In this document: positions 1-61,847 of the stretch, piece by piece
Layout of the letters: each line of letters begins with the position of its first letter
Position numbering within the stretch: the stretch's first letter is position 1
NCBI GenBank assembly: GCA_040389385.1
Contig: JAZKAA010000001.1
Span: 1 to 61,847 of the forward strand
DNA from: Patescibacteria group bacterium
Lineage (GTDB): Bacteria; Patescibacteriota; Minisyncoccia; Phycocordibacterales; SBAW01
Length of the DNA stretch: 61,847 bases
Direction of reading: 5' to 3'
Notes under the pieces: model-generated
The model's database searches: none
What the model saw: only the letters and a program-made list of their open reading frames with translations
What the model was told of the DNA's origin: nothing
Translations under genes and position numbers: made by a program

Positions 1-3000
1 GCCTTTCTGCCAACCAGATCGTCTACACCAACAACGCTAAGCAAGAGGTGAGTGTGGCCACCGGCACCGTTGCGGCAGGTACGGGCATCACCGTCACGGG
101 CAACCAGTACATCATCGGTTCGGGTCTTACCATTACTAACACCATTGGGTATCCGTTTGTGGGGAATGCCACCAACACACTCATTGCCTTTAACGGGGGG
201 CTCTCCAGTGCTTCCACCACCCTCACCGGCAACTTTGTCTTTGCCAACGCCACGGGGACTAATGCGACGACGACTAACTTTGCAGTAACCGGCACGGCGT
301 CCACCACCGCTCTTATAGTCTCCAACGCGGGCGGTGTGGCAGGATGCGCCACGTTTGACACTGTGGGCACCATCTCCAATACCCACACTGCTTGCGGTTC
401 GGGGAGCAGCAGCTATCCGTTTGCTCTCACCGGCAACGCCACCTCAACTCTGACCCAATTCAATGGGGGACTGACTGCCTACGCGTCAACGACAATTGGC
501 TCCGGCACACAAATAGGTGGGCTCACTATCAGCGGCGGTGCGACCACTACGGGCAACTCGTATTTGGCGGGTAACGTAGGCATTGGGACACAGCCGGACG
601 CAGTCGGCGCGCTCAACGTCGGTGGTGCGGTCAATCTCACCATGCAGACCAATGCGTTTAACACTACAAGCATTTACACAGCCCTTGTCATAGGCTCTAC
701 CACCGGTGCGTCGGCTGGCAACGGAGGTCTCTACGCGATAGGTCGCTTCAACAAAGCAAACGAGCCATTTGCTGCACTCTCAGGCTGGGATGACGCAAGC
801 AACCGCCAGCTCTATTTCGGCGGCGGCGGGTGGCAAACGCCGGAGGCTACCGAGCAGTTCTTCTATACCGCGACTACATACAACGAAAATAACAATGCAG
901 CGCTTAAACGTGGCTACCTTGCCGCCGACGGCAGCGTCTACTGGGGCGGTTCGATCACTGCGACACACGGCGGCACCGGCGCCACCCTCTCGATACTCGG
1001 CACAGGCAACGTCGGCGTTGGCACCACCTCACCGCTTGCGCTTCTTACCGTAGCAACTCCGCCAGGTGCGACAGGATCTGTCGGCAATCTTTTCATGGTC
1101 GCCTCCTCAACTCCGACCGCGACGACAACCCTCTTTAGCGTCTCTAACACCGGCTCCACCACGCTCTTCCAGATCCCCAGCGCTCTCCTTACTACCAATG
1201 CCGCTGGCACTATAGTGGGTACATCAAGCCTGGGCGTAGCCTACGGCGGCACCGGCTCTACCACTTTGGGCGCCATTTTGGCCGGCGGCGGCTCCTCTAT
1301 ATATAGTGTCGCCACCGGCACCGTAGCAGCAGGCACCGGCATCACCGTTACCGGCAACCAGTACATCATCGGCTCGGGCCTCACCATCACCAACACCATC
1401 GGGTATCCCTTCACCGCCACCAACAACGCCACGGGTACTCTTACCCAGTTCAACGGGGGACTGACCGCGTTTGCCAGCAGCACCATCGGTAATGGCACGG
1501 CAGGCCTCACCATCTCGGGTAACTCCACCACCACTGGCAACTCATACTTTGCAAGCAACGTGGGTATTGGCACTACCTCACCATTTGCCAGACTTTCCAT
1601 CCACGCCAACAACGGCGATACGGCGACAACTCTCTTTGCTATCGGGTCTTCAACCGCTACCGCCACCACCACGCTGTTTAGTATCCTAAACACCGGCAAC
1701 GTTGGTATCGGCACGTCTTCTCCCTTTGCCGCCCTGTCCATCTATGCAACAGCCTCCTCCACCAACAGAACGCTCTTTGCCATAGCCTCGACCTCTAACG
1801 TTGCGGGTGTATTTTCCACCTCGACACTCTTCTCCATTTCGAACATTGGAGTAATCAACACGAACCCTTCCGGAACAACCTCCGTGCTTACAATGAATGG
1901 TCAGAATTTCCTTACCGGTTCATTAAGGGTTGGTGGTTTCGGGTCTGTTTATCTTGGTGTCGACGCGGGTGCTTCCGACCCCGGCCCAACCGGAAACGTA
2001 TTTTCAAACGTCGGCATCGGCTATCAGGCACTTACTGCGGTAACTGGTATTGGGGGAGCAGGAGGGACTGAAAACGTTGCCATTGGTTCTGGGGTCCTCG
2101 GTAATCTCACGGGCACTACCGGCGGTGGCAATTCCAATGTGGCCATCGGCGACGGAGCATTGGGGTCTGCCACAGGAGCAGACGGTAATTCCAGCCATGA
2201 TTCCAATAATGTCGCGGTAGGCATCTCAGCTTTGAGCATCAATAAGGGAGGGTCGGACAATACAGCGGTGGGCCTCATCGCATTAAAATTAAATATCACA
2301 GGCAACGAGAATGTCGCCATTGGGGAGGGTGCAAGCCAAAACAACCTCTCTGCCACCTCGACAGTGGCAATCGGACTAAATGCGGCTGCTGGTGGTGACT
2401 TTATAAACCACTATAACGCGCAAGGGTACACTGTTGTGGGATATCAGGCAGGGGCAAGTATAAGGACCGGTAGTGACTATAATACCCTCATCGGCTATAA
2501 GGCAGGCTCTTCTGTTACCACCGGCTTTGCCAACCTTGTTCTCGGCACCTCACAGACGGCAAGCAACCTCACAACCGGCTCCGGCAACATCCTTATCGGC
2601 AACAATGCATTTGCCACCACGTCGGGCTCGGGTAATGGTCTCAACATTGGCGGCCTTGTCTTTGGCCAGTTGCCCGCCACTTCGACCGCGTTTAAACTCC
2701 CGACATCGGGTAGCGTTGGTGTCGGCACCTCGTCGCCCTTTGCCAAGTTCTCCATCCACTCAAACAACGGCGACACCGCGACCACGCTCTTTGCGATCGG
2801 GTCCTCGACCGCAAGTGCCACCACAACACTCTTTAGCATCTCCAACACCGGCACCATCCATACAAGTCTAGTTAGCTGCGATACGATCGACGCGGACTCC
2901 AACGGCAACTTGCTCTGCGGTACCGACCAGACTTCTACTGGCGCGGCTAATCCGTTTACGTGGTCTACAAACTACAACGTCGTTACGGCAGCTACCTCCT

Positions 3001-6000
3001 CTGCCATCTGGGCACAGTCCGGCATCTTTGCCTCCTCCACCTCGCACTTTGTCTCGGCAGACTTTTCTACAGGTGCGACATCGAGCGCCTTCGCCATCTC
3101 AAACATTGCCTCGGGCAATATTCTCAAAACCACTACGGGAGGCTCACTGGTTGCTGCAGTAGCAGGCTCTGACTACATCACTGGTGCGGGACTTGCGGCA
3201 GCCTTTCCATTCACCGCAACCACCAACTTTGGCACTACCGCCAACTCCACCTCGACCGCCATCTGGTTCCAAAATGGCCTGCAGGCGTCATCAACCGCGC
3301 GCCTCTCTGATATCTCGACCATTGGTATCCTCAACTTTGCCTCGACCACCTTCAACGCCTCCTCTACCTTGATAAGCATCAATGGTCAGAGCTTCCTCTC
3401 TGCATCTACCTCGGCAACAGTACGAAATCTCTTTTTGGGGCTTAGTGCAGGGTCAAATGTCCGTAGCTCCACCAACTCCACAGGTATAGGATATAAGGCC
3501 CTCTTTAACGCGACCTCCTCCTCTGCAGTCAATAACACCGCTCTCGGTGCCGAAGCCCTCGCGGGGAATGCCAACGACTCGAGCGGGGGATATAACACGG
3601 CTGTTGGAACTTTTGCACTCCACTCAAACTCAAGCGGCAGCACTAACACAGCCATAGGAGCCGGAGCCCTGCAGTTTAATTCAAGCGGGGCAAATACTAC
3701 CGCCCTAGGCGCTTTCGCGGGTGGTCAATCAGGTGGTTCAAACGATACATTTGTCGGTGCAGGTACCGCGCTACTCAGCTTTGGTGATAGGAGCACAGCT
3801 GTAGGAGCAGCCGCTTTGTATGGCGACTATGGTGAGGGCGCACCCAATACAGGCGCCGGGCCGGACAACACTGCAATTGGGTACTCCGCGGGAGGCTTTA
3901 TAGACGGCGGCTATGGTAACACAACGCTGGGCTCTTACGCAGGGCAAAATGTCATCACCGGGTATAACAACATACTTGTTGGCTACAATACACTTGCCAC
4001 CTCATCGACGGCAGTCAACACGCTCAACATCGGCAACTTTATCTTCGGCAATTTGCCGGCCACGACCTCGTCGGCCACCAAAAAACTGACGCTACCGACG
4101 ACCGGCTCGCTCGGCGTCGGCACCTCGTCGCCCTTCGCCAAGTTCTCCATCCACTCCAACAACGGCGACACGGCGACAACACTCTTTGCTATAGGGTCCT
4201 CGACTGCGTCGGCAACGACGACACTCTTTGCTATCACCAACACCGGCACTATCGACACGGCCCTCACCACGGGCTGCGTGCAGTCCGACTCCTCGGGCAT
4301 CTTGAGCTCTACCGGTGTTGCCTGCGGTTCCGGCGGCGGTAGCTATCCTTTTGCTCTCACCGGCAATGCAACCTCCACCTTGACCCAATTTAATGGGGGA
4401 CTCACCGCCTTTGCGTCCTCCACCATCGGCAACGGCACGCAAACGGGCGGGCTTACCATCAGCGGCGGGGCGACAACGACGGCGACTTCGACACTCGCTG
4501 GACTCATAGTAAACAGCGGCAATGTCGGCATCGGCACTGCGTCCCCACAATCAGCATTAGAGATTGACGACAACAGCGGTGGTAGCCCGCATTATCTACT
4601 ACGATTGGTTAATACCTTTGTAGGGGGAGGCCCTCAGGAAGGAATATTGTTTTATGGACCAAATAGTACAAACCCCGCAGACAGGAACTGGGCGAATAAT
4701 ACTAATGTCAACCAAGAGGGCGACTTTGCGATATTTAGCTCCGCTGACAACACCAGCCTCCCCGTTTCGTCGAGCGGCACAAAATTGGAGATATTGAGTA
4801 ATGGTAATGTCGGTTTAAATAACGACAGAAATCCGGGAGTTACACTTTCTGTGGCATCCGGCAACGCCCAAATCGGTTATGCAGCAGGGCAGACAGCCCC
4901 GTCGAATGGTTTGATAGTCAGCGGCAGCCTCGGTGTCGGCACCTCGACGCCGTGGGGCAAGTTCTCTATCAATAACTCCACGAGCGACACAGGCGGTCAG
5001 CCGCTGTTTGTGGTTGCATCGAGCACCGCCACGGCCACGACGACCCTGTTTAGCATCAGCAACACCGGCTCGGTACTTATTGGGACGAGCACTAATACAA
5101 CACTCTCCGCAACCAACCCTGCCTTTGTTACTATCGATTCCGGCACTGCAACGTCAGAAGAGGGCCTTGCGGTCTTGGGCAATGTCAACGACTTTTATGA
5201 GATGAACGTCAAAAATCTTTCAAGCGGTTCGGCCGCGCAGTCGTGCGTCACCGCCACCGGCAACACCGGCACGCTCACCACCAACTTCCTCTCCGGTTGC
5301 GTCAACAGCACCACCTTTAATAACCCGCAGCCATACAACGCGGGCTTTGCCGGCGACTCCAACCTTATCTCCCTGGCCAACAACTTTTATCTCGCGCAGG
5401 GCACTTCGGGCAAAAATACCTTCATCCTCAACGGCGGGGTGGGGACATCTTCAATTGCTATAGCTATCTCGAGCACCAACAACAATGTCGGCATCGGCAC
5501 TACCTCGCCGTTTGCCAAGTTCAGCATCCAGGCCACGAGTACCGAAACAAACACGACACTCTTTGCTATCGCTTCTTCAACTGCGTCGGCAACCACGACA
5601 CTGTTTAGTGTCAGCAACACGGGCACTATTAATCTCAAGCTGGACGCATCGACTTCCACACTCGCCACCTTTGCGGGTCAAACCTTCCTCACCGCGTCAA
5701 CCACGGGCTTTAACACAGGGCTGGGCCTTAACAGCTTGTCCAAGACAACAAGCGGTTCCCAAAACGTCGGGCTTGGGTATTCTGCACTCGGCCAACTTAC
5801 GACTGGGACACAAAATACTGCGATTGGTAGCGGAGCACTTAGCGGCAGTGCAATAAGTGGAAGCAATAACACAGCGGTCGGCTACAATTCGATGGCGACG
5901 GCGAATTCAGGTAACGCAGACAACACTACTCTCGGCAGTGTTACAGGTCAAAATATTTTCGGTAGCCGCAATATAGTTATCGGCTCGAACGCAGGATTTG

Positions 6001-7997
6001 ATCTCAACGCCGCTAGTGGCAACATAGTTATAGGCGCATACGTTGATGCGGCCAATAACAATGCTAACGCGCAGCTCAATGTTGGAAATGTGCTCTTTGG
6101 CACCGGGCTCTATAACAGCACCACGGCCTCGGGTGCGGCTGTTACCAACGGCAACTTGGGCGTCGGTACGTCATCACCCTTTGCGCAGTTTTCTATCCAC
6201 GGCATCAACGGTAGTACCAACACGACGCTCTTTGCTGTCGCCTCCTCAACCGCCACGGCCACCTCGACACTCTTCTCTATAACAAATACCGGCAGCGTTG
6301 CGCTCGGCACCTCTACACCGTGGGCCTTGTTCTCTCTACAGGCGTCCACAACCAACATGATTGCAGGTCAGCCGCTCTTTGTGGTTGCATCCTCGAGCGT
6401 TAGTGGCAGCAGCGTCGCCACGCTCTTTAAGATAGACAATATAGGCAACGTGGGTATCAGCTCCACTTCACCAAACACGCTGCTTTCCGTCGGAGGCAAC
6501 GCTTACTTTGGGACCGGCACCGGGTCGACGCTTACCTTCCACGCAGGCACCATCAACTACCCCGTAACATCAACATCCACGATACTCAATCAGGCCAACA
6601 GCTTCTCCATCGCCACCTCGACCGCCGCAGGCAACGGCCCTGTCTTCTCCATCTCCGGCAACGGCGCAACGTCAACGATTATGTTCTTTGGTGCGACGTC
6701 TACGCTGCTCAACGTCGGCGGTGCGAGCGGCGTTACCGGTGCTGCTGCGACATTGCGCAACTACCTCATAGTCGGCGACGGCAAGACCAACGCTTCAGTC
6801 GCTATAGTCAAAGGCTCGCTCTGTGTCGACAGTGACGGATGGTGCGTCGCGTCAACGACACAGGCTGGCGGCGGCGGTGGCTCGATAGCCGCGCGCGACT
6901 CGGTGCGTGTGGGCAATACCGACTTGGCCGAAATGTACGTCTCTTCTACGACGCTCAACAAAGGTGACATCATTGCTACCGACGGAGGCTTTGCTATCAG
7001 GGCTGCACAGGGCGACACCAAACACAAAGTCATCGGTATTATATCCAGCGACCCGGGACTCGTGCTTGGCGCAGCGCCCGACGACGACGGCAGAAACAAA
7101 TATCCGGTAGGCTTGGCGGGACGCGTACCGGTCAATGTGTCGCTGCAAAATGGCCCGATTGCCGTGGGCGACCGTATTACACTTTCCTCTACGCCGGGCG
7201 TCGGTATGAAGGCAGGTCCGTTTGACGCCTCGGTGGGTATCGCGCTCGAGGCATACGACGGCACGGCGACCAGCAGCGTGCTCGCCTTCCTTACCCTGCA
7301 GCAGGGGACTGATATTGCGGCTATTTCGCAAGCGTTGCTCGGCACCACTACTCCCACGAGCACGCCGGCGTACGTCTCGGCCAGCATCCTTGGCTCGGCC
7401 AGCGACGCACTGCGCTCGGTGCTCGACGATACTTTGGCGGGCTTTGCCTTGCTCGGCCAAAAGGGCGTGCGCATGATGGGTGATGTGATGGCTGCGAGCG
7501 TGGGTATATTTGACAAGGTGTTTGCCTCGCATGTGTACGCCGACACGGTTACTGCCCACACGTTGTGCTTGGGCGATACCTGCGTCGACGAGCAACAACT
7601 CAAGGGCCTGCTCAACGCAACCAGCACACCGCAGCCCGACCCGGTAATGTCTGACCCGACACCTGTTATAGAAATAAATGGCAATAACCCGGCATATGTA
7701 CCGCTCCATGCCAGCTACAGCGACCTGGGCGCCATTATCACCGGCCCGACAGACGCAGACCGCAACTTGGGAATCAGCCTTTTGCTGGATGGGGTAGCGG
7801 TACCCTCTATATATATAGACACCGCCACCACAAGTGAGTACTGGGTAACCTACCGTGCGACCAACCAAGGGGGGTTTGTCGGCGAGGCACGCCGCAAAGT
7901 AGTGGTGTATGACCCCAACTTTGGTCAGCCGGACATGGGTACGGCAACCTCGACGGACCCCGGCGACACATCAACCAGTACACCTCCTACGCCATAA
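1..7997 (+). CDS. Giant repetitive cell-surface/adhesin-like protein, 5'-partial (>2649 aa)
   Basis: The frame of the GTG at 48 stays open back to the window edge and ends at TAA 7995-7997. It has at least 8 copies of a ~50-aa module (G-N/S-V/L-G-I/V-G-T-T/S-S-P-F-A-K/R-F/L-S-I ... TTLFAI.SST..ATTTLFS-I/V-SNTG). Three blocks of N-x-A-I/V-G-x-x-A-L repeats look like Hep_Hag/YadA-head repeats. Composition is Thr/Ser/Gly/Ala-rich. The C-terminus resembles a tail fibre (see findings). Confidence 0.85.
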   Translation, partial: LSANQIVYTNNAKQEVSVATGTVAAGTGITVTGNQYIIGSGLTITNTIGYPFVGNATNTLIAFNGGLSSASTTLTGNFVFANATGTNATTTNFAVTGTASTTALIVSNAGGVAGCATFDTVGTISNTHTACGSGSSSYPFALTGNATSTLTQFNGGLTAYASTTIGSGTQIGGLTISGGATTTGNSYLAGNVGIGTQPDAVGALNVGGAVNLTMQTNAFNTTSIYTALVIGSTTGASAGNGGLYAIGRFNKANEPFAALSGWDDASNRQLYFGGGGWQTPEATEQFFYTATTYNENNNAALKRGYLAADGSVYWGGSITATHGGTGATLSILGTGNVGVGTTSPLALLTVATPPGATGSVGNLFMVASSTPTATTTLFSVSNTGSTTLFQIPSALLTTNAAGTIVGTSSLGVAYGGTGSTTLGAILAGGGSSIYSVATGTVAAGTGITVTGNQYIIGSGLTITNTIGYPFTATNNATGTLTQFNGGLTAFASSTIGNGTAGLTISGNSTTTGNSYFASNVGIGTTSPFARLSIHANNGDTATTLFAIGSSTATATTTLFSILNTGNVGIGTSSPFAALSIYATASSTNRTLFAIASTSNVAGVFSTSTLFSISNIGVINTNPSGTTSVLTMNGQNFLTGSLRVGGFGSVYLGVDAGASDPGPTGNVFSNVGIGYQALTAVTGIGGAGGTENVAIGSGVLGNLTGTTGGGNSNVAIGDGALGSATGADGNSSHDSNNVAVGISALSINKGGSDNTAVGLIALKLNITGNENVAIGEGASQNNLSATSTVAIGLNAAAGGDFINHYNAQGYTVVGYQAGASIRTGSDYNTLIGYKAGSSVTTGFANLVLGTSQTASNLTTGSGNILIGNNAFATTSGSGNGLNIGGLVFGQLPATSTAFKLPTSGSVGVGTSSPFAKFSIHSNNGDTATTLFAIGSSTASATTTLFSISNTGTIHTSLVSCDTIDADSNGNLLCGTDQTSTGAANPFTWSTNYNVVTAATSSAIWAQSGIFASSTSHFVSADFSTGATSSAFAISNIASGNILKTTTGGSLVAAVAGSDYITGAGLAAAFPFTATTNFGTTANSTSTAIWFQNGLQASSTARLSDISTIGILNFASTTFNASSTLISINGQSFLSASTSATVRNLFLGLSAGSNVRSSTNSTGIGYKALFNATSSSAVNNTALGAEALAGNANDSSGGYNTAVGTFALHSNSSGSTNTAIGAGALQFNSSGANTTALGAFAGGQSGGSNDTFVGAGTALLSFGDRSTAVGAAALYGDYGEGAPNTGAGPDNTAIGYSAGGFIDGGYGNTTLGSYAGQNVITGYNNILVGYNTLATSSTAVNTLNIGNFIFGNLPATTSSATKKLTLPTTGSLGVGTSSPFAKFSIHSNNGDTATTLFAIGSSTASATTTLFAITNTGTIDTALTTGCVQSDSSGILSSTGVACGSGGGSYPFALTGNATSTLTQFNGGLTAFASSTIGNGTQTGGLTISGGATTTATSTLAGLIVNSGNVGIGTASPQSALEIDDNSGGSPHYLLRLVNTFVGGGPQEGILFYGPNSTNPADRNWANNTNVNQEGDFAIFSSADNTSLPVSSSGTKLEILSNGNVGLNNDRNPGVTLSVASGNAQIGYAAGQTAPSNGLIVSGSLGVGTSTPWGKFSINNSTSDTGGQPLFVVASSTATATTTLFSISNTGSVLIGTSTNTTLSATNPAFVTIDSGTATSEEGLAVLGNVNDFYEMNVKNLSSGSAAQSCVTATGNTGTLTTNFLSGCVNSTTFNNPQPYNAGFAGDSNLISLANNFYLAQGTSGKNTFILNGGVGTSSIAIAISSTNNNVGIGTTSPFAKFSIQATSTETNTTLFAIASSTASATTTLFSVSNTGTINLKLDASTSTLATFAGQTFLTASTTGFNTGLGLNSLSKTTSGSQNVGLGYSALGQLTTGTQNTAIGSGALSGSAISGSNNTAVGYNSMATANSGNADNTTLGSVTGQNIFGSRNIVIGSNAGFDLNAASGNIVIGAYVDAANNNANAQLNVGNVLFGTGLYNSTTASGAAVTNGNLGVGTSSPFAQFSIHGINGSTNTTLFAVASSTATATSTLFSITNTGSVALGTSTPWALFSLQASTTNMIAGQPLFVVASSSVSGSSVATLFKIDNIGNVGISSTSPNTLLSVGGNAYFGTGTGSTLTFHAGTINYPVTSTSTILNQANSFSIATSTAAGNGPVFSISGNGATSTIMFFGATSTLLNVGGASGVTGAAATLRNYLIVGDGKTNASVAIVKGSLCVDSDGWCVASTTQAGGGGGSIAARDSVRVGNTDLAEMYVSSTTLNKGDIIATDGGFAIRAAQGDTKHKVIGIISSDPGLVLGAAPDDDGRNKYPVGLAGRVPVNVSLQNGPIAVGDRITLSSTPGVGMKAGPFDASVGIALEAYDGTATSSVLAFLTLQQGTDIAAISQALLGTTTPTSTPAYVSASILGSASDALRSVLDDTLAGFALLGQKGVRMMGDVMAASVGIFDKVFASHVYADTVTAHTLCLGDTCVDEQQLKGLLNATSTPQPDPVMSDPTPVIEINGNNPAYVPLHASYSDLGAIITGPTDADRNLGISLLLDGVAVPSIYIDTATTSEYWVTYRATNQGGFVGEARRKVVVYDPNFGQPDMGTATSTDPGDTSTSTPPTP

Positions 7998-8188
7998 AAC
8001 GTTGTGGTAATTGAACATCTCGGCTAAGCGAGGCATTATTTTTTTGCAATGATAAAGTTAAGTCCACCCACCTCCTTGAGTTTTTTTGGTTGCTTGGGAC
8101 TCCACCTACGACCCTGCACAACAGAGTGCCAATCTGAAATGAAAGCCAATTGAGTTAGTCACACTTTGGCCATATATAGAGCCGCCAT

Positions 8189-11100
8189 ATGGCTTTACCG
8201 CGGTACAATTTAGCTAAGCAGCACATGATTTTTTTAAAGCACTTACATAAGCTCACGCGCCGGGAGTTACATACTCTTGGCGGCTTGTGCGCCGGCACCT
8301 CTTTTTTGTTGTTTGTTGCGTTGGGTATATCGGGCAACTTTCCTAATCTGCCGGAGTCGTTAAAACTTGTGCTCAGTCAACAAGGAAACGCGCAAACGGC
8401 TACGGTATATAACAGCAGCACAAGCTACACAGTGCCGCCGGGCGTAACCAGCGTATATGTGCAGGTATACGGCGCCGGCGGAGGAAACGATTACAGCAGC
8501 ACGTTTGCGGGTTCGTGTGGCGGCTACGGCGTATACATTAACGGCAACGGTCCCGGCGCCTCCGGTGGCTACACCAATGGGATGATACCCGTCACTCCGG
8601 GCCAGGTGCTTAGCGTTGTTGTCGGTACGGTCAATGGGGGAGGTGCGCCCGGTGCCGGTCCGGGCTACGGCGGCGGGTACTCGGGCGTGTTTGACGGTAA
8701 CCCACAACAGTCGACTGCGCTCATGGTGGCCGGCGGCGGCGGCGGCGCGGGTAGGTATGTGGTGATAGCAAACTATGCCGGATACTGCGGTATCGGAAAT
8801 GCCGCCGGATCGGCTCCCGGCGCAGGAGGAGGAGCAAACGGTGCGGGTACCGGGGTGCTGACGGGCGGCGGCGCAGGCGGATATGGTGGAGGTGGTGGTG
8901 CCGGCTACTATGGAGGTGCGGGCGGTCAGAGTAGCGGCACAAACGGCAGCGGCGGCGCAGGTGGCTCCGGCTATTGCGCGCCAAGCCTCGCCAACTGCAC
9001 AACATCCTCAGGTGGCGGCGCGGGAGCGGCCGGCACTGGCTCGGTATCCATTGTGCCAAGTACCGCAGTGCTCAGCATTTCGGCCACGCCGCAGTCGGTC
9101 GCTGCGGGCGGTACCTCCAACATCGCGTGGAATGCGACCGGCGTCGTTGCCAATAGCTGCACTATCTCAAGCGGACAAGGCCCGCTTGGCTCGCAGGGTC
9201 TCGGCACTGACGTCTCGGGCAATGGCAGCCACTTTGCACTTGGGAACATCAGCGCCCAGGACCAGGTGAGCGATACACCCACCAACAGCTTTGCGACGCT
9301 CAACCAAATATATTACTCCATACAGACCTACTCCAAAGGCACCGTGCAAGACGCGGGCCTCGCGGCTAATGGCGGCTATGGCGCCGCTACCGGCTGGCAG
9401 CTTACCTCGGGCAAGTGGTATTGGGAGTATGCAGTGCAGCCGGGTGCTAAATCCGGCGGCTGGCCAATAGTGGGAGTATTTAAAGACACCACGAGCGGCT
9501 CAGCATATCGGTTGTATCCAGGGCATAACAATGACGACGGCATAGGCTACGGCGCTGACGGGACTACCTACTTTGACACCGGAAGCCGCGGTACGCTTGC
9601 ATCCTTTACCGCTGGTGACGTCATCGGCGTCGCTTACGATGCCGACACGGGCAAGGTCTACTTTTCTAAAAACGGGACGTGGCAAAACAGCGGCAACCCT
9701 ACGGCCGGCACAGGCTATCTCGCGATTGTAAAAGGCGGTTACCCGGGCCTTTCGAGTTATTACGGTAAGACGATAGTTAACTTTGGGCAACTCGCCGCCG
9801 TAACCTCCGCCCGCGTCTATTCTATCCCCGGCATCTACGCCTACGCGGTTCCGGTGGGCTACTCATCTATTACAGTGTCGGTCGCGGGAGCGGGCGGCGG
9901 CGGCACGGGTGGTACCGCCAAAATCAACTGCGACAAGTACAACAATTGCGTTTACCAGCCGGGGTCAGCTGGCGCCGGGGGTACCGCTAGCGCCTTTTAC
10001 GCCACGAACGCCTCCGGCGGCGGGGGAGGCGGCGTCAACGGCGGCGCAAGCGGCGGCGACACCAACACGGTCGCCGGTGGCGCGTCCGGCGGTGCCGGCG
10101 GTGCCGGTAGCGGCGGCACCGGGGGCGTCGGCGGCAATGGCGGCTTGGCCGTTAAAACCTACGGAGTGGGAGTTTTGTCCGGCAATATACAGGTTGTCGT
10201 AGGTTCCGGCGGTGCGGGTGGCGGTGGCGCTTGCAATGCTAAAGACAAATACAACAATTGCATTGGCTATGAGCCAGCGGGAGCCGCGGGTGCCAATGGC
10301 GCAGTCACCATCCAAGCCACGGGAGCACCCACCACCGGGGGAGGAAACTTTTACTTCCCGCCGCCGAGCGGGTACAACGCGATTTCGACCGCCAACTTGC
10401 CCGCGCCGGCGGTGGCCCAGCCTGCAAACTACTTTGGCGCCACCACCTACACCGGCACCGGCCAGAGCCCGCAGACTGTCGGCGGGCTTAACTTTGCTCC
10501 TGACCTGGTCTGGATTAAAAATCGCGCCGGTGCCTTTTGGAACACGCTCTCCGACACAACCCGCGGACCAAACAGCGACCTCTTTAGCAACAGCACTAGC
10601 GCGGCCACACCCAATGACGCCAACGGCTGGCTAAGCTCCTTTAGTACCAACTCGTTTGCAGTCGGGGGGCAGTGCAGCGCACTCTCCGGCAACACTAACC
10701 TCATCGGCAACAATTATATTTCCTGGGCGTGGAAAAAGTCTCCCACAAGCGGCATGGACATTGTCTCCTATACCGGCGACGGCACGAGCAACCGGAGCAT
10801 CGCCCACGCGCTCGGCACGACGCCCGACTTTATTATGGTGAAGCGTACCGACAACACCGGCGATTGGTTTGTATGGAGCTCGGCCATGGGCTCAAACAAC
10901 TACCTCAAGCTCAATACCCAGGACGCGGCCAGCACCGTCAACTCGCCGTGGGGCGTGGCGACGATGAGCACGACCAACTTTACGGTCACGGCAAACGCGA
11001 CCAACAACGCCAACCTCGCGGGCGCCAATTATGTAGCCTATCTCTTTAGCAATCGCGACGGCTTCCAAAAAAGCGGCAGCTACGTCGGCAACGGCACCGC

Positions 11101-14100
11101 CGACGGGCCGGTCATCTATACCGGCTTTAAACCCAAGTTTGTAATGATACGCTCATTGCAAGCGGGCAACTTGGAGTCTTTGATGTACGACTCGTCACGC
11201 GACACGTCTAATCCAGCAACTCATTATATAAGTGCGGGTTTTAACTCTACGGGCGTTGAGCTCACAAGCAGTGGAGATATCGATATTCTTTCGAACGGTT
11301 TTAAAGTGCGTAATACGACCTCGTCAGGAAACAACTCAGGTCAGACGTTCGTTTACATCGCCTTTGCCGATGTGCCGTTTAAGTCGGCATCGGCGGCCAA
11401 TGGTTACAGCGTCCCCAACTCGGCACGGTTTGACGCGAGCAACAATGCCTACTTATCGCACACCAACACGGCTGTCGGTGCGACCACCAAAGGCACCGTC
11501 TCGTTTTGGATGAAGCGGGGGAGTATCTCGGGCAGCCGCATGAACGTGCTTAGCGCTGGCAACAACGCAGAGATGATAGGCCCGAGCAATGACTCAAACG
11601 TGGACACACTGTGGGTGCGCCTTGCCAACGGCTCCGACATGAACTTTGGCGGTACGGCCTCCAACATGGCCAAGCTACGCGACCCCACTGCCTGGGACAA
11701 TATAGTAGTAGCGTGGGACACGACACAGGCAACCGCTGCAAACCGCGTGCATGTCTACCGCAATGGTATTGAGCAACCGCTCGTCGCCGGCACGTATCCT
11801 GCGCAAAATGCCACCGTTTCTCTTTTTAACAGTGGGGTAGCTGCCAACATCGGTCGCGACATTGCTAATGCGGCATACTACTTCGACGGCAATCTTGCCG
11901 ACTTCTATGCCGTTGATGGCTCGCAGCTGACTCCAAGCAGCTTCGGCGCAGCAGACTCCAACGGCTTTTGGAAGCCCAAGGCTTACAGCGGCACCTACGG
12001 CACCAACGGCTTTTATTTCAACTTCCAAAACGCGCTCAACATGGGCGCTGATGCATCGGGTCGCGGCAACAACTTTACTCCCAACAATATTTCCGCGGTT
12101 GACCAAATGCCCGACACACCGACCGACAATTACGCGACGCTCAACCAAAACAATTATTACTCGGGCTACCCCAAAGGCGTTGTGCAGGGAGGAGGCCTTG
12201 CGGCTAACGGCAATTATGGCACCGTGGCAGACTGGCAGCTCACAACAGGCAAGTGGTACTGGGAGAACGTTATCGGCGGCTCAAACGGCGGCTGGCCTAT
12301 GCCCGGCGTCTTTAGCGATCCGACCAGCGCCGTCACAGGCAGAGCATATCCGGGGCACTCCAACGACTACGGGTTCGGGTACTTTCAATCGGGGACTGTC
12401 TATAGTAACGGCTCACCCCAACCGGCTGTCGTATCTCCCTTTAACAACGGTGACATCATCGGTGTCGCCTACGATGCTGACACGGGCAAGGTCTACTTTT
12501 CTAAAAACGGCGTGTGGCAAAACAACGCCAGCCTGAACCTAATACCCACGATGACGGGGCAGACGACCTCCGGCGTCACCATAACCGACTCGACTGAGTA
12601 CAGCACCGACTACTCGGCATGGCGTACCGCCGACCGCAACTCGGGCTCCGGCTGGGACGCGTACCCCACGCCACCTAGCGTCGCCGCGCCACAGTGGATG
12701 CGCACCGACTTTGGCGCATCTAACGGCAAGACGGTCGGCTCCTACTCGATACAAATCTGGCCCGCTGTGGGCTCCTACGACCCGCTCGACTTTGCGCTCG
12801 AGGGCTCCAACGACTCCGCCACCTGCTCGGCGGGCAACGGTACGGCCGGCAGTACGTGGACTATTCTTGACATCGAGACAAACGCTCTCTGGAGCTATGC
12901 CTCTCAGGCACAGACCTTTTCTGTGCCGGTCGGTAACCAAGCGAGCTATCGCTGCTACCGCCTTAAGGTAACGAGAAGCAACGGCAACTCGCAGCTGCTC
13001 ATATCAGAGTTTGGCCTCTACGTGGCTACAAGTCCTAACCCTGCTGTTGACGGGAGCGTGAGCCCTGTCGGCACCGTGACCAATGGTTGGCCCGGACTCG
13101 CGAGCTACTACGGCAAAACTACGGTCAACTTCGGCCAAGGCTCGCCCACGACACTGTTTGGAGATGCCTCAAACTACGGGCGCGTCCTCTTACCTGTCGT
13201 GGGTCAGCCAACGCCATCAGGCACCATCGTTAAGCTTGGCTCGGCAAGCGGGTTCTTTAATGGTTTAAGCGCGCTTACTTCGCCGCAAAGCAGCGAGCTC
13301 AACATGTCCGGCGACTACACTATAGATTTGTGGGCGTATCCGACATCGCTAGGCACAAGCGGAGGGCTCGTTTCGCGCGACTATAGTGCCGGCTACACCC
13401 CGTACCTTGTATATCAAAGTGGCAGTACCTTTACCTTTTACTCTTCAGCAGTTGGTGGTGACTGGTCGATAGCCTCAGCACAACCGATTTGTACAGGGGT
13501 CACTATAAACACCTGGTACCATTTGGCAGTGGTGCGCTCGGGCAATACGTACCGCACCTTTTGCAACGGTACGCAGACCGCAACCTGGAGCTCGGCCGCA
13601 ACGCCATGGGCCGCGCCCTATCCGCTGGTGCTGGGCAGGCAGGCCACCGGCGGACCCTACTTTGTGGGCTATCTCGATGAAGTGCGCATAAGCAACACCG
13701 CGCGTTGGACATCCAACTTTACGCCGCCTACAAGCGCCTACTCGAGCGATGCCAACACGCTCTTCTTGGCGCATATGGACAACGAGCGCAGTAGCTTTTA
13801 CAAGAGCGCGTCCGACGGTTACTTTGCCTACACGCCGCCGAGCGGCTACAAAGCGCTCTCGACCAATAACTTGGCCGCACCTGCAATAGCCAAGCCATCC
13901 AACTACTTTGACGCCAAAGCCTACAGCGGCTCGGGCGGCTCTCCGAGCTTTGACCCGATAAATAAAGACAGCTTTATAACGCTGTCCAACAACAACTTCG
14001 ACGCAAACTCCTCAACCAACACCTACTGGAACACGCTCTATGGCACCAACAGCTTCTCTGCAGGCAAATGGTATGCGGAGTTTAAGATAGGTGCGGCCTA

Positions 14101-17100
14101 CTCAAACACCATCGGCATCGGCGATGCCACAAAGCGTCTCACGGGCACGGCCTCGCAGCAGCTCGGCCAGTTTGCCAACGAGTACGCTTACAACCCGGAG
14201 AACAATCGTTTGTACAGCAACAATGTAATAACCAGCGGCTATCCAACAGTAGTGGCGGGGGATGTCGTGATGGTCGCGGTTGATATGGACGCGGGCTTGA
14301 TATGGTTCGGCAAAAACGGAGCGTGGTTTAACAGCGGCAATCCGGCGACGGGCACCGGTGCTCAGTTTACCGGGGTAACCGGCTCGAAGGTTTTTGCGGC
14401 TTCGTTGCTTGCGGGCGACGGTACTCTCCAGGCCGAGTTTGGCCAAAGTGGCCGCCCTGGTAGCACCAACTACCCGGCTGCGGGAGGCAACTTCTGGTAT
14501 CAGCCACCGACGGGCTTTTCCGCGCTCGCGGCCCAGGGCGGCGCGCAGGAGATAGGACTCAGCTTCCAGCCCGACCTGGTGTGGATCAAAAACCGCACGA
14601 CAACATACTGGAATACGCTGGTCGACTCGCTGCGCGGGGCGGGGAGAGATGTATTTTCCAACAGCACCTCTGCGCAGACCTTTAATGACACCAACGGCAC
14701 GGTTAGCGCCTTTACACCCAGCGGTTTTACGGTGGGCGGCAGCTGCACCGGTGCCGGCGGCGGCAATGTTAACACTCTCAACAGCACTTACAGCGCATGG
14801 CTCTTAAAGGAGTCGCCCGCGGCGGGCTTTGATATCGTAAGTTACACCGGCAACGGCACCACCAACCGCTCCGTGGCGCAGGCACTCGGTACGACGCCCG
14901 ACTTTATCATCACCAAGGCCGTCAACGCCATCGGCGATTGGTTTGTCTACGACAAAGCGATGGGGGAGAGCAGCTTTGCCAAGCTCAACACCACCGACGC
15001 ACAAAGCGAGGTCTCCTCGCCGTTTAGTATCGACCTCATTCCCAAGATGACTGCTGTCACAACCAACGGGGTTACAATGAGCGGTGGTGGCAACTCAGGC
15101 GTGTGCGAGTATCAGGCGGCGTGGCATGCCGGCGACAAAATTGTAGCACCGAGCGATTATTGGGATGGCTACAACTCTACTACTCCCTCGCTCTGCACTC
15201 CCTCGATTTCAAACCCTGTGTGGCTCAAGGTTGACTTTGGTACGGCAAAAACCGCCACGGCTTACTCTATCTCGTCATTCCAGTATCCGTCGGTGTACTA
15301 CGACCCAATAGATTTTACTCTGCAGGGCTCCAACGACAATACCGCATGGACAACGCTCGACACCCAAACAAGTGTAGGTTGGACTCCGTTTGAGTCGAAG
15401 ACCTTTACCGTCGCAACCCCCGGCAGTTATCGCTACTATCGCGTCAGCACCACCCGCATTGGCGCTGGCGGCAACGAATTTATAATCCAAGAGCTGCACC
15501 TCTATGGCGCAGGGACGCTCAATACCGCGTCCAACTTTGTTGTCTCGGGCGCGCTCAACACCGCCTCTACCAACTACATCTCCTACCTCTTTTCCAACCG
15601 CGAGGGGGTACTCAAATCCGGCATTTACAACGGCAACAACTCCACCGACGGCCCCTTTATCTACACAGGCTTCAAACCCAAATGGGTGATGATTAAGGAT
15701 GTTAGTACGGGCAACGCCTACACGCATTGGAGCGTATATGACAGCGCACGGGACCCGAGTAACCCGCTCACAAAAATGCTCTACCCCGATGCCGCGCTGG
15801 TCGAGGGGAACGACGGCTACTGCAGCACGGCAAATTGTCCGATAGACTTTCTTGCAAACGGGTTTAAGGTTCGCTCCGGCGGGTATTGGAACACCAACTA
15901 TCAACCAGAAGCATACGCCTATATCGCCTTTGCCGACGTGCCGTTTAAAGAGAGCGCCGACACCAGCGTGTCGACTATCCCCTATGCGTTGCGTTTTAGC
16001 GCCAACAACAGCGACTATCTCTCACACAATTTTGCGCTTGCCTCCACCGACGCCAAAAAGGGCACCGTGAGCTTCTGGCTTAAACGTGCAGCGATAAACG
16101 GGGGCTGGCAGTTCCTCTATGGCGGTTCAGGGGGCATATATCTGGACCCGAGCGACCACATACGCATATACGACGCGGCGTACGACATATACAGCACTCA
16201 GACTTTCCGCGACCCATCGCAGTGGATACACTTTGTGTTTGCGTTCGACAGCACTGCCGCGGCCGGCCAGCGCGTCAAAGCCTGGGCCAACAATGTGCCG
16301 CTCACCTTCACGGCATATGCGGAGCCGGCGGCAAACGCGCCGTTCAACATCCTATCTACCGGTGCGCGCGCCTTTGGTATGTCGGGAGGGACTAATTACC
16401 CCCTCGACGGCTACCTCGCCGAGGCCAACGTGGTCGACGGGCTGGCGCTCGACCCGAGTAGCTTTGGCCAGTACGACGCCAATGGAGTGTGGAAGCCCGC
16501 AACCTACGGCGGGCAATATGGCGTCAACGGCTTCCATCTCAATTTTGCCACGACTGCCGTCAGTACGCCCACCAACAGCGGCAATGTGACGGTTGGGCCG
16601 CTTTTCAATACGAGCACCTACACCCTGCAGTGCCAACCGCTGCCGGGCGAGGGGAGCGGGTACCTATCCAAGAGCACCACGGTTACCGTCTCGCCCAACC
16701 TGGTGCAACTGAGTGCCTGCAACAGCTTGGGGAGCTGCTCAACCAATAGTGCATCGTCGGTGTATATCACTCCCAACACTTCGGCACTCCTCAGCTGGAA
16801 CGCCCCCACTGCGGATGCAAACTCCTGCACAGTTACATCGCTTGCGGCGGGTGTAAGTGGGACTATCAGCCCCGCCAATACCAACAGCGCAACCAATGTC
16901 ACGAGCCCGGCCGTCAACGCCAATACCACCTATACGCTTACCTGCCAGATAAACGGCACGCCGGCCACTGCAAGTGCCGCGGTGAGTGTCCAACAAGCCT
17001 GCGCAAGCTCGGGCTCCACGCTCTCCTGCGCTAACCAATGCGTCTTTACTTCCGACTCCGTCAACGCGCCGGCGACATTGTCGTGGTGCTGCCCGACAGG

Positions 17101-17521
17101 CTCCGCGGTGGGCACCGGCTTCTCTACCGGCGGAGCCACCAAAGGCTCGACAAACGTAACCGACAACGGCACGTACGGATTGCAGTGTCCGACCGGGAGT
17201 GGCTCGGTAACACTCGCCGGCGTAGCGCCCGCGGTAACTAACCCGCTGGTTGCATCTCCCACCCGTGTGCGCAAAGGGGGGACTACGTCGCTCTCGTGGA
17301 GCGTAAACTCGCTGAGCCCCGGCACCTCCTGCTCGATAACCCCTGCGCTCAGCAATGGCATGGCCGTATGGGACGGCTCGGGTACCTCATGGACCGGCAC
17401 AAACGTGCGCAGTCTGCCGATCAATAGCCCCACCAAATTTACGCTTACCTGCACCAACGGCAGCGGCACCGTCAGCGCCTCGGCCAGTGTCGGCCTGCTT
17501 CCGACGTTCCAGGAGATTTAA
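8189..17521 (+). CDS. Giant (3110 aa) membrane-anchored multi-domain recognition protein: glycine-rich x2, SPRY x3, LamG/concanavalin-like x3, discoidin x2, C-terminal Ig-like repeats
   Basis: Single uninterrupted ORF with an N-terminal hydrophobic span (GGLCAGTSFLLFVALGISG). SPRY signatures: GKWYWE.. followed by IGVAYDADTGKVYFSKNG.WQN. Discoidin-like signatures: W.(R/K).DFG ... DP.DF.L.GSND ... YR.YR. LamG-like signatures: GTVSFW.KR ... DG.LA.....DG.L.PSSFG, and WYHLAVVRSGNTYRTFCNG...YLDEVRISN. The glycine-rich domain starts Y.VP.GV.S..V.V.GAGGG. Confidence 0.85.
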   Translation: MALPRYNLAKQHMIFLKHLHKLTRRELHTLGGLCAGTSFLLFVALGISGNFPNLPESLKLVLSQQGNAQTATVYNSSTSYTVPPGVTSVYVQVYGAGGGNDYSSTFAGSCGGYGVYINGNGPGASGGYTNGMIPVTPGQVLSVVVGTVNGGGAPGAGPGYGGGYSGVFDGNPQQSTALMVAGGGGGAGRYVVIANYAGYCGIGNAAGSAPGAGGGANGAGTGVLTGGGAGGYGGGGGAGYYGGAGGQSSGTNGSGGAGGSGYCAPSLANCTTSSGGGAGAAGTGSVSIVPSTAVLSISATPQSVAAGGTSNIAWNATGVVANSCTISSGQGPLGSQGLGTDVSGNGSHFALGNISAQDQVSDTPTNSFATLNQIYYSIQTYSKGTVQDAGLAANGGYGAATGWQLTSGKWYWEYAVQPGAKSGGWPIVGVFKDTTSGSAYRLYPGHNNDDGIGYGADGTTYFDTGSRGTLASFTAGDVIGVAYDADTGKVYFSKNGTWQNSGNPTAGTGYLAIVKGGYPGLSSYYGKTIVNFGQLAAVTSARVYSIPGIYAYAVPVGYSSITVSVAGAGGGGTGGTAKINCDKYNNCVYQPGSAGAGGTASAFYATNASGGGGGGVNGGASGGDTNTVAGGASGGAGGAGSGGTGGVGGNGGLAVKTYGVGVLSGNIQVVVGSGGAGGGGACNAKDKYNNCIGYEPAGAAGANGAVTIQATGAPTTGGGNFYFPPPSGYNAISTANLPAPAVAQPANYFGATTYTGTGQSPQTVGGLNFAPDLVWIKNRAGAFWNTLSDTTRGPNSDLFSNSTSAATPNDANGWLSSFSTNSFAVGGQCSALSGNTNLIGNNYISWAWKKSPTSGMDIVSYTGDGTSNRSIAHALGTTPDFIMVKRTDNTGDWFVWSSAMGSNNYLKLNTQDAASTVNSPWGVATMSTTNFTVTANATNNANLAGANYVAYLFSNRDGFQKSGSYVGNGTADGPVIYTGFKPKFVMIRSLQAGNLESLMYDSSRDTSNPATHYISAGFNSTGVELTSSGDIDILSNGFKVRNTTSSGNNSGQTFVYIAFADVPFKSASAANGYSVPNSARFDASNNAYLSHTNTAVGATTKGTVSFWMKRGSISGSRMNVLSAGNNAEMIGPSNDSNVDTLWVRLANGSDMNFGGTASNMAKLRDPTAWDNIVVAWDTTQATAANRVHVYRNGIEQPLVAGTYPAQNATVSLFNSGVAANIGRDIANAAYYFDGNLADFYAVDGSQLTPSSFGAADSNGFWKPKAYSGTYGTNGFYFNFQNALNMGADASGRGNNFTPNNISAVDQMPDTPTDNYATLNQNNYYSGYPKGVVQGGGLAANGNYGTVADWQLTTGKWYWENVIGGSNGGWPMPGVFSDPTSAVTGRAYPGHSNDYGFGYFQSGTVYSNGSPQPAVVSPFNNGDIIGVAYDADTGKVYFSKNGVWQNNASLNLIPTMTGQTTSGVTITDSTEYSTDYSAWRTADRNSGSGWDAYPTPPSVAAPQWMRTDFGASNGKTVGSYSIQIWPAVGSYDPLDFALEGSNDSATCSAGNGTAGSTWTILDIETNALWSYASQAQTFSVPVGNQASYRCYRLKVTRSNGNSQLLISEFGLYVATSPNPAVDGSVSPVGTVTNGWPGLASYYGKTTVNFGQGSPTTLFGDASNYGRVLLPVVGQPTPSGTIVKLGSASGFFNGLSALTSPQSSELNMSGDYTIDLWAYPTSLGTSGGLVSRDYSAGYTPYLVYQSGSTFTFYSSAVGGDWSIASAQPICTGVTINTWYHLAVVRSGNTYRTFCNGTQTATWSSAATPWAAPYPLVLGRQATGGPYFVGYLDEVRISNTARWTSNFTPPTSAYSSDANTLFLAHMDNERSSFYKSASDGYFAYTPPSGYKALSTNNLAAPAIAKPSNYFDAKAYSGSGGSPSFDPINKDSFITLSNNNFDANSSTNTYWNTLYGTNSFSAGKWYAEFKIGAAYSNTIGIGDATKRLTGTASQQLGQFANEYAYNPENNRLYSNNVITSGYPTVVAGDVVMVAVDMDAGLIWFGKNGAWFNSGNPATGTGAQFTGVTGSKVFAASLLAGDGTLQAEFGQSGRPGSTNYPAAGGNFWYQPPTGFSALAAQGGAQEIGLSFQPDLVWIKNRTTTYWNTLVDSLRGAGRDVFSNSTSAQTFNDTNGTVSAFTPSGFTVGGSCTGAGGGNVNTLNSTYSAWLLKESPAAGFDIVSYTGNGTTNRSVAQALGTTPDFIITKAVNAIGDWFVYDKAMGESSFAKLNTTDAQSEVSSPFSIDLIPKMTAVTTNGVTMSGGGNSGVCEYQAAWHAGDKIVAPSDYWDGYNSTTPSLCTPSISNPVWLKVDFGTAKTATAYSISSFQYPSVYYDPIDFTLQGSNDNTAWTTLDTQTSVGWTPFESKTFTVATPGSYRYYRVSTTRIGAGGNEFIIQELHLYGAGTLNTASNFVVSGALNTASTNYISYLFSNREGVLKSGIYNGNNSTDGPFIYTGFKPKWVMIKDVSTGNAYTHWSVYDSARDPSNPLTKMLYPDAALVEGNDGYCSTANCPIDFLANGFKVRSGGYWNTNYQPEAYAYIAFADVPFKESADTSVSTIPYALRFSANNSDYLSHNFALASTDAKKGTVSFWLKRAAINGGWQFLYGGSGGIYLDPSDHIRIYDAAYDIYSTQTFRDPSQWIHFVFAFDSTAAAGQRVKAWANNVPLTFTAYAEPAANAPFNILSTGARAFGMSGGTNYPLDGYLAEANVVDGLALDPSSFGQYDANGVWKPATYGGQYGVNGFHLNFATTAVSTPTNSGNVTVGPLFNTSTYTLQCQPLPGEGSGYLSKSTTVTVSPNLVQLSACNSLGSCSTNSASSVYITPNTSALLSWNAPTADANSCTVTSLAAGVSGTISPANTNSATNVTSPAVNANTTYTLTCQINGTPATASAAVSVQQACASSGSTLSCANQCVFTSDSVNAPATLSWCCPTGSAVGTGFSTGGATKGSTNVTDNGTYGLQCPTGSGSVTLAGVAPAVTNPLVASPTRVRKGGTTSLSWSVNSLSPGTSCSITPALSNGMAVWDGSGTSWTGTNVRSLPINSPTKFTLTCTNGSGTVSASASVGLLPTFQEI

Positions 17522-17551
17522 CGTCGGTGATATACTAATAAAATAATCTAT

Positions 17552-18118
17552 ATGAACTTCAACACTGGCAGTTTTGGCGACATGAGGAGGAGAAAGGCAC
17601 TTGTACTCGTCGCGGCGGTAGTGTTAGTGGTCGCGCTCGGGCTTGCGTGGTACGCGACACACCGGGCGCCTCCCGGCCCGGAGCCGACGACGTTTTTTGA
17701 GTGCAGTCATATGTACAAAGTGCAGGAGGGCTCGCCCCGCGTCTGCCGCACGGCCAGAGGTAATACGTTTTATGACTACCAGGGCAACCTACCCGCTTTT
17801 GCCGGCAGTATCCGGATTACGAATCTCCCGCCGGCGCCGGTAGTAACTGCCTCTCCTATAGTGGTGCAAGGCGAGGCAACGGCAGACTGGTACGTCAACG
17901 GAAGCTTTGCCGTAGAGCTTGTCTCCGGAGCGGGCGCGGTCGTTGGGAAAGGGCAAGCTACAGTGCAAAAAAAGGTTCCGGGGCCCGCACTCTCTGAAAA
18001 CGTGTCTCCTTTTGCCGTATCGATATCCTTTGACGCCCAAAAGCCCGGCACACCGGGGGCGCTGGTCTTTAAAAAGGCCGACGGCAGCGCCAGCATGGTG
18101 CTCCCCGTGGCGTTTTAA
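17552..18118 (+). CDS. Membrane-anchored protein with Gmad2-type Ig-like domain
   Basis: N-terminal TM span (LVLVAAVVLVVALGLAWY). The C-terminal part, ITNLPPAPVVTASPIVVQGEATADWYVNGSFAVELVSGAGAVVGKGQATVQ, resembles the Gmad2 immunoglobulin-like domain as recalled. Confidence 0.6.
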   Translation: MNFNTGSFGDMRRRKALVLVAAVVLVVALGLAWYATHRAPPGPEPTTFFECSHMYKVQEGSPRVCRTARGNTFYDYQGNLPAFAGSIRITNLPPAPVVTASPIVVQGEATADWYVNGSFAVELVSGAGAVVGKGQATVQKKVPGPALSENVSPFAVSISFDAQKPGTPGALVFKKADGSASMVLPVAF

Positions 18119-18139
18119 GCTTATGATAAACTTATATAT

Positions 18140-18349
18140 ATGAAACTCACGCGGTATGTATTGATAGGAGTTAGCTTGGTGTTTGGACTCGTGCTCAATC
18201 TGCATATGTATGTACAGGGGTTCCTCTCAACCCACTTCTCTCACAAGAGCTCACTGGCGTCCGAGGAGTGCACCAACGACCAATCGAGTGCCCCTACAAC
18301 CAACCCGAACAAGCTACTGTTTATTTCGTGCGGAGGGTTTTTGGAGTAG
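18140..18349 (+). CDS. Small hypothetical membrane protein (69 aa)
   Basis: ATG start with an N-terminal hydrophobic helix (YVLIGVSLVFGLVLNL). No recognisable motif. Confidence 0.35.
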   Translation: MKLTRYVLIGVSLVFGLVLNLHMYVQGFLSTHFSHKSSLASEECTNDQSSAPTTNPNKLLFISCGGFLE

Positions 18350-18358
18350 AGTTAGGGC

Positions 18359-19018
18359 ATGCCGCATTCCCGCGAGGATTTTGTGCGCATGCCGCTTGCC
18401 GAGCGCCGGCACAAAAACGCTGCGAGCTTGGTCAAGGTCGTGCGCACGCCGCAAGGCATCTTTTTGTCTGAGTGGGCTTTCGAGGATATAGCGAATGAGC
18501 CCTGGGGACTCCCGGCCAAGCGCCCGATGGTGTATATGAGTGACCCGCACGAAGCGCTCGAGAAGTCGATGTGGTGCTACGAACACGGTATGATTCCGCT
18601 CATAGGAGAACGCGACCCGTCTGTTGCTGCCTTTGCGGCAAAGACATACTTGATAGACTCCCTTATTACTGACGTGCCTTCCTTGGTTGCGCTAGCCTCT
18701 TGTGTTAGTTTTGTGCCAAAGAAACTCGACTCGCTTTCTGTTGTTATTGCTTATCCGGAGGAAGCGCTAGCGGCCATGCCTGCGTCAGAGTACGCCGCAG
18801 TGACGCGTTTTTTGCTCGCGCTTCCCGAGACGGGTGCCTATGCGTACTCAGATCCTGCGCGCTACCCGGTGTTTGACCTCTTGCCCGCGTGCAGCATAGA
18901 GCGTTCAGAAAATGGATTGTTACTAACCAAGAAGCGCGCGCTGGTTACACCCATCGTCGGCTACCGCCTTCTCATAGCGGACATCGCTGCGCTGAGGTAT
19001 GGCACGACCTCCCTATGA
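18359..19018 (+). CDS. Hypothetical protein, translationally coupled to the downstream adenylating enzyme
   Basis: 219-aa ORF. Its TGA stop (19016-19018) overlaps the ATG (19015-19017) of the next gene as ATGA. The C-terminal stretch (LLLTKKRALVTPIVGYRLLIADIA) faintly resembles the end of the PaaK N-domain, but there is no P-loop. Confidence 0.6.
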   Translation: MPHSREDFVRMPLAERRHKNAASLVKVVRTPQGIFLSEWAFEDIANEPWGLPAKRPMVYMSDPHEALEKSMWCYEHGMIPLIGERDPSVAAFAAKTYLIDSLITDVPSLVALASCVSFVPKKLDSLSVVIAYPEEALAAMPASEYAAVTRFLLALPETGAYAYSDPARYPVFDLLPACSIERSENGLLLTKKRALVTPIVGYRLLIADIAALRYGTTSL

Positions 19019-20121
19019 CTACGAGAGCAGGATTAGCTATCGCATTAGAGAAGGCGTGGCGGGATTTTTTAGAGCACCCGCCCAAAGATGTCTGGCGCTA
19101 CGGTATCCGTATGACCTCAGGCACTACCGGTAGCAAGCCGCTGGTAGTGGTCAACGAGTACTCGTCGTCGTTAAACACGCGCTTTAAAAATAACGAGCGC
19201 GTACTTGTGTGTTTCGGGTCGCATAATATCAGGCTTGCCTACGCGCGGCATGTGCGTTGCCAGGACTCTGCGCCTCCAACTAAGGTGCTGTTGCTTGATG
19301 GGGCAGATATCACGGGCTCGCTTGCCGCTATGCTGGAGGAGTTTCGCCCCGACTGTATCTGCGGGTTTCCCTCGTTTGTTATGCGCGTGGCCCAGTATCT
19401 TTCCCCGGAATGCCGCGCGCTCGTGCGGTCGCTTCAGTTTGCGGGAGAGATGTTGACGGACTTTAATGAGCAGTTTTTTCGCGAGCATTTTCCTCAGGCG
19501 CGGATCAGCATCACCTACATACTCAACGAAATAGGTCCGGTATCCGCGCCCCAGTGTAAGCACCTCGGTCGAAACCGGTATCATCCGGGGAAGGGAGTCG
19601 TTGTCGAACTTGAGGAAATGAATGAGGAGGGAGTGGGTGAGTTGCTGGTGAGTAAAAAATTATGGAAAGACACAGCAGTCGAGCGCTATCGCACCGGTGA
19701 CATGGCGCGCATAGATACAACACCCTGCCCATGCGGTGCCCTCGCAACGTTTGAGGTCATGGGCAGGCTTGGATACGATTATATAAAAATAGCGGGCGCA
19801 CTTATGAGAAAGGAGGAGTTTGATCGCGTGGCGCTCCTGCTCAAACGCCATATTGATGACTATCGCGCGGAGGTGAGAGAGGTGTTCGTAGACGGCAAGC
19901 CAAAAGGTTCGGTTACCCTGCGTGTGTACTCTGCACATGGTCCGGGCACTCAGGCGCTTGCGGAGGAGATCGGCGCACAGTTCGCCCGGCAGGTGTTTGT
20001 GACGCCCACTCAAACGCTCGCAGATCTTGTCGCCAAAGGCGTATTTGCGCCACTCAGGGTCGAGTTTTCGGCAGCCCCGTTTCCCATCAAGAACAAAGAG
20101 GTAAAGTTAATCCGCTTGTGA
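19015..20121 (+). CDS. Adenylate-forming enzyme, PaaK / coenzyme F390 synthetase / CapK-like
   Basis: Has the TSGTTGSKP AMP-binding loop near the N-terminus and a YRTGD motif (ERYRTGDMARID). The 368-aa length fits the family. The start was moved to the internal ATG that overlaps the upstream stop. Confidence 0.75.
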   Translation: MTTRAGLAIALEKAWRDFLEHPPKDVWRYGIRMTSGTTGSKPLVVVNEYSSSLNTRFKNNERVLVCFGSHNIRLAYARHVRCQDSAPPTKVLLLDGADITGSLAAMLEEFRPDCICGFPSFVMRVAQYLSPECRALVRSLQFAGEMLTDFNEQFFREHFPQARISITYILNEIGPVSAPQCKHLGRNRYHPGKGVVVELEEMNEEGVGELLVSKKLWKDTAVERYRTGDMARIDTTPCPCGALATFEVMGRLGYDYIKIAGALMRKEEFDRVALLLKRHIDDYRAEVREVFVDGKPKGSVTLRVYSAHGPGTQALAEEIGAQFARQVFVTPTQTLADLVAKGVFAPLRVEFSAAPFPIKNKEVKLIRL

Positions 20122-20184
20122 TATGGTCTTTGATAGCCGCCTGGTAGTGCGGAAGTTCCAACCAACACACAGAAGGGGTCGTTG

Positions 20185-21171
20185 ATGCTGAAATACTTGG
20201 TTATGACGGCTATATTGCTCGTGCCTGCCGTGGCTCGCGCGGAGTATCCGGCCAGAGCTATTACGCTTGTCGTTCCGTTCGGGCCTGGAGCGGTCCAGGA
20301 TGCAACGGCCCGCGTACTTGCCCGGGGACTCTCGAAACATCTCGGACAGTCGGTCGTGGTGGAGAACCGCCGGAGTGCGTACGGCGTGCCCACGGTCCGG
20401 ACATTTAAGGATGCAAATCCCGACGGCTACACGCTCTTGCACGGCCACGACGGCCAGTTTGGGTTCATGGGGTCGGTCTTCGACGACCATAACGAACGGC
20501 TTGGTCGGCAAAAACATGATCTCGGCTACGATCCCGCTCGGGATTTTACCCCGCTTGGGACGTTCGCTGAGTATCGGTGGCTGCTGACGGCAAACAAGTC
20601 GCTTGGGGTCAGTGATGTCGCGTCGTTGCGCGCATATGCAGAGTCTCATCCAAAACTGGCTATGGGCTCGGTAGGTCCGTCGCCCACACTCATTGCGGCT
20701 CTCCTCAAGAAGGAAATGGGTCTCAGCGAGCTCGTAGTCCCCAAGTTCGGGACTGATGGGGAAGCCATGCTCGATATGCTTGCGGGTCGGACCCATCTGT
20801 TTGCGGCGAGCACGGCGACTGTCTTGGAGCAGGGAGACGCTATTGCGTACTTGGGCGCCGTCGGCGCTCATCGCAACGACCTCTTCCCGTCTCTGCAGAC
20901 GCTTGCCGAGCAGGGCCTTACGGCCCTTGGGACCGTTCCTGACACCTGGACCGGGCTCTTCTGTCCGCTCCGCTGCCCGGCCGACGTCGTCGCGGCGCTT
21001 AAGGAGGCGCTTGCCAAAACTGCGGCTGACCCGGAGATCGTCGGTCAACTCAAGAAGATGGGTGTGGGCGTCCACTATCGGCCGGCTGAAGCGGTCCCAG
21101 CGCTCATTAAGGAGACCTACCGCGTCCACAAAGAGCTGCTACGGCAGACCGGAGTGTGGATCATCGAGTAG
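20185..21171 (+). CDS. Bug-family (TctC-like) tripartite tricarboxylate transporter substrate-binding protein, orphan
   Basis: Signal peptide MLKYLVMTAILLVPAVARA followed by YPARAITLVVPFGPGAVQDATARVLARGLSKHLGQSVVVENRRSA, the characteristic Bug/TctC N-terminal block. GAAGGGG lies 6 nt upstream of the ATG. No tctA or tctB nearby. Confidence 0.8.
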   Translation: MLKYLVMTAILLVPAVARAEYPARAITLVVPFGPGAVQDATARVLARGLSKHLGQSVVVENRRSAYGVPTVRTFKDANPDGYTLLHGHDGQFGFMGSVFDDHNERLGRQKHDLGYDPARDFTPLGTFAEYRWLLTANKSLGVSDVASLRAYAESHPKLAMGSVGPSPTLIAALLKKEMGLSELVVPKFGTDGEAMLDMLAGRTHLFAASTATVLEQGDAIAYLGAVGAHRNDLFPSLQTLAEQGLTALGTVPDTWTGLFCPLRCPADVVAALKEALAKTAADPEIVGQLKKMGVGVHYRPAEAVPALIKETYRVHKELLRQTGVWIIE

Positions 21172-21191
21172 CGGGGGTTATAAACATGCGG

Positions 21192-21228
21192 ACGCGCGGC
21201 AAGAGTTCCTTGCCGCGCGTTTTCTTTT
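21192..21228 (+). terminator. Rho-independent terminator after the Bug-family gene
   Basis: ACGCGCGGCAAG-AGTTC-CTTGCCGCGCGT, a 12-bp stem, followed by TTTCTTTT. Confidence 0.65.
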
Positions 21229-21244
21229 GCCTGATACTTAGCCT

Positions 21245-22579
21245 ATGAACTTAGAGGGCTTTGCAGATGCAGTACGCCGAGATCCGCTGTTTGCCGCCGA
21301 AGGGATGGACCTTGAGCGCGGTGAAGCTACCCTTGCCGCAATAAAAGAAAAGGTCCGCGAGATTGAAGAAGTCTGCAGTAGAGAGTCATTTGCGGCCCGG
21401 CTTTTTTTTGTACGGTATCCGATAGCAACCCACGCCCTCCCGCTGCCATTTATTGGGGCACTTATAGAGGCAGAACGCAGTCGGCGCAGGTTTATCGACG
21501 GTGTTTCAGAGCAAAAGGCAGAGGAGTTGCTGGCGAATTGGGATTCAGCCGCGACCGCGTTTGCCATAGGCGTGTCACGATACAAAAAACTCCACGCATT
21601 GGTGCGCCACCTAGACTTGGAGGTCGCTGCTCCAATGGTAGACATGCACGGCAATGTTACATTGCCCGCCGATATAGAAACAGTTTTTCAACAGTTAGAG
21701 GCTAATGCTAAACGTCTACGGGCGGATGTCAACGAGCGCTGGGCTCTGCTAAGAGGCGCTCTTGCAGCAAAAAATCTGTATCATCTGACAACTACTCCAC
21801 TCGCGCCGTTTATCGCCGGAGAAGAGCCCTCTTTATATAAGCAGTTACATAAACTTGAGTTATTGCACGCATTGCCGTTTCGGACTGGCGAATCACTTGA
21901 GCAGTATGGGCCACTTTCTTATACACTCCGGCAGTTTGACGGTACGCCGACCCCTCATACTTTTATGGTGTATATGGTGCGCAACACGAAGACGGGCATG
22001 TGCAGTCTTAAGGAGGTGGCGCTCGACGTGCATCTCTTTTTAAAATTGGGCAAAGGCGCACCTGTTGCGTCGGCAGGACCGCTGCATGCGGCGCTGCTTG
22101 AGCACAATGTGCCGTATTGGTATCAACCGTCAACCAACTTGTATGCATGCCGCGACCAAACCTACTGGGCCGACATTGCGACAATAGTCGATCGGGTACG
22201 CAGACCGTCGCTTTCAACTAATGTTGATAGACAGCGCTCAAGCTGTTTTGACCTCTTGTTGGGGGCCTGTCTTGAGGACCACGCAATGCATCTCTCAAAT
22301 ACCAAGGAACTTATACGCACAACCGGCACAATGCCTAAAAAATATTACTCACTCCTGTACCGGACGCACCCAAGCATATATTTTATGCCGTTTAACAGGA
22401 GTATTTGGAGGATACCGGAGGCGCCACATTTTTTGGGGTCAGACCGTGTAGGAGCGCAGCAGCGTATGTATGTGTCCGCCGAAACCGTACTCAAAAACAC
22501 GACTCCGGAGGAGTTTGAGCGGGTAATGCAAGGCGGCCGCCTCCGTGAGGAGTTGCGACGCGCGAGGGAAGGCCGTTAA
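21245..22579 (+). CDS. Hypothetical cytoplasmic protein (444 aa)
   Basis: Long ORF with ordinary amino-acid composition. Distantly similar to the convergent neighbour (see findings). No recognised motif. Confidence 0.7.
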   Translation: MNLEGFADAVRRDPLFAAEGMDLERGEATLAAIKEKVREIEEVCSRESFAARLFFVRYPIATHALPLPFIGALIEAERSRRRFIDGVSEQKAEELLANWDSAATAFAIGVSRYKKLHALVRHLDLEVAAPMVDMHGNVTLPADIETVFQQLEANAKRLRADVNERWALLRGALAAKNLYHLTTTPLAPFIAGEEPSLYKQLHKLELLHALPFRTGESLEQYGPLSYTLRQFDGTPTPHTFMVYMVRNTKTGMCSLKEVALDVHLFLKLGKGAPVASAGPLHAALLEHNVPYWYQPSTNLYACRDQTYWADIATIVDRVRRPSLSTNVDRQRSSCFDLLLGACLEDHAMHLSNTKELIRTTGTMPKKYYSLLYRTHPSIYFMPFNRSIWRIPEAPHFLGSDRVGAQQRMYVSAETVLKNTTPEEFERVMQGGRLREELRRAREGR

Positions 22580-24168
22580 TGGAACTTGTTTTCGAACGCA
22601 AAAAATCCGGCCAAGTCGTGGATGATTTTGTCGCGGGGTATGAGGTCCACAAGGGCGGAATAGGTAGTGACTTTTTGCAGCAGGGCCTTAAAGTCCGACT
22701 GGTTGTTTTCAAAGAACGGCACCGCTGTAGAGCCCGCCGAGGGGTTCTGCGCCAAAAAGAGCGAGAGGAAGCCGCTATGGGTGGCGAGCAGTAATTTGGC
22801 GTCCACGCTAAAGGGGATGCCGTTGAGGTTCATAGCCGCATCTTTTGAGTCTATATTCACCACATCTTTGACGACCGTCTCGAGGCCCGCGCCGCTGTCG
22901 CGCCACTCCAAAAGGAGCGTCTGAAACGCCGCCGTTTCTGGGCCATTGCCTCCGATTTCTTTACCGACCGTGGCGAGATAGGCTGCGGCGTTAGGCTCGT
23001 TTAGAGTTTCGGCCGACAGGAGACGATTCCGCTCAGCTGAGGCGTATTGCGGGAACTCTTTTGCAAATTGCGCGGTTGCCTCTATCGCCTTGGCTCTCCC
23101 AACATCGCTCAATACTTCGGGGCATTCATAAAATTCCAGCGGCACCATCAGTCCGTAGTCGACGCCGTAGGTTTTTTTGAGATAGGCCAGGGTGGCTCCG
23201 TTGTTTGCGGTAAGGTAAAAGAAGAGATTCCCTATATATTCCAGAGGTACGCCGCCGTTTGGTCTGCTCGCATGCAGGGTAAAAACATACGGCGGCGGAT
23301 ACAGAGCCAGGCAGGCACTATGGGCGAGTGTGAGTACCGGGTCGTTTTCTTGCCCATGGTTGGGGTAGGCCGCATTGAGCGCGTTGTGTATATCGCGCGC
23401 CTGCGCGGGCAGCCTGTCCGAGACGCCGCTTACTACCTCCGGGTACTGTGCCACTAGGGCTTGCGACTCGCACGCTCGCACGTCTCCACCGAGACATTGC
23501 TGCCGCTTTGCAAAGCGCGCTTGCACCTCTTGCATGCGGGTAACTACCGCCTCCGCCGAGCGCATGAGGCTCTCCTGCGTAATCGTGCCCGAGAGGCTGG
23601 CTATGCGAAAGACGGTGGGGTTCTTGGGGTCTGCAAGGGAGGCAACGCTTTTTTGAAACGTCTGCGCATCACTCAGACCATCCGCAATAGCCTGCGATAG
23701 TGCTACTTCGTATCGCTTAGCATCCGCCTCTAGCCCGGAGGCTACAAAAACTTGGCGCGCCTGCTCGAGCGCGGCCAATGAGCGCAAAAAGCGGATAGGA
23801 TAAATAGTTTTAATGAGCGCCTTATCGCTCTCATTCTTTTGCGCTTTTTGGAGCGTGGGCTCGATTGACTCCAACAGGTCCGCATTTTGCTTGAGCGTTT
23901 GAGGGTCCGTCCCGGCGATATCAAGAAGTGGCGCGCGCTCGGCGAGGGCGCGTTCGTAAGCCAGCTTGAGCTCCGCCTCTGACGTAGTGACGACAGGGAT
24001 ACCCGCGTCCTTAAGTGCATTTGCATAAAAAGAGGCGGCATCTTTCTTGCTCTGGCCTTGGTTGATAAGAAAGAAAGCGCCTCCAATGAGCACAATTGCA
24101 CTGCCCAAAAAAAAGAAAAGCTTTGCGCTTGCCCCCATGCGATGCATGGTGGACATAGTATCACGCAT
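22576..24168 (-). CDS. Hypothetical membrane-anchored protein (530 aa)
   Basis: N-terminal TM span (LFFFLGSAIVLIGGAFFLI). Its stop codon overlaps the stop of the convergent gene within TTAA at 22576-22579. Confidence 0.7.
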   Translation of the reverse strand: MRDTMSTMHRMGASAKLFFFLGSAIVLIGGAFFLINQGQSKKDAASFYANALKDAGIPVVTTSEAELKLAYERALAERAPLLDIAGTDPQTLKQNADLLESIEPTLQKAQKNESDKALIKTIYPIRFLRSLAALEQARQVFVASGLEADAKRYEVALSQAIADGLSDAQTFQKSVASLADPKNPTVFRIASLSGTITQESLMRSAEAVVTRMQEVQARFAKRQQCLGGDVRACESQALVAQYPEVVSGVSDRLPAQARDIHNALNAAYPNHGQENDPVLTLAHSACLALYPPPYVFTLHASRPNGGVPLEYIGNLFFYLTANNGATLAYLKKTYGVDYGLMVPLEFYECPEVLSDVGRAKAIEATAQFAKEFPQYASAERNRLLSAETLNEPNAAAYLATVGKEIGGNGPETAAFQTLLLEWRDSGAGLETVVKDVVNIDSKDAAMNLNGIPFSVDAKLLLATHSGFLSLFLAQNPSAGSTAVPFFENNQSDFKALLQKVTTYSALVDLIPRDKIIHDLAGFFAFENKFH

Positions 24169-24198
24169 CGCAAAAATTTAGGTTTATACTAACTGTAT

Positions 24199-25227
24199 AT
24201 GGTACGGGTGGCTATCAACGGATTTGGGCGTATCGGGCGCGCGCTCATGCGCGCGGCTGTGCACGAGCCCGATGTCGACATTGTTGCTATCAACGACCTC
24301 GGCTCGCTGGAGAGTTTGGCCTATTTGCTTAAGTACGACAGTGTGTACCGCGCGTTCCCCGGCCAGGTGTCGGCAGGTAATGGCGAGCTTATTGTCGGCG
24401 CCAAGCATATAAAAGTACTGGCCGAAAAAGAGCCCGCTAATTTGCCGTGGAAGGATCTAAATATTGATGTAGTGGTAGAGTCGACCGGGTTTTTTACCGA
24501 GTTTGGCAAAGCTAAGGCGCACATAACTGCAGGTGCTAAGCGCGTGGTGATATCAGCTCCCGCCAAAGACGGCGCCGACGAAGCGGGCGTGCCCGTAACC
24601 GGCGTAACAGTCCTGATGGGAGTAAATGCCGACAAACTTTCAGGCTCGGCTATATCATCTAACGCATCGTGTACGACCAACGCCGCATCGCCGCTTATTG
24701 CGATACTCGACGCGGCCATAGGCATAGAGAAAGCACTCTTAAATACCACGCACGGCTATACCGCAAGCCAGTCGCTTGTGGATGGCCCGTCTAAAAAAGA
24801 TTTAAAAGAGGGCCGGGGTGCGGCGCAAAATATAGTGCCGACCTCGACCGGTGCAGCCATAGCGGTGACGCAGGCTTACCCGCAGCTTGCAGGTAAGTTT
24901 GACGGAATATCGCTGCGTGTGCCGGTGCCTGCGGGCTCGATTGCCGACGTTACCTTTATCGCTAAGAGGGAAACTACCGCAGAGGAGGTCAACAAAATTT
25001 TGACCGACGCGGCCAACTCGCCGCAATGGCAGGGGATATTTGCCGTAACGACCGACCCGATAGTATCGAGCGACATCATCGGCAGCGAGTACGGCTCGGT
25101 GGCCGACCTTGGCATGACGCGCGTGATAGGCAACTTGGTCAAGGTGCTTGCCTGGTACGACAACGAAATGGGGTACGCCCACACGCTCCTGCGGCACGTA
25201 AAGGAGGCGGGGAAGCGTCTCCAATAA
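24199..25227 (+). CDS. gap: Glyceraldehyde-3-phosphate dehydrogenase (type I)
   Basis: MVRVAINGFGRIGRALMRAA Rossmann N-terminus, the active-site block SNASCTTN, and WYDNEMGY near the C-terminus. Confidence 0.95.
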   Translation: MVRVAINGFGRIGRALMRAAVHEPDVDIVAINDLGSLESLAYLLKYDSVYRAFPGQVSAGNGELIVGAKHIKVLAEKEPANLPWKDLNIDVVVESTGFFTEFGKAKAHITAGAKRVVISAPAKDGADEAGVPVTGVTVLMGVNADKLSGSAISSNASCTTNAASPLIAILDAAIGIEKALLNTTHGYTASQSLVDGPSKKDLKEGRGAAQNIVPTSTGAAIAVTQAYPQLAGKFDGISLRVPVPAGSIADVTFIAKRETTAEEVNKILTDAANSPQWQGIFAVTTDPIVSSDIIGSEYGSVADLGMTRVIGNLVKVLAWYDNEMGYAHTLLRHVKEAGKRLQ

Positions 25228-25245
25228 ATAATATAGAATAGAGAG

Positions 25246-25680
25246 GTGAAGGTATTTCTTGCCAGCGACCATGCCGGGTTTGAGCTTAAGGGCAAACTGC
25301 TCGCGCATCTAAAAGCGCGCGGATACGAGGTCAAAGACTACGGCCCGCTCGCGCTCAACCCCCGTGACGACTACCCGGAAACTATCCGCCCGCTCGCACA
25401 TGGAGTCGTGCTTGAGGGCGCGATGGGCGTTGCAATAGGCCTATCAGGAGAAGGCGAGGCCATGGCCGCTAACCGGGTAAAAGGTATACGTGCCGCCGAA
25501 TATTACGGCGGTCCTACAGAGATTTTGACCTTGAGTCGCCAGCATAATGACTCCAACGTGCTTGCGCTCGGCGCACGATTTGTAAGCGAAAAGGAGGCGA
25601 TTGCCGCGGTAGAGTTGTGGCTCGGCACGCCATTTAGCGGCGAAGAGCGCCACAAACGGCGCATACAAGAACTAGGATGA
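25246..25680 (+). CDS. rpiB: Ribose-5-phosphate isomerase B
   Basis: MKVFLASDHAGFELKGKLLAHLKARGYEVKDYG is the classic RpiB/LacAB N-terminus. GTG start. The TGA stop overlaps the next ATG. Confidence 0.9.
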   Translation: MKVFLASDHAGFELKGKLLAHLKARGYEVKDYGPLALNPRDDYPETIRPLAHGVVLEGAMGVAIGLSGEGEAMAANRVKGIRAAEYYGGPTEILTLSRQHNDSNVLALGARFVSEKEAIAAVELWLGTPFSGEERHKRRIQELG

Positions 25681-26309
25681 TAAAAATAATCCCTGCAGTA
25701 TTGCCCAAAAGTTGGGGCCAGCTTACAGACGACCTCAATAAGCTCGTTGGTGTGGCCACTATGGTGCAGCTAGACGTGGTTAAAAATATTTTTGACGGAC
25801 ATGAGTCACCACCGCTCTGGGAGGAGTTTGATTTTGAGTTTGATATTTATCTCGAGCCGGGCGAGTTTGTAGAGCGCGCACTCGAGTTGGGCGCGTCGCG
25901 CATTGTTGTACATACGCGGCACGCTACGGCGCGCGCTGCGCTCGAGCTCTTGCAGCCGCAGCGCGGCGGCGAGTTTGCTATGGCGGTTGGTGTAGCACTC
26001 CGGCCTACTGATACGCCGGATGTACTTATACCATACGCGGGGCTCTACGACTTTGTGCAAGTAATGGGGATAGACCACGAGGGCAATCAGGGCGAGCCGT
26101 TTGATAGCGCGGCTATTAGTCTTGTACGCGCGCTGCGCACTGCGCAACCGGAGCTTTTTATACAAGTAGACGGCCACGCTGCGGGACACGAGCAGGAGTT
26201 GGCGGCGGCCGGCGTTAACTCATTAGTAGTGGGCTCGGCAATTCTGACAGCAGAAGACCCAAAGGCTGCGTACAGGACGTTGTACAATAAAGCCAATGGC
26301 TCTCACTGA
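25677..26309 (+). CDS. Ribulose-phosphate 3-epimerase-family barrel protein (divergent)
   Basis: The central block DFVQVMGIDHEGNQGEPF and the C-terminal block VDGHAAGHEQELAAAGVNSLVVGSAIL parallel Rpe (D.VL.MSV.PGF.GQ.F and VDGG......aGA...V.GSAIF). The N-terminal H-x-D-x-MDG metal motif is replaced by Q-L-D-V-V. Confidence 0.55.
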   Translation: MIKIIPAVLPKSWGQLTDDLNKLVGVATMVQLDVVKNIFDGHESPPLWEEFDFEFDIYLEPGEFVERALELGASRIVVHTRHATARAALELLQPQRGGEFAMAVGVALRPTDTPDVLIPYAGLYDFVQVMGIDHEGNQGEPFDSAAISLVRALRTAQPELFIQVDGHAAGHEQELAAAGVNSLVVGSAILTAEDPKAAYRTLYNKANGSH

Positions 26310-27153
26310 CAAAGATGTACAAGCAATAGAGCTCAAAGCGGCCGACATCCGCGCAACTATTATCGAGATGCTGGTCGCGGCAGGCTCCGGCCACACGGCC
26401 GGCCCTCTTGGCATGGCCGACATCTTTGCCGCATTTTACTTCCGCATCCTCACTCACGACCCGCACAACCCCGCACTTTCCGAGCGAGATCGTTTGATAC
26501 TCTCCAATGGCCACATTGTCCCTGTGCGGTATGCCACCATGGCACATGCGGGATATTTCCCTGTACAGGAGTGTCTGACACTGCGTAAGTTTGGCAGCCG
26601 CCTGCAGGGCCACCCGGAGAGGCAACGGTTGCCGGGGCTTGAGACAACATCGGGCCCGCTCGGCTCGGGGCTCGGCCAAGCGGCGGGCATCGCGCTCGGC
26701 GCGCGCATGGATAATAAAACATTCCGCACATACTGCTTTATGAGCGACGGCGAGCAGGACGCCGGCAACACATGGGAGGCAGCGATGTTTGCGGGCGCGC
26801 AAAAGCTGCACAACCTAACCGCGGTTATGGACCGCAACAACATCCAGATAAACGGCATGACAGAAAATGTTATGCCGCTGGAGAATCTTAAGGCCAAGTA
26901 CGAGGCCTTTGGCTGGCATGTGCTCGAGATAGACGGCCACGACATCCGCGCGATTGTCGGCGCGGTAGACGAGGCCAAAGCGATTTATGAAAAGCCGACG
27001 ATTATTATTGCGCACACCATCCCTGGCAAAGGCATAAAAGAAATCGAGTTTGACTATCACTGGCACGGCAAGCCCCCGACCGGCAAAGAGGCAACAGACT
27101 TTTTGGCCGAGCTGCGTACCCTCAAGGGCAAAATACAATCCGAACATGAATAG
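26296..27153 (+). CDS. tkt: Transketolase, N-terminal (thiamine-diphosphate-binding) subunit
   Basis: GSGHTAGPLGMADIFAAFYF, LILSNGH, QGHPE and CFMSDGEQDAGNTWEAAMFA (the GDG-type ThDP motif). The 285-aa split form is typical of split transketolases. Confidence 0.9.
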   Translation: MALTDKDVQAIELKAADIRATIIEMLVAAGSGHTAGPLGMADIFAAFYFRILTHDPHNPALSERDRLILSNGHIVPVRYATMAHAGYFPVQECLTLRKFGSRLQGHPERQRLPGLETTSGPLGSGLGQAAGIALGARMDNKTFRTYCFMSDGEQDAGNTWEAAMFAGAQKLHNLTAVMDRNNIQINGMTENVMPLENLKAKYEAFGWHVLEIDGHDIRAIVGAVDEAKAIYEKPTIIIAHTIPGKGIKEIEFDYHWHGKPPTGKEATDFLAELRTLKGKIQSEHE

Positions 27154-27155
27154 CG

Positions 27156-27172
27156 CAGAAGGTGCCCTTCTG
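27156..27172. repeat. REP-like hairpin, copy 1 (CAGAAGG-TGC-CCTTCTG)
   Basis: Perfect 7-bp inverted repeat, 3 nt after the tkt-N stop codon. Confidence 0.7.
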
Positions 27173-27176
27173 TAAT

Positions 27177-27812
27177 ATGAGAACAAGAGATTATAAATCA
27201 TTTGCACGAGGGGAGTGTTACCACCTCTTTAATAGAGGAAACGGGAAGATGGATATTTTTTCAGATTCAGCTGATTATTCATTTTTTCTATCACGTTTAG
27301 AGGAATATCTGTTTCCGAATAAAAGCAGAAGGGCACCTTCTGCGGAACGTTACGAAAGGAAATCGTTTCCAGAAAATTCCTTTTCTTTGTTGTGCTACTG
27401 TCTGATGCCGAATCATTATCACCTCGCAATTAAACAAAATTCGGAACTTCCTATTAGCGCTCTTATGTTGAGCCTAACTACAGGTTACTCAAAATATTTC
27501 AACAAAAAATACCGGCGGGTAGGCTCGTTATTTCAAGATCAATTTAAGGCTGTCCACATTGATTCAAATGAACAACTTCTATGGGTAAGCGCCTATATTC
27601 ACCAAAATCCGCGAACAGCGCAGTTGGTTAAGGATCCAGGTGATTATAAATATAGTAGTTACTCAGAATATACAGGACAGACTATTGATAAGCTGTGCGA
27701 TACTGACCTTGTGCTTGGACAATTTTCTGAAAAAGTAAACTATCAGCAGTTTGTGACTGATAGCCTAGAAAGCATAGTCAATCGTAAAGGTGTAGAAGGT
27801 GCCCTTCTGTAA
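27177..27812 (+). CDS. REP-associated tyrosine transposase (RAYT) / IS200-family Y1 HUH transposase
   Basis: YHLFNRGN, the HUH motif in YCLMPNHYHLAIK, the catalytic-Tyr block WVSAYIHQNP, and the DYKYSSYSEY tail. ATG at 27177 preferred over the GTG at 27162, which lies inside the hairpin. Confidence 0.8.
   Translation: MRTRDYKSFARGECYHLFNRGNGKMDIFSDSADYSFFLSRLEEYLFPNKSRRAPSAERYERKSFPENSFSLLCYCLMPNHYHLAIKQNSELPISALMLSLTTGYSKYFNKKYRRVGSLFQDQFKAVHIDSNEQLLWVSAYIHQNPRTAQLVKDPGDYKYSSYSEYTGQTIDKLCDTDLVLGQFSEKVNYQQFVTDSLESIVNRKGVEGALL
27326..27342. repeat. REP-like hairpin, copy 2, inverted orientation (CAGAAGG-GCA-CCTTCTG)
   Basis: Exact reverse complement of copy 1. It lies inside the transposase coding sequence (codons K-S-R-R-A-P-S-A). 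Confidence 0.7.
27793..27809. repeat. REP-like hairpin, copy 3 (TAGAAGG-TGC-CCTTCTG)
   Basis: Same stem and loop as copy 1. It overlaps the last codons and the stop of the transposase gene. Confidence 0.7.
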
Positions 27813-27817
27813 TAAAA

Positions 27818-27967
27818 ATGAATGAATTAGATAAAAAGAAATTAGAAAAATCCAAACTCGTTTTTGGCTATTCTGTTTTATTTCTTGTGATTCTTTTAGT
27901 TCTGGGGGCTGGATTTGTTGTTTTAATGATAAATGGATTTATCCACGGGGTAGTAACTAGCGGATAG
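27818..27967 (+). CDS. Small hypothetical membrane protein (49 aa), below the ORF-track cutoff
   Basis: ATG...TAG encoding MNELDKKKLEKSKLVFGYSVLFLVILLVLGAGFVVLMINGFIHGVVTSG, a basic N-terminus followed by one TM helix. It fills the AT-rich gap exactly, ending 1 nt before the tkt-C ATG. Confidence 0.35.
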   Translation: MNELDKKKLEKSKLVFGYSVLFLVILLVLGAGFVVLMINGFIHGVVTSG

Positions 27968-27968
27968 T

Positions 27969-28964
27969 ATGTTGCGATTAAACTCTCTAAAAGAGAATTT
28001 ATTTGAGAAGCCCGATATGGAGCCGACGCGTGATGGCTTTGGTCGCGGGCTTTTGGAGTTGGGAGAAACAAATCCCGACGTGGTGGCGCTATGCGCCGAC
28101 TTGGCCGAGTCGACACGCATGCTCGCTTTTAAAGAAAAGTATCCGGAGCGCTATGTCGAGCTGGGCGTTGCCGAGCAAAACCTTGCCACGGTGGCGAGCG
28201 GCTTGGCCAACTACGGCAAGATCCCGTTTATTGCCAGCTATGCCACCTTTAGCCCCGGGCGTAACAACGAGCAGATACGCACAACCATCAGCCTTAACAA
28301 TGTGCCGGTAAAGATTGCCGGGCATCATTCCGGACTCTCGGTGGGCCCCGACGGCGCAACGCACCAAGCACTCGAGGACATTGCGCTTATGCGCATGCAA
28401 CCCAATATGACGGTTATAAGCCCATGTGATAGCGAGGAGGCGCGCAAGGCAACCATCGCTGCTGCCGCCCATCCGGGCCCGGTGTACCTACGCCTGCATC
28501 GCGAAAAAACTCCCGTCATGACCACCCAAGAGACTCCGTTTGTACTAGGGAAAGCTAACGTCATGTATGAGGGTGATCACACGCCCGAGGTGGCAGTGTT
28601 TGCTACAGGCCCGTTGTTGTACCAGGCACTTTTGGCAGCCAAAGAGCTTGAGCACACCGTGCCCACAGTAGTAGTCAATGTGCACACTATCAAACCGCTT
28701 GATGCAGAGACGATTTTAAAATATGCCAAAGAGGCTGGCGCGGTGGTGACAGTTGAAGAGCATCAGGTCGCCGGAGGGCTGGGGAGTGCGATTGCCGAGC
28801 TGCTTGCGGCCAATACCCCCATGCCGCAGGAGTTTATAGGGGTGCATGACCGCTTTGGCCAGTCAGGCCAGGCAGATGAGCTGCTCAAACATTACAAACT
28901 CGATGCACCGGCGATTGTCGACGCTATCAAAAAGGTTCAACAACGAAAGGTGCGGGCGGGGTAG
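27969..28964 (+). CDS. tkt: Transketolase, C-terminal (pyrimidine-binding) subunit
   Basis: TRDGFGRGLLELGETNPDVVALCADLAEST, ERYVELGVAEQN, HHSGLSVGPDGATHQALEDIALMR and VTVEEH..AGGLGSA. An alternative start is the ATG at 28017. Confidence 0.9.
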   Translation: MLRLNSLKENLFEKPDMEPTRDGFGRGLLELGETNPDVVALCADLAESTRMLAFKEKYPERYVELGVAEQNLATVASGLANYGKIPFIASYATFSPGRNNEQIRTTISLNNVPVKIAGHHSGLSVGPDGATHQALEDIALMRMQPNMTVISPCDSEEARKATIAAAAHPGPVYLRLHREKTPVMTTQETPFVLGKANVMYEGDHTPEVAVFATGPLLYQALLAAKELEHTVPTVVVNVHTIKPLDAETILKYAKEAGAVVTVEEHQVAGGLGSAIAELLAANTPMPQEFIGVHDRFGQSGQADELLKHYKLDAPAIVDAIKKVQQRKVRAG

Positions 28965-29916
28965 CCAAGTTTTTTTCCAATTGCTCGCGTGTTAAGAGGC
29001 CCTTTTGCGCGCCTATCTCCTGCAGCACTGCCGAGGCGTTGACCGAGCCCCACATTAATGCCTCGGACAAACTTTTGCCCAGGCTAAGGGCAACAGTGGT
29101 GGTTGATGCAAGCGCATCTCCCGCGCCGGTTATCTCAAATGGTGCGCGCGGGTCTGGGTAGCGAGGGCAATGCAGCGTGGCGCCTGCCTCATCTATGGAG
29201 TAGCAGCCGCGTTTGTCGTCGGTAATCACTACTATTTTTGGCCCGAGTGCTTTAATGCCGGCAAGGAGTTGTTTGATATCGCTACCCACAGGGAGGCCCA
29301 AAATATGCTCGGCCTCTTCTTTATTGCAAAAGATAATATCGGTGCGTTTGTACACATCGGAAAGCGCTTCTTTGCCGATCTTAAATTGGAATGTTCCCGG
29401 TTGGAAGGCGAGCTTGGTAGTGCTCCAGCGTTTAAGCTGCTCGGCCAATGCGTTGTGGTAGGCGAGCGAATTTTCGCCCAGCGACGATAGGTACAGCCAC
29501 TTGGGGCCGGAGGGGAGCGGCGGCACGCGATACTCAAACTCCTCGTGTTTAACTAAAATAGTGCGGTTGTCGTCGTACCACAGTACAAAATGGTGGTTGG
29601 TGTGCTTGCCCTCTACACGCTCAACAAACGTACTGTCTACTTTGTCTTTGAGCAGCGAGGCAAGACACTCCTGGCCCTCTTGGTCGGCGCCCACATAGGC
29701 ACGCAGGCCCGAGTTTATCCCTAGCCGCGCCGCAGCCACGGCGGCATTGACCGCGTTGCCCACCGCAGGCACAAGCGTTGCAGACTCAAAAGGTATTTTG
29801 TCGCCCCAGCGCATACATATCTCGCAGTCCTCGTTGTTGATGTTGCAGTGCACCGACGCATCTTTGAGCCGGATAAACTCATCTACGACAATGTCGCCCA
29901 CGGCCAAGAAGTCCAT
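28927..29916 (-). CDS. PfkB-family carbohydrate kinase (ribokinase-like)
   Basis: N-terminal MDFLAVGDIVVDEFI, a GNAVNAAVAAARLG block, and the C-terminal nucleotide-binding motif ITGAGDALASTTTVAL. Its 3' end overlaps the convergent tkt-C by 38 bp. Confidence 0.8.
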   Translation of the reverse strand: MDFLAVGDIVVDEFIRLKDASVHCNINNEDCEICMRWGDKIPFESATLVPAVGNAVNAAVAAARLGINSGLRAYVGADQEGQECLASLLKDKVDSTFVERVEGKHTNHHFVLWYDDNRTILVKHEEFEYRVPPLPSGPKWLYLSSLGENSLAYHNALAEQLKRWSTTKLAFQPGTFQFKIGKEALSDVYKRTDIIFCNKEEAEHILGLPVGSDIKQLLAGIKALGPKIVVITDDKRGCYSIDEAGATLHCPRYPDPRAPFEITGAGDALASTTTVALSLGKSLSEALMWGSVNASAVLQEIGAQKGLLTREQLEKNLATPPAPFVVEPF

Positions 29917-29932
29917 ATATACTTACTAGTAT

Positions 29933-30781
29933 ATGCTGTCTTTGCGAGATGCGGTCGCGGAATATAAACAGACGGGGAAAGCCATCGGCCACTTCAACAT
30001 AAGTGACTCCAACCAGCTCGAGGCCATCGCCCAAGCAGCTAAAGAGGCCAGCCTACCGGTGATTATTGGCTTGTCGGAGGGCGAGCGGGAGTACTTTCCG
30101 CTTGCGCATGCGCGCTCGCTGGTAGATGACTATATAAAGGAGGGCATACAGATGTACCTCAATGCCGACCACACGTACGGCTTGGACAAAGCCAAGGCGG
30201 CTATAGATGCCGGCGTAGACTCGATAGTGGTAGACGGCGCCAAGCTGCCGTTGGCGGAGAATATCGCGCTGGTCAAAGAAGTGGTGGAATATTCGAAAGG
30301 CAAAGTAATAGTAGAGGGCGAGTTGGGCTACATCGGGCAGTCATCCAGCCTGCACGACGAGCTGCCGGAGGGCGTCTCGCTGGAAAACTTGACCACGCCC
30401 GAAGATGCAAAAAAGCTGGTGATGGAAAGTGGCATCGACATGCTCGCCCCGGCGGTGGGTAATATCCACGGCATGCTCAAAAACGCCGCCGAGCCGCGCC
30501 TGCATCCGGACAGGGTCAAAGCAATTGCCGAGGCGACGGGCGTGCCGCTTGTGTTGCATGGCGCGTCGGGCAATACCGAGGATGATGTGCGCGCATGCAT
30601 TGCTGCGGGCGTGGCTATCGTGCATATCAACACCGAGCTGCGTGTGGCGTACAAAGAGGAGCTGGTAAAGACGCTCCGCATGCACCCGAGTGAGGTAGCT
30701 CCGTACAAACTCCTGGCCCCCGTCGTCTTGGGTATGCGCACGTATGTAGCCCACAAACTTAGGGTATTTGCTAATAAATAG
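29933..30781 (+). CDS. fba: Class II fructose-bisphosphate aldolase
   Basis: AIGHFNISDSNQLEAIAQAAKEASLPVIIGLSEGE, LNADHT, GNIHG and PLVLHGASG match the class II FBA/tagatose-bisphosphate aldolase family. Confidence 0.9.
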   Translation: MLSLRDAVAEYKQTGKAIGHFNISDSNQLEAIAQAAKEASLPVIIGLSEGEREYFPLAHARSLVDDYIKEGIQMYLNADHTYGLDKAKAAIDAGVDSIVVDGAKLPLAENIALVKEVVEYSKGKVIVEGELGYIGQSSSLHDELPEGVSLENLTTPEDAKKLVMESGIDMLAPAVGNIHGMLKNAAEPRLHPDRVKAIAEATGVPLVLHGASGNTEDDVRACIAAGVAIVHINTELRVAYKEELVKTLRMHPSEVAPYKLLAPVVLGMRTYVAHKLRVFANK

Positions 30782-30804
30782 GTTTTTCTGTATAGTGTGC
30801 CGAC

Positions 30805-31464
30805 ATGGATCTGGTAGTAGAAAAGCGTGATACCAAGAAAAAGGCTAAATCTCTCCGCGAGAAGGGCCTTTTGCCTGCGGTTATATACGGCCGCTCCGAG
30901 GAGTCGACCCCCATTTCTGTCGATGCCAAGGTATTCGGCAAGCTGTTTAAGACGGCCGGCGAGTCCACTATTTTGACTATCAAGGGTCTCGGCGAGGACC
31001 GTCAGGCGCTTATCCAAGAGGTAGACTTTGACGCGGTCAACGGCCAGCCGGTGCATGCCGACTTTTATGCAATCGAAAAGGGCCAAAAGGTAACCGTCTC
31101 CGTACCGTTTGAGTTTGAGGGCGTATCGCCGGCGGTTAAGGAGCTTGGTGGTATTTTGACCAAGGTTATGCACGAGCTGGAAATGGAGGTAGAGCCTGCA
31201 GAGCTGCCGCAGCACATTGTGGTAGATATTTCCAAACTTGAGGCGCTTGATAGCCAAATAAAAATCAGCGATTTGTCGTTGCCCAAGAGTGCCAAACTGT
31301 CGGTTGACGCCGATGAGGTGGTTGCGATGATTTCTGTGGCTAAAGAAGAGGTAGAGGAGGTTGCAGCACCGGTTGACCTCTCTGCAATAGCAATATCCGA
31401 AGAGCGCGGCAAGAAGCCTGACGAAGAGGGCGCCGCCCCAGCAGAAGGAGAGTCCAAAGAGTAA
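30805..31464 (+). CDS. rplY: 50S ribosomal protein L25 / general stress protein Ctc
   Basis: REKGLLPAVIYG, HADFYAI and the acidic C-terminal extension are typical of the long Ctc form. Confidence 0.9.
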   Translation: MDLVVEKRDTKKKAKSLREKGLLPAVIYGRSEESTPISVDAKVFGKLFKTAGESTILTIKGLGEDRQALIQEVDFDAVNGQPVHADFYAIEKGQKVTVSVPFEFEGVSPAVKELGGILTKVMHELEMEVEPAELPQHIVVDISKLEALDSQIKISDLSLPKSAKLSVDADEVVAMISVAKEEVEEVAAPVDLSAIAISEERGKKPDEEGAAPAEGESKE

Positions 31465-31466
31465 TT

Positions 31467-31490
31467 AAATCCCGCCACTCGGCGGGATTT
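31467..31490 (+). terminator. Hairpin terminator after rplY
   Basis: AAATCCCGCC-ACTC-GGCGGGATTT, followed by a weak, interrupted U-tract (CCGTTTAT). Confidence 0.5.
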
Positions 31491-31498
31491 CCGTTTAT

Positions 31499-31960
31499 AA
31501 AAAGCAGGAGAGGCGACCCGAAGGCCGCCTCTGAGAAATTATTGGGAATGGGAATCTTGTGTGCTTTACGAACCTTTGCTCGCAAGGCGTTCCCATTTCC
31601 GGTCAATCCCTAACAACCGCAGATCGCCAACCATCTTGGCGAAAAACGAACCTATCCGGACAGTTGCTAGTCCGAGGACTAGCGGTGATGGAGAGTCACC
31701 TCTCGGATAGGGCGTGGCAGGATAAATCCTGGAGATTTGGGCTACATTGCTGTGCCCGTCGATCTCTTTGGATCATTGAGCGAAGCCCACCGGTCTACCA
31801 CGCTTTCCAGCGTCCCCTCCAGGGGAGGGGACGCTAGCCCTCGAAATTTTGCAGTGTGGAAAGATCATCGTGGATTGTTTTGAGCTTGACTAGAGCTCTC
31901 TGCAATCCACTAAAGTCGCGGCCAAGTCATGGCTACCTCCTTTTCGAACAAAATATTAAT
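31499..31960 (-). ncRNA. Candidate structured non-coding RNA of unknown class (~440 nt); orientation inferred
   Basis: No ORF of 60 aa or more on the minus strand within this interval, apart from the 3' end of the 31340..31606 shadow ORF, which runs into rplY. At least 8 perfect or near-perfect hairpins are present (listed in the finding). On the minus strand there is a terminator with a C(UUCG)G tetraloop and a T-run at 31499-31532, and a TTGACG-17 nt-TATTAA promoter-like site at 31956-31984. Confidence 0.45.
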
Positions 31961-32060
31961 ATCATATTAAATATTATTCGTCAAGTATCTCTAAAAGAAA
32001 ATGGGATTTTCATAGTAAGCCAAACCAGCCCTTCTACGTCTGTTAGAATATAGATAACTA

Positions 32061-33446
32061 ATGAAGGCACGGACTTTTGTATTGGGGCTGAGTACCTTTG
32101 TTGCCTTGGGCACAGCGGTCTACTGCATGGCCACTATTATCCCGCGCGCACAGGCGCAGGAGTTGACCCCGCAGGAGCGGGCCACGCTGCAGGCCCAGTA
32201 CGACCAGCTCCAGCAGGAGATAGCCCAGTACCAAAAGGTAATCGACGACACCAAAAATAAGGAAAAGAGCCTGCAGGGCGACGTAACCCAACTGGACGCC
32301 CAGATTAAAAAGGCGCAGGCCGAGATAAACCAGCGTACGCTCACTATCAACACGCTCACGAGCCAGATAACCCAAAAGGCAAAAAACATACAAACCCTGC
32401 AACAAAAAATAGACGCCGGCCACGACTCGCTCGCCAAAATACTGCGCGAAAAGGACCAAATAGACACGACCTCGCTCATGATACTGGCACTGTCCTCCGG
32501 TAGCCTCTCGCAGCTGATGGCCGACACCGACAACATCGACTCGGTCAATCAAAACCTACAGGACCTCTTTGATGAGCTGCGCGGGGTCAAGCAGCAGACC
32601 GAGGCCGAAAAGGCCGCGCTTGCAGCCCAGCAGGACAAGCAGCTCGATGCCAAGCACGATGCGCAGGTGCTGAAAGCTGCCGTCAGTACGGCCCAGCAGC
32701 AAAAGACCACGGAGCTTACCGTAACCAAGGGTCAGGAGAGCGCCTACAACAAAGTATTGGCGCAAAAGCAGGCGCAGGCGCAACAAATACGCAATGCGTT
32801 GTTTAACCTCCGCGACACCAAGGGTATTACCTTTGAGTCGGCGCTCCAGTACGCCACCGTAGCGCAGCAAAAGACCGGCGTCCGCGCCGCGCTTATTTTG
32901 GCAATCCTTTCGCAAGAGTCAGACCTTGGCGCCAATATCGGCAGCTGCTATGTAGGCAACCTCTCGACCGGTGACGGCTCGCGGATTAAAGACGGCACCG
33001 CGTACGAAAAGGTAATGAAGGCACCGCGCGACACCACGCCGTTTGAGGCCATTACCTCGGCGCTGGGCCTGAGCTGGCAGTCGACGCCTGTGTCGTGTCC
33101 CTTGGGCAGGACCTACACCTCCAGTCGTGGCTACGGCGGCGCCTTGGGCCCGTCGCAGTTTATACCGTCGACCTGGCAGCTGTTTGCTCCCCGTATAGAA
33201 AAAGGCTTGGGCGAAGGCACGGCCAACCCGTGGAATCCGCAAGACGCCATTATGGCCACCGCGCTCTATATGTCGGACTTGGGTGCAGGTAGCCAAAGCT
33301 ACACCGCCGAGCGCAACGCCGCCTGCAAGTACTACTCGGGGCGCTCCTGCGACACGCGCAGCCCCATCAACTACACCTACGGCAACTCGGTAGTAACCAA
33401 GGCAGACACCTTTCAGAAAAACATCGACTTCTTGAACAATTTGTAG
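32061..33446 (+). CDS. Secreted coiled-coil protein with C-terminal lytic transglycosylase (SLT_2/MltB-like) domain
   Basis: Signal/TM at the N-terminus. About 230 aa of Q/K/E-rich heptad sequence follows, then AALILAILSQESDLG (catalytic Glu context) and GGALGPSQFIPSTW. Confidence 0.75.
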   Translation: MKARTFVLGLSTFVALGTAVYCMATIIPRAQAQELTPQERATLQAQYDQLQQEIAQYQKVIDDTKNKEKSLQGDVTQLDAQIKKAQAEINQRTLTINTLTSQITQKAKNIQTLQQKIDAGHDSLAKILREKDQIDTTSLMILALSSGSLSQLMADTDNIDSVNQNLQDLFDELRGVKQQTEAEKAALAAQQDKQLDAKHDAQVLKAAVSTAQQQKTTELTVTKGQESAYNKVLAQKQAQAQQIRNALFNLRDTKGITFESALQYATVAQQKTGVRAALILAILSQESDLGANIGSCYVGNLSTGDGSRIKDGTAYEKVMKAPRDTTPFEAITSALGLSWQSTPVSCPLGRTYTSSRGYGGALGPSQFIPSTWQLFAPRIEKGLGEGTANPWNPQDAIMATALYMSDLGAGSQSYTAERNAACKYYSGRSCDTRSPINYTYGNSVVTKADTFQKNIDFLNNL

Positions 33447-33467
33447 AGTTGTGATACATTACTTGGC

Positions 33468-33677
33468 GTGAAAAAGGATACCCACCCGACATACTTTCCC
33501 GAGGCAAAAGTAACCTGCGCATGCGGGAATGTCTTTGCCGTGGGATCAACTAAGGAAAAGCTGGAGGTAGAAATCTGCTCCAACTGCCATCCGTTTTATA
33601 CCGGCAACGACAAGATACTCGACGCCGCCGGACGTGTAGAAAAGTTTAAGGCCCGCCGCGCAAAAGCAAGCAAGTAG
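33468..33677 (+). CDS. rpmE: 50S ribosomal protein L31
   Basis: [10 protein letters not shown]...CACGN...[10 protein letters not shown] is the canonical Zn-binding L31. GTG start. Confidence 0.95.
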
Positions 33678-34538
33678 ATGGATCTAGACAAATATAAACA
33701 AAACCCCAAGACAGCACACTTGGTGGGGACACTCCAGTATCTCCAAAACGACGCTGACAAGGCGGCGCTCATCGCGCAGATGGACGAAATTTTAAAGTCC
33801 GAGGAGGGGAGCGACGAGTCGCCCAACGAAGTGGTGCTCGAGGTGCGCGCCGGCGTGGGCGGCCAAGAGGCCGCGCTCTTTGCCGAGGAGCTTGCCGATA
33901 TGTATCGCTCCTTTGCCGAGCGCGAGGGGTGGAATGTCCGCGTCATGTACGAGAGCAAGACCGACTTGGGCGGCTACAAAGAGGCCGCGTTTGAGCTGCG
34001 GGGCCTGGGCGTATACGACAAGCTGCGCTACGAGACGGGTGTGCACCGGGTACAGCGTATCCCCGCTACAGAAAAGGCCGGTCGCATCCACACCTCTACA
34101 GCCTCGGTCGCGGTGTTGCCGATACGCAAAAAGCACAAGATAGAGCTTAACCCCGCCGACATCGAGTGGGAGTTTAGCCGTGCGGGCGGCGCCGGCGGGC
34201 AAAACGTCAACAAAGTAGAGACTGCCGCGCGCGTCATCCACAAGCCGACCGGCCTTGATGCCCGCAGCCAGGCCGAGCGCAGCCAGGCCGCCAACCGCGA
34301 GCGGGCTATGGCTGTGCTTATGGCCAAGATAGAGGCGCTGCACGAAGAGCAGCAGGCCAAGGCGCACGCCGACGTGCGCGCCGAGCAGATAGGCACCGGC
34401 GACCGCTCAGAAAAGATCCGCACCTACAACTACCCGCAAGACCGCGTCACCGACCATAGGCTTAAAGAGAGTTGGTCTAACATCCCCAAAATTTTGGCGG
34501 GCAACCTTACTGCTATTGTAGATGCCTTCAAAAAGTAA
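33678..34538 (+). CDS. prfA: Peptide chain release factor 1, N-terminally short form (286 aa)
   Basis: [14 protein letters not shown] (P-x-T tripeptide, so RF1 and not the RF2 SPF motif). GGQ motif in [25 protein letters not shown]. The ATG directly follows the rpmE stop, so no upstream extension is possible. Confidence 0.85.
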
Positions 34539-35466
34539 TTGGTTGGCGCTTGGTATAGGGCTCGCCGCACTTGTGGTGTGGGCGAGTATTTGGAGTATTG
34601 CAGAGGCCCCGCATGATTTGGTGCGTAAAGAAAAGCAATCAGTGACCGTGCTGTTTGCCGGTGATATTATGCTCGACCGCAATGTGGCCGCGTGGCGCGA
34701 GTCAGACCCGGCGCCGATGTTTGCGGGGGTTGCTGACGTGTTTAACCAAGCCGACTACCGCGTGGCTAATCTCGAGGGCACCGTTACCACAAACTCCTCT
34801 ATTGCGCGGCAAAATTCCAAGATTTTGCGCTTTACCTTTGACCCGTCGTTTACCGAGACGGCGCTTAAACCTCTGCATCTCAGTGCCGTCTCGCTTGCCA
34901 ACAACCATGCGCTCGACTTTGGCGAGTTTGGGTACGACGACACTATTGCCTGGTTGGACGCACATAGCATCCAGCACTTTGGTCAGCCGTACAATGACAC
35001 GGGAAAACTGTCGACCGTGCTCCATACCAAGCTTGGCGACATTTGCCTGATGGGCTACATGGGCGTGTGGGGTGGGAGCACTACCAACACAGTGAGCGCC
35101 ATTGAGGCGCTGCGCCCAAGTTGCTGGCGCGTAGTGGTGTTTGCACACTGGGGTATCGAGTATCAGACAAGCGCGAGCCCCGAGCAGGTGGCTGCGGCGC
35201 ATGCGTTTGTTGATGCCGGGGCCGACGTGGTCATTGGCGCGCACCCGCACGTGGTCGAGCCGGAGGAGACCTATGCCGGGCACGCTATCTTTTACTCCCT
35301 TGGCAACTTTATGTTTGACCAAGAGTTTAGCCCTGAGGTCCAAAAGGGCCTTATGGTACAGGTCGATTTTGGTGCCGAAAAGACATGCTTTACCCCTATT
35401 CCGGTAGGTATAAGTCATGCCACAACGGCTGCTTTGGCGCCGCTAGACAGCCTATGTCTGTCGTGA
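34522..35466 (+). CDS. CapA-family (PGA_cap) metallophosphatase-like protein
   Basis: N-terminal [46 protein letters not shown] and [10 protein letters not shown]. Confidence 0.8.
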
Positions 35467-35581
35467 TATGGGCCTCGACGTCCATATAACCGTCGCTTCG
35501 GTCAGAATACAAGCAAGCTTGCATTCCTCCCTCCGCTAGGTTATAACTTACCCACGCCCAGAGGGGCATTTTTGCTAAAAC

Positions 35582-36316
35582 ATGTCTAACGACCTTATAG
35601 AAAAGTTGTTTAAAGTCGGGGCCCATTATGGGCTCTCTTCCTCGCGCCGTCACCCGAGCTCGCGCCCGTTTCTTTTTGGTAGCAAGGGCGGCACGGAGTT
35701 GTTTGATCTCGAAAAGACGAGCGCATTTTTGACCGAGGCACTGGAGTTTATCGCCAAGCTCGCCAAGGACCGCAAGGTGGTTTTGTTTGTCGGCGGCAAG
35801 GCCGAGGCCCGCGAGGAGGTCAAGCGCACAGCCGAGTCGCTCAATCAGCCGTACGCGGCGGCCCGCTGGATAGGGGGCTCGCTCACCAACTGGGCCGAGA
35901 TTAAAAAGCGCCTCAACCGCCTGCAAGAGATTACGGACCAGACCAAGAGCGGTGAGCTTGCCAAGTTTACCAAGCTCGAGCGCTTGATGATTGAGCGCGA
36001 GGCGACCGACCTCACCACTATGTTTGGCGGCCTTGTCGGCCTCACCAAGCTCCCCGACGCGCTTGTTGTTGTAGACCCCCGCGCGCAGGCAGGTGCTGTT
36101 GCCGAGGCTAACGCACTCAATATCCCTGTGGTTGCCTTGCTCAACTCCGACTGCGACGCAAGCACTATTGAGTACCCCATACCCGCCAACGATGCATCTA
36201 AAGCAACTATAGAGTATGTGCTCGCGCAAATTGCCGAGGCGTACCGCGATAACTTGGGCGCTGTTCCGACAGCTCCTACAGCGGCAGCAGCTCCTGTTGT
36301 GCCGGAAGTGCGTTAA
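35582..36316 (+). CDS. rpsB: 30S ribosomal protein S2
   Basis: LFKVGAHYGLSSSRRHPSSRPFLFG, FVGGKAEA, RWIGGSLTNW and the DPRAQAGAVAEANALNIPVVALLNSDCD block. Confidence 0.95.
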   Translation: MSNDLIEKLFKVGAHYGLSSSRRHPSSRPFLFGSKGGTELFDLEKTSAFLTEALEFIAKLAKDRKVVLFVGGKAEAREEVKRTAESLNQPYAAARWIGGSLTNWAEIKKRLNRLQEITDQTKSGELAKFTKLERLMIEREATDLTTMFGGLVGLTKLPDALVVVDPRAQAGAVAEANALNIPVVALLNSDCDASTIEYPIPANDASKATIEYVLAQIAEAYRDNLGAVPTAPTAAAAPVVPEVR

Positions 36317-36325
36317 ACTACAAAC

Positions 36326-36781
36326 ATGGCAATTTCTGCAGAAGCGGTAAAAGAGCTCCGCGACAAGACAGGCGTTTCTATGATGGAGTGCAAGAAGGCG
36401 CTTGAGGAGGCCGGCGGCGACATGGAGAAGGCACTTGGTATCTTGCGCGAGCGCGCAGTGGTCCAGGCAGGCAAAAAGTCCGATCGCGTCTTGGGCGCGG
36501 GCACGGTACAAAGCTACATCCACAACACCGGGCAGGTGGGCGCGATGGTACTTTTGTCGTGCGAGACAGACTTTGTATCTAAAAATGACGAGTTCATGGC
36601 CTTGGCGCGCGATATCGCAATGCACGTCTCCGCGATGCGTCCGGCCAACACCGAGGAGCTTCTTGCCCAGCAATACATAAAAGACCCGTCTAAAACTATC
36701 GGCGACCTACTTAACGGTGCTGTACAAAAGTTTGGCGAGCGTACAACAGTAAGTGACTTTGCCTGTTTTGCAGTTAAGTAG
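36326..36781 (+). CDS. tsf: Elongation factor Ts, short form (151 aa)
   Basis: AVKELRDKTGVSMMECKKALEEAGGDMEKALGILRE (UBA-like N-domain), followed by the YIHNTGQVGAMVLLSCETDFVSKNDEF core. Confidence 0.9.
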   Translation: MAISAEAVKELRDKTGVSMMECKKALEEAGGDMEKALGILRERAVVQAGKKSDRVLGAGTVQSYIHNTGQVGAMVLLSCETDFVSKNDEFMALARDIAMHVSAMRPANTEELLAQQYIKDPSKTIGDLLNGAVQKFGERTTVSDFACFAVK

Positions 36782-36802
36782 GCAAGCGGGTAGAATAAAG
36801 GT

Positions 36803-37216
36803 GTGATACTTTTTCTTATCGTACTTCTATGTGTGTCGGTAGTCGGTATGGCCGCGCTCTTGGGGCTTAAGCGCTGGGAGATGCAGACCGGCCGTGTGGT
36901 GCTCTCGGCGTGGCGGCCGCAGGTAGGGGCCTTGGCGCACCGGGCGCTTGGATGGGTCGAGTACACCCTGCCTGCTATCCTGCGCCATTGGCTCGCCGAG
37001 GGAGAGGCGTTTGCCCGCAACTTTCTCCATCGGCTCTCGGCACTTATTGTTGTCTTGACCGAGCGCGGCCTAGAGTGGCTGCTCCGCGTCTTGCGCCGCA
37101 GTACCGCAGTACCGCGCAACGACACCGAGGCCTCCGCGTTCCTCCGTGAGGTATCGGCCCACAAAGCAGAGCTCCTGCGCAACTCGGGTACCCGCGAGGC
37201 GATCTACGAAGAGTAA
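36803..37216 (+). CDS. Hypothetical membrane protein
   Basis: GTG start and an N-terminal TM span (ILFLIVLLCVSVVGMAALLGL). No recognised motif. The start is uncertain (alternative internal ATG). Confidence 0.5.
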   Translation: MILFLIVLLCVSVVGMAALLGLKRWEMQTGRVVLSAWRPQVGALAHRALGWVEYTLPAILRHWLAEGEAFARNFLHRLSALIVVLTERGLEWLLRVLRRSTAVPRNDTEASAFLREVSAHKAELLRNSGTREAIYEE

Positions 37217-37272
37217 TCAGAGGTCAAGTTTAAATAAATAACGTTATTTCACACGGTCGTGTAAAATGTGTA

Positions 37273-37821
37273 CTAAGGCTTTAGATGAAAGAAATGCTTC
37301 AACCGTGCTTGATTGTCTATTGAGTCTGCGACTATCAACCGGACATGTTTTTCTAGCTCAAAAGCTTTGTTACTTAATTTTAATAGCTCGACACATGGAT
37401 ACGGATATACGAATACAGAATTTTGTAGGCGGTAAAATCCAAGTTCTGAAAGTTTGCCCTGGAAGAGTCTACGGACATACTGGTCGGTTTCAGGTATATC
37501 AAAGCAAACAACGCGCCACTTTCTGTCCCATGCGTGTTTCTGCTTAGATAGAGAATAGTCTTTAAATTGGAGTCGGGCTAATTTACGTCCTCCTGCAGAG
37601 GTCAGGCGATACCGTCTTTCTCTGCCCGGTATGGCCTCAACATCTCCATCTTTAGCAAGTCTATCGAATGCACGTTTCAATTTCTCCGTCGCCTTGCGAG
37701 GGTTGGGGTCGATAGCTTTGAGGACAAGACCAATACCAGGAGAGAGAGCTAAGACGGCAACCACACCTCCTGTTGCAAGCAGACCAAGCGCTATTTTGGA
37801 AACCAGTCCTTTGTTGTTCAT
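37273..37821 (-). CDS. Membrane-anchored PaaX-like / Cas2-fold domain protein (putative regulator)
   Basis: N-terminal TM, a winged-helix-like RYRLTSAGGRKLARL, then WRVVCFDIPETDQYVRRLFQGKLSELGFYRLQNSVFVYPYP, the PaaX C-terminal/Cas2-like pattern as recalled. The gene lies in an AT-rich islet. Confidence 0.55.
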   Translation of the reverse strand: MNNKGLVSKIALGLLATGGVVAVLALSPGIGLVLKAIDPNPRKATEKLKRAFDRLAKDGDVEAIPGRERRYRLTSAGGRKLARLQFKDYSLSKQKHAWDRKWRVVCFDIPETDQYVRRLFQGKLSELGFYRLQNSVFVYPYPCVELLKLSNKAFELEKHVRLIVADSIDNQARLKHFFHLKP

Positions 37822-37908
37822 CTGTGTCTTTTAGTATAGCACTATTTTACACGGTCGGGTAAAATGCGCACGGGTAGAAAATTTGATATAGTGTGGACTG
37901 TAGCAATT

Positions 37909-37984
37909 GCCACCGTAGCTCAGTTGGTAGAGCACCTCATTTGTAATGAGGCTGTCAGGGGTTCGAATCCTCTCGGTGGCTCCA
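37909..37984 (+). tRNA. tRNA-Thr (anticodon UGU), CCA encoded
   Basis: Manual cloverleaf: acceptor GCCACCG/CGGTGGC, D-arm GCTC-AGTTGGTA-GAGC, anticodon arm CCTCA-TTTGTAA-TGAGG, variable loop CTGTC, T-arm AGGGG-TTCGAAT-CCTCT, discriminator T, then CCA. Confidence 0.9.
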
Positions 37985-38614
37985 ATGAAAAAGTTTATTT
38001 TGTTTGATTTTGATGGAGTTATTGTTGACTCGCACGAGCCTGCCTATCAATCTCAGCGCACGCGTTGCCCGCATCTCACACGAGACGATCATCGCAAACG
38101 CTTCGAGGGCAACGTTAACGACCATCCGGAACATGAGGATGCACATACGCCCGAGTGCCAACTTGACCTTAATTTTTTTGATATCTACATACCCAAGATG
38201 GATACAGTGCCGGTTGTTCTGGGGATGAACGAGGTCATCGCACAACTAGCTACGACGTATACGCTCATCGTTATCTCCTCGACTCTTACCGCTCCAATAC
38301 AAAAACTTCTTGATAGAAACGATTTGGGCAAGTACTTTGTAGAGATCTTGGGGAACGATGTCCATACAAGCAAAGTAGAGAAGATTAAAATGGTCTTCAA
38401 AAAATATGACGTAGGGCCAAAAGACTGCGTCTTTATAACCGATACTCTGGGTGACTTACATGAGGCAGAACATATGGCCGTTGGTGCAGTTGCGGTAACG
38501 TGGGGCTTCCACACGCCGGAGACTTTGCAAAAAGGAAAGTCGTTCAAGCTTGTTTCAACACCACAAGAACTTATTTTTGCTGTAGAAGAGTATTTTGCTA
38601 TTGCTGAGCAGTAG
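37985..38614 (+). CDS. HAD-superfamily hydrolase (phosphatase)
   Basis: MKKFILFDFDGVIVDS (the DxD nucleophile motif), later VISS, and a FITDTLGDLHEA motif-IV-like block. The start was moved from 37946, which lies inside the tRNA, to the ATG at 37985. Confidence 0.8.
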   Translation: MKKFILFDFDGVIVDSHEPAYQSQRTRCPHLTRDDHRKRFEGNVNDHPEHEDAHTPECQLDLNFFDIYIPKMDTVPVVLGMNEVIAQLATTYTLIVISSTLTAPIQKLLDRNDLGKYFVEILGNDVHTSKVEKIKMVFKKYDVGPKDCVFITDTLGDLHEAEHMAVGAVAVTWGFHTPETLQKGKSFKLVSTPQELIFAVEEYFAIAEQ

Positions 38615-39266
38615 AGGTTGCGAGGGTTTTGAGCTCGGGGATCAGCTTCATCATATCGTCCAGATTTTTAAAGCCATAGACCGGTGCGCGGTTGTTGACC
38701 ACTATTGCCGGCAGCGTCCCGTCTAGCTTGCGCAGACGCTCCAGGGTGACCAACGCCGAGAGGTCGAGATGATAGTCAAAGGAGTACACGCGCAAGCTCG
38801 GGTACGTCTCGCGCAAGTAGGTCAACACCTCGCCCATGCGCGCGCAGTCGGCGCAGTCGCCTGCGTTGGAGTAAAAGTACAGCACATAGACTGGCTTAAA
38901 GCTCTTACATTTTTGTGATATCTGCTGCATCAACAGGTAGTCTTTGATCTCCAAAAGAGAGTACTGCTGCTTGAGCGAAACAACCTCGGCGTTGTTGGTG
39001 CCCAGGTTTTGCTCGGCCACCGAGAGCCGGCTGGCAAGGCTGTTGAGCTCATCCGAGAGCGAGGGGTTGCTGGTGATGGCTGAACAGTCGAGGCTCCCCA
39101 AGAGCTCAAACTGGGTCTCGGTGGAGAGGATGTCTATAGAGATAGCCTCTTGCGTAGTGCGGATGTCGGCAACGCGCGCGGCATCAAGCCTGCTAGCCAC
39201 ATAAAATGCCGTGCCAAAGATGGCCGCGGTTATGACAAAAGCAATGACGTATTTTTGATACTGCAT
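38598..39266 (-). CDS. Membrane-anchored thioredoxin-fold-like protein (CxxC)
   Basis: N-terminal TM (VIAFVITAAIFGTAFYV). VYVLYFYSNAGDCADCARMGEVL contains C-A-D-C, followed by LPAIVVNN..VYGF, a thioredoxin-like topology. Confidence 0.5.
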   Translation of the reverse strand: MQYQKYVIAFVITAAIFGTAFYVASRLDAARVADIRTTQEAISIDILSTETQFELLGSLDCSAITSNPSLSDELNSLASRLSVAEQNLGTNNAEVVSLKQQYSLLEIKDYLLMQQISQKCKSFKPVYVLYFYSNAGDCADCARMGEVLTYLRETYPSLRVYSFDYHLDLSALVTLERLRKLDGTLPAIVVNNRAPVYGFKNLDDMMKLIPELKTLATSTAQQ

Positions 39267-39278
39267 GTGGTATGCACC

Positions 39279-40517
39279 TTACCGCCAGCGGCTCTCGCGC
39301 GCAAGGGCGGCGCCCCACGCCGCGCGCATAAGCCACAGCGGCGCCAAAAATCCAAAAAAAGCAAAGTACGCGGCAAACGACTTAACGCCGAGCCCGGTCT
39401 GAGCTATACGGTTACCCAAGAGTATTGCGACCAAGGTCATACAGAGCACCGCCACGATGACAAACAACATGCTGTTGGTGTTGAGGTAAAACCACGTCAG
39501 ATGTGGCGCGGGCGGCACGTGCAGAGGGATGCCGGTGGCAAAAAAGTCGCCCATGCGGCTAAGCACCATGTCGGTTATCCGGTACACCGCGTAGGCGGCG
39601 GTGTATATACCGGCAAAAAAGGACAGCGTCGCAAACGGCAAAATGAGCATCCCAAAGTTGCCGTATCGCTTGTTAAAAAACATATATCCGTAGTCGCGTG
39701 CGTTCATCAAAAACCCTTGTGACCACCGCACGCGCTGGCGCAGGAGTGTGCGGACCGTGTTGGGCACCGTCGTGTAGACAAAGGCGGTGTGCGCGTTGAC
39801 TATCTTGAGATGGTTGGCGTGCATGCGGAAGGCTATCTCCATGTCCTCGGTATTGTGTGCGTGGCGGAAGAGCCCGATTTTTTTAAAGACCTCGCGCTTG
39901 TACATGGAAAAGGGCCCCGGCAGCACGTTGATAGCCGAGAGGTTGTCGAACATTTTTTTATAAAAAATGCCAAAGGTGTACTCAACGTTTTGCATGAGCT
40001 CCAAGAGCGAGCGGGGTTTGTGCACCTTCATTGCCGGTGTGATGGCCATTATTGTGCTGTCACTCTCAAACTTTTTGACTGCCTCTATGAGCGCACTAGC
40101 CTCTACAAACGAGTCGGCATCCAGACAGCCGATAAGCTCGCCTTTAGATTGCTCGATGCCGATATTGAGCGCGGTGTACTTGCCTCCGTTTGCTTTTTGT
40201 ACCAGCGCCACGCGAGTAGGATACTGCGCTGCATAGCGTCGCGCGATATCCGCCGTGCCGTCAGACGAGCCGTCGTCTACAACCATAATGTCGAGTTTAT
40301 CTGCCGGGTAGTCGAGCGCGAGCAGCGAGTCGATGGTGGCACCAACAGTGGCTTGCTCGTTGTAGCAGGGCACCAACATGGTGACCGCAGGGTAGCAGCG
40401 GGGGAGTGCGGTGCTCTTTTTCTCCGGACGCTTTTCAAAGAAGGAAATGAGCAAAAAGACCTCAAAATAGAGGGCGATAAATAGGCACAGATAAAGGCCC
40501 GTGGCCCCAATATCCAT
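39279..40517 (-). CDS. Family-2 glycosyltransferase, membrane-embedded processive synthase type (PgaC/IcaA/cellulose-synthase-like)
   Basis: MLVPCYNEQ, the DxD in VVDDGSSDGT, GCLDADSF, Q-R-V-R-W (QRVRWSQG), and N- and C-terminal TM helices. Confidence 0.85.
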   Translation of the reverse strand: MDIGATGLYLCLFIALYFEVFLLISFFEKRPEKKSTALPRCYPAVTMLVPCYNEQATVGATIDSLLALDYPADKLDIMVVDDGSSDGTADIARRYAAQYPTRVALVQKANGGKYTALNIGIEQSKGELIGCLDADSFVEASALIEAVKKFESDSTIMAITPAMKVHKPRSLLELMQNVEYTFGIFYKKMFDNLSAINVLPGPFSMYKREVFKKIGLFRHAHNTEDMEIAFRMHANHLKIVNAHTAFVYTTVPNTVRTLLRQRVRWSQGFLMNARDYGYMFFNKRYGNFGMLILPFATLSFFAGIYTAAYAVYRITDMVLSRMGDFFATGIPLHVPPAPHLTWFYLNTNSMLFVIVAVLCMTLVAILLGNRIAQTGLGVKSFAAYFAFFGFLAPLWLMRAAWGAALARESRWR

Positions 40518-40543
40518 CGGGGCAGTATAGCATTTTGAGCTTT

Positions 40544-41677
40544 TTAACGCACCTGTGCGCCGTACTGGGCCACCGTCGCTGCTTCGAGCTTTTTGTGCAA
40601 ACTATCGACTTCCTCATTGGTGAGTGTGCGCTCAAGCGAGCGGTAGACAATGCGGTAGGTATAACTCACTTTGTCCTCACCAAATTTCTTGGCGTCGGCG
40701 TAGGTGTCGAGCAGTTGCACCTCCTCGGCCATGTCCTCGCCTACCGTTTCGCGGATAAGGTCAAAGTAATTGTTGGGTGCAAATGTTTTGGGCACTACAA
40801 ACGAGATATCGCGCACCACCGCCGGGTACTTGCTGACCTCTTTAAATTTATTTCCCAACTGCAGTTGAGACATGACGCGCGGGTCGGTGCTCCACAGCAA
40901 GCGGATGTCAGGAAGCTCCATACTAATTATTGCGAGCCGCTCAAGACCAAAACCAAACGCCCATCCGTTGTAACCCTCAAGCCCAAAGTTTTTGAGCACA
41001 CTCTTTTTTGGCATGCCGCCGCCCAAGATTTCTATCCAACGATCACCCACCTTGACCTCTACCTGCAAGCTTGGGTCGGTGTAGGGGAAGGTGTCGTCCA
41101 AAAAGCGATACTCCGCGTCTTTACCAAAGAGACTCTCGACCACTTCCGAGAGCACTTTCTTTAGCTCGTCGAGCGGCATAATACCCATACTGTCCGGCTG
41201 CAAGAGCCATCCGCCAAATTGGTGGAAGACGTTCATGTGGCGGTTGTCTATCTCGTCTTTTCGGTAGACTTTGCCATAACACACACAACCTATCGTCTCG
41301 CCCTTGGCTGCGCGCGCTTTGACCTCGGGCAGTTGCAGGTAGTAGTACCACATGACTGTGTCGTGGGTACGCAATATATTTTTGTCGTCTATGTAGTAGG
41401 TGTCGGAGTGGCTGCGTGCCGGATGATCGGGCGCAAAGTCAAAGAGATCAAAGGAGATGCTCGCCGGTACTACCTCGGGGATAATTATGTTGTCGAGGTT
41501 TTTAAGAGCGTCGGTCGAGCGGGCGCGTTTGACCAGCTCCATAAGCGGACTGCCCGGTGTGCGCGAAAGGTCGGGCATAGCCAGGTAGCGCTTGATCCGG
41601 CTGGCATCGGTGTCGGTGCGGCCTGCTAAGCCTGCAATAAGCTTTTTCTCCTCGTCGATGGGGATGGTGTAGTCCAT
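40544..41677 (-). CDS. pheS: Phenylalanine--tRNA ligase, single-chain form: PheS catalytic core fused to a C-terminal FDX-ACB domain
   Basis: Class II motif 2 (YRKDEIDNRHMNVFHQFGGW) and motif 3 (GWAFGFGLERLAIISMELPDIRLLW). These are followed by SKYPAVVRDISFVVPKTF...VQLLDTYAD..FGEDKVSYTYRIVYRSLERTLTNEEV, the pattern of the ferredoxin-fold anticodon-binding domain. Confidence 0.85.
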   Translation of the reverse strand: MDYTIPIDEEKKLIAGLAGRTDTDASRIKRYLAMPDLSRTPGSPLMELVKRARSTDALKNLDNIIIPEVVPASISFDLFDFAPDHPARSHSDTYYIDDKNILRTHDTVMWYYYLQLPEVKARAAKGETIGCVCYGKVYRKDEIDNRHMNVFHQFGGWLLQPDSMGIMPLDELKKVLSEVVESLFGKDAEYRFLDDTFPYTDPSLQVEVKVGDRWIEILGGGMPKKSVLKNFGLEGYNGWAFGFGLERLAIISMELPDIRLLWSTDPRVMSQLQLGNKFKEVSKYPAVVRDISFVVPKTFAPNNYFDLIRETVGEDMAEEVQLLDTYADAKKFGEDKVSYTYRIVYRSLERTLTNEEVDSLHKKLEAATVAQYGAQVR

Positions 41678-41723
41678 GTGGCGTTACTCTACAATACTAT
41701 ATCCAAAAATAAAAAAGCCGCCG

Positions 41724-42452
41724 TTACTTTACGGCAGCTAGTATGTTTGAGGGCTTGCGGCGTGGCAGGGGAGGATCAAACAAACACTCCCTCCAGATTT
41801 TTGCAGCCGCCGCTAGCGGCATGACCACCGCGCCTTCTGTCGGGTACCCTTTGCCTGGCCCCTGAACCCACGCGTCGATGTCGGCGGAGTAGTGTGGAAT
41901 AAATCGTAGCTTTGGATCGGGCACCCACGCGCCTGATTCGGCTTTCATAACGCCCTTGTACCCTTGGTGGAAAGCAAGTGCGGCACGCGGGCCCAGACAG
42001 ATGCGTTCGCGGGCGATATCGGCAAAGATAGTACAACCGGAAGCGCAGTAGCCGTTGATAACAAAGCTTGCGGTCGGATGTAACAATGCCGCTGTTCCCA
42101 TCAACGCAAAAGCCCGTTGATCGCCTCCGGAGACAGCGATGATGTGGCACGGCATCGAGTCGCATCCGAGTAGGGTCTTGAACACGTCTCGGTCCGGCTC
42201 AACTGGTTCGAATCCTTCGCCTACGCTTTTCGGGATTTTTGCGCTACACCACTCTTTGCACCACTCAAACATGCTGGCGACGGTGTCGTCCCGGTGCATA
42301 ACTGCTGGTGTCGTTGGCGGCCGATCTTTGGGCGATGACTTTTTAAACTCCTGGTGCGCAAAAAAGACCAGAAGCGCCAGCCCCAGTAAATCAAAGAGCT
42401 TTATCCTCACCTGGTCCTCCTTGGTTTGGACTTCAACATCACAGTAGCACAA
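41724..42452 (-). CDS. Hypothetical Cys-rich exported/membrane-anchored protein
   Basis: Hydrophobic N-terminal span (LFDLLGLALLVFFA) and at least 10 Cys. A minus-strand terminator (GCCGT-AAAGTA-ACGGC, then a T-run) overlaps its stop. Start uncertain. Confidence 0.5.
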   Translation of the reverse strand: MCYCDVEVQTKEDQVRIKLFDLLGLALLVFFAHQEFKKSSPKDRPPTTPAVMHRDDTVASMFEWCKEWCSAKIPKSVGEGFEPVEPDRDVFKTLLGCDSMPCHIIAVSGGDQRAFALMGTAALLHPTASFVINGYCASGCTIFADIARERICLGPRAALAFHQGYKGVMKAESGAWVPDPKLRFIPHYSADIDAWVQGPGKGYPTEGAVVMPLAAAAKIWRECLFDPPLPRRKPSNILAAVK

Positions 42453-42477
42453 AAAAGCCGCCTACTTCAACGGCGGC

Positions 42478-42717
42478 TTATGCGTCTTCGATGCCAAATC
42501 CATCGTCATCGTCGTCATCGTCCTCTCCACCGGTACCGTCATCCGGCTTGCCGAGCGAGGATGGCGTGTGGTACTTGAGGGGAAGGAGCGGCGGCAACCA
42601 GATTGCCGGCATCATCGGGCTTGGCTTTAACCATGACTCCGTTGGCGGGGTATCGTACCCCACCGCATATGCCGGCATGGCGATGCACAACAGAAAAAGC
42701 GCGCTGAGTATTTTCAT
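42478..42717 (-). CDS. Small secreted protein with poly-Asp tail (79 aa)
   Basis: Signal peptide MKILSALFLLCIAMPAYA, a Pro-rich middle, and the C-terminal GGEDDDDDDDGFGIEDA. Its own terminator (GCCGCC-GTTGAAGTA-GGCGGC-TTTTTT) lies at 42451-42480 on the minus strand. Confidence 0.5.
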   Translation of the reverse strand: MKILSALFLLCIAMPAYAVGYDTPPTESWLKPSPMMPAIWLPPLLPLKYHTPSSLGKPDDGTGGEDDDDDDDGFGIEDA

Positions 42718-42733
42718 ACGGAACTCCTCCTAA

Positions 42734-44911
<2,178 letters not shown>

Positions 44912-44956
44912 CTGTTTGTAATAAAAAATCCCGCGACGGATGTCGCGAGAGTGATG

Positions 44957-45175
44957 TCATGTGTGGATCCACTCCATGACCGAAGCAAGCGCTTCGTCCT
45001 CGGAGCGATGGATGACGCTGCGGTCTTTTGTGGGGATGACACAGACTGCCCGTTGTTTACTGGCGTTGTGCAGTACAGCGTTTGCCACCCATTTGTCTTT
45101 CTGGTCGTTAGCTTCTTTGACCTCAAGAGCAGTGAGTTCAAATCCTTTGGCTTTAAGCTGAGTGCGTGTAGGCAT
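44957..45175 (-). CDS. Small hypothetical protein (72 aa)
   Basis: ATG preceded by GAGG with a 6-nt spacer. A minus-strand terminator (CGCGAC-ATCC-GTCGCG followed by ATTTTTTATT) sits just downstream at about 44921-44950. Confidence 0.5.
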   Translation of the reverse strand: MPTRTQLKAKGFELTALEVKEANDQKDKWVANAVLHNASKQRAVCVIPTKDRSVIHRSEDEALASVMEWIHT

Positions 45176-45262
45176 GTGCAACCTCGTCGGTTTCTCCCGA
45201 CCGACTATAACAAAACACCTCCCGTTACGCGAGAGGTGTTTTGCGTTCCGTTTAAATCTAAA

Positions 45263-46378
45263 TTAGTACGCGACGTAGGTTTGCTGCGCGGTGTTGTTGT
45301 ACTTGCTTACTTCGTACACCTGACTAAACGGATCGACATTGATGGTGATGGTGCGGGTGTTGCCGTACGCGCTGTAGCCGGCGTTGTAGCTGGTGGAGTA
45401 GGTGTACGGGTTGGTCACGACATTGTAGTTGCTGTAGCCGGCGACTGCGCACGGACCGTACTGGTTGCAGCTGGTCGGTCCGCCGTAGGTTATCGGCGGC
45501 GTGCAAGGGAAGGAGTATCCGTTGCAAGGATTGTTGGTAGTACCGGAGGTGTCCTCGCTGTAGCGCAGCGTGTAGACGATACGATCGCCGGGGTACAGAG
45601 CCTGCTGCGGGCCGGCAGGGTAGCTGTAGCCACTCGGCAGTACTGCGTTAAGAGTCCAGTTGGTGGGCGAGACGTTGGTGCCGACATTGCTTACCGCAAA
45701 GACAACTACTGTATTGCCTCCGCTAGACTGCGCCGAGAGTATAGAGACGGCGAGGTCGGGGTAGCCGCTAAGCGCCGTGGTGCGGCCGCTCGGGTAGTAC
45801 GTGCTCCCGGTGTTGCTTTTGGGCTTGGTAGTAGTGGTCTTGGTTGCGGTCGTGGTCGTGGGCTTGGTAGCGACAGCCGGAGCGGTGACGTTGGTGGTGC
45901 TCGTGCCGCTTACGGTGGTCTGCTTGGTCGAGAGGCTCACTGCCGCAACCGTGATAGTAACCTGTGCCGACTTAGTGCCGTCTGCAAGGATGGCAACGAG
46001 CGGCATCGAGCTCGATGCGTTGGTGTAATTAAACGGCGTATTGCACTGCACAACCTGGTAGCTGCCGGCCGGAGTCGGCGCGGCGAGCGACAGCCCGGTC
46101 CCACAGGAGTAGGAGACACTGTATGCAAACTCGCCCGTGCCGCCCATGTGGCGCCAGGTGATGTTAAACGGCTGTCCGGCTACAACAGCGGCTGGTACCG
46201 AGCTGGTCAGAGACTCTTGCGTCGTTGTGGGCTTGCCGGCAACAGTGCCACCGAGGTTATGAAAGAAGCCGGGCAGCATAAACGCGAGCTGGATAATGCC
46301 CCAGGCACCCAGGAGCAGCACGGCTATAAGCCCGATAACCGCTACGACGCGCAACACGTTGTCCCAAAAGGTTTGCAT
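45263..46378 (-). CDS. Membrane-anchored surface protein with Thr-rich linker and CARDB/Ig-like domain
   Basis: N-terminal TM (VVAVIGLIAVLLLGAWGIIQLAF), a KPTTTTATKTTTTKPK linker, then PDLAVSILSAQSSGGNTVVVFAVSNVGTNVS (CARDB-like). Terminator hairpin at about 45214-45250 on the minus strand. Confidence 0.7.
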   Translation of the reverse strand: MQTFWDNVLRVVAVIGLIAVLLLGAWGIIQLAFMLPGFFHNLGGTVAGKPTTTQESLTSSVPAAVVAGQPFNITWRHMGGTGEFAYSVSYSCGTGLSLAAPTPAGSYQVVQCNTPFNYTNASSSMPLVAILADGTKSAQVTITVAAVSLSTKQTTVSGTSTTNVTAPAVATKPTTTTATKTTTTKPKSNTGSTYYPSGRTTALSGYPDLAVSILSAQSSGGNTVVVFAVSNVGTNVSPTNWTLNAVLPSGYSYPAGPQQALYPGDRIVYTLRYSEDTSGTTNNPCNGYSFPCTPPITYGGPTSCNQYGPCAVAGYSNYNVVTNPYTYSTSYNAGYSAYGNTRTITINVDPFSQVYEVSKYNNTAQQTYVAY

Positions 46379-46465
46379 AGGATGGTTAAATAAAAGTTAT
46401 GTGCCCAGACCGTATCATGGCACTATTGGCTTGTCAAGTAGGGCAAAGAGTGGTGGTATGATGCG

Positions 46466-47062
46466 GTGTATCATACTGACATGACCCGTTTTTGGAGCTT
46501 CTTTGCGACATTTTGTATCCTCTTTGTTATCACAGTGGCGTTTATGGCGTACGTCGATGCTTTGCCCGACAATGGCACCGACACTCCCAGTGTTAACACG
46601 CCACTCGATATACAAACCGTACCGCCCGGCGTGGCCGAGGCACCTACGCGCATCGTGGCCAAAGACATCAAGCTCGATGTCGCTATATCCAACCCGGACT
46701 CCAGTGATGCCGATGTACTCGACGCGGCGCTGCTTAAAGGCGGTGTGCATTATCCAAGTTCGGCCAATTTAAACGAAAACGGCACCGTGTTGTTGTTTGG
46801 GCACTCGTCGTACCTGCCCATAGTCCACAACCAAAACTACAAGGCCTTTGATGGCATCCAAAATCTCAAGACGGGGGAGATAATCAGCGTCTTTTCTGCT
46901 ACCAAAGAGTATCGCTACGCGGTGACCGAGGTGCGTGTTGCCAACGCCGAGGAGGATGTGGTAGAACTGCCTTCTGATAAGCAGTACCTTACACTCATTA
47001 CCTGCGACTCGTTTGCAACCAAGTCTGATAGGTACGTCGTAACGGCTGTTTTAGCCCAATAA
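46466..47062 (+). CDS. Sortase-family transpeptidase
   Basis: N-terminal TM, LLFGHSSY (His), the TLITC catalytic Cys motif, and a trailing DRYVV (Arg). Confidence 0.8.
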   Translation: MYHTDMTRFWSFFATFCILFVITVAFMAYVDALPDNGTDTPSVNTPLDIQTVPPGVAEAPTRIVAKDIKLDVAISNPDSSDADVLDAALLKGGVHYPSSANLNENGTVLLFGHSSYLPIVHNQNYKAFDGIQNLKTGEIISVFSATKEYRYAVTEVRVANAEEDVVELPSDKQYLTLITCDSFATKSDRYVVTAVLAQ

Positions 47063-47082
47063 GTGGTGCCTTCATATAGGGC

Positions 47083-47110
47083 TTGACAAAAGGCCCAAAG
47101 GTGATATAAT
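47083..47110 (+). promoter_or_regulatory. Near-consensus sigma70-type promoter with extended -10
   Basis: TTGACA (47083-47088), a 16-nt spacer ending in TGA, then TATAAT (47105-47110). It lies about 160 nt upstream of the ATG at 47273. Confidence 0.5.
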
Positions 47111-47272
47111 AGGGGGAACTAAGGCTCTTTCCGGCCCCGTTTGGTAGGATTTGTTTCTTGCGGATAGCTCGGTATGTGGAACTCATTTCTGCATAGCGAG
47201 CCCTTCGTAATTCCCGGATTCCCGGGGTGAAAAAGGACGAACCTGTACTGTATCAATGAAAGAGGGAGAAAA

Positions 47273-48367
47273 ATGAACGACAACAGCGCACCGCCCGGAA
47301 GGACGGTACCTGCTGATTCTCCGCCAAAAGTCCGCAAGGGCCTCGGTGCGAAGATTCGCGGCCTGTTCGGCCGACGTGGAAAGTCAAATCCCAATCTCGA
47401 CGAACTTCATGAGAAGATCGTCAGACTGGGCGAGGTCCACGACGACAATATGTCCCGCGCCGGTCAGCTCAATGACCAGCATGTGGCCGACAAAGAAGCT
47501 ACCAACCGTAAGGTCGGCGAAATCCACCAGACGGTTGATGAACTTCACCAGCAAGCTGAAACCCATCAACAAAGGATTCAGGAAATGTCTGCTAGGTCGA
47601 TTCTCGCTACTACGGCGGTGATCGCTGCTGCGTTCGCCGTCGGCTTTATCGCGTGGGAAATCTCCGCGAAGGTGCATTCTACCGGCGCTTCGGCGCCGGC
47701 GGTTGCCGCTACCGACCTCGGTTCGGTCAACACCCGGATTGCGGCGCTCGAGAGCAAGATCACTTCGCTCGAGACTGCCAAAACTGGGGTCGACGCACTG
47801 ACACCGCGGGTCACCACGTTGGAGACCACGGTCAAGGCGTTGCCGACCACCAACGACATGAACGAGGCCATCAAGGTCTCGGTCAAGGACGTCAAAGAGC
47901 TTCCGGACCAGGTGGATAACCTGCGGGCGGAAGTGGCGGCCTTCAGTAGCCGGATGAAAGGCTACGAGGACGCGGTCAAGTCGGCCAACAAAAACGGTGC
48001 GCCGACGGTAACGCCGGCGAAGACCGAAGACCCGTCGGCGGAAACTCCGGCGGCAGGCGAAGGCGACATTCCGATGCCGCCGCGTCGTCCGGGCAACGCC
48101 CCGACTGGCTCCGCGCAAGTGGACCCGGAAAACGGCGAGGGTCGGGTGCCTGTCGGTGCCAACGGCGAGACGCAGGTTGCCATGATCGGTAACCAGCGCG
48201 GCGTCGGTCGCAAGGTCTACCTGACACCGACCCAACTGGAGTCGCTCTCTCCTGACATCCCGCCGGGCGGCGACAGGCGTTGTGTTGGTGGTGCGCAAGG
48301 GTACTGGACTACCACCCGCGCCCCCAACGGCAAAACAGCGCACATCCATCGGAAGTGCGTGTACTGA
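47273..48367 (+). CDS. Hypothetical bitopic coiled-coil membrane protein
   Basis: GAGGGAG lies 6 nt upstream of the ATG. Basic N-terminus, heptad-like segments on both sides of one TM (ILATTAVIAAAFAVGFIAW), a Pro-rich region and a Cys-containing C-terminus. Confidence 0.65.
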   Translation: MNDNSAPPGRTVPADSPPKVRKGLGAKIRGLFGRRGKSNPNLDELHEKIVRLGEVHDDNMSRAGQLNDQHVADKEATNRKVGEIHQTVDELHQQAETHQQRIQEMSARSILATTAVIAAAFAVGFIAWEISAKVHSTGASAPAVAATDLGSVNTRIAALESKITSLETAKTGVDALTPRVTTLETTVKALPTTNDMNEAIKVSVKDVKELPDQVDNLRAEVAAFSSRMKGYEDAVKSANKNGAPTVTPAKTEDPSAETPAAGEGDIPMPPRRPGNAPTGSAQVDPENGEGRVPVGANGETQVAMIGNQRGVGRKVYLTPTQLESLSPDIPPGGDRRCVGGAQGYWTTTRAPNGKTAHIHRKCVY

Positions 48368-48522
48368 AACTGAGCTCGGAGTGGGTGATGCAAACAAAGC
48401 ATCATTCACTCCGGCTCCATTCTCTGGGTTTAATCTAAGTCGATTGATTGAGCTTGGAGCGTGGAGGTTGACAAATTATAAGTTATACTATAGAGTGCGC
48501 TCGTTTGGATTAAATACAATTT

Positions 48523-49431
48523 ATGAATACTTTTACTAAAAACATCAGCACCGGAGCCATCGCGCTTGCGGTTTTTGCAGTGTTTGCGTTTGCTATCGCC
48601 CCGCTCGCCCGTGCAGCGGACCTTCCTGGTGGCGACTACGGTGGCTCGTACGCTGACGGTGGTTATTACGACTCTGGTTATAGCTCTGGCTACAGCCCTG
48701 ACTATAGCTCCGGCTTTGGTGGGTCATACGCTGACGCAGGTTATTACGACTCCGGCTATGCGTCGTCCTTTGGCGGCGGCTTCGGCGGCAGCTCGTTTGG
48801 CGGCTTTGGTGGCGGCGGCGGATTCTTTACCCCGACCGTTGGCGGTGGCGGCAACTTTAACGCCCCGACCAGCAACCTCGTAACCAACAACGGCAACACC
48901 TACACCTACGCTCCGCAAAACACCAACGTCTGCACCGGCGGCAACGTCTGCAACGACAACTCTATCTACGACGGCCGCATCGTTATCAGCGGCAACAACA
49001 CGATTGCAAGCCAGCCTGCCACGCCGGTCTACAACACACCGGTCTATACCCCTGTGTACCAGCAGCCTATCTACAATCAGCCTGTCGCTCCGTATTACCC
49101 TCCGCAGCCCCGCGCTCCGTATGTATCGCTCTCGGCGGTACCGTACACCGGTCTCGACCTCGGCACGATGGGCACGATTGCGTACTGGTCGTTTTTGGTG
49201 CTGTGGTGCCTCTTGGCCGCGTACCTCATAGCGGTTAAAAAGGTGCAGAACAAAATCGTCGCCGGACTCAACTCGTTTCTCTTTCCGACAGCAGCGGGCC
49301 ACGCTCACTCCAAGCACACTGCGCGCGTGTACAACATGCCGGCTAAGGCCCATGTCGTCCGTGCAGAAGTTGCTCCGACCAAAAACGGCATAGACCCCTT
49401 CATCTCTTCGCAGATCAACCGCTCCCGCTAA
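48523..49431 (+). CDS. Secreted Gly/Tyr/Ser-rich low-complexity protein with VPYTG motif, TM span and basic tail
   Basis: Signal peptide (AIALAVFAVFAFAIAPLARA). Repeats GGSYADGGYYDSGYSSGYSPDYSSGFGGSYADAGYYDSGY, an FGG run, a P/Y/Q-rich segment, then SLSAVPYTG-LDLGTMGTIAYWSFLVLWCLLAAYLIAV-KK. Confidence 0.7.
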   Translation: MNTFTKNISTGAIALAVFAVFAFAIAPLARAADLPGGDYGGSYADGGYYDSGYSSGYSPDYSSGFGGSYADAGYYDSGYASSFGGGFGGSSFGGFGGGGGFFTPTVGGGGNFNAPTSNLVTNNGNTYTYAPQNTNVCTGGNVCNDNSIYDGRIVISGNNTIASQPATPVYNTPVYTPVYQQPIYNQPVAPYYPPQPRAPYVSLSAVPYTGLDLGTMGTIAYWSFLVLWCLLAAYLIAVKKVQNKIVAGLNSFLFPTAAGHAHSKHTARVYNMPAKAHVVRAEVAPTKNGIDPFISSQINRSR

Positions 49432-49436
49432 ACCTA

Positions 49437-49868
49437 ATGAATACTGTTACTAAAATCGCCGGTATAACAATCGGCGCGGCACTCATCGTCGCTCCGCTTG
49501 TTGCAGGCGCCTCTAACGCCAGCTACTTTACGGGCACGAGCTACTTTACCGGCCCCAACGAGCTGTATGGCGGCGGCGGATTCTCGACCGGCCCGATGAT
49601 GGGCTACTCCAACTACGGTGCCAACAACTTTGGCTACGGTTACGGAGGCACCAGCTACGGGTACGGCTCGGGCTACTCCAACTACGGCGGTTACGGTGGT
49701 GGATATGGCTACGGCTATGCTCCGAGCTGGCAGCAGTACGTTCCGGCACAAGCCCAGCAGTACGTATCCAAGAGCGGATACACCAACTACGGCGGTAACT
49801 TTACCAACTACGGCACCATCGGCGGCGGCAATTCCGGCCTTACGGGAGGCTACGGCTACGGATACTAA
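49437..49868 (+). CDS. Secreted Gly/Tyr-rich low-complexity protein
   Basis: Its 5' end is paralogous to the previous gene (ATGAATACT.TTACTAAAA). Signal peptide, then GYG/YGG repeats to the C-terminus (…LTGGYGYGY). Confidence 0.7.
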   Translation: MNTVTKIAGITIGAALIVAPLVAGASNASYFTGTSYFTGPNELYGGGGFSTGPMMGYSNYGANNFGYGYGGTSYGYGSGYSNYGGYGGGYGYGYAPSWQQYVPAQAQQYVSKSGYTNYGGNFTNYGTIGGGNSGLTGGYGYGY

Positions 49869-49912
49869 ACTTCTTAACTAGGGCGGGTGCGAGCTCCAAA
49901 AATTTGTCTAAC

Positions 49913-49946
49913 AAAAACTCCCCACTTTAGGGGAGTTTTTGTTTTC
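49913..49946 (+). terminator. Rho-independent terminator after the Gly/Tyr-rich gene pair
   Basis: AAAAACTCCCC-ACTTTA-GGGGAGTTTTT followed by GTTTTC. Confidence 0.7.
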
Positions 49947-49998
49947 TTGCGCTTGTGATATACCTACTGGCGGCGGCTCAAATCCCAAGGAGGACCAC

Positions 49999-50418
49999 AT
50001 GAGTAAGCGAAACTTCGCTATTGCCTTAGGTGTGATTTTGTGTGCGACGGCTGCAGTAGCCCAAGTCACGAGTCCACCAAAGTTTGTCGCGGCACAAAGT
50101 GCCGACCAGGTGCTCGCGAGCAAGTTCAAGGGCACCGACGTGATCGGCACCGATGACAAAAAGCTCGGCGACGTCAGCGACATCCTGTTCGACAGGGAGG
50201 GCAATATCAAGGCCTATGTCGTCGGGGTCGGCGGCTTCCTCGGTATCGGGTCCAAGACTATTGCCCTTTCGCCCAATGCCTTTCAATGGGTGCCGGGCAG
50301 AGACAAAAACGATTCCGAGAGGCTCCGGCTGTCCATGACCAAGGATCAGCTCAAAGAGGCGGCGGAGTTTCAGCCGTACAAGGTGCCGAAATCAGCACCT
50401 GTTGTCGGCCACAAGTAG
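49999..50418 (+). CDS. Secreted PRC-barrel domain protein
   Basis: AAGGAGG lies 5 nt upstream of the ATG. Signal peptide (AIALGVILCATAAVAQ). LASKFKGTDVIGTDDKKLGDVSDILFDREGNIKAYVVGVGGFLGIGSKTIAL is the typical PRC-barrel pattern. The 49939 start was rejected because it overlaps the terminator. Confidence 0.8.
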   Translation: MSKRNFAIALGVILCATAAVAQVTSPPKFVAAQSADQVLASKFKGTDVIGTDDKKLGDVSDILFDREGNIKAYVVGVGGFLGIGSKTIALSPNAFQWVPGRDKNDSERLRLSMTKDQLKEAAEFQPYKVPKSAPVVGHK

Positions 50419-50447
50419 CCCGCAGCTAAGCTGCGGTTTTTTATTTT
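50419..50447. terminator. Hairpin between convergent genes, with a plus-strand U-tract
   Basis: CCGCAGC-TAA-GCTGCGG followed by TTTTTTATTTT. The T-run overlaps the thrS stop codon on the opposite strand. There is no A-run on the 5' side, so termination of the minus-strand thrS transcript here is only conjecture. Confidence 0.65.
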
Positions 50448-51649
50448 CTGCCTTTTATTTCTGCGGACAGTTTTGAAATTATTTCAGCAATCGGGAGCGC
50501 GCCAAGTTTGCCTGTGCGGCTCTCGAGTGTAGCCGTGTTTGCCTCAACCTCGGCGTCTCCAATCACCAGCAGGTAGGGGATTTTACTTTGTTTTGCCCCG
50601 CGAATTTTTTTACCCAGCGTTTCGTTGCTTGCGTCCACAGCCGCGCGTACCCTCGCGGCTTTAAGTTGCTCTTGTACACCGGTTGCAAACTCTTTGTGCG
50701 CATCGGCAATAGGTATAACCTGCACTTGCACCGGGGACATCCACAACGGCAGCTCGCCTTGCAGGTGCTCGAGCAATATTGCAATGCAACGCTCGAGCGA
50801 GCCTGCAATAGCGCAATGGATCATCACAATGCGCTCCTTCTCGCCCTTTTCGTTTATGCAGGTCAGGTCAAAGCGCTCGGGGATATTCATATCGAGCTGG
50901 ATTGTGGCCACCTGCCATTCGCGACCCGCTGCATTTGTGGCAAGAAAGTCGAGTTTAGGCCCGTAGTGTGCCGCCTCGCCCGGACCGTCAAAAAAGTCTG
51001 CACCGCGCTCTTCGGCAATGCTACGCAGCTCTTTTTCCGCTTGGTCCCAGATGGCGGGCGTGCCGATATATTTCTCCGGAGTTTTTGGGTCGCGGAAGGA
51101 CAGCCGTACCCGAAGGGTAAATCCGAACGTTTTGTAAAAGGTGTCGACGTTATCCCAGATCTTTAAAAACTCTTCGCGTACCTGGGTTGTGCGACAAAAC
51201 ACGTGCGCGTCGTCTTGAGTTATCGAAAGTACACGTGTAAGTCCGCCCAGTTCGCCCGACTGCTCGTCGCGGTAGACCATGGTTGTTTCTGTGTAGCGCT
51301 GCGGCATCTCTCTATAGCTGTGTGGCCGACGATCAAAAATCTGCGTGTGATGAGGGCAGTTCATCGGCTTGATAGCCATTTCGCGGCCGTCGCGCGAGGT
51401 GACCCTAAAGAGGTCCTCCGCAAACTTGTCCCAGTGGCCCGACTTTTCGTAGAGGTCTTTTTTGGTGATGTGGGGGATAGTGACCCGCTCAAACCCATGC
51501 TTGGCACGCATTTCCCAAATAAAATTGTCGAGCTCTTGTCGCACAATAGTGCCGCGCGGGGTCCACAAAGGCAGCCCGGGCCCGACAAGGTCGGAGAATG
51601 TAAACAGGTCCAGCTCTTTGCCGATTGTCCGATGGTCGCGCTCTTCCAT
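50441..51649 (-). CDS. thrS: Threonine--tRNA ligase, catalytic plus anticodon-binding domains only (402 aa)
   Basis: Begins MEERDHRTIGKELDLF, the linker that precedes the class II core. Also has HITKKDLYEKSGHWDKF, MNCPHH, TQDDAHVFC and a C-terminal anticodon-binding domain. The ATG at 51649 has GGAG 8 nt upstream and lies just downstream of the terminator of the preceding gene. Confidence 0.9.
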   Translation of the reverse strand: MEERDHRTIGKELDLFTFSDLVGPGLPLWTPRGTIVRQELDNFIWEMRAKHGFERVTIPHITKKDLYEKSGHWDKFAEDLFRVTSRDGREMAIKPMNCPHHTQIFDRRPHSYREMPQRYTETTMVYRDEQSGELGGLTRVLSITQDDAHVFCRTTQVREEFLKIWDNVDTFYKTFGFTLRVRLSFRDPKTPEKYIGTPAIWDQAEKELRSIAEERGADFFDGPGEAAHYGPKLDFLATNAAGREWQVATIQLDMNIPERFDLTCINEKGEKERIVMIHCAIAGSLERCIAILLEHLQGELPLWMSPVQVQVIPIADAHKEFATGVQEQLKAARVRAAVDASNETLGKKIRGAKQSKIPYLLVIGDAEVEANTATLESRTGKLGALPIAEIISKLSAEIKGRK

Positions 51650-51682
51650 AGATGTTCTCCACATCTTACCCCAATTTTGCCC

Positions 51683-51710
51683 AAAAAAAAGCCCCACAAC
51701 GTGTGGGGTT
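51683..51710 (-). terminator. Rho-independent terminator (minus strand) upstream of thrS
   Basis: Minus-strand reading: CCCCACA-CGT-TGTGGGG-C followed by TTTTTTTT. Confidence 0.65.
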
Positions 51711-52197
51711 ATTCGACGACCCGGATATAGTCCGGCAGCTCGCGCCGCTTGTCTTGCTTCTGTACAACGGGGATAGTCGCAGCGTACTTCTTAGGGGGCG
51801 CAAGCCGCTTGGGCGACCGCCACTCAATGCAGGCATAGGTAACTGCATCCCGCGCACTGTCACCCACAGATATGCCTATGTATTGGTGGATGCCGATTTC
51901 TGCAAGCCCGAGCGTTAGCGCTATGCCCCAGAGAGCCTTTAGGACGTCTTCCACGCTTCCTGCTGTTAGCAGCTCTTTATTATTGAGATGCTTGCCGACA
52001 ATGTTGCGTGCAAAGGGCAGCAGCGCGTCGCGTTGATCATGGTCCAGCTTGAGCTGATCTGCAAATTGTTGCAGCGTATGGCCCAAGAGACGTATTGCGA
52101 GTAGGCGTTTTTTCTCGTCGTGATGGTCGGCATACACCGATGCCAGTGCGTGCTCAATCTTGGCGACCACTTCTTTAACGGGATAAAAGGAGGCCAT
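51709..52197 (-). CDS. Hypothetical protein (162 aa)
   Basis: GGGAG upstream of the ATG. Helical-looking, ordinary composition. Flanked by terminators on both sides. Confidence 0.6.
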   Translation of the reverse strand: MASFYPVKEVVAKIEHALASVYADHHDEKKRLLAIRLLGHTLQQFADQLKLDHDQRDALLPFARNIVGKHLNNKELLTAGSVEDVLKALWGIALTLGLAEIGIHQYIGISVGDSARDAVTYACIEWRSPKRLAPPKKYAATIPVVQKQDKRRELPDYIRVVE

Positions 52198-52257
52198 AGG
52201 AATCTCCCAAGTTGGCCGTGGCGTCTGCCTCTATCCAACCACTTCCTGCGCCGTTTT

Positions 52258-52289
52258 GCAAAATAAAAAGCAACCCCTTGGGGTTGCTT
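52258..52289 (-). terminator. Rho-independent terminator (minus strand)
   Basis: Minus-strand reading: AAGCAACCCC-AA-GGGGTTGCTT followed by TTTATTTTG. Confidence 0.65.
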
Positions 52290-52317
52290 GAGTCAGGTTG
52301 GCACCGGCTATTCGTAC

Positions 52318-52620
52318 CTAGGTGCGGAAGAATTTACGTATTCTCTCGATTGTCTCCGGCGGGATCTGGTCTTGAGTGGGCCTGCTGTACTTGCCTGTCG
52401 CTCCAAACTGGCTGTTGAGCTTGTCGGTCGCTTTTGCTCCCGCAGTGTCATCGCTTGCAACGAGTCCTGCTGACGCGACAAGTGGCACCACATCAAGGCC
52501 CGAACCACACGCCGCGCATTTTGTGTCGCGTATGCCGCAACGGTTGGCACACGAGCCGCAGATACGCACGCCACGCTCGGTGTCTGGTGCGGCAGACTGG
52601 TCGTCTGCAGATATGTTCAT
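52318..52620 (-). CDS. Small zinc-ribbon-like protein (100 aa)
   Basis: CGSC-x5-C ... CAAC (C-x2-C x2) near the N-terminus. GAGGG lies 8 nt upstream of the ATG. It has its own terminator. Confidence 0.55.
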   Translation of the reverse strand: MNISADDQSAAPDTERGVRICGSCANRCGIRDTKCAACGSGLDVVPLVASAGLVASDDTAGAKATDKLNSQFGATGKYSRPTQDQIPPETIERIRKFFRT

Positions 52621-52718
52621 CGAAGAGCCCTCGGTTGTTCCCGCATAATAATAACCACATTTGCGGGCAAAAAGATACGGCAGCCTTGTGAGGCCGCCGC
52701 ACTGTCGTTGTGTCTAGC

Positions 52719-52901
52719 TTATGGTGCGAGAGAGGCGAGTTCCGCCGCTTCCTGCAGCGAGAGTGGTTGCATGCCGGGATGGTGGCCGAGCTCAATGGCG
52801 AGATCGATTTCCTCGCCAAAGTTTTTCGGTGCAAAAACCATCTGCACCCGCTGGCCCATCAACATAACATGGGTCGGAAACACGATTCTGTCGTAGGTCA
52901 T
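52719..52901 (-). CDS. Small hypothetical protein (60 aa)
   Basis: ATG with GGGGG upstream. A promoter-like site lies upstream and a terminator-like hairpin (about 52668-52705) lies downstream. No motif. Confidence 0.35.
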   Translation of the reverse strand: MTYDRIVFPTHVMLMGQRVQMVFAPKNFGEEIDLAIELGHHPGMQPLSLQEAAELASLAP

Positions 52902-52935
52902 TTTTACCCCCAAGGACAAGTGAACTTCGTTACAA

Positions 52936-52964
52936 ACTATACTCTCTATTCTTTAAAAAGTCAA
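52936..52964 (-). promoter_or_regulatory. Promoter-like site (minus strand) downstream of dnaE
   Basis: Minus-strand reading: TTGACT, a 17-nt spacer, then TATAGT. Confidence 0.35.
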
Positions 52965-52987
52965 GCGGGAGTGTAAATAACCCATAC

Positions 52988-55936
52988 TTAGAGGGCCTTT
53001 AGGGCTTCCGCAACCAGCGACAGCTCGCCGTTGCGGTTACTTAAGCGCCCTTTGAGGGCTATGCACGACTCCGGTTGCAGCAGACTTTTGTATTGCTCAA
53101 ATGTTTTAGGAAATACCACCGCCTCTATCGTGCCCGCGTAGTCCGACAACTTGATAAATGCCATCTGGTCGCCGCCCTTGGTAAGTATCGTGCGCACATC
53201 CTGCACCATCCCCGCGGTAACCGTAGTGATGCCGGGGTGCACGTTAGTAAGCAGCTCGCCGATATTTTTGGGCGCGTTGCTTTTTAGTAGTGCCGCATCA
53301 ATCTTTTCTTTATACCTATCGAGCGGATGGCCGGAGATATACAGACCAAGCAACTCCTTTTCCCATGCCAAGCGGTCCTGCATGCTCGCTTCGGGTGCGG
53401 CAGGGAGCTTAAGCTCCTGCGCCTCGGCCATACCCGCAAAGAGGGAGTCGTGGCCCGAGTCGGCGCCCGCGTCGCGATAAAACTGCAGCAGCAGGTCCAT
53501 ACTCGCGAGCATCTGACCTCTCTCGCCCATACTGTCGAGCGCGCCGCACATGATTAAACTTTCGAGTCCCTTTTTATTTAAGCCCTGCGTTTTGATTCTA
53601 CTCAAAAAGTCGGACAGCGAGGTAAACGGTCCGCTCGCCTTGTGCTCTTTTATAATCTCGTCGGCCACGCCGCGTCCAAAGTTTTTAATCGAGTAGAGTC
53701 CAAACCGTATCGAGCCGGGTAGTATCACAGTAAAGTCGCCAAAGCTCTCGTTAACATCCGGCGGCAATATAATCAGCCCCATGCGTTTGCACTCATGCAC
53801 CATCGTGGCCACCGTATCAACATCGCCGGCCTCGGCGGTGAGTACCGCCGCCATGTACTCAACCGTGTAGTTTGCCTTCATATACGCGGTTTGGTATGCC
53901 ACGCGGCCATAACTCGCCGAGTGCGCCTTGTTAAACCCGTACGCGGCAAACGGCTCTATCCACTCCCATACCTGCTCGGCCTTGCGCTGCGGCCAGCGGC
54001 TTGTGACCACGCAGCCTTTTATAAACTTTTCTTTTTGTGCGGCCATTTCGGCGGGGATCTTTTTGCCCACCGCCTTGCGGAACTTGTCCACGTCGCCCCA
54101 GCTGTAGCCTGCCAAGTCGTGCGCAATTATAAGCAAGTCGTCTTGGTAGACCAAAATTCCGTACGTCTGTTTGAGTATCGGCTCCATCGCCGGGTCAAAG
54201 TAGCGTATAAGGTGCGGCGAGTGCTTGCGCTCGATGTACTGCGGGATAAATTGCATGGGCCCCGGGCGGTACAGTGCGACCATCGCGTTGATGTCGTGGA
54301 TGCTTGTCGGCTTGAGCTCTTTTAAAAACCGCGTCATGCCCGCGCCGTTGAGCTGGAAGGTGGCCTCCGTCTCGCCGCGCGTGAGCATCTCGTACGTCTT
54401 TTTGTCATCCAAGGGTATTGTCTCTATGTCGAGCGGTACATTGCGCAGCTTGCGCACCAGCTTGACCGCGCTCGCCAGCATAGTGAGGTTGCGTATGCCC
54501 AAAAAGTCAAACTTGGTCAGGCCCACGCCGTCCTCGCCCACCGCATACATGTCGTACTGGGTGATGATTTTGCCGCCCTTTGGGTCGAGCTGGAGCGGCG
54601 TGTACTCCACGAGCGGGGCAGGGGCTACCACTACGCCCGCCGCGTGCACACCCACGTGCCGCGCGCAGCCCTCTATTTTGCGGCCCAGCTCTATGACCTC
54701 GCGCACGTCCGGCTCGGCGTCGTACATCTTTTTTAAATCGGGTGCCTCTTCGAGCGCGCGCTCCAGTGTCATAGGGAATCCCTGTGAGCCGATGGGTATT
54801 TCCTTGGCAATGCGGTCGCCGAGTCCATACGGGTAGCCGAGCGCGCGTGCGACATCGCGCACCACGCCGCGCGCGAGCATCGTGCCAAAGGTCCCAATCT
54901 GCGCCACACGGTCGCCGCCGTACTTAGCCCTGGTGTACTCAATCACCTCGTCGCGCCTGTCGTCGGCAAAGTCCATGTCGATATCGGGCGCCGACGGCCG
55001 CTCGGGGTTTAAAAACCGCTCAAACGGGATGTTGTACTCCAAGGGATCAATCTTGGTTATCTGCAGCAAGTAAGTGACTATCGAGCCCGCAACCGAGCCG
55101 CGGATGTTGGTATATATATCGTGCTCGCGCGCAAAACGTATCAGGTCCTCCACGACCAAAAAGTATGCCGCATAGCCTTTAAAAGCGATAATACCTAACT
55201 CGTACTCCAGCCGCTCTGCTACGTCGGGGCGGCCCTCCATGCCGCGGACTCTGAGCCCTGCCATGCACAGCTCGCGCAAGAGTTCGTCGGCGGTTGTCCC
55301 TTTGGGCAGCGGATACTCGGGGAAGACAAATGTGCCGAGCACTATCTCAAGGTTGCACTGGTCTGCCACTTCGATAGTTTTGGCGAGCTGCTCGGGACTA
55401 AACTGCGCGGCCATCTCACTCACGGAGTAAAAGTGATGACTTTCCTCGACATCATTGATGTCGCCGTCGTCGGCCGGCCCACGGTTGGCAATGGCGCGCA
55501 TGGTCTCCCATGCGCGGGCGTCGTCGGGCGCCAAGTAAAAAGTCTCATGGAGCGCCACGGTTGTGTCGCGCGGGTCGAGTATTACAAGCCCGTCGCTGTG
55601 TGCTTCCAGCTCGGGGCGGGTGAGAGGGCGACCCTCGGCCGACTCGATATGGGTGAGCGTTACTATCTTGAGCAGGTTTTTGTAGCCCGCGGTGTTTTTA
55701 GCGTACAAAAGCAGGCGGCCATTCTCGACGCTCGCGTCCAACCCGATAATAGGTTTTATCCCTGCACTCGTGCACTCACGATAAAAGTCGATAGCGCCGT
55801 ACAGGTTATCGATGTCGGTCAGGGCAAGCGCGGTGCAGCCCTCTGCCTTGGCCTTTGCAACCAAATCAGGAATCTTAGGCAACGCCTTTAATAGAGAGTA
55901 GTGGCTATGTACATGCAGCGGCACAAAGGCGGACAT
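52988..55936 (-). CDS. dnaE: DNA polymerase III alpha subunit
   Basis: MSAFVPLHVHSHYSLL (PHP domain start), PDIDMDF, GVHAAGVVVAP and FNKAHSASYG. The start was trimmed to the ATG at 55936, so the gene no longer overlaps rnhB. Confidence 0.95.
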   Translation of the reverse strand: MSAFVPLHVHSHYSLLKALPKIPDLVAKAKAEGCTALALTDIDNLYGAIDFYRECTSAGIKPIIGLDASVENGRLLLYAKNTAGYKNLLKIVTLTHIESAEGRPLTRPELEAHSDGLVILDPRDTTVALHETFYLAPDDARAWETMRAIANRGPADDGDINDVEESHHFYSVSEMAAQFSPEQLAKTIEVADQCNLEIVLGTFVFPEYPLPKGTTADELLRELCMAGLRVRGMEGRPDVAERLEYELGIIAFKGYAAYFLVVEDLIRFAREHDIYTNIRGSVAGSIVTYLLQITKIDPLEYNIPFERFLNPERPSAPDIDMDFADDRRDEVIEYTRAKYGGDRVAQIGTFGTMLARGVVRDVARALGYPYGLGDRIAKEIPIGSQGFPMTLERALEEAPDLKKMYDAEPDVREVIELGRKIEGCARHVGVHAAGVVVAPAPLVEYTPLQLDPKGGKIITQYDMYAVGEDGVGLTKFDFLGIRNLTMLASAVKLVRKLRNVPLDIETIPLDDKKTYEMLTRGETEATFQLNGAGMTRFLKELKPTSIHDINAMVALYRPGPMQFIPQYIERKHSPHLIRYFDPAMEPILKQTYGILVYQDDLLIIAHDLAGYSWGDVDKFRKAVGKKIPAEMAAQKEKFIKGCVVTSRWPQRKAEQVWEWIEPFAAYGFNKAHSASYGRVAYQTAYMKANYTVEYMAAVLTAEAGDVDTVATMVHECKRMGLIILPPDVNESFGDFTVILPGSIRFGLYSIKNFGRGVADEIIKEHKASGPFTSLSDFLSRIKTQGLNKKGLESLIMCGALDSMGERGQMLASMDLLLQFYRDAGADSGHDSLFAGMAEAQELKLPAAPEASMQDRLAWEKELLGLYISGHPLDRYKEKIDAALLKSNAPKNIGELLTNVHPGITTVTAGMVQDVRTILTKGGDQMAFIKLSDYAGTIEAVVFPKTFEQYKSLLQPESCIALKGRLSNRNGELSLVAEALKAL

Positions 55937-55958
55937 ATGGGCAGTATATAATAGAGGG

Positions 55959-56588
55959 GTGAAGGGAGTCATTGGGGTAGACGAGGCTGGGAGAGCGCCG
56001 TTGGCGGGCCCGGTATCGGTTGGCCTTATATGGGCTCCCGCCGACATGGACATCCGCGAGGAGTTCCCCGGTGTCAACGACTCCAAGAAGCTCACTCCTG
56101 CAGCTAGGGAGAATATCTACGCGCTTGTAGAGAGCCGCGCTGCGCGCGGCGACATCAAGTTTGTCGCGCGGTTTAGCACGCACCATTATATAGATAGGTA
56201 CGGTATTACCAAGGCGGTGTACCGCGCTATCGAGAGTGGGCTCAAACGCTTGGACGTCTCGCACCACGAAACAGAGGTGCTGATGGACGGGCTACTCAAG
56301 GCACCCAAGCACTGGCCGCAGCAGACCATAATCCGCGGTGACGAAAGCGTGCCGATTATCGGTCTGGCATCTATTGTCGCCAAAGTCCGACGCGACAGGC
56401 TCATGCGGCGCATGGCGCGCGAGTATCCGGCGTACGACTTTGCCCAGCACAAGGGGTACCCAACGCCAGGGCACTATGCGGCGATAGCCGAGCACGGCCT
56501 GTGCGACATACACCGCCGCACCTACTGCAAATTTATGCTAAATGAAGAGGTTGACAACTCGCTTGACGCATTGTCGGAGCGGGTGTAA
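55959..56588 (+). CDS. rnhB: Ribonuclease HII
   Basis: VIGVDEAGRAPLAGPV (the DEAGRG motif), DSKKL, SIVAKVRRD and KGYPTPGH. GTG start. Confidence 0.9.
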   Translation: MKGVIGVDEAGRAPLAGPVSVGLIWAPADMDIREEFPGVNDSKKLTPAARENIYALVESRAARGDIKFVARFSTHHYIDRYGITKAVYRAIESGLKRLDVSHHETEVLMDGLLKAPKHWPQQTIIRGDESVPIIGLASIVAKVRRDRLMRRMAREYPAYDFAQHKGYPTPGHYAAIAEHGLCDIHRRTYCKFMLNEEVDNSLDALSERV

Positions 56589-56663
56589 GTTGGCGGAGGA
56601 TGGTGCGTTGTTTGCCATCCTTCATAGTTGAAATGAACTCTAAAGCCATGGGAGATGTGGCTC

Positions 56664-56846
56664 ATGACGTCAGTATCTACGGAGGATTCGCCAAAAAACG
56701 GTAGTCTCAAGGACTGCGAGGTCCGGGGCTGTCGGGACAAGATGGAATTCGTCGGCGGCCGGTGGCGTTGTTCGGAACGCTGCGTCGACAAGCGCCGTCG
56801 GGCCGCGCATCCGCCGAGTACGGGACAAGAAGTGCACGTCCAGTAG
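56664..56846 (+). CDS. Possible small Cys-rich protein (60 aa)
   Basis: ATG with GGGAG 9 nt upstream. C-x4-C ... C-x3-C spacing. No homology recognised. Confidence 0.3.
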
Positions 56847-56888
56847 CAACAAGTCCCCAACAACATCCAATTTGGACTGGAAAGAACA

Positions 56889-57089
56889 ATGGCGATCGAA
56901 AAGAGACCTATCCACATGTGCGCGTGTGGTTCGACCCGGACACGCAACGGTTCCAGCAAATGGGTTTGCGATGCTGCAGGTGAAGCGTGTCCCGGGAACG
57001 GACTTCCGCTCACGATTCTCAACCTGTCCTCTGAGCGGTTCAGGCATCAGTTCCAGAAAAGAGCCCACGGCGACGCCCTCGCGGACTAA
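56889..57089 (+). CDS. Possible small Cys-rich protein (66 aa)
   Basis: C-x-C ... C-x6-C pattern. Followed by a strong terminator. Weak Shine-Dalgarno sequence. Confidence 0.3.
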
Positions 57090-57097
57090 GCCTGCTC

Positions 57098-57140
57098 ACC
57101 CGCCCGCCCCTGTTTACACAGGGAGCGGGTTTCTTTTTTT
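57098..57140 (+). terminator. Rho-independent terminator
   Basis: ACCCGC..CCCTG / CAGGG.GCGGGT imperfect stem followed by TTTCTTTTTTT. Confidence 0.6.
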
Positions 57141-57165
57141 ACCCCCATATGCTATATATAGAGCC

Positions 57166-57396
57166 ATGGTAGTCCGAATGAGACACACCCGGTCGCAGAC
57201 GGCAAATCGCCGTTCGCATCACGCGCTTAAGGCGCGCTCCCTCGCTATATGCGAGTGCGGCGCTCCCCGCGTGCCTCACCGTGCGTGTGCCTCTTGCGGC
57301 CGCTACCGTGGACGCGTCGTTGTCGATATGGCCAAAAAGGCCCAGGCAAAAGCGGCGCGCAAAGACAAGAGGGCTAAAGCCGAAGCAGCTAAATAA
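57166..57396 (+). CDS. rpmF: 50S ribosomal protein L32 (with Lys-rich C-terminal extension)
   Basis: [23 protein letters not shown]...CECG...H.AC..CG.YRG is the L32 pattern. This is an internal start within the 56872 ORF. Confidence 0.9.
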
Positions 57397-57447
57397 ATAG
57401 TTAGGGCTTGGGTTTTGGGTCTGTGCAGTTCCTTGTACATCACACAT

Positions 57448-58395
57448 ATGGCAAATCGACACCTATCTCGCTCCGTCGTACTCCAAACACTCTTCGAGTG
57501 GGACTTCCGCAATTACACGGCGGCGCTGGCCGAGGAGGTGCTCGCCCGCAATGCTCTGGACACATCCCCGCAAGGGGGTGCATCGGCCGGCAAGACGGGC
57601 GATTTGCCGTTTATGAGCGAGCTACTCAAAGGCGTGCTCTCGCGCCGCACCGATTTAGACTTGGTGATAGAAAAGGCTGCGCCCGAGTGGCCCATCGCGC
57701 GCATCGCTCCGGTAGACCGCAACGTGCTGCGGCTCGGCCTGTACGAGCTATTGTTTGCCGATAGGGAAAAGGTCCCGGCCAAGGTCGCCATCAACGAGGC
57801 GATAGAGTTGGCCAAAAATTACGGCGGCGAGCACAGCGGCCGCTTTGTCAACGGTGTCTTGGGCGCCGTGTACAAAGAGCTGGGCGAGCCCGGCAAAGAT
57901 GAGGTAAGCAAAAAGAAAAAGGATGTCCCGTACGAGGATATGCCTCAGCAGCTCTTGGGCGGTGCGGTGGTCTACGCGCGCAGTGGCGGCGAGATTTATC
58001 TGGCGTTTGTGCACGATATCTTTGGCCACTGGACATTGAGCAAGGGCAAGATCGGCGACTCGGAGGAGACAAAAGGCGAGTCGGTTGAGGACGGCACGAT
58101 CCGTGAGATTAAAGAGGAGTTGGGCCTGACGGTAGAGCTGGTGGAAAAGCTGGGCGAAAACGAGTACGTCGCCAACGACCCCAAGACCGGCAAAAAGCGC
58201 AAAAAGGTCACGTACTTTTTGGCGGAGAGCAAGTTTGAGCCGTTGACCTTGGAGCAAAAGGGTGGGCTTGATGACGCGCGGTGGTTTAAGATTACCGACG
58301 CGCTTGAGCTCAACTTTTATGAGGACACGCTGCCGCTTATCACCAAGGCGGTGCAAAAGCTGGCCGAGGGCACTAAAAAGAAAGTAAAAGTATAA
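57448..58395 (+). CDS. nusB: NusB antitermination-factor domain fused to a NUDIX hydrolase domain
   Basis: The N-terminal half has RSVVLQTLFEWDF, VDRNVLRLGLYELLF, and AINEAIELAKNYGGEHSGRFVNGVLG (NusB). The C-terminal half has the Nudix box GKIGDSEETKGESVEDGTIREIKEELGL (G-x5-E-x7-R-E-x2-E-E-x-G). Confidence 0.85.
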   Translation: MANRHLSRSVVLQTLFEWDFRNYTAALAEEVLARNALDTSPQGGASAGKTGDLPFMSELLKGVLSRRTDLDLVIEKAAPEWPIARIAPVDRNVLRLGLYELLFADREKVPAKVAINEAIELAKNYGGEHSGRFVNGVLGAVYKELGEPGKDEVSKKKKDVPYEDMPQQLLGGAVVYARSGGEIYLAFVHDIFGHWTLSKGKIGDSEETKGESVEDGTIREIKEELGLTVELVEKLGENEYVANDPKTGKKRKKVTYFLAESKFEPLTLEQKGGLDDARWFKITDALELNFYEDTLPLITKAVQKLAEGTKKKVKV

Positions 58396-58408
58396 CGGTT
58401 CTACACTA

Positions 58409-59101
58409 ATGCCAAAAGATTTTAAGAGTTTTGAGCAGGATACGGGCATCCAGTTTAACGACATCAACCTGCTGCGACAGGCGTTTACCCATCGCAGCTA
58501 TCTCAACGAGCACCGCGGCGAGGTCGCGGGCCACAACGAGCGGCTCGAGTTTTTGGGTGATGCGGTACTGGAGCTTATTTCGACGCGCTTTTTGTTTGAT
58601 ACATTCCCCGACAAGCCCGAGGGCGAGCTGACCGCGTACCGCGCAGCGCTGGTCAATGCGGTCACGTGCGCGGAGATAGCAACCAACTTGGGGATGAACG
58701 AGTACCTGCTTTTGAGCCGCGGCGAGTCCAAAGACACGGGTCGCGCGCGCAGCATTTTGCTTGCGAACGCGTTTGAGGCTTTGATAGGCGCGTTGTATCT
58801 CGACCAAGGGTACGACTCTGCCAAAGGTTTTATAGAGAAGCATCTCTTTCCTAAGATAGACGAGATTATTAAAAAGAGATTGTGGCAGGACCCTAAGTCT
58901 ACGCTGCAAGAAAAGGCTCAAGAGCACGAGGGCGTAACGCCCAGCTACTCGGTGCTGCGCGAGAGCGGCCCCGACCATGCGCGCGAGTTTGTTGTTGGGG
59001 TGTATGTAGGCAAAACAATGGTCGCCGAGGGCGCGGGCAAGTCCAAGCAAGAAGCCGAGCAAGAAGCCGCCCGCACAGGGCTCGAAAAACGGGGGTGGTA
59101 G
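58409..59101 (+). CDS. rnc: Ribonuclease III
   Basis: LLRQAFTHRSY, NERLEFLGDAVLEL, and a C-terminal dsRBD (KSTLQE...GPDHAREF...GAGKSKQEAEQEAA). Confidence 0.95.
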   Translation: MPKDFKSFEQDTGIQFNDINLLRQAFTHRSYLNEHRGEVAGHNERLEFLGDAVLELISTRFLFDTFPDKPEGELTAYRAALVNAVTCAEIATNLGMNEYLLLSRGESKDTGRARSILLANAFEALIGALYLDQGYDSAKGFIEKHLFPKIDEIIKKRLWQDPKSTLQEKAQEHEGVTPSYSVLRESGPDHAREFVVGVYVGKTMVAEGAGKSKQEAEQEAARTGLEKRGW

Positions 59102-59125
59102 AAAAAAGCCGCGTTTTTGCGCAGC

Positions 59126-59443
59126 TTAAGTAATCTTTCCCCCGTACGCCAATGCCTCGAGCATTTCGCGGCTTATGCCGATATCCTCCCAACGCAACCC
59201 AAACTGGAATTGCTCCAGGATGAGGTTGTAGAGCATGATTTGCTCGGTAGACGGCCGGTCGCCCGGCTCGGAGCGGATGCGCCTCAGCCGCTGAACCCAC
59301 GCGCGGCTTTGGCCGATCACGGAGGTGGCATAGTACCCTCTAAAAACTGCCATCTCCTCCGATGGGATCCGCTGGCGTTGAGCTTCTTGTGCTTGGACGG
59401 TTGTTGCAAGAAAAAAAGCGAAGAAAGCGCTGCTGATACGCAT
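59126..59443 (-). CDS. Small secreted hypothetical protein (105 aa)
   Basis: Signal peptide MRISSAFFAFFLATTVQAQ. No recognised motif. Confidence 0.55.
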   Translation of the reverse strand: MRISSAFFAFFLATTVQAQEAQRQRIPSEEMAVFRGYYATSVIGQSRAWVQRLRRIRSEPGDRPSTEQIMLYNLILEQFQFGLRWEDIGISREMLEALAYGGKIT

Positions 59444-59504
59444 GTCGGTCTCCCTCCTGGTCTAGTTTAAGCGTAGCATCGTTTTTGCAGTACAATAGGC
59501 GGAT

Positions 59505-61664
59505 ATGCGCCTAAAGAGCATAGAGCTGGCGGGGTTTAAGTCCTTTGCCAAAAAGACCCCGCTCTCTTTTGACGCCTCTATTGTGGCGGTGGTCGGGCCC
59601 AACGGGTCGGGCAAGAGCAATGTTGCAGAGAGCTTTCGCTTTGTCTTGGGCGAGCAGTCAATGAAGAGTATGCGCGGCAAGCGCGGCGAGGATTTGATAT
59701 GGAATGGTTCGGCAAGCTCACCACGGGGCAACCGCGCCTCGGTCAAGCTCGTTTTTGACAATAGGGCTGTAGGGGGCAAGCGCGCGCTCAACCTCGACTT
59801 TGACGAGGTTTCTTTGGAGCGCGTCGTGCATCGCGACGGCACCAACGACTACCTGCTCAACGGCAGCCAGGTGCGTCTGCGCGACATCGCCGAGCTCTTG
59901 AGTGGCGCCAATGTGGGCTCGAGCGGCCACCATATAATCTCGCAGGGCGAGGCCGACCGCGTCTTGTCTGCCAGCTCGCGCGAGCGCCGCGAAATGTTAG
60001 AAGACGCGCTTGGGCTCACGGCATTTTTGTATAAGAGAGAAGAGGCCGAGCGCAAGTTAGAAAAGTCAGAGGAGAATATAAAGGAGGTCGAGGGCCTGCG
60101 CCGCGAGCTGGCTCCGCATCTTAAGTTTTTGCAATCGCAGGTCAAAAAGATAGAGCAGGCCGAGGTGCTGCGCGAGCAACTGGCGGCCGACTACGCAGCG
60201 TACTTTAAGCGCGAAAGCGTCTATCTTAAGACCGCCCGTGCCGAGCTAGAGCAGCAGAGCGACACTCCGGAGAAGGAGCACAAAGAGCTGGGGCGCACTA
60301 TCGAGCGCCTGCGCGCCAACCTGTCCAAAAAGACAGGCGACGCCGGCGCTCACGAGCTGGTCAGTCTCGAGGAGCGCGGCCGGCTTGCGGCACGCAGGCA
60401 GGGCGAGATAACGAGGGAGTTGGGGCGGCTCGAAGGTGAGATAGCCGCGCACGCGCGGCTTGCGGGGAGCGAGAGCGTGCCCGCTGCCGAGGCCCGAGAT
60501 TTTGGGGAAAAGATATTGAGTTTGGCAGAGGGCTCCAAACTCGCCGAGCTTATAGCATTGGCGCGCCAGTTTTTGCACACAATAGCGCAGAGCGGTAAGA
60601 GCGACTTGCCGGATCTGGAGGCCAAAAAGAAAAAACTCGAGCACGAGCTGGCTGAGGTAACCGCGGAGGAGGAGCGTGTCCGCCGCGAGGTAGCCACGCT
60701 GCGCCAAAAAATAGAGGGCGAAAAGGATGCAAGTAGAGAGGCCGAGCGCGGGCTCTTTGCCGCAATGGCACGCCGCAGCGAGCTGGAGACAACACTGGCA
60801 CGGCTGCGGGGGCAGGGCGAGCTCTTGGCCCGCGACGAGTCACTGTTTAAATCAGATTTGGCCGAGGCGGCCGCTTTGGCAGGGCGCGCGGTACTGGACT
60901 ATGCCGATGCGGCTATAGATATAGACGACGAGCCTCGGAGTGCCCAAGAAGACAGGCGCCGCAAACTCGAGCGCCAAAAGATACGGCTCGAGGAGTCGGG
61001 CACGGCGGGCTCGGGCGACGTGCTCAAGGAGCATCAGGAGGTCACCGAGCGCGATGCGTTCCTCTCGCGCGAGCTGGCGGACCTTGCCGCGAGTATGGAG
61101 TCGCTCAACAAACTAATAGACGAGCTTACAAAGACGCTCGAGACCCGCTTTGGCGACGGGATAGAAAAAATCAACAAACAGTTTGACGCGTTTTTTAAAC
61201 TGATGTTCGGCGGCGGTTCTGCCAGCCTGCAGATAGTCAAAGAGCAAAAGCTGCGCCGGGTTACCGCCGATGTGGGTGACGACACTGATGAGGATGATAT
61301 AGAGGTAGAGGAGGGCGTCGAGATAAGTATCGCGCTGCCGCACAAACGGCTCAAGGGTATCCACATGCTCTCAGGCGGAGAGAGGGCTCTCACCTCTATT
61401 GCGCTTATATTTGCGATGAGCCAGGTCAACCCGCCGCCGTTTCTTATACTCGACGAGACCGACGCCGCTTTGGACGAGGCCAATAGCCGCCGCTATGGCG
61501 ATATGATAGAGACGCTGGCTAAACACTCACAGCTGATTGTCATCACCCACAACCGCGAGACAATGTCCCGCGCCGGCATACTCTACGGAGTAACCATGGG
61601 CCAGGACAGTATTTCTAAACTCCTAACTGTAAAGTTTGAAGACGCCCTCGCAGTAGCAAAATAA
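59505..61664 (+). CDS. smc: SMC-family ATPase, unusually short (719 aa)
   Basis: MRLKSIELAGFKSFAKKT...VVGPNGSGKSNVAESFRFVLGEQSMKSMRG (SMC N-head with Walker A). The C-head has LSGGERALTSIALIFA (signature motif) and FLILDETDAALD (Walker B). The intervening ~430 aa is heptad-like E/R/K/L/A-rich sequence. Confidence 0.85.
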   Translation: MRLKSIELAGFKSFAKKTPLSFDASIVAVVGPNGSGKSNVAESFRFVLGEQSMKSMRGKRGEDLIWNGSASSPRGNRASVKLVFDNRAVGGKRALNLDFDEVSLERVVHRDGTNDYLLNGSQVRLRDIAELLSGANVGSSGHHIISQGEADRVLSASSRERREMLEDALGLTAFLYKREEAERKLEKSEENIKEVEGLRRELAPHLKFLQSQVKKIEQAEVLREQLAADYAAYFKRESVYLKTARAELEQQSDTPEKEHKELGRTIERLRANLSKKTGDAGAHELVSLEERGRLAARRQGEITRELGRLEGEIAAHARLAGSESVPAAEARDFGEKILSLAEGSKLAELIALARQFLHTIAQSGKSDLPDLEAKKKKLEHELAEVTAEEERVRREVATLRQKIEGEKDASREAERGLFAAMARRSELETTLARLRGQGELLARDESLFKSDLAEAAALAGRAVLDYADAAIDIDDEPRSAQEDRRRKLERQKIRLEESGTAGSGDVLKEHQEVTERDAFLSRELADLAASMESLNKLIDELTKTLETRFGDGIEKINKQFDAFFKLMFGGGSASLQIVKEQKLRRVTADVGDDTDEDDIEVEEGVEISIALPHKRLKGIHMLSGGERALTSIALIFAMSQVNPPPFLILDETDAALDEANSRRYGDMIETLAKHSQLIVITHNRETMSRAGILYGVTMGQDSISKLLTVKFEDALAVAK

Positions 61665-61741
61665 AATAATGTAATAAACAAAATGCGTATTATTTCGACT
61701 ATCGTCCGAATAATACGCTATACTACAGGTGTAGATTTGTT

Positions 61742-61847
61742 ATGAGAATTAAAAATTCCAATGTACTGCCCCGCGTCCTTTCTACGCTTAAAAACGCGGC
61801 CATTGCTTTTACATTCGTTGATGCATCTACCTCTCGTGGGATTCATC
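61742..61847 (+). CDS. Possible 5' end of an ORF running off the window
   Basis: ATG followed by an open frame to the window edge (MRIKNSNVLPRVLSTLKNAAIAF...). Too short to judge. Confidence 0.2.
   Translation, partial: MRIKNSNVLPRVLSTLKNAAIAFTFVDASTSRGIH

Follow-up and report, generated by a model that had tools for sequence, protein, structure and literature searches.

To our knowledge, beyond type IV pili little is understood of the means by which ultrasmall CPR bacteria locate other cells and stay attached to them. The stretch of Patescibacteria DNA analyzed here (61,847 nucleotides, referred to as the window) begins with two giant genes on one strand, ORF1 and ORF2, which raises the question of whether their products serve such attachment. 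Both are concrete candidates for it. On balance, and with moderate confidence, we regard them as cell surface proteins of a CPR (Patescibacteria, Adlerbacteria-like) bacterium that are composed of modules otherwise known from phage tail fibers and spikes, ORF2 being a multivalent lectin and ORF1 a chaperone-assisted fiber, with the two not mutually dependent.

Large CPR proteins that carry a transmembrane (TM) segment or signal together with ConA-like and other adhesion domains have been proposed as host recognition candidates (PMC13059738), and a Saccharibacterium has been shown to require its predicted adhesins as essential genes (PMC11665869). Large adhesin-like surface proteins have already been described in CPR bacteria; the two genes do not represent a new kind of system.

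Integrity of the two giant genes

The sequence-only reading had placed a 5'-truncated ORF of more than 2649 aa ahead of a 191-bp gap and a 3110-aa ORF on the same strand, and we could reproduce these coordinates (Table 1). Frame 3 is free of stops from nt 3 to the stop codon ending at nt 7997, a span of 2664 codons. The earliest candidate start codon is a GTG at nt 48, giving 2649 aa, and the protein is called in the database with 2647 aa, on a 65,116-bp contig. Exact-protein queries with the products of the window and an exact 50-nt query of metagenome_contigs gave no match that would extend the sequence upstream. In a protein self-comparison, ORF1 residues 17 to 77 showed 76% identity to an internal repeat (residues 435 to 497), and by eye this match extends upstream into the 15 codons ahead of the GTG. 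A hydropathy scan detected no hydrophobic N-terminal segment in ORF1, whereas full-length relatives possess one. We thus conclude that ORF1 is genuinely cut at its 5' end. Judging from the full-length relatives, the missing N terminus probably consists of an HTH_17 domain and one TM helix.

Database relatives at E ≤ 1e-10 numbered 263 for ORF1, mostly CPR giants of 1500 to 4600 aa, and 84 for ORF2. Together with the ORF2 orthologs found at the same chromosomal position elsewhere, these relatives indicate that both ORFs are real genes rather than chance open frames. DNA repeats within the two ORFs reach no more than 87% identity, and there is therefore no sign of repeat collapse.

Table 1. Positions of ORF1, ORF2, their domains and the adjoining small gene in the window
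Feature	Position (nt)	Strand	Basis
ORF1, 5'-truncated giant fiber protein	3..7997	+	Open frame 3, at least 2664 aa
Fiber repeat, nine copies, G-N-V-G-I-G-T-x-S-P-F-A-K-F-S-I ... TTLFAIGSST(A/S)ATTTLFS(I/V)SNTG	1005..6338	+	Repeat family D2/D1, self-comparison
N-T-A-(I/V)-G short repeats, block 1, aa ~691-870	2073..2612	+	Motif positions
N-T-A-(I/V)-G short repeats, block 2, aa ~1140-1345	3420-4037	+	Motif positions
N-T-A-(I/V)-G short repeats, block 3, aa ~1938-2010	5814-6032	+	Motif positions
Intramolecular-chaperone-like domain, phi29 gp12/Peptidase_G2 type, aa 2296-2435	6888..7307	+	Profile A7 vs PDB, Pfam
Motif T-D2307-L-A-E2310-M-Y	6918-6938	+	Motif position
Conserved core G-R-V-P-V	starts 7119	+	Motif position
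Helical linker (predicted) and conserved Cys loop L-C-L-G-D-T-C (nt 7563-7583)	7308..7667	+	Alignment A2/A3
C-terminal Ig-like domain (Bact_surface_Ig-like, former DUF5011), aa 2556-2635	7668..7907	+	Pfam
Intergenic gap, 191 bp	7998..8188	+	Terminator-like hairpin 8018-8033 and T run; consensus match only
ORF2, 3110-aa membrane-anchored multi-lectin protein	8189..17521	+	ATG 8189; translation, Pfam, homologs
N-terminal signal-anchor, aa 27-51	8267..8341	+	Hydropathy scan; basic residues precede
Glycine-rich region 1, aa ~70-290	8396..9058	+	Sequence; only P0005 aligns
SPRY domain 1, aa 338-500	9200..9688	+	Pfam SPRY; self-similarity 58%
Glycine-rich region 2, aa ~535-717	9791-10339	+	Sequence; only P0005 aligns
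DUF7483 copy 1, aa 718-1072, three ~105-aa internal repeats	10340..11404	+	Pfam PF24299, HHalign, AF2
Laminin_G_3 (ConA-like lectin) copy 1	11441..12028	+	Pfam PF13385; self-similarity
SPRY domain 2, aa 1285-1446	12041-12526	+	Pfam SPRY; self-similarity 58%
Discoidin-like (F5/8 type C-like) domain 1, aa ~1448-1625	12530..13063	+	Similarity to copy 2; phrog_10667
Laminin_G_3 copy 2, aa 1695-1839	13271-13705	+	Pfam PF13385; self-similarity
SPRY domain 3, aa ~1960-2086	14066-14446	+	Pfam SPRY; self-similarity 58%
DUF7483 copy 2, split, aa 2099-2300 and 2439-2613	14483..16027	+	Pfam stretches; self-similarity to copy 1
F5/8 type C/NedA-like galactose-binding insert in DUF7483 copy 2, aa 2325-2423	15161-15457	+	Pfam
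Laminin_G_3 copy 3, aa 2624-2786	16058-16546	+	Pfam PF13385; self-similarity
C-terminal Cys-containing Ig-like repeat region, aa 2790-3110	16556..17518	+	Sequence
p188, small membrane-anchored protein, N-terminal TM segment	17552..18118	+	Translation

ORF1: fiber repeats and a chaperone-like domain

An HMM of the ORF1 fiber repeat matched the fiber genes of the relatives. Residues 714 to 870 share 38 to 40% identity with annotated tail fibers of pelagiphages HTVC111P/112P and roseophage CRP-831, and phrog_4636 ("tail spike protein") matched residues 1136 to 1296 (E = 2.4e-11). ORF1 would form a long fiber, probably a homotrimeric one.

The chaperone-like domain was recognized by profile A7, which in the PDB matched residues 691 to 743 of gp12 (6qz9_A; E = 1.5e-5), the released C-terminal fragment of gp12 (3gqh; E = 2.7e-5) starting from the first residue of that fragment, a D, and the tailspike chaperone 28nb (E = 0.006). 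Pfam Peptidase_G2 matched six of ten members of the chaperone family (best E = 2.1e-5), with ORF1 alone scoring 19.7 bits, below the curated threshold of 25 bits. Within the motif, D and A are invariant and E occurs in at least 90% of the family; in the paralogs P0090 and P0091, the same position is taken by a Peptidase_S74 chaperone. Folding of ORF1 is likely aided by this gp12-type domain, and the domain may cut itself off N-terminal to D2307, the motif predicting a specific, mutable processing site before this residue. In the paralogs P0151, P0122 and P0154 the domain is internal and followed by more fiber repeats, an arrangement that agrees poorly with a discarded C-terminal piece.

Further downstream, both cysteines of the linker loop are invariant in alignment A2/A3, and the linker helices were seen in a low-confidence model. 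The Ig-like domain, followed by an S/T/P-rich tail, was detected by Pfam in the whole protein (E = 4.6e-6) and in a tile (E = 5.6e-7), and it was the only confidently folded part of an AlphaFold model of the last 434 aa (pLDDT 41). Since this model is poor, it is on sequence profiles that the chaperone assignment is built. A poor monomer model is expected for a probably trimeric fiber, and ORF1 was left out of the fold search.

ORF2: a membrane anchor and an array of binding modules

ORF2 contains a single hydrophobic segment, residues 27 to 51, with K/R residues ahead of it, which bears out the N-terminal membrane anchor proposed earlier for this protein; CPR homologs P0002 and P0004-P0016 also start with a signal-anchor. 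Over the whole protein, Pfam detected SPRY (E = 7.4e-26) and Laminin_G_3 (E = 6.4e-28) in three stretches each, as well as F5_F8_type_C_2 (E = 2.4e-9). Discoidin-like domain 1 is 36% identical to residues 2280 to 2453 in a self-comparison. The C-terminal Ig-like repeats, for which no Pfam family matched, are kept in P0002, P0015 and P0016 and in a separate 438-aa gene of L002. No Pfam match at E ≤ 1 was obtained for the glycine-rich regions, which could thus not be placed in Gly_rich_2 or ALK_LTK_GRD, the Pfam labels borne by relatives.

Pfam and PHROG matches agree with the sequence-only reading of two envelope proteins made of binding and fiber modules, one fiber-like and one multi-lectin. 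Its further statement that neither has an enzyme motif held for ORF2, in which Pfam tiles revealed no catalytic family even at E ≤ 1, but not for ORF1, given the putative self-processing motif of its chaperone-like domain. NCBIfam gave no match for either protein, and whole-protein phmmer against the PDB returned only a SPRY match for ORF2 and none for ORF1.

DUF7483 links ORF2 to phage tail fibers

The strongest Pfam match in ORF2 was to DUF7483 (PF24299; 470.5 bits, E = 3.6e-141, curated cut-off 27 bits), a family of about 27,000 cluster representatives and no solved structure, for which a full-text literature search returned no paper. The thirds of the domain matched each other in HHalign with probabilities of 97.6 to 98.9% (E = 3e-12 to 3e-17), showing that a DUF7483 chain consists of three mutually homologous beta units of ~105 aa. 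Its AF2 model (pLDDT 86, pTM 0.87) had no significant fold match in the PDB (best E = 2.3e-3, TM ≤ 0.30). The weak top matches were the PCSK9 C-terminal domain and the Plasmodium APC-beta domain. Both are pseudo-threefold beta domains, a hint only; DUF7483 probably forms a pseudo-threefold tip.

Among PHROG families, ORF2 matched phrog_19943 ("virion structural protein"; E = 5.5e-238) and phrog_24898 ("tail fiber protein"; E = 4.2e-80). A tblastn search with DUF7483 plus LamG found 72 phage records at 33 to 37% identity over 88 to 98% of the query, with virion structural, fiber or lectin annotations, and the combination is a tail fiber module in pelagiphages, cyanophages and roseophages. In the isolate Magnetospirillum sulfuroxidans J10, a DUF7483 gene lies amid prophage tail fiber genes and adjoins a terminase. 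Both ORF2 and ORF1 thus carry distal binding domains homologous to phage fibers. With identities of 33 to 40% to the phage modules, recent exchange is not indicated and no host can be deduced.

ORF2 itself was rejected as a virion-component tail fiber, as it starts with a signal-anchor and its neighbors are p188, AMP-binding, TctC, GAPDH, RpiB, Rpe and Tkt genes, in contrast to the prophage context of L085.

A variable island beside a conserved gene cluster

The nearest relative is a Candidatus Adlerbacteria MAG, and the closest relatives are CPR MAGs labeled Adlerbacteria or Kaiserbacteria; the labels "Saccharibacteria" and "Peribacteria" on some related MAGs look automatic and were not relied on. 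Cellular genes surround the locus (GAPDH, RpiB, Rpe, Tkt, PfkB, FBA, L25, RF, PheRS, GyrB, DnaE and SMC), and several housekeeping proteins are indeed short, as had been noted earlier (RF, 286 aa; SMC, 719 aa). The envelope enzymes PGA_cap and GT2 are also encoded in the window.

In at least eight other genomes, which share 60 to 81% GAPDH identity, the GAPDH-RpiB-Rpe-Tkt cluster is closely preceded by an ORF2 ortholog; a DUF7483 giant occupies this place in L001, L002, L004, L006, L009, L010, L038 and L050. The ORF2 orthologs are only ~50% identical, compared with 70 to 81% for the adjoining GAPDH and Tkt. Between TctC/AMP-binding and GAPDH the gene content differs in every genome, and IS200-type Y1 transposases recur. 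Both giant genes reside in a variable surface protein island just upstream of a conserved glycolysis/pentose phosphate gene cluster, and this conserved position provides an easy handle for comparing the fast-evolving locus across genomes. The p188 gene is kept after the DUF7483 giant in L001, L004/5, L009 and L050, and a 188-aa gene takes its position in L087; the L004 counterpart has a weak Gmad2 Ig-like match. p188 is possibly an accessory of the DUF7483 giant.

Proposed function

ORF2 would be held in the cytoplasmic membrane by its signal-anchor, with ~3050 residues of noncatalytic binding modules projecting outward (three SPRY, three ConA-like LamG, two discoidin and two DUF7483 domains, and the Ig-like repeats). 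By analogy with pelagiphage, cyanophage and roseophage fibers, which are presumed host binders, it is most likely a multivalent lectin for glycans on the surface of another cell. Surface exposure and glycan binding are what we infer. Host cell attachment is likewise a reasonable inference, and comparable CPR proteins are commonly interpreted in this way (PMC13059738).

An HTH_17 domain was found at the N terminus of all eight ORF1-family proteins tested, and 14 of 34 aligned relatives showed an HTH-like start followed by a TM helix. Such N termini invite a speculative and rather unlikely extension, in which CPR cells would recognize partners as phages do, through phage-type receptor-binding fibers mounted on a membrane helix instead of a baseplate, and the ORF1 family would also act as a one-component contact sensor. 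The cytoplasmic, DNA-binding HTH_17 domain ahead of the tether would then couple binding outside to gene regulation inside. If this were true, specificity would be determined by the DUF7483, LamG and SPRY modules, and comparison with phage fibers could predict CPR host range.

Pairing of the genes and alternative readings

The fiber gene and the lectin gene had been suggested to form a functional unit, an idea that is partly supported. In L010 (Kaiserbacteria, at the GAPDH locus as well), L012, L027 and L086, a DUF7483 giant comes immediately after a fiber gene on one strand, and in L006 the two lie near each other. A single 3252-aa ORF of L040 contains fused fiber repeats and DUF7483, and the same locus in L087 is occupied by an ORF1 relative that shares the C-terminal module. 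However, the close relatives L002 and L004 keep the ORF2 ortholog with no ORF1-type gene within 10 kb upstream, so ORF2 does not need ORF1, and the adjacency recurs without being obligatory. That the two are independent adhesins, brought together by clustering in a hypervariable island rather than by acting as a fiber-plus-lectin unit, has in our estimate only slightly less than an even chance. The persistence of ORF2 alone favors this, as do the shifting gene content and transposases of the interval, the run of several giants in L086, the terminator-like hairpin between the ORFs and the membrane anchor that ORF2 has of its own, while the recurrent fiber-then-DUF7483 order, the L087 relative and the L040 fusion speak for a unit.

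The remaining alternatives appear less probable. It is hardly conceivable that the ORFs are an assembly artifact or pseudogenes: although ORF1 is repetitive and cut by the window edge, and the orthologous region is broken into two or three ORFs in L002 and L004, internal stops are absent from both, their DNA repeats do not exceed 87% identity, and intact full-length orthologs exist (P0002, 3871 aa; L009, 3602 aa). Nearly as improbable is a prophage or tailocin remnant with two degenerate tail fiber genes. PHROG tail and virion matches would agree with it, and many DUF7483 genes elsewhere belong to phages or prophages, but capsid, terminase, portal and tail genes are absent among the housekeeping neighbors, both ORFs are intact, the orthologs hold one chromosomal position across the at least eight genomes, and the N terminus of ORF2 is a membrane anchor instead of the virion attachment region seen in phage proteins. 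We also consider it unlikely, though to a far smaller degree, that the proteins serve the cell's own envelope as a protective or structural coat, in the capture of free polysaccharide, or as an antiphage decoy or shield. Lectin modules bind glycans of any source, envelope enzymes are encoded in the window, and unattached Patescibacteria are common, the epibiotic mode not being established for all lineages (PMC11665869). Yet the only annotated relatives of the modules are receptor-binding fibers of phages, and the divergence of ORF2 relative to GAPDH and Tkt is typical of proteins facing another organism; this fast evolution fits phage pressure as well.

Comparison with known systems

Some sources name ORF1 relatives after the trimeric autotransporter adhesins (YadA family), which share N-T-A-I-G-type repeats and a fiber-like composition with ORF1. 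A YadA-like adhesin was nevertheless rejected, as nine Pfam tiles contained no YadA head, stalk or anchor at E ≤ 1; the ORF1 C terminus is Ig-like, with no beta-barrel, and the relatives use an N-terminal TM helix as their anchor. T1SS RTX giant adhesins (SiiE, LapA, MpIBP type), which are marked by RTX nonapeptide repeats, BIg repeats and a C-terminal T1SS signal, had no Pfam match in either protein and were rejected. LPXTG sortase anchoring was rejected as well, since ORF1 ends in ...TSTSTPPTP and ORF2 in ...GLLPTFQEI, with a C-terminal hydrophobic segment in neither.

In the phi29 gp12 preneck appendage (PDB 3gq7-3gqk, 3suc, 6qz9), as in ORF1, the chaperone-type domain follows a long fiber. 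ORF1 residues 2306 to 2360 align to gp12 residues 691 to 743, including the motif S/T-D-x-A-E-x-(Y/F), which lies where the released gp12 fragment begins; T-D2307-L-A-E2310 aligns there with the gp12 cleavage site (S691|D692-F-A-E695), and the uncleaved form 3suc has Q at position 695. The gp12 Asp and Glu aligned to D2307 and E2310 have a catalytic role in its self-cleavage. Only the first ~55 residues of the ORF1 domain align significantly, and unlike gp12, ORF1 runs ~230 residues past the domain, Ig-like domain included.

Marine and freshwater podophages (pelagiphages HTVC/EXVC, cyanophage SS120-1, roseophages CRP and Methylophilales phage MEP301) share with ORF2 a DUF7483+LamG(+SPRY) stretch of ~590 aa, and the predicted DUF7483 fold resembles BFVD phage models (TM 0.7 to 0.88). 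The phage proteins are mostly 1100 to 1450 aa long, lack a TM anchor and have one DUF7483 at the extreme C terminus, whereas ORF2 has 3110 aa, is membrane anchored and contains two internal copies, one split by a discoidin domain. Where ORF2 has its signal-anchor, phage homologs have conserved, soluble N termini such as MTRRYTGGF... or MGSRNNKPGRI..., and their genes lie in virion modules, in contrast to the housekeeping neighbors of ORF2.

Closest in kind are the large surface proteins of CPR bacteria, for example Absconditicoccaceae (PMC13059738), with which the two share a length above 1500 aa, adhesion domains, a reduced genome and, in the case of ORF2, a TM segment or signal. By the definition given there, ORF2 shows every feature of the class and ORF1 its size and domains, with the N terminus outside the window. 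While that literature describes generic adhesion domains, the present pair is distinguished by the DUF7483 module, the gp12-type chaperone domain and the GAPDH-adjoining locus, and connects the surface proteins of CPR bacteria with a phage tail fiber domain family that is very large and unstudied.

Two tandem giant genes in a patescibacterial chromosome

The sequence-only reading had described two tandem giant genes, the first truncated at its 5' end, separated by a gap of 191 bp, and the coordinates (see the table), the continuity of the repeats and the database relatives bear this out. The length of 2649 aa that it gave for ORF1 was reproduced by counting from the GTG at nt 48, the earliest candidate start. 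Judged by its sequence, ORF1 really is cut at the 5' end, because an internal repeat (residues 17-77 versus 435-497, 76% identity in self-comparison) extends by eye into codons 5' of this GTG, and because the hydrophobic N-terminal segment carried by complete relatives is absent from ORF1 as present in the window. Since the DNA-level repeats reach at most 87% identity, nothing points to repeat collapse. Database relatives numbered 263 for ORF1 and 84 for ORF2 (E ≤ 1e-10), and on sequence grounds both are genes, chance ORFs being excluded.

The rest of the window encodes metabolism (GAPDH, RpiB, Rpe, a split transketolase, PfkB and FBP aldolase) and information processing (L25, release factor, PheRS, GyrB, a class II aminoacyl-tRNA synthetase, DnaE and SMC), with no capsid, terminase or tail genes within the window; outside the giant genes, this is plainly cellular chromosome. 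The closest locus found, L009, belongs to a Candidatus Adlerbacteria MAG (GAPDH 81% identical), and further syntenic loci lie on a complete Kaiserbacteria chromosome (L010) and in several Patescibacteria MAGs, all of which supports the CPR assignment. Short release factor and SMC proteins agree with the earlier remark on shortened housekeeping proteins; in the former, the PCRF match is restricted to positions 78-194. Another protein joins the PheRS alpha catalytic core (tRNA-synt_2d) to a C-terminal FDX-ACB anticodon-binding domain. Such a single chain is the layout of mitochondrial PheRS, the bacterial enzyme being alpha2beta2. An IS200-type Y1 transposase gene separates the two halves of the transketolase.

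Coordinates of the giant genes, their protein segments and other features of the window
Feature	Position	Strand	Size	Remark
ORF1, open frame	nt 3-7997 (end of stop)	+	2664 codons	frame 3
ORF1, chaperone-like domain	aa 2296-2435		~140 aa	conserved
ORF1, Ig-like domain	aa 2556-2635			C-terminal
ORF1, C-terminal tail	nt ~7960-7994			...TSTSTPPTP
ORF2	nt 8189 (ATG)-17521	+	3110 aa
ORF2, signal-anchor	aa 27-51
ORF2, DUF7483-LamG copy 1	aa 718-1280
ORF2, SPRY after copy 1	aa 1285-1446
ORF2, SPRY before copy 2	aa ~1960-2086
ORF2, DUF7483-LamG copy 2	aa 2099-2786
p188	nt 17552-18118		188 aa	membrane-anchored
p188-to-GAPDH stretch	nt 18100-24200		~6 kb
Y1 transposase	nt 27162-27812			IS200 type
Release factor	nt 33678-34538		286 aa
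PheRS alpha core + FDX-ACB	nt 40544-41677	-	377 aa
SMC	nt 59505-61664		719 aa

ORF2 is an anchored protein built from phage-fiber modules

ORF2 has only one hydrophobic segment, which is preceded by basic residues, confirming the N-terminal membrane anchor noted earlier. Its modules comprise three SPRY, three ConA-like Laminin_G_3, two discoidin-type and two DUF7483 (PF24299) domains, the second DUF7483 copy being split by a discoidin insert; the C-terminal region is Ig-like and contains Cys, and two glycine-rich regions are claimed by no family. A DUF7483-LamG supermodule is duplicated. Since one SPRY domain follows only the first copy and another precedes the second, SPRY lies outside the duplicated unit.

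ORF2 was matched by the PHROG families 19943 (virion structural protein; E = 5.5e-238) and 24898 (tail fiber protein; E = 4.2e-80). A tblastn search with DUF7483 plus LamG retrieved 72 phage records (33-37% identity, 88-98% query coverage) from pelagiphages, Synechococcus and Prochlorococcus phages, roseophages and one Methylophilales phage; their annotations name virion structural, fiber, SPRY or lectin proteins. In contrast to ORF2, the phage-type homologs lack a membrane anchor and have conserved soluble N-termini, with DUF7483 at the extreme C-terminus. An exhaustive DUF7483 profile search gave 27,422 cluster representatives, and among the 150 best of these the majority show the same anchorless layout with C-terminal DUF7483. 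As a control, the DUF7483 gene of the isolate Magnetospirillum sulfuroxidans J10 follows prophage tail/tail-fiber genes and precedes the terminase. We conclude that ORF2 uses phage-fiber parts yet is no virion protein.

DUF7483 was confidently modeled as an all-beta domain (pLDDT, 86; pTM, 0.87; 24-sequence alignment). No solved structure gave a significant fold match (best E = 2.3e-3; TM ≤ 0.30), and predicted phage proteins matched the model with TM values of 0.7-0.88. Its three thirds are mutually homologous (profile-profile probability 97.6-98.9%, E = 3e-12 to 3e-17), which makes DUF7483 a triplication of a ~105-aa unit; we infer that the single chain mimics a trimeric fiber tip. A single unit was matched (TM, 0.81) by two stand-alone viral proteins of ~110 aa in BFVD, A0A516L4G1 (117 aa) and A0A8S0I7N3 (110 aa), which may represent the ancestral, trimerizing unit. 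A full-text literature search found DUF7483 mentioned in no paper. Loci L023, L035, L041, L047, L054-L056, L061, L066 and L072 come from MAGs labeled Peribacteria, one of which (ERP019367_co1_95) contains at least nine separate DUF7483 loci whose ORFs are open only when UGA is translated (table 25). The family thus seems much expanded in a recoded CPR lineage, and the taxon label is probably wrong.

The ORF1 fiber body, its chaperone-like domain and its missing N-terminus

Pfam recognizes only the C-terminal Ig-like domain of ORF1. The body is made up of a ~55-aa repeat (G-N-V-G-I-G-T-x-S-P ... TTLFSISNTG) that occurs nine times and of three blocks of short N-T-A-I-G-type repeats. The latter element shows 38-40% identity to annotated tail fibers of pelagiphages HTVC111P/112P and roseophage CRP-831 and is also matched by PHROG 4636 (tail spike protein).

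A conserved domain lies 5' of the Ig-like domain. A profile of ten family members matched residues 691-743 of gp12, the phi29 pre-neck appendage protein (E = 1.5e-5, with only ~55 residues aligned). It also matched the gp12 C-terminal fragment on its own (3gqh, starting at the first residue; E = 2.7e-5) and, at E = 0.006, the tailspike Dpo31 chaperone domain. Pfam Peptidase_G2 ("IMC autoproteolytic cleavage domain") matched six of the ten members, the score of ORF1 itself falling below the cut-off. The ORF1 motif T-D2307-L-A-E2310-M-Y aligns with S-D-F-A-E-Y-F of gp12; throughout the family D and A do not vary, and at least 90% of members have the E, which is replaced by Q in the uncleaved gp12 structure 3suc. 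The ORF1 paralogs P0090 and P0091 carry a Peptidase_S74 chaperone (S-D-x-R-L-K) at exactly this position, and thus two phage-type folding chaperones alternate there. The gp12-type domain suggests a trimeric fiber fold for ORF1, which may cut itself before D2307. Caution is counseled by the internal location of the domain in some paralogs, and its structure model was poor. The earlier statement that neither gene has an enzyme motif thus holds for ORF2, where no catalytic family was found even at E ≤ 1, and fails for ORF1, with its putative gp12/Peptidase_G2-type autoproteolytic motif. At the C-terminus, many family members (relatives P0090, P0099, P0102, P0103 and P0147) have a similar ...(S/T)-S-T-T-P-COOH tail, the last residues of ORF1 being ...TSTSTPPTP; the tail is a possible signal for sorting, processing or glycosylation.

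Among 34 aligned ORF1 relatives, 14 have an HTH-like start followed by one TM helix at ~aa 83-190, and most others look N-terminally truncated. Pfam HTH_17 matched full-length in all eight N-termini tested (E = 6.6e-7 to 2.9e-4), including P0103, which has an ORF1-type C-terminal module and comes from the same locus; the HTH_17-bearing giants are P0090, P0102, P0103, P0116, P0124, P0128 and P0147 of the ORF1 family and P0017 of the DUF7483 family. By analogy, ORF1 probably begins likewise. A predicted cytoplasmic DNA-binding domain, one TM helix and an ectodomain of >2000 aa make an odd architecture in these relatives, and such a tethered HTH might link contact at the surface with gene regulation.

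Fiber and DUF7483 genes at the GAPDH locus

A DUF7483 giant lies directly upstream of GAPDH-RpiB-Rpe-Tkt at eight related loci (L001, L002, L004, L006, L009, L010, L038 and L050; GAPDH identity, 60% to 81%), usually with a small TM protein, p188 in the window, between giant and GAPDH. ORF2 orthologs are only ~50% identical, versus 67-81% for GAPDH and Tkt, and the orthologous region varies between genomes from a single ORF to two or three.

The proposed pairing of fiber and lectin genes stood in part. In L010, L012, L027 and L086, the gene immediately before the DUF7483 giant, on the same strand, is a fiber gene (called by repeat HMM or chaperone-domain HMM); in L006 a fiber gene lies 9 kb upstream of the giant. 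At the same locus in L087, a 696-aa LamG protein and then a 188-aa gene come after P0103 (4473 aa), and in L040 one 3252-aa ORF joins fiber repeats and DUF7483. Against an obligatory pair, five unknown genes of medium size take the place of a fiber gene in L002 and L004, which are closer by GAPDH identity, and a terminator-like hairpin lies 3' of ORF1. On our reading, the association is recurrent, not obligatory, and probably old at the GAPDH locus.

The p188 gene starts 30 bp after the giant, is kept there in L001, L004, L009 and L050 (the 188-aa gene of L087 occupies the same slot) and may encode an accessory factor. Between p188 and GAPDH lie a 219-aa ORF, AMP-binding and TctC genes, a 444-aa ORF and a 530-aa ORF (minus strand); the TctC and AMP-binding genes of L002 and L004 lie on the opposite side of the giant genes and in opposite orientation, indicating local rearrangement around the island. 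Y1_Tnp genes related to that of the window adjoin giant surface-protein genes in L001, L004, L006, L008, L010, L012 and L087. A signal peptidase I (Peptidase_S26) gene adjoins the DUF7483 giant in L001 (1345-1824) and L006 (16405-16944), and none was seen near ORF1/ORF2 in the window.

Relation to known systems

ORF1 and ORF2 lack defining features of the TAA, LPXTG and RTX adhesin families. In the literature, we found no description of a phage tail-fiber origin of CPR giant-protein modules, of the DUF7483 triplication, of a gp12-type chaperone motif or an HTH_17-TM tether in CPR giants, or of a conserved GAPDH-adjacent giant locus. The observation made in the sequence-only reading was real, and its interpretation held in part. 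A role in host recognition has already been proposed for CPR proteins of very large size that bear a TM or signal segment together with ConA-like and other adhesion domains (PMC13059738), and a Saccharibacterium depends on predicted adhesins as essential proteins (PMC11665869); the functional idea is thus the standard one. The main value of the locus lies in specific testable predictions and in the pointer to a large uncharacterized family of phage-fiber domains, ORF1 and ORF2 themselves being candidates for giant CPR surface adhesins, an already known kind of protein.

Follow-up and report, generated by a model that had tools for sequence, protein, structure and literature searches.

A giant Patescibacteria protein assembled from phage-type receptor-binding modules and two DUF7483 domains, a candidate adhesin

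The window analysed here, a stretch of 61,847 nucleotides from a Patescibacteria group bacterium, carries a complete open reading frame (8189..17521, + strand) that encodes a giant protein of 3110 aa. This protein consists of about 17 modules of sugar-binding type, belongs to a recurrent and unstudied family, and is fairly likely to be a multivalent glycan-binding adhesin for host attachment.

The way in which ultrasmall Patescibacteria find and hold their hosts is poorly understood, and candidate adhesins are wanted for experiments. The locus described below offers a conserved, fast-evolving candidate gene as well as a concrete link to phage receptor-binding modules. The practical gain is modest for now, because the organism is uncultivated and because lectin-rich giant proteins of CPR bacteria are already an accepted idea.

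Modules of the giant protein

The open reading frame previously delimited from the sequence is real and starts with ATG; use of an alternative start, Met13, would lead to a product of 3098 aa. From the N- to the C-terminus, the protein includes a glycine-rich, a putative Ig-like, a SPRY, a second glycine-rich, a DUF7483 and a LamG module, followed by a SPRY domain carrying an inserted discoidin domain, a LamG domain, a DUF7483 carrying both a SPRY and a discoidin domain, a LamG domain and putatively Ig-like repeats. Three modules are nested, i.e. SPRY domain 3 and discoidin 2 within the second copy of DUF7483, and discoidin 1 within SPRY domain 2. No family was matched when the whole 3110-aa protein was scanned against NCBIfam, and comparison of the whole protein with PDB sequences gave only one match, a weak one, to a ryanodine-receptor SPRY structure.

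The best profile matches in the whole protein correspond to two copies of DUF7483 (PF24299, gathering score 27 bits). These are the strongest feature of the protein and fill the stretches that the sequence-only reading had left unassigned. Copy 1 (10340..11386, +; aa 718-1066) is uninterrupted and scores 280.3 bits (aa 744-1063, profile positions 1-330). Copy 2 is split into a linker and first strand (13814..13948, +; aa 1876-1920; 60% identical to aa 719-761), repeats 1-2 (14495..15100, +; aa 2103-2304) and repeat 3 (15503..15958, +; aa 2439-2590), the latter containing the best PF24299 stretch (profile positions 195-330). Taken together, the pieces score 228.6 bits and the phmmer matches are colinear. 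The architecture of the giant protein is organised around DUF7483.

DUF7483 is made of three homologous beta-sandwich repeats of ~105 aa, which hhalign relates to one another at 99.1, 98.1 and 96.6%, and copy 1 was modelled by AlphaFold with a pLDDT of 86.8 and a pTM of 0.88. As judged from the repeat comparisons and the model, DUF7483 is an internally triplicated, single-chain, all-beta domain. It did not match any PDB sequence, and Foldseek comparison of the model with the PDB gave weak matches (TM 0.24-0.28) to PLP1 APC-beta, an adiponectin single-chain trimer and the PCSK9 C-terminal domain, which hint at a three-subdomain beta assembly and not at homology. DUF7483 gathers about 28,000 clusters (27,856 at 50% identity) and has no solved structure, and a literature search found no paper naming it. 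The locus would give its first structural description, that of a predicted pseudo-trimer that tolerates nested insertions.

All three SPRY domains proposed from the translation score above the Pfam cut-off (PF00622, gathering score 26.3 bits), and the GKWYWE/GKWYAE motifs are found in the giant protein. SPRY domain 1 (9266..9796, +; aa 360-536) scores 45.1 bits (match ~aa 409-498) and is 58% identical to SPRY domain 2. The N-terminal part of the latter (12107..12526, +; aa 1307-1446) scores 35.4 bits (match ~aa 1355-1446), and its C-terminal strands, located past the insertion (13076..13138, +; aa 1630-1650), are 76% identical to aa 514-534 of SPRY domain 1. SPRY domain 3 (13976..14458, +; aa 1930-2090), which interrupts DUF7483 copy 2 after its first strand, scores 34.4 bits (match ~aa 1960-2086), covers profile positions 1-120 of 121 and matches the SPRY structure of a ryanodine receptor (PDB 6kim, E = 0.004). 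The usual ligands of SPRY domains are proteins or peptides, not sugars.

Three LamG-like domains are also present, as had been proposed, and all three are Laminin_G_3 (PF13385, gathering score 27.6 bits). Two of them are copies of one type, called type A here. Copy 1 of type A (11411..12040, +; aa 1075-1284) scores 39.7 bits when scanned alone, and copy 2 (15986..16546, +; aa 2600-2786), 37-47% identical to copy 1, reaches exactly the cut-off with 27.6 bits (~aa 2607-2750). The type-B domain (13256..13768, +; aa 1690-1860) scores 81.1 bits (match aa 1695-1839). All of the 19 relatives of the type-A domain that were tested match PF13385.

Among the two discoidin (F5/8 type C) domains claimed earlier, the second (15056..15496, +; aa ~2290-2436), which separates repeat 2 from repeat 3 in DUF7483 copy 2, lies above the gathering scores of both PF22633 (34.9-38.1 bits vs 27.8 bits) and PF00754 (30.2 bits vs 28.2 bits). 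The discoidin-like domain 1 (12527..13072, +; aa 1447-1628), inserted inside SPRY domain 2, falls below the cut-off with PF22633 (18.2 bits, E = 0.004) and scores 11.5 bits with a second discoidin profile; its assignment is putative and comes from its similarity to discoidin 2 (36% identical, E = 1e-20). It also matches phrog_16348 and phrog_17517.

The two glycine-rich domains exist as segments and have an N-terminal motif in common, but their family assignment is weak. Domain 1 (8384..9064, +; aa 66-292) scores 14.3 bits (E = 0.043) with Gly_rich_2 (PF21722), whose gathering score is 24.3 bits, and hhalign relates them at 94.5% but over 65 N-terminal columns only. This domain matches phrog_863 (2e-8), and its AlphaFold model, built from a 4-sequence alignment, is unusable (pLDDT 45.2). 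Domain 2 (9794..10336, +; aa 536-716) was delimited by composition and motif and matches no family, either in Pfam at E <= 10 or with hhalign. A profile iterated from relatives failed owing to composition bias, and a further database search with the glycine-rich domain yielded one match amid a mass of low-complexity candidates.

The C-terminal tail (16547..17518, +) comprises 3-4 degenerate Cys-containing repeats with the motif LSW...SC...YTLTC. The repeats announced by the sequence-only reading are borne out by their alignments (T2 vs T4, z = 6.0; T2 vs T3, z = 3.2), whereas the Ig-like fold attributed to them stays putative, the repeats matching no Pfam family at E <= 10. A single repeat of the same type (9050..9223, +; aa 288-345; z = 3.4 vs T2/T4) is found near the N-terminus and is kept in the orthologues P0002, P0004 and P0005.

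The N-terminus carries a predicted signal-anchor or transmembrane helix (8276..8341, +; aa ~30-51) preceded by basic residues. Hydropathy peaks there at aa 29 (1.87 over 19 residues), and the predictions of membrane topology and of signal cleavage both come from hydropathy. This anchor would put all the modules outside the cell. The hydrophobic segment is also present in the orthologues P0002-P0016. In contrast, the phage-type relatives P0018-P0030 are devoid of it and have a different N-terminus in common. Anchoring by a sortase through an LPXTG motif was considered and rejected, since the C-terminus (...GLLPTFQEI) shows no sorting signal, transmembrane segment or basic tail.

Chromosomal locus and orthologues

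The locus is part of a cellular chromosome and not of a prophage. The genes of the window include those encoding GAPDH, transketolase, GyrB, DnaE, aminoacyl-tRNA synthetases and SMC as well as rpe, and this gene content, with a split transketolase, fits Patescibacteria. Comparison with PHROGs identified no phage gene near the locus, and the 62-kb window contains no phage structural, packaging or lysis gene.

Five contigs (L001, L002, L003, L086 and L087) show the same gene order, i.e. giant gene, GAPDH, rpe, transketolase, and the closest loci are recorded as Adlerbacteria (62% in DUF7483), Saccharibacteria and Kaiserbacteria. Directly downstream of the giant gene, a partner gene (17552..18118, +) encodes a membrane-anchored protein of 188 aa that weakly matches Gmad2 (Ig-like); the same position is filled in L001-L003 by a 188-190-aa gene (35-45% identity), and in L086 and L087 by a gene for a signal peptidase and an ORF of 320 aa instead. 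On the other side, a neighbouring gene separate from the giant ORF (48..7997, +) encodes a repeat-rich putative surface protein of 2649 aa, and L086 and L087 likewise show a giant ORF upstream of the homologous gene. In relatives, the orthologous gene is bordered by IS200/IS605 transposases.

Compared with the syntenic loci, identity amounts to 65-81% for the flanking GAPDH and transketolase and to 32-68% for the modules of the giant protein; on these identities, the giant gene diverges faster than its neighbours. Furthermore, module counts differ among orthologues, modules are swapped, the glycine-rich modules are absent in P0002 and P0004, and the gene is split in two in L002. The gene was also considered as a DGR target, and this was rejected since blastn of the window against itself revealed only old internal repeats, 68-76% identical, and no template/variable-type pair.

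These data bear on two other roles that could be proposed for the protein. Together with the 2649-aa repeat protein, it could form an envelope or S-layer-type scaffold, protective or spacing, whose modules would bind polymers of the cell's own wall. A structural role in the envelope is conceivable because the type-A LamG profile matches the structure of an S-layer-domain protein (4qvs, E = 9.7e-5); moreover, two giant putative surface proteins stand in tandem, here as well as in L086 and L087, and the location beside housekeeping genes across relatives suggests a constitutive function. However, a protein with a purely structural lattice function would not be expected to gain, lose and swap modules or to diverge well above its neighbours, phage receptor-binding proteins use these very modules, and profile scans found neither SLH nor any other wall-anchoring domain in the giant protein. 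The scaffold is an unlikely explanation.

The protein could also be a non-catalytic array that captures glycans, supplying a nutrient-poor cell with environmental poly- or oligosaccharides independently of any specific partner cell. Although the ConA-like and discoidin folds are frequent among carbohydrate-binding modules and glycolysis and pentose-phosphate genes lie directly downstream, the synteny of these sugar-metabolism genes with the giant gene may be fortuitous and the fast turnover of modules points to a function in an arms race or in specificity. No glycoside hydrolase, lyase or transporter domain was found in the giant protein by Pfam and NCBIfam profile scans. Such an array is quite unlikely.

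Phage counterparts and proposed role

In phages, LamG3, SPRY and discoidin domains serve as lectin modules in tail fibres and virion proteins (PMC7824862). The modules of the giant protein match the phage families phrog_19943, phrog_27411, phrog_24898 and phrog_863, and phrog_19943 displays LamG, LamG, SPRY and DUF7483 in the same order as the giant protein. The annotation of some of these counterparts is tail fibre, or else structural protein of the virion. In 70 records of cultured phages, DUF7483 forms the C-terminus of tail-module proteins, and it is also found in a T4-like structural module. Phage proteins carrying DUF7483, such as CYYG_00029 of Cyanophage SS120-1, gp16 of Methylophilales phage MEP301, phrog_19943 and phrog_24898, use the same module types as the protein of the window, i.e. 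Laminin_G_3, SPRY, DUF7483, discoidin and glycine-rich. Their DUF7483 is 33-38% identical to that of the window, and the predicted folds superpose, the model of copy 1 finding structural matches in BFVD with TM 0.7-0.88.

The phage proteins nevertheless differ from the giant protein in several respects. They are ~780-1450 aa long, have no N-terminal hydrophobic segment, are encoded in tail/structural modules and end with DUF7483, whereas the 3110-aa protein of the window is chromosomal, predicted to be membrane-anchored, and carries DUF7483 twice, internally and with nested insertions. In a comparison of 341 DUF7483 domains, nearest-neighbour identities show that those of anchored proteins are closer to one another than to the non-anchored, phage-type ones. 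These differences make it extremely improbable that the gene belongs to a phage or prophage, or was recently captured from one, and still serves as a tail-fibre gene in a virion or tailocin. The phage annotations of some counterparts and the transposases beside the orthologous gene would fit this origin. However, the 62-kb window lacks any phage gene module, the chromosomal position is conserved in the five related contigs, and an anchor is predicted at the N-terminus; the prophage hypothesis was rejected.

An episymbiotic lifestyle is typical of Patescibacteria. As an adhesin, the giant protein would be fixed by its N-terminal signal-anchor in the membrane of the Patescibacteria cell and would expose outside the cell ~3000 residues of beta-sandwich modules, of the types that occur in the tail fibres and receptor-binding proteins of tailed phages. 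It would bind glycans on the surface of another cell in a multivalent, low-affinity manner and would thereby allow an episymbiotic cell to attach to its host and recognise it, and specificity may be retuned over evolution by swapping modules or inserting them at fixed loop positions. That the protein is exposed at the surface, binds glycans and acts in host attachment is inferred here. The content of the protein (3 SPRY, 3 Laminin_G_3 and 2 discoidin domains) and its predicted anchor fit the multi-specificity recognition platform imagined by the sequence-only reading, the binding itself being predicted.

CPR genomes encode many lectin-type surface proteins that are thought to mediate attachment (10.1101/2025.02.25.640227), and the epibiotic growth of a saccharibacterium requires envelope proteins with glycan-binding domains (PMC10633639). 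These envelope proteins of Southlakia epibionticum (Saccharibacteria), essential according to Tn-seq, and the CPR lectins are extracytoplasmic and carry lectin-like domains, as predicted here, and targeting of host glycans for adhesion has been proposed for them as it is for the giant protein (PMC10633639; 10.1101/2025.02.25.640227). However, they harbour VCBS, dockerin and FN3 domains and not SPRY, DUF7483 or LamG3, and the likeness drawn here is functional only. Free-living or non-attached lifestyles are also possible for this lineage (PMC11665869).

Displayed phage-type modules could alternatively act as an anti-phage decoy or shield, occupying or masking the cell's own receptors or trapping phages. 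The set of modules common with phage receptor-binding proteins and the fast evolution would suit such a function, but literature searches revealed no known precedent and a 9.3-kb gene is costly in a reduced genome, which makes this explanation very improbable.

Going beyond the adhesin proposal, one may very tentatively suggest that episymbiotic Patescibacteria and tailed phages draw on a single pool of receptor-binding modules (DUF7483, SPRY, LamG3, discoidin and glycine-rich), that the GAPDH-adjacent locus is a host-range determinant, and that its specificity is reprogrammed by cassette-like insertion at fixed DUF7483 loops. The cell would then recognise its partner as a phage recognises its host, and of the insertion loops on the pseudo-threefold DUF7483, one would follow the first strand and the other would separate repeat 2 from repeat 3.

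Distribution of related architectures

SPRY domains had initially been regarded as rare in bacteria, and three of them together with the other domains in a single protein as unusual. The rarity argument finds no support, since the modules are documented in phage fibres and the same combination of Pfam families is found in 84 long homologues. The module set is thus common, and only the exact order of 17 modules is unique, because the next best homologue matches about half of the giant protein at 49-51% identity. A literature search combining SPRY and Patescibacteria found no relevant link.

Complete genomes of Kaiserbacteria and Moraniibacteriota encode signal-bearing giants that combine DUF7483 and SPRY with LamG or discoidin domains (1952 aa in CP066682.1 and 3249 aa in CP175956.1, respectively). 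These two proteins and P0002, P0003, P0004 and P0011 resemble the protein of the window by their N-terminal anchor or signal, their Pfam families and a super-repeat SPRY, LamG3, DUF7483, LamG; furthermore, the genes of P0002, P0004 and P0011 are also located beside GAPDH, rpe and transketolase. Identity with the protein of the window is 38-51% and extends over at most half of the protein. Among the Patescibacteria giants, the protein of the window alone has two glycine-rich modules in unit 1 and a long Cys-repeat tail, whereas additional discoidin, Kelch or C1q modules, or a division of the gene in two, are seen in the others.

Eukaryotic adhesion and recognition proteins with SPRY/B30.2, laminin-G or discoidin domains belong to the same Pfam families but associate them with unrelated domain partners. 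The prokaryotic and phage versions are lectin-type fibre modules, and eukaryotes acquired the domains (PMC7824862). As a minor observation on the relatives, the Peribacteria locus L045 displays few ORFs under genetic code 11.

Domain composition and nesting of the giant protein

The ORF at 8189..17521 (+) starts with ATG and runs uninterrupted over 3110 codons, as had been read from the sequence alone; it is also called as a gene in the NCBI record (65-kb contig), with 3110 or 3098 aa. Its product is a member of verified Pfam families. Indeed, in a Pfam scan of the complete 3110-aa protein and ten in-frame segments, all three SPRY domains proposed by the sequence-only reading exceed the cut-off of 26.3 bits (SPRY1, aa ~409-498, 45.1 bits; SPRY2, aa ~1355-1446, 35.4 bits; SPRY3, aa ~1960-2086, 34.4 bits). 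The three LamG-like domains, which that reading had divided into two types, are also real: LamG-B (aa 1695-1839) scores 81 bits against Laminin_G_3, LamG-A1 39.7 bits and LamG-A2 (aa ~2607-2750) 27.6 bits, exactly the cut-off, and all 19 sequences of an alignment of the type-A domain with 18 relatives match Laminin_G_3. Therefore, all three belong to one Pfam family. As for the two proposed discoidin domains, the second (aa ~2325-2423) matches both F5_F8_type_C and F5_F8_type_C_2; the first (aa 1447-1628) reaches only 18 bits alone, below the cut-off, and is 36% identical to the second (E = 1e-20).

The two glycine-rich segments exist, but their family assignment is tentative: the first scores 14.3 bits against PF21722 (Gly_rich_2; cut-off 24.3 bits) and the second has no match in the Pfam search. 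A profile-profile comparison of the glycine-rich domain gave 94.5%, spanning the first 65 columns only, and an AlphaFold run on a 4-sequence alignment gave a pLDDT of 45. Likewise, the C-terminal tail carries three to four degenerate Cys-containing repeats (z = 6.0 between units T2 and T4) but matches no family, so that calling it putatively Ig-like is a guess. The NCBIfam scan of the protein matched no family. Furthermore, two copies of DUF7483 (PF24299), one at aa 744-1063 (280 bits) and one split (229 bits), were absent from the initial domain list.

Masked self-comparison and domain-by-domain phmmer searches gave the following order: a hydrophobic anchor (aa ~30-51), the first glycine-rich domain, one Cys repeat, SPRY1, the second glycine-rich domain, DUF7483 copy 1, LamG-A1, SPRY2 with discoidin 1 inside, LamG-B, DUF7483 copy 2 with two interruptions, LamG-A2 and the Cys-repeat tail. 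Three modules are nested within others. The final strands of SPRY2 (aa 1630-1650), 76% identical to aa 514-534 of SPRY1, come after discoidin 1; in DUF7483 copy 2, SPRY3 is inserted behind the first strand (aa 1876-1920) and discoidin 2 lies between repeats 2 and 3. Relatives reuse identical insertion sites, and the site behind the first strand is there often filled by a Gly_rich_2 domain. As the internal DNA repeats of the gene are only 68-76% identical, the duplications are old; a DGR was rejected on this low identity and on the lack of any template/variable pair.

DUF7483, a module shared with phages

The AlphaFold model of DUF7483 (21-sequence alignment) is confident and all-beta (pLDDT 86.8, pTM 0.88), and a unit of ~105 residues is repeated three times within the domain (hhalign between repeats, 99.1, 98.1 and 96.6%). 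Sequence searches found no solved relative, and Foldseek against the PDB returned only weak matches (TM 0.24-0.28), namely the PLP1 APC-beta domain, an adiponectin single-chain trimer and the PCSK9 C-terminal domain. As these are three-subdomain beta assemblies, DUF7483 may be a single-chain pseudo-trimer.

Among predicted viral structures, many phage proteins match DUF7483 with TM 0.7-0.88. The domain occurs in 70 cultured-phage records, including pelagiphages, cyanophages, roseophages and one methylophage, and forms the C-terminus of a ~780-aa tail-module protein in both records examined. An exhaustive profile search retrieved 27,856 clusters (50% identity), many of the best matches being ~1100-1450-aa proteins with the copy at their C-terminus; the literature search found no paper mentioning the family. 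DUF7483 loci are also found on 27-169 kb contigs of archaeal MAGs, namely L017, L036 and L042 (Methanosarcinales) and L024 and L032 (Nitrosopumilus); they may be cellular, proviral or the result of mis-binned phage contigs.

The module set is common in phages and CPR, and the argument that the architecture is rare falls; what is unique is the exact order of the 17 modules.

Giants with a predicted anchor at a conserved chromosomal locus

The window is cellular chromosome: it carries genes for GAPDH, rpe, a split transketolase, GyrB, DnaE, aminoacyl-tRNA synthetases, SMC and one tRNA, and the PHROGs search around the giant ORF found no phage genes. The nearest homologues (P0002, 49% identity; P0004, 43%; P0011, 38%) all lie at the equivalent locus, on contigs of 108-853 kb, in the order giant gene, small membrane protein or signal peptidase, then GAPDH, rpe and transketolase. 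The related genomes are assigned in their records to Adlerbacteria, Saccharibacteria, Kaiserbacteria, Nomurabacteria and other Patescibacteria. Between the window and the syntenic loci, identity is 65-81% for the flanking GAPDH and transketolase and 32-68% for the giant-protein modules; entire modules differ between orthologues, and one genome has the gene split into 2135 + 1501 aa. IS200/IS605-type Y1 transposase genes adjoin the orthologue of the giant gene in three of the relatives (L001, 3032-3679 and 17574-18224; L002, 22507-23199; L086, 7340-8008) and could aid module or gene turnover.

The N-terminal hydrophobic segment is kept in all anchored relatives. Signal-bearing giants are also found in complete genomes of Kaiserbacteria (1952 aa, with DUF7483, SPRY and LamG) and Moraniibacteriota (3249 aa; L049, CP175956.1, 2978-12727), the latter joining DUF7483 and SPRY to discoidin, Kelch repeats and a C1q-like domain. 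The protein belongs to a group of anchored Patescibacteria giants that recurs but is undescribed, and whose module repertoire is wider than its own.

Another class of homologues (P0018-P0030) has no hydrophobic N-terminus; these proteins begin with a conserved motif of another kind and have DUF7483 at their end, and one of them, P0020, is located in a T4-like structural module. In its mode of action the giant protein would resemble a phage receptor-binding protein, yet it carries an N-terminal anchor and lies outside any phage structural context, and the rival reading as a functional phage fibre was rejected on both points. DUF7483 domains of anchored proteins are closer to each other (identity 0.55-0.83) than to non-anchored ones (0.41-0.59), a pattern that speaks against recent transfer from phage to cell. 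The phage-type class is exemplified by the T4-like phage contig L085, where 5582-15424 encodes two adjacent DUF7483 proteins without N-terminal anchor (1275 + 1807 aa), with gp13/gp14/gp15-like genes and a terminase gene nearby.

The protein is best read as a multivalent surface binding protein anchored in the membrane, which would project outward from the cell and most likely recognize and attach to surface glycans of another cell. Topology, ligand class and the part played in host attachment are inferred, whereas the domain families and their nesting, the hydrophobic N-terminal segment, the synteny, the turnover of modules and their sharing with phages were observed directly. In phage tail fibres, LamG3, SPRY and discoidin serve as lectin modules (PMC7824862); lectin-type surface proteins, to which a role in attachment is ascribed, are numerous in CPR genomes (10.1101/2025.02.25.640227), and epibiotic growth of a Saccharibacterium requires envelope proteins that carry glycan-binding domains (PMC10633639). 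Rival readings would make the protein an S-layer-like scaffold, a glycan scavenger or an anti-phage decoy. More novel, and in our opinion rather improbable, is the proposal that phages and episymbionts share one set of recognition modules, which would be inserted like cassettes into a DUF7483 scaffold at a conserved locus that determines host range.

Neighbouring genes

The gene at 17552..18118 (+), which starts 30 nt past the stop of the giant gene, encodes a membrane-anchored protein of 188 aa that weakly matches Gmad2 (Ig-like). This position is likewise filled in L001, L002 and L003 (35-45% identity), and the protein may be a partner or accessory of the giant one.

Directly upstream, 48..7997 (+) encodes a 2649-aa Thr/Ser/Gly/Ala-rich protein with about ten long repeats ('GIGTTSPFAKFSIH...TLFAIGSSTASATTTLFSISNTG'), which matches only a Bact_surface_Ig-like domain at its C-terminus and, weakly, a tail-spike PHROG. 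Its GTG start is tentative because no hydrophobic N-terminus follows. In L086 and L087, a giant ORF (2017-2560 aa) occupies the corresponding position upstream of the orthologous gene. Between the two giant genes of the window, a terminator-like hairpin with a T-run at 8018..8043 (+) suggests that they would be separate transcription units.

The transketolase (26296..28964, +) is split into an N gene (26296..27153) and a pyrimidine-binding/C gene (27969..28964), between which lies an unannotated 216-aa ORF (27162..27812), and GC drops locally to 0.48; an intervening ORF is present in L001 and absent in L002, and the halves are adjacent in L086. Finally, a 377-aa protein (40544..41677, -) joins a PheRS alpha catalytic core (tRNA-synt_2d) to a C-terminal FDX-ACB anticodon-binding domain, a single-chain layout as in mitochondrial-type PheRS.

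Follow-up and report, generated by a model that had tools for sequence, protein, structure and literature searches.

A fold-conserved RNA gene of about 450 nt, matching no known family, beside rplY in a Parcubacteria bacterium

What occupies about 450 nt with no credible ORF between two housekeeping genes of an ultra-small CPR bacterium (Parcubacteria)? The locus, at 31496-31950 of the window (the whole 61,847-nt, 62-kb stretch of DNA analysed here), has rplY on one side and the gene of an SLT_2-domain protein (from 32061, plus strand) on the other. CPR/Patescibacteria make up a large, mostly uncultured share of bacterial diversity; their genomes are tiny and have hardly any DNA to spare, and many genes of the window abut or lie <100 bp apart; because of this tight packing in a tiny genome, a conserved 450-nt RNA gene is likely important to its carriers. 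The sequence-only reading had proposed a structured RNA in place of a protein gene, and indeed no ORF of more than 92 aa crosses the locus; the longest that does so had no relative among 5.8 billion proteins. Protein coding was ruled out by 1-nt indels in the variants, the lack of third-position bias in the substitutions and the lack of a conserved ORF, and a replication origin or terminus by the absence of a skew turn at the locus. As set out below, the locus is a real and probably separately transcribed RNA gene on the minus strand, its fold is maintained by evolution, and it matches no known family (Table 1).

Table 1. Features of the RNA locus, from 5' to 3' along the minus strand (window coordinates; RNA letters are those of the minus strand).
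Feature	Position	Strand	Sequence or description	Basis
Candidate promoter	31956..31984	minus	TTGACG (31984-31979), 17-nt spacer, TATTAA (31961-31956)	sequence reading
Predicted RNA transcript	31499..31950	minus	~450 nt	homology limits, terminator, fold z -8.5, strand asymmetry
RNA 5' end (inferred)	31945-31955	minus		
Shine-Dalgarno-type element	31935..31943	minus	AAAGGAGGU, 9 nt	would pair with the canonical 16S 3' tail of bacteria (the host's own tail may differ)
H1	31933-31921	minus	GCCA-UGACU-UGGC, contains the mini-ORF AUG	
Mini-ORF	31910..31930	minus	AUG ACU UGG CCG CGA CUU UAG (MTWPRL*)	sequence reading
H2	31870..31910	minus	outer stem GUGGAUUG/CAAUCCAC, inner stem GAGCU/AGCUC	plus-strand arms GTGGATTG/CAATCCAC
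Variable linker	31836..31869	minus	GAUGAUCUUUCC kept, remainder with substitutions and 1-nt indels	variant comparison
H3	31809..31835	minus	perfect 12-bp hairpin AGCGUCCCCUCC-CCU-GGAGGGGACGCU	variant comparison
Near-invariant core	31712..31803	minus	closing helix Pa GCGUGG/CCACGC (31803-31798 with 31717-31712) around the invariant strand and three hairpins	
Invariant strand	31797-31776	minus	UAGACCGGUGGGCUUCGCUCAA, 22 nt	
hpB	31775-31760	minus	UGAUC-CAAAGA-GAUCG	
hpC	31757-31739	minus	GGGCACA-GCAA-UGU(A)GCCC	
hpD	31731-31718	minus	CAGGA-UUUA-UCCUG	
Three-way junction	31651..31711	minus	Pb CCUAUCCG/CGGAUAGG with hpE and hpF	plus-strand arms CCTATCCG/CGGATAGG
hpE	31700-31684	minus	GGUGA-CUCUCCA-UCACC	
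hpF	31682-31667	minus	CUAGUC-CUCG-GACUAG	
H6	31625..31641	minus	CGCCAA-GAUGG-UUGGCG	variant comparison
H7	31545..31600	minus	long imperfect arm, base GGAA(A)UGGGAA/UUCCCAUUCC	variant comparison
Intrinsic terminator	31499..31532	minus	AGAGGCGGCC-UUCG-GGUCGCCUCU, then CCUGCUUUUU	terminator scan; conservation in X5, X2, X20
RNA 3' end	31499-31508	minus	in the U-run	

Homologues came as partial copies, reconstructed from 15 public metagenome runs (X numbers below) and giving 16 aligned sequences; they were pieced together manually, using the difference tables of short Logan contigs, and may contain errors at a few positions or in where indels were placed, and the 5' and 3' domains are covered by one to three sequences. 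In these copies 14 pairs have both partners changed (shuffles, 4.7 ± 1.7; 0/500), and 96.7% of 766 cells can pair, compared with 31-43% after sliding the partners; the covariation score was 0.032 versus 0.018 in shuffles (0/500). The copies therefore combine conservation with a secondary structure backed by compensatory substitutions, the generic mark of a structured ncRNA. Across the 14 close runs, blocks of 31-44 nt are free of listed changes, while peripheral parts are 82-90% identical. Homology to the other runs extends from 31496 to 31941 and, more weakly, to 31971. Because it ends at 31496 and at about 31941-31971, and because in X5 it is the end of gap that lies on its left, the RNA constitutes an independent gene unit. 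Core sequences were also present in two metatranscriptomes (X4 and X18), consistent with transcription, in contigs that carry no strand or end information and for which DNA carry-over is possible. Universal gyrB motifs, used in an abundance comparison of RNA and DNA runs, draw reads from all bacteria.

The minus strand folds to an MFE of -193 kcal/mol, against -144 ± 5.7 in shuffles (z -8.5; 0/100 shuffles as good), far better than expected by chance. Every hairpin listed in the sequence-only reading was recovered at its coordinates, and the structure predicted from MFE and supported by covariation strings together local hairpins and junctions, with about a dozen helices in all. Because the plus strand folds equally well (z -8.25), the strand is not readable from energy alone. 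Read as minus strand, 10 pair columns hold 40 G·U cells versus 5 A·C cells, and only on this strand do loops become C(UACG)G, of the UNCG type, and GCAA or GUAA, of the GNRA type. This asymmetry and the tetraloop identity support the minus-strand orientation originally suggested, as does the T-run that follows the C(UUCG)G hairpin; the latter was verified as a terminator with a 10-bp stem and a UUCG loop, back-to-back with the rplY terminator at 31467-31490.

Most of a ~150-nt core (31835-31650), junction strands included, is invariant across all sampled lineages, and the outer helices H2, H3, hpB, hpF, H6 and H7 evolve by compensatory change around it. The strand UAGACCGGUGGGCUUCGCUCAA, Pa and the stems of hpC and hpD show zero variation in the covering runs (12-16 of the 16 aligned sequences); being invariant, these helices yield no covariation signal and stay predicted. 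Pa competes with a local hairpin (AGCGUGGU/GCUUCGCU), and neither varies among the runs. Three pairs of hpB are changed on both sides. One hpF pair passes from U-A through U·G to C-G, another from C-G to G-C in X20, and the hpF loop changes from CUCG to UACG or CACG (UNCG); the hpC loop changes from GCAA to GUAA, both GNRA. Two further candidate pairings were dropped, namely a pseudoknot CAACUGU/GCGGUUG that is lost in X20 and a helix CUUUCCA/UGGAAAG with uncompensated variation.

Towards the 5' side, the inner stem of H2 carries two compensatory changes in X6 and X7 (31885/31895, C-G to U-A; 31886/31894, U-A to C-G) and one A-U to G·U change (31897). The linker that follows is not coding, because of its 1-nt indels. 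H3 is maintained via G·U wobbles in X3, X6, X10 and X12, is perfect but cut to 10 bp in X15, and is replaced in X20 by an unrelated perfect 11-bp hairpin (ACCGUAACUCC/GGAGUUACGGU). On the 3' side, H6 shows one compensatory pair (C-G to U-A, X20) together with one A·C (X14) and one U·U (X20), and pairing at the base of H7 is conserved, with two pairs changed on both sides; its apical part is variable and is replaced in X14 and X20. The terminator region of X5 is 100% identical over 31496-31537, and the terminator hairpin is retained in X2 and X20, the latter also retaining a U-run.

At the 5' end, the spaced hexamers TTGACG and TATTAA are present where a promoter had been claimed, but a consensus promoter scan did not call them, the -10 hexamer having A in its final position. 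The promoter is therefore plausible and unproven; judged from its letters, it could be sigma-70-like with an atypical -10 hexamer. An alternative -10, a TATGAT box at 31966-31961, is conserved in X6 and X10, where the sequence upstream of the RNA is partly conserved. Both the Shine-Dalgarno (SD) motif AAAGGAGGT and the 6-codon ORF (ATG..TAG) reported earlier are present on the minus strand, with 5 nt between SD and AUG. The 62-kb window contains two copies of AAAGGAGGU, the other inside smc, so the RNA's copy is the sole intergenic one; it is identical in X6 and X10 from 31941. Genes of this genome almost never carry SD sites, and it is for this reason that the element stands out. Because 31898-31941 has no listed difference in X6, X7 and X10, coding and structural constraint on the mini-ORF are indistinguishable.

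Taken together, we give about even chances to the reading that this is a new clade-restricted, stand-alone, compactly folded stable ncRNA working in trans, probably as a binding platform, a function that we infer. The invariant multi-helix core with its GNRA and UNCG tetraloops would make a tertiary fold and could serve a protein, a ligand or another RNA as a specific binding or active site, with the variable hairpins presumably acting as scaffolding. The pyrimidine block ACUCUCCA in hpE is a candidate contact for purine-rich partners. The 5' AAAGGAGGU may engage the 16S rRNA tail and either drive translation of the 6-codon ORF or, as we rank likelier, serve as a STAB-SD-type 5' stabiliser or ribosome tether. 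A bolder version, which we regard as a long shot, is that the RNA founds a new class of large tertiary-folded RNA, confined to a Paceibacteria clade, that docks on the small ribosomal subunit via a full-length SD/anti-SD duplex in a host whose mRNAs are mostly leaderless and SD-free. If true, it would be a regulatory or catalytic RNA dedicated to ribosome binding, and its gene would be one that moves about the chromosome.

The RNA family appears limited to a small Paceibacteria clade (Parcubacteria, near Candidatus Adlerbacteria). The 20-mer GCGTGGCAGGATAAATCCTG, common to all runs but X20 and X16, yielded no copy in the 185,579 GTDB species genomes, where its only matches were two chance ones of 23-26 nt, located terminally in a TnpB-type element of Microcoleus MAGs. 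A second 20-mer had 0 matches in JGI metagenome contigs, and a pattern of 14 exact plus R/Y degenerate positions had 3 chance matches there, all AT-rich. X20, whose copy is about 83% identical and lies on a 1920-nt contig, differs inside both probe words that gave no copy; absence from the GTDB representatives and JGI contigs thus means that the family may be very narrow or that copies which have diverged escaped the exact-word probes. K-mers taken from the 5' and 3' domains were matched in the source run only, and no described CPR RNA of this kind was found in the literature.

Among the alternatives, an RNAIII-like dual-function regulatory RNA survives best and is nevertheless unlikely. In this proposal the 5' SD and AUG would drive MTWPRL, and pyrimidine-rich loops (hpE CUCUCCA) would pair with purine-rich mRNA sites. 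The size, the string of hairpins and the 5'-proximal SD close to its AUG agree with it, and so does ACUCUCCA, which is retained in all covering runs even though its pairing partner changes in X13, X15 and X20. Eight nt of the RNA are also complementary to the end of the rplY mRNA, probably by accident, given that X5 has the RNA at another site. However, with host genes almost never using SD, anti-SD targeting would have few targets; six codons are below any known functional RNA-encoded peptide of such type; the AUG is half buried in H1; and junction strands that are long and invariant point to tertiary folding more than to seed pairing.

The chromosomal position of the gene bears on a second alternative, in which the gene encodes a ribozyme or else the RNA component of an element that is mobile or selfish (ORF-less intron-like or guide-RNA-like, for instance). 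At nine related rplY loci from eight relatives (71-76% L25 identity; two of the loci have the same protein), rplY is joined to the SLT_2 gene in 30-120 bp without the RNA, so the RNA gene is an insertion. In X5 it is located after gap and not rplY, and it is missing from two gap loci of relatives (84-93% GAPDH identity). The gene thus occupies different chromosomal places in different lineages; its two known contexts have in common only a convergent housekeeping gene, and no function-bearing partner or genomic association emerged. A mobile element would explain this move and the patchy distribution, and large catalytic RNAs typically have such an invariant multi-junction core carrying GNRA/UNCG loops. 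We nevertheless consider such an origin decidedly unlikely, for the RNA is single copy, with one in the 62-kb window and one unbroken 5031-nt contig of even depth in X1, a watershed sample. It shows no multiple copies or terminal inverted repeats, which together with a target-site duplication would mark a MITE or repeat element, its only direct repeat being an imperfect, non-significant one of 9 nt (chance expectation ~0.3, an estimate). It has its own promoter and terminator in place of exon flanks, and no RT, TnpB, IscB or Cas gene adjoins it. Rfam gave no match to group I or II introns, self-cleaving ribozymes or HEARO/omega RNA, and no copy was detected in IMG/VR with four words or in phage and plasmid collections with blastn in distant mode.

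A very divergent housekeeping RNA (RNase P RNA, tmRNA, 6S/Ms1-type or SRP RNA) is very unlikely. Its size of 350-450 nt, own promoter and terminator, highly conserved core and appearance in metatranscriptomes would be those of an abundant stable RNA. None of the 4227 models of Rfam 15 matched at gathering scores, however, and a search of 31400-32100 with E up to 10 returned noise only, with no match to RNase P, tmRNA, 6S or SRP RNA; ARAGORN found a tRNA-Thr in the window and no tmRNA. These results bear out the sequence-only reading, which could recognise no RNase P, tmRNA, SRP RNA or riboswitch. Bacterial RNase P RNA (type A/B) is marked by the P4 pseudoknot and conserved regions CR-I to CR-V; here the motifs GGAAAGUCC and ACAGAA..GGCUUA and a P4-type long-range helix are absent. 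In tmRNA, the 5' and 3' ends form a tRNA-like acceptor and T-arm and the tag frame has no start codon, whereas the present RNA has no tRNA-like ends, a terminator hairpin at its 3' end and an ORF with SD and AUG. The 6S/Ms1-type RNAs form a long rod helix with a large central bubble mimicking an open promoter, which the chain of local hairpins is not, and SRP RNA is known by its domain IV, whose helix 8 carries a GNAR loop along with symmetric and asymmetric loops. Moreover, a universal RNA would be expected in relatives, yet GCGTGGCAGGATAAATCCTG is absent from the GTDB species genomes. A riboswitch or cis-leader, which occupies the 5' UTR of its target gene, on that gene's strand and with an expression platform ahead of the ORF, likewise has no model match and would not suit a minus-strand RNA whose terminator faces the rplY 3' end, leaving no gene downstream. 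A supposed likeness of short words to FMN and cobalamin riboswitch cores was dropped for want of Rfam support.

A locus devoid of function (the relic of an insertion, a gene in decay or a spacer rich in palindromes by chance) would agree with the relatives that have no RNA at the rplY site and with the lack of a known function, but is extremely improbable; the unchanged blocks beside a more variable periphery, the retained promoter and terminator and the detected RNA speak against it, and compensatory changes above all 500 shuffles already contradict it. A plus-strand riboswitch-like 5' UTR of the SLT_2 lytic transglycosylase gene, directly upstream of that gene, on its strand and folding as well, was rejected as having practically no chance, since 40 pair cells would become A·C mismatches, the tetraloops and the post-hairpin T-run exist on the minus strand only, the unit adjoins gap in X5, and the CGTCTGaTAgAAT promoter that the relatives' SLT_2 gene uses is kept in the window at ~32031-32043, downstream of the RNA.

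For the preferred trans-acting ncRNA, an invariant core with a covarying periphery suits probing, cryo-EM and pull-down, and a unique full SD in an SD-poor, leaderless-type genome is a concrete link to the ribosome that can be tested. What limits its value is a distribution that looks narrow and a gene context devoid of functional clues. Few bacterial ncRNA classes of >400 nt are known, and most proved to be ribozymes, RNP cores or puzzles still unsolved.

Several known systems share features with this RNA. The OLE, ROOL, GOLLD and raiA motif RNAs are likewise several hundred nt long, with many covariation-backed helices and highly conserved junction nucleotides, and have a narrow phylogenetic range, stand-alone genes and a context that gives no function. 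In contrast, the present RNA has no sequence or structure match to them in Rfam 15, is smaller than OLE, ROOL and GOLLD, and differs in its CPR host, 5' SD-like element and mini-ORF. The abundant stable RNAs tmRNA, RNase P RNA and 6S/Ms1 RNA resemble it in that they are 180-450 nt long, have a promoter and a terminator of their own and keep their cores strongly conserved, and tmRNA further has a short ORF; their defining motifs and architectures are absent here, and the distribution is sporadic instead of universal. Staphylococcus aureus RNAIII (~500 nt) is similar in its hairpin chain, 5'-proximal small ORF with SD, own promoter and terminator, and conserved pyrimidine-rich loop sequence. It shares no homology with the present RNA, which lacks an agr-type context, has an ORF of 6 codons versus 26, resides in a nearly SD-free host with few anti-SD targets, and has a core resembling a tertiary fold. 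Finally, the STAB-SD of the Bacillus thuringiensis cryIIIA mRNA is reportedly an SD-type GAAAGGAGG near the 5' end of a long-lived transcript, and is said to bind the 16S 3' tail with no need for productive translation. The GAAAAGGAGGU of the present RNA is, like GAAAGGAGG, a perfect SD-type sequence near the 5' end; the STAB-SD lies in an mRNA leader, whereas the element described here heads an ncRNA, for which 30S binding and RNase J sensitivity are putative by analogy.

The stretch between rplY and the neighbouring SLT_2 gene carries a conserved, single-copy gene unit that is real, non-coding and encoded on the minus strand, with a covariation-supported fold around a near-invariant core. 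A novel minus-strand structured RNA, as proposed in the sequence-only reading, is upheld by covariation, strand evidence and the lack of an Rfam match. All hairpins listed in that reading were found in place, as were the UUCG-loop terminator with its T-run and the TTGACG-17 nt-TATTAA sequence preceding the locus; the promoter scanner did not call the latter because its -10 hexamer ends in A. The window also carries dnaE, gyrB, smc, a class II aminoacyl-tRNA synthetase gene and gap, and is therefore ordinary chromosome. The closest L25 proteins share 70–78% identity with the rplY product, those named being annotated as Candidatus Adlerbacteria, Paceibacterota, Parcubacteria or "Patescibacteria group". 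Two giant ORFs (2649 and 3110 aa) lie side by side at 48–7997 and 8189–17521 (+).

Features of the RNA locus and its neighbours (plus-strand positions of the window)
Feature	Position	Strand	Remark
rplY	30805–31464		L25/Ctc domains
Intergenic stretch carrying the RNA gene	31465–32060		between rplY and the SLT_2 gene
rplY terminator	31467–31490		back-to-back with RNA-gene terminator
RNA-gene terminator	31532–31499	minus	10-bp hairpin, UUCG loop, T-run
SD-type element AAAGGAGGU	31943–31935	minus
Candidate promoter TTGACG-17 nt-TATTAA	31984–31956	minus	absent from promoter-scanner output
SLT_2 lytic-transglycosylase gene	32061–33446		coiled-coil

Folding of the 451-nt segment gave an MFE of -193 kcal/mol, at z -8.5 relative to dinucleotide shuffles (-144 ± 5.7). 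The plus strand of the segment folds equally well (z -8.25), so the strand call needs evidence other than folding. From difference tables, 15 partial variants were rebuilt, approximate at contig ends and indels, and aligned (A1 and the larger A2). Covariation was tested on A2 with the helices read from the window sequence, and a smaller set was also run. In A2, 96.7% of 766 cells held a standard pair, compared with 31–43% when partners were slid; 14 pairs were altered on both sides, against 4.7 ± 1.7 in shuffles (0 of 500 as high), and the covariation score was 0.032 against 0.018 in the control (0 of 500). The changing helices include the H2 inner stem (C-G to U-A, and U-A to C-G), hpB (U·G to G-C or G·U; G-C to A-U; U-A to A-U), hpF (U-A to U·G to C-G; C-G to G-C), H6 (C-G to U-A) and the base of H7 (two pairs). 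Wobble pairs preserve H3 in several runs; in run X15 it measures a perfect 10 bp, and run X20 has an unrelated perfect 11-bp hairpin in its place. The core helices Pa, Pb, hpC and hpD show zero variation, so covariation neither supports nor contradicts them; a local hairpin proposed by RNAalifold competes with Pa. Two elements, the junction strand UAGACCGGUGGGCUUCGCUCAA (22 nt) and the block ACUCUCCA, stay constant in all covering variants, X20 included; adjoining helices do change.

The claimed minus-strand orientation was borne out by the pairs and loops themselves. A minus-strand reading gives the helices in A1 (without X20) 40 G·U cells, spread over 10 columns, and only 5 A·C cells, counts that a plus-strand reading would swap; in addition, the hpF loop changes from CUCG to UACG or CACG and the hpC loop from GCAA to GUAA, which are UNCG and GNRA loops on the minus strand only. 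The asymmetry and the loop identities therefore place the RNA on the minus strand, and a plus-strand leader was rejected on both counts.

The locus had been described as free of a credible ORF, and across 31465–32060 no ORF exceeds 92 aa, the longest having no relative in a collection of 5.8 billion proteins. Insertions or deletions of 1 nt occur in variants from 31812 to 31856 and also within the 3' arm, and by our count substitutions in the indel-free core show no third-position excess in the sole open frame; a protein-coding gene was rejected on these grounds.

A k-mer index of public runs placed the full sequence in one watershed metagenome only, and 4–10% of the sampled words in 17 further runs, whose sources were soil, rhizosphere, groundwater, landfill, wastewater and mangrove. 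Two of the 17 are metatranscriptomes, so the sequence is present in RNA libraries. Homologues were recovered as partial copies on short contigs 90–99% identical to the window over 31612–31941; the 3' domain in run X2 is 82% identical. Run X20, which belongs to the same watershed study, has a 1920-nt contig with a copy at about 83% identity that matches 31511–31805 and is flanked by 157 and 1470 nt; the sequences of H3 and of the apical part of H7 in this copy are unrelated to those in the window. Blocks 31706–31748, 31776–31806 and 31898–31941 have no listed change in 14 close runs; within the first, X20 differs at 31723, 31724 and 31737, and X16 at 31724.

A core 20-mer, unchanged in every covering run but X20 and X16, was absent from 185,579 GTDB species genomes except for chance matches in Microcoleus. 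No genuine copy appeared in JGI metagenome contigs (two probes), nor any copy in IMG/VR (four words) or in phages and plasmids (blastn). X20 differs within both the GTDB and the first JGI 20-mer, so these searches bound close relatives only; as far as these probes reach, the distribution is narrow. The Microcoleus matches (23–26 nt, GGGCGTGGCAGGATAAATCCTG; L002 4958–4983 and L003 1916–1941) lie immediately upstream of a gene that appears, by eye, to have a TnpB/IS605-like N-terminus; as RNA copies they were judged chance, nothing else aligning.

The comparison covered nine related rplY loci in eight relatives (L004 and L005 encode the same protein). The six that reach far enough share the order rplY–SLT_2–L31–RF-1, which most of L004–L011 and L016 show; L007 has SLT_2 and RF-1, L015 ends about 300 bp past rplY, and L019 has other genes there. 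In all nine, 30–120 bp separate rplY from the next gene, and in L004–L011 the spacer reads as a terminator followed directly by the CGTCTGaTAgAAT promoter-like box of the downstream gene. The window retains a CGTCTGaTAgAAT-type promoter at about 32031–32043; the roughly 530 bp with the RNA gene is therefore an insertion in the window lineage. The only other instance of this arrangement is L001, a Logan contig of 5 kb from the same strain, where the unit was assembled as one copy with even depth. An imperfect direct repeat, GGGATTTCC/GGGATTTTC (31484–31492, 32003–32011), flanks the inserted segment; it was rejected as evidence of target-site duplication, about 0.3 chance occurrences being expected by our estimate.

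At one end homology stops exactly at 31496, where the terminator U-run finishes; at the other it stops at 31941, beyond which X6 and X10 still align more weakly over the promoter region as far as about 31971. Left of 31496, run X5 reads ...VKEAGKHIS-stop, a GAPDH C-terminus (HVKEAGKRLQ in the window gap; HVKEAGKHI/L in relatives). The shared boundaries and this flank therefore show a promoter–RNA–terminator unit conserved as such in at least two chromosomal places, one of them in another lineage. The unit is absent from the gap loci of two relatives (84% and 93% GAPDH identity). The last codons of rplY mRNA (GGAGAGUC, 31444–31454) are complementary to the conserved hpE loop (GACUCUCC, minus strand, 31687–31697), probably by chance, because the match spans just 8 nt and X5 carries the RNA away from rplY.

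The transcript should start a few bases upstream of AAAGGAGGU. The SD-type motif and 6-codon ORF claimed for the 5' end are both present: AUG ACU UGG CCG CGA CUU UAG begins 5 nt past AAAGGAGGU, its AUG within hairpin H1. Across 31898–31941 the runs X6, X7 and X10 have no listed difference, so substitutions say nothing for or against the mini-ORF. Of about 39 likely window genes (with start regions at, e.g., 24199, 29933, 29916-, 32061, 37821- and 59505), hardly any carries an SD 22 nt or less from the start, and many carry a TAnnnT -10-like box 6–12 nt upstream of ATG, a pattern suggesting that initiation in this organism is mostly leaderless or independent of an SD. Two copies of the 9-mer AAAGGAGGT exist in the 62 kb, one at the RNA 5' end and one inside smc; given the near SD-free genes, an element complementary to the whole canonical bacterial 16S tail is exceptional in this genome and, as a sequence feature, points to contact with the small subunit. 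The element may be a ribosome-binding site for the mini-ORF or a STAB-SD-type stabiliser, a concept from Bacillus mRNA decay.

We infer that the RNA may act in trans as a folded binding or active platform, contacting the ribosome via its 5' element. Possible alternatives are an RNAIII-like regulator and, as a second, a mobile RNA or ribozyme. It is unlikely to be a divergent member of a housekeeping RNA family; ARAGORN found no tmRNA, and the sole Rfam 15 match in the whole window is tRNA-Thr at 37909, in line with the earlier failure to assign a known family. A permissive scan of 31400–32100 returned nothing but terminator look-alikes and noise (best E 0.045, 24 bits versus a gathering score of 60). 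A non-functional relic was rejected. Our literature search found no published description of such an RNA in CPR bacteria; the gene is a new family within a known kind, the orphan large structured bacterial RNAs.

Follow-up and report, generated by a model that had tools for sequence, protein, structure and literature searches.

Passages of a 2010 review distinguish three forms of phenylalanyl-tRNA synthetase (PheRS), a bacterial (alpha-beta)2 enzyme, an archaeal/eukaryotic (alpha-beta)2 enzyme, and the mitochondrial monomer, which is called the only monomeric class II synthetase (PMC3275996). The canonical enzyme is encoded by two genes, pheS and pheT, and has four subunits, with B1 to B7 including the B3/B4 editing site. 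Mitochondrial PheRS (human FARS2, structures 3CMQ and 3TUP) is instead a single chain in which a PheS catalytic module is joined to a C-terminal FDX-ACB (B8) domain, with neither a beta subunit nor an editing domain. In an analogous displacement reported in a passage on diatoms, monomer-type PheRS replaces the plastid alpha-beta enzyme (PMC4494062). The PheRS-M family is listed in two further sources, in passages that do not mention bacterial members (PMC11580382, PMC10810186).

The two-domain layout is also known from bacterial proteins. TIGR00469-type paralogs in Bacteroidota (Chryseobacterium, Sphingobacterium, Pedobacter, Elizabethkingia, and Myroides) and in a Ca. Berkiella MAG belong to the mitochondrial-type clade, and are 37 to 41% identical to the protein described here. 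They stand beside a full pheT and are therefore extra copies rather than the housekeeping enzyme. SrmL (NF051887, "PheS-related mystery ligase") has the same layout. A search of the full-text literature returned no description of a bacterium or CPR organism relying on a single-chain PheRS, nor of SrmL; subscription journals and supplements lay outside the search, and a prior description is possible.

The DNA analyzed, referred to here as the window, is a stretch of 61,847 nucleotides from a Patescibacteria assembly of 729,256 bp in 19 contigs (92.12% complete, 0% contamination). On its minus strand an intact, ATG-started open reading frame at 40544..41677, with 377 codons and a TAA stop, encodes a predicted single-chain PheRS (protein P0001). 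Residues 67 to 271 (40865..41479) form the class IIc catalytic core, matched by PF01409 (tRNA-synt_2d) with an E value of 2.3e-49 and 168.6 bits against a cut-off of 19.8. Residues 282 to 377 of the same chain (40547..40834) form an FDX-ACB (B8-type) anticodon-binding domain, matched by PF03147 over the full profile (positions 1 to 94 of 94; E value of 3.7e-22; 79 bits against a cut-off of 31.1). This domain is the C-terminal stretch (SKYPAVVRDISF...) that the initial annotation had quoted when it proposed a PheS-like core with a fused FDX-ACB domain, and the profile search bears that proposal out. The C terminus also matches positions 692 to 798 of the pheT_bact model, and the domain aligns to residues about 310 to 412 of human mitochondrial PheRS. 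The presence of a PheS core and an FDX-ACB domain in one open reading frame is confirmed as real, far beyond chance. A further Pfam match, to RNA_pol_Rpb8 (E value of 0.0027), was below the cut-off and was set aside as noise.

The N-terminal region, residues 1 to 66 (41480..41677), consists of short helices and does not have the coiled-coil arm of the bacterial PheS type. In an AF2 model built from a 70-sequence alignment, helices at residues 8 to 15, 23 to 33, and 44 to 53 have pLDDT values of 90 to 98, and relatives in the clade can be aligned with the protein from residues 1 to 7 on. The model as a whole has a pLDDT of 95.6 and a pTM of 0.90. Its best fold match in the PDB by Foldseek was the closed form of human mitochondrial PheRS, 3CMQ, over the full length (E value of 5.6e-35; TM score of 0.80; 403 columns). 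The tRNA-bound open form, 3TUP, gave a TM score of 0.59, and bacterial alpha chains gave 0.52 to 0.55 over the core only. By sequence, too, 3CMQ scored about 194 to 195 bits, versus 103 bits for the best bacterial alpha chain. The model thus predicts that the protein folds like human mitochondrial PheRS and that its domains are arranged in the same way. An insert of the human enzyme that falls between query residues 159 and 171 is absent.

The likeness to the mitochondrial enzyme does not extend to family membership. The protein scored below the cut-offs of all three relevant NCBIfam models: 237 bits against 300 for SrmL, 220.7 against 258.35 for pheS_mito (TIGR00469), and 147.7 against 237.45 for pheS (TIGR00468). 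The pheS_mito cut-off was passed by all ten mitochondrial-type clade members tested, and named eukaryotic members score 426 to 514 bits on that model. The protein is not a TIGR00469 member, by score or by its placement in the tree described below. Thus, the "mitochondrial-type" label that it had been given holds for architecture and fold but not for clade, as the protein falls below the family score and within a sister clade that is all bacterial. Nor is it a TIGR00468 PheS alpha chain, which it fails by score and for which the genome has no pheT partner. Its catalytic core and B8 domain are homologous to those of canonical PheRS, which acts on the same tRNA.

Residues were compared in 160 aligned sequences, including 18 members of the window's clade and 18 canonical PheS proteins. 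H85, R88, R103, R139, D141, H147, F151, H152, Q153, F197, P198, T200, S203, E216, G219, G221, A240, G242, G244, and R247 are kept in 18/18 clade members and are the same in canonical PheS. We take R139 to belong to motif 2 and G242, G244, and R247 to motif 3. The arginines of motifs 2 and 3 and the Phe-pocket residues that are common to PheS (among them R139, R247, F197, T200, A240, G242, and G244) are present, with the exception of G155. This position is Gly in the window protein, Asp in 12 of the 18 clade members, and Glu or Asp in other groups. SrmL is altered in the alignment at positions 85, 92, 197, 203, 219, 239, and 241. In the window's clade these positions (H85, D92, F197, S203, G219, W239, and F241) are PheS-like. 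SrmL is the top NCBIfam model for the protein and shares its half of the tree, but the protein is not SrmL, because its 237 bits are below the cut-off of 300 and the pocket changes specific to SrmL are absent.

The gene is the sole PF01409 match in a profile search of the genome. The pheT model matched its C terminus and, weakly (22 bits), a 156-amino-acid tRNA_bind open reading frame on contig 7 (C7:44581-44832), which is unlinked to the PheRS gene; nothing else in the genome was matched. B3_4 had no match at an E value of 1 or less, and B5 had only two noise matches (E values of 0.2 and 0.3). The same searches recovered their targets in 14/14 control genomes. A tblastn search with the PheS and PheT of a genome of the same order found only the window gene. 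Thus, none of the hallmarks of the canonical enzyme, the two genes, four subunits, and B1 to B7 with the editing site, was found in this genome, as had been foreseen in the initial annotation for pheT and the beta-subunit editing domain; a second PheS was not found either. The 43 tRNAs identified with ARAGORN include one tRNA-Phe(GAA) (C3:97573-97646), whose discriminator, by reading of the sequence, is A73.

Downstream on the same strand, no pheT follows. The next gene, at 39279..40517, starts 26 nucleotides after the PheRS stop and has Pfam support as a GT2 glycosyltransferase, in line with its first description. It is followed by a 222-amino-acid open reading frame (38598-39266, minus strand) that had been described as thioredoxin-like, a designation that finds no Pfam match at an E value of 0.001 or less. 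Another Patescibacteria genome, G143, has the same order of PheRS gene, GT2 gene, and 222-amino-acid open reading frame. The attribution of the gene to a free-living lineage is not established either, the host being a small-genome Patescibacteria organism.

The position of the gene is the same as that of pheS-pheT in a congener. A sample of 81 genomes of the order included G377, a species of the window's genus that is 99% complete and is collinear with the window from 28930 to 47059, over about 17 open reading frames. Between its GT2 gene and gyrB, G377 carries pheS (a 270-amino-acid frame) and pheT (a 644-amino-acid frame, with 203 bits to B3_4). In the window, the slot that differs (40494..42809) holds the single-chain gene and two further open reading frames, and is flanked on the left by the conserved GT2 gene and on the right by gyrB (42764..44911, plus strand; identified by Pfam). 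Identity to G377 is 58% for the GT2 protein and 77% for GyrB. When the slots were compared by blastn, 38625-40493 and 42810-44910 of the window aligned with G377, and nothing in between did. The single-chain gene is on the strand opposite to that of pheS-pheT, and tblastn with the G377 PheS and PheT detected no relics of either in the window slot. The presence of pheS-pheT in the same slot between collinear flanks shows a displacement in situ, with the direction of the swap inferred.

The two other open reading frames in the slot are also on the minus strand. They encode 242 amino acids (41724..42452) and 79 amino acids with an acidic run at the end (42478..42717); neither has a Pfam family, and no counterpart of either was found in 20 kb from G377 or at the other single-chain loci. 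Both may have come in together with the PheRS gene. A terminator-like hairpin with a T-run (41716..41739, minus strand), a pattern match from a consensus scan and the sequence, lies after the 242-amino-acid frame and 39 nucleotides before the PheRS ATG. This hairpin suggests that the PheRS gene starts its own transcript. A promoter scan of the minus strand gave nothing useful. Among listed sequencing runs that contain the stretch there was no RNA run, and there was one DNA run, which may be the source of the stretch.

The same swap was found in a second genus. The slot between a UvrD/PD-(D/E)XK helicase gene and gyrB holds pheS-pheT in G256 and an inverted single-chain gene in G284. Within 1.5-kb flanks, gyrB adjoins the single-chain gene in 13/18 loci of the window's clade and in 8/36 loci of a second Patescibacteria clade. 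The canonical PheRS of this order is itself reduced, with PheS frames of about 235 to 290 amino acids and PheT frames of about 600 to 660 amino acids (G256:C18:4811-7382; G377 L126:9242-11975; and many others). PheS frames this short indicate that the usual N-terminal arm is missing, and the G256 PheT match, which begins at model position 159, indicates that B1 and B2 are missing.

We searched 301 Patescibacteria genomes, including the window's own and the unpublished G154 (one pheS/pheT-bearing row). A single-chain homolog was present in 20, full length in 18 (49 to 100% identity) and cut by contig ends in 2. B3_4 was present in 273/301 genomes, and its distribution was nearly complementary: it was absent from 19 of the 20 single-chain holders versus 9 of the 281 other genomes (272/281 with B3_4). 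In the sample of the order, the single-chain form was found in 9/81 genomes, and B3_4 in 0/7 of the new holders. One 626-kb MAG, whose record is that of a complete chromosome, likewise carries the single-chain gene and lacks pheT. Thus, among the single-chain Patescibacteria checked, 27/28 are without any B3_4 or pheT match, and the remaining one shows a fragment of 50 positions; many of these genomes are 98 to 100% complete. The holders belong to many different family codes, and the gene tree departs from kinship labels, which suggests transfer among Patescibacteria, a reading that draws on these labels.

The exceptional holder, G293, has a B3_4 fragment alone, covering 50 of 174 positions. 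The match (C6:13971-14123, L125; a 114-amino-acid frame with 34 bits) was rejected as a pheT because it is on another contig with no pheT-like pieces nearby. A chance match, a relic, and a small domain standing alone are all conceivable.

A word-index search returned 6,528 matches, of which the best 120 are 68 to 100% identical, are 344 to 398 amino acids long, and all have both domains. Among these 120, those named at NCBI (from Ca. Kaiserbacteria, Parcubacteria, Nomurabacteria, Paceibacterota, and Minisyncoccia) are called "hypothetical protein," and the JGI name is "phenylalanyl-tRNA synthetase alpha chain." Clusters in the ESM Atlas, from Minisyncoccota, are automatically named "putative phenylalanine--tRNA ligase." An exhaustive search of representatives gave 6,880 matches at an E value of 0.001 or less, and 75 of the best 150 were full length with both domains. 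Single-chain genes occur together with a full pheT (665 to 840 bits) in Chryseobacterium pennae, Sphingobacterium tabacisoli (two copies), a Ca. Berkiella MAG, and a Chitinispirillaceae MAG. Because the Bacteroidota, Fibrobacterota, and Ca. Berkiella copies occur beside a full pheT, the fold alone is no proof of a housekeeping role, and these accessory copies also indicate that the architecture is confined neither to organelles nor to Patescibacteria. What is special to the window's lineage is that the single-chain enzyme stands alone.

A phylogeny was computed with IQ-TREE (LG+C20+F+G4 PMSF) from 67 rows and 397 columns, with 11 canonical PheS rows as the root, on a long outgroup branch. The rows were hand-picked from larger sets, leaving out fragments and the 75 representatives that were not full length. 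The single-chain proteins form a superclade (support 100/100) that splits into two halves. One half is the mitochondrial-type clade (26 rows, 100/99), which excludes the window protein. Bacteroidota are its first branch (100/100), and the remainder is a Ca. Berkiella-like group mixed with eukaryotic sequences. The named eukaryotic rows are Branchiostoma, Aspergillus, a chytrid, a nematode, and Vitrella, and the Branchiostoma protein has 592 bits to human 3CMQ. The other half (30 rows, 93/88) comprises an unnamed pair, the long-branch SrmL clade (100/100), and a clade that we call CPR-type (24 rows, 97/88). All members of the CPR-type clade are bacterial, and they fall into two groups, the window's clade (100/100) and a second one (99/95) with labels of Harrison-, Wolfe-, Jorgensen-, and Moranbacteria, inside which Fibrobacterota and an Oligoflexia MAG are nested. 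Two larger trees, a FastTree of 160 rows and a quick tree of 103 rows, are in accord with these groupings.

We consider it highly likely that the gene encodes the only PheRS of this organism, a single-chain enzyme whose clade is the sister of the mitochondrial type, and that it has displaced pheS-pheT in situ. Of this reading, the layout, the single copy, the exchange at one locus, the distribution complementary to that of pheT, the retained catalytic residues, and the predicted fold are observed; we infer the activity, the monomeric state, the hinge, the loss of editing, and the direction of the swap. With the PheS module and B8/FDX-ACB in one chain, the protein would do alone what the (alpha-beta)2 enzyme does with four subunits. 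By homology, the core is expected to form Phe-AMP and pass Phe to tRNA-Phe, and the C-terminal domain to bind and read the GAA anticodon. The closed arrangement of the human enzyme is reported to clash with the acceptor stem (PMC3275996), so that the anticodon-binding domain is expected to turn through a large angle when tRNA binds. By analogy, the window protein would probably swing about a hinge, from closed to open. As there is no B3/B4 editing site, PheRS would not edit Tyr-tRNA-Phe after transfer, and fidelity would then have to rest on the active site alone. The gene probably took the slot of the pheS-pheT operon by transfer from another Patescibacteria lineage.

Other explanations have to be weighed against this one. 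The gene might be an accessory paralog, with the real pheS-pheT in the unassembled 8% of the genome. A genome that is 92% complete leaves room for this, and the Chryseobacterium, Sphingobacterium, Ca. Berkiella, and Chitinispirillaceae genomes demonstrate that single-chain genes can accompany a full pheT. However, the congener's pheS-pheT fills the very slot that the window gene occupies, on a contiguous 65-kb contig, and 27 of the 28 single-chain Patescibacteria, many of them 98 to 100% complete and one a complete chromosome, have no B3_4 or pheT match. An undetected pheS-pheT is therefore very improbable. We regard it as just as hard to believe that the protein is a PheS-derived ligase for another substrate, like SrmL, rather than a PheRS. 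SrmL is the best NCBIfam match and has the same two domains, but true SrmL proteins score 376 to 420 bits on NF051887, far above the 237 bits of the window protein, and form a separate long-branch clade. The seven positions changed in SrmL retain their PheS residues in the window's clade, and the genome has no other PheRS.

The protein might also be a PheRS that does not act as a lone monomer but needs a trans-acting tRNA-binding protein, or dimerizes. In three genomes of family f29, which is not the window's, an open reading frame of 120 to 154 amino acids lies directly upstream of the single-chain gene (G206:C3:129954-130310, which is L020:2669-3025; G265:C2:59457-59810; G293:C1:10989-11336) and matches pheT positions 41 to 151 (tRNA_bind/OB) with 91 to 100 bits; the window's genome has its own tRNA_bind frame on contig 7. 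Yet that frame is unlinked and matches pheT weakly, similar small tRNA_bind frames also occur in the pheS-pheT-bearing G256, and human mitochondrial PheRS is reported as an active monomer (PMC3275996). We judge a partner or a dimer unlikely. If a mitochondrial PheRS gene had recently been captured from a eukaryote, or if the bin were contaminated with eukaryotic DNA, this would account for human mitochondrial PheRS being the best PDB match, but either origin is extremely unlikely. The neighbors of the gene on both sides are bacterial and collinear with the congener, the protein is without the insert of the animal and fungal enzymes, and it belongs to an all-bacterial clade outside the clade of the named eukaryotic sequences (supports 97/88 and 100/99, respectively). 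The f29 frame, for its part, could be what remains of the beta subunit, or it could help to bind tRNA in trans.

A single-chain enzyme that displaced pheS-pheT remains our preferred reading of the window gene, and the tree bears on where such enzymes came from. When rooted on PheS, it has the eukaryotes as one part of a clade from which Bacteroidota branch first, and the sister group of that clade (CPR-type, SrmL, and Fibrobacterota proteins) is wholly bacterial. On this basis we tentatively suggest, as a possibility that could well prove wrong, that the fusion of the PheS core and B8 arose in bacteria and not in the mitochondrion, and that eukaryotes took over a ready-made enzyme. The module would still be moving among bacteria, repeatedly ousting pheS-pheT at the pheST-gyrB locus in Patescibacteria, with cells lacking PheRS editing as the outcome, and serving as a spare in larger genomes. 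In the trees, the bacterial sequences closest to mitochondrial enzymes are from cultured Bacteroidota (L043-L062, among them L046 from C. pennae and L047 and L049 from S. tabacisoli).

A bacterium that appears to live on monomer-type PheRS alone, and a related species with pheS-pheT in the same slot, provide a natural before-and-after pair. It becomes testable how a cell manages when its PheRS does not edit against Tyr or meta-Tyr, what the minimum size of PheRS in a cellular genome is, and what the source of the mitochondrial enzyme was. Single-copy markers for assessing genome completeness and for phylogeny include the pheS and pheT models. Where these are applied, single-chain lineages would be scored as lacking them, while the replacement is named "hypothetical protein" at NCBI.

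The paralog of C. pennae is flanked by AraC-family regulators. On a Ca. Berkiella MAG contig (L064 628-10299), the accessory paralog is in a tight co-directional row with genes for a PTH2 peptidyl-tRNA hydrolase, a Pol-beta nucleotidyltransferase, a Thg1-like enzyme, an AAA_33 kinase-like protein, an HD protein, an NAD-ligase-like protein, a UvrD helicase, and a Kelch protein. This row looks like a tRNA repair or backup-translation module. Single-chain genes in Peribacteria-labelled MAGs (L088:5902-7026, L093:5884-7011, and L096:2171-3268) contain 8 to 17 in-frame TGA codons and no other stops. When these genes were aligned with the window protein, of which 6.1% is Gly, 25 of 36 TGA codons faced Gly, including the conserved G219, G221, G238, G242, and G244, a pattern that fits genetic code 25.

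The editing domain can also be missing from a two-gene enzyme. In G074, a Patescibacteria genome that is 99% complete, a pheT frame of 640 amino acids (G074:C12:4868-6748; L037, L041) matches model positions 1-196 and 377-798 and is without B3_4. Two genomes of the same genus (G268 and G282) likewise have no B3_4 match. Judged from its domain content, a pheT of this type is a candidate second route to a PheRS without editing.
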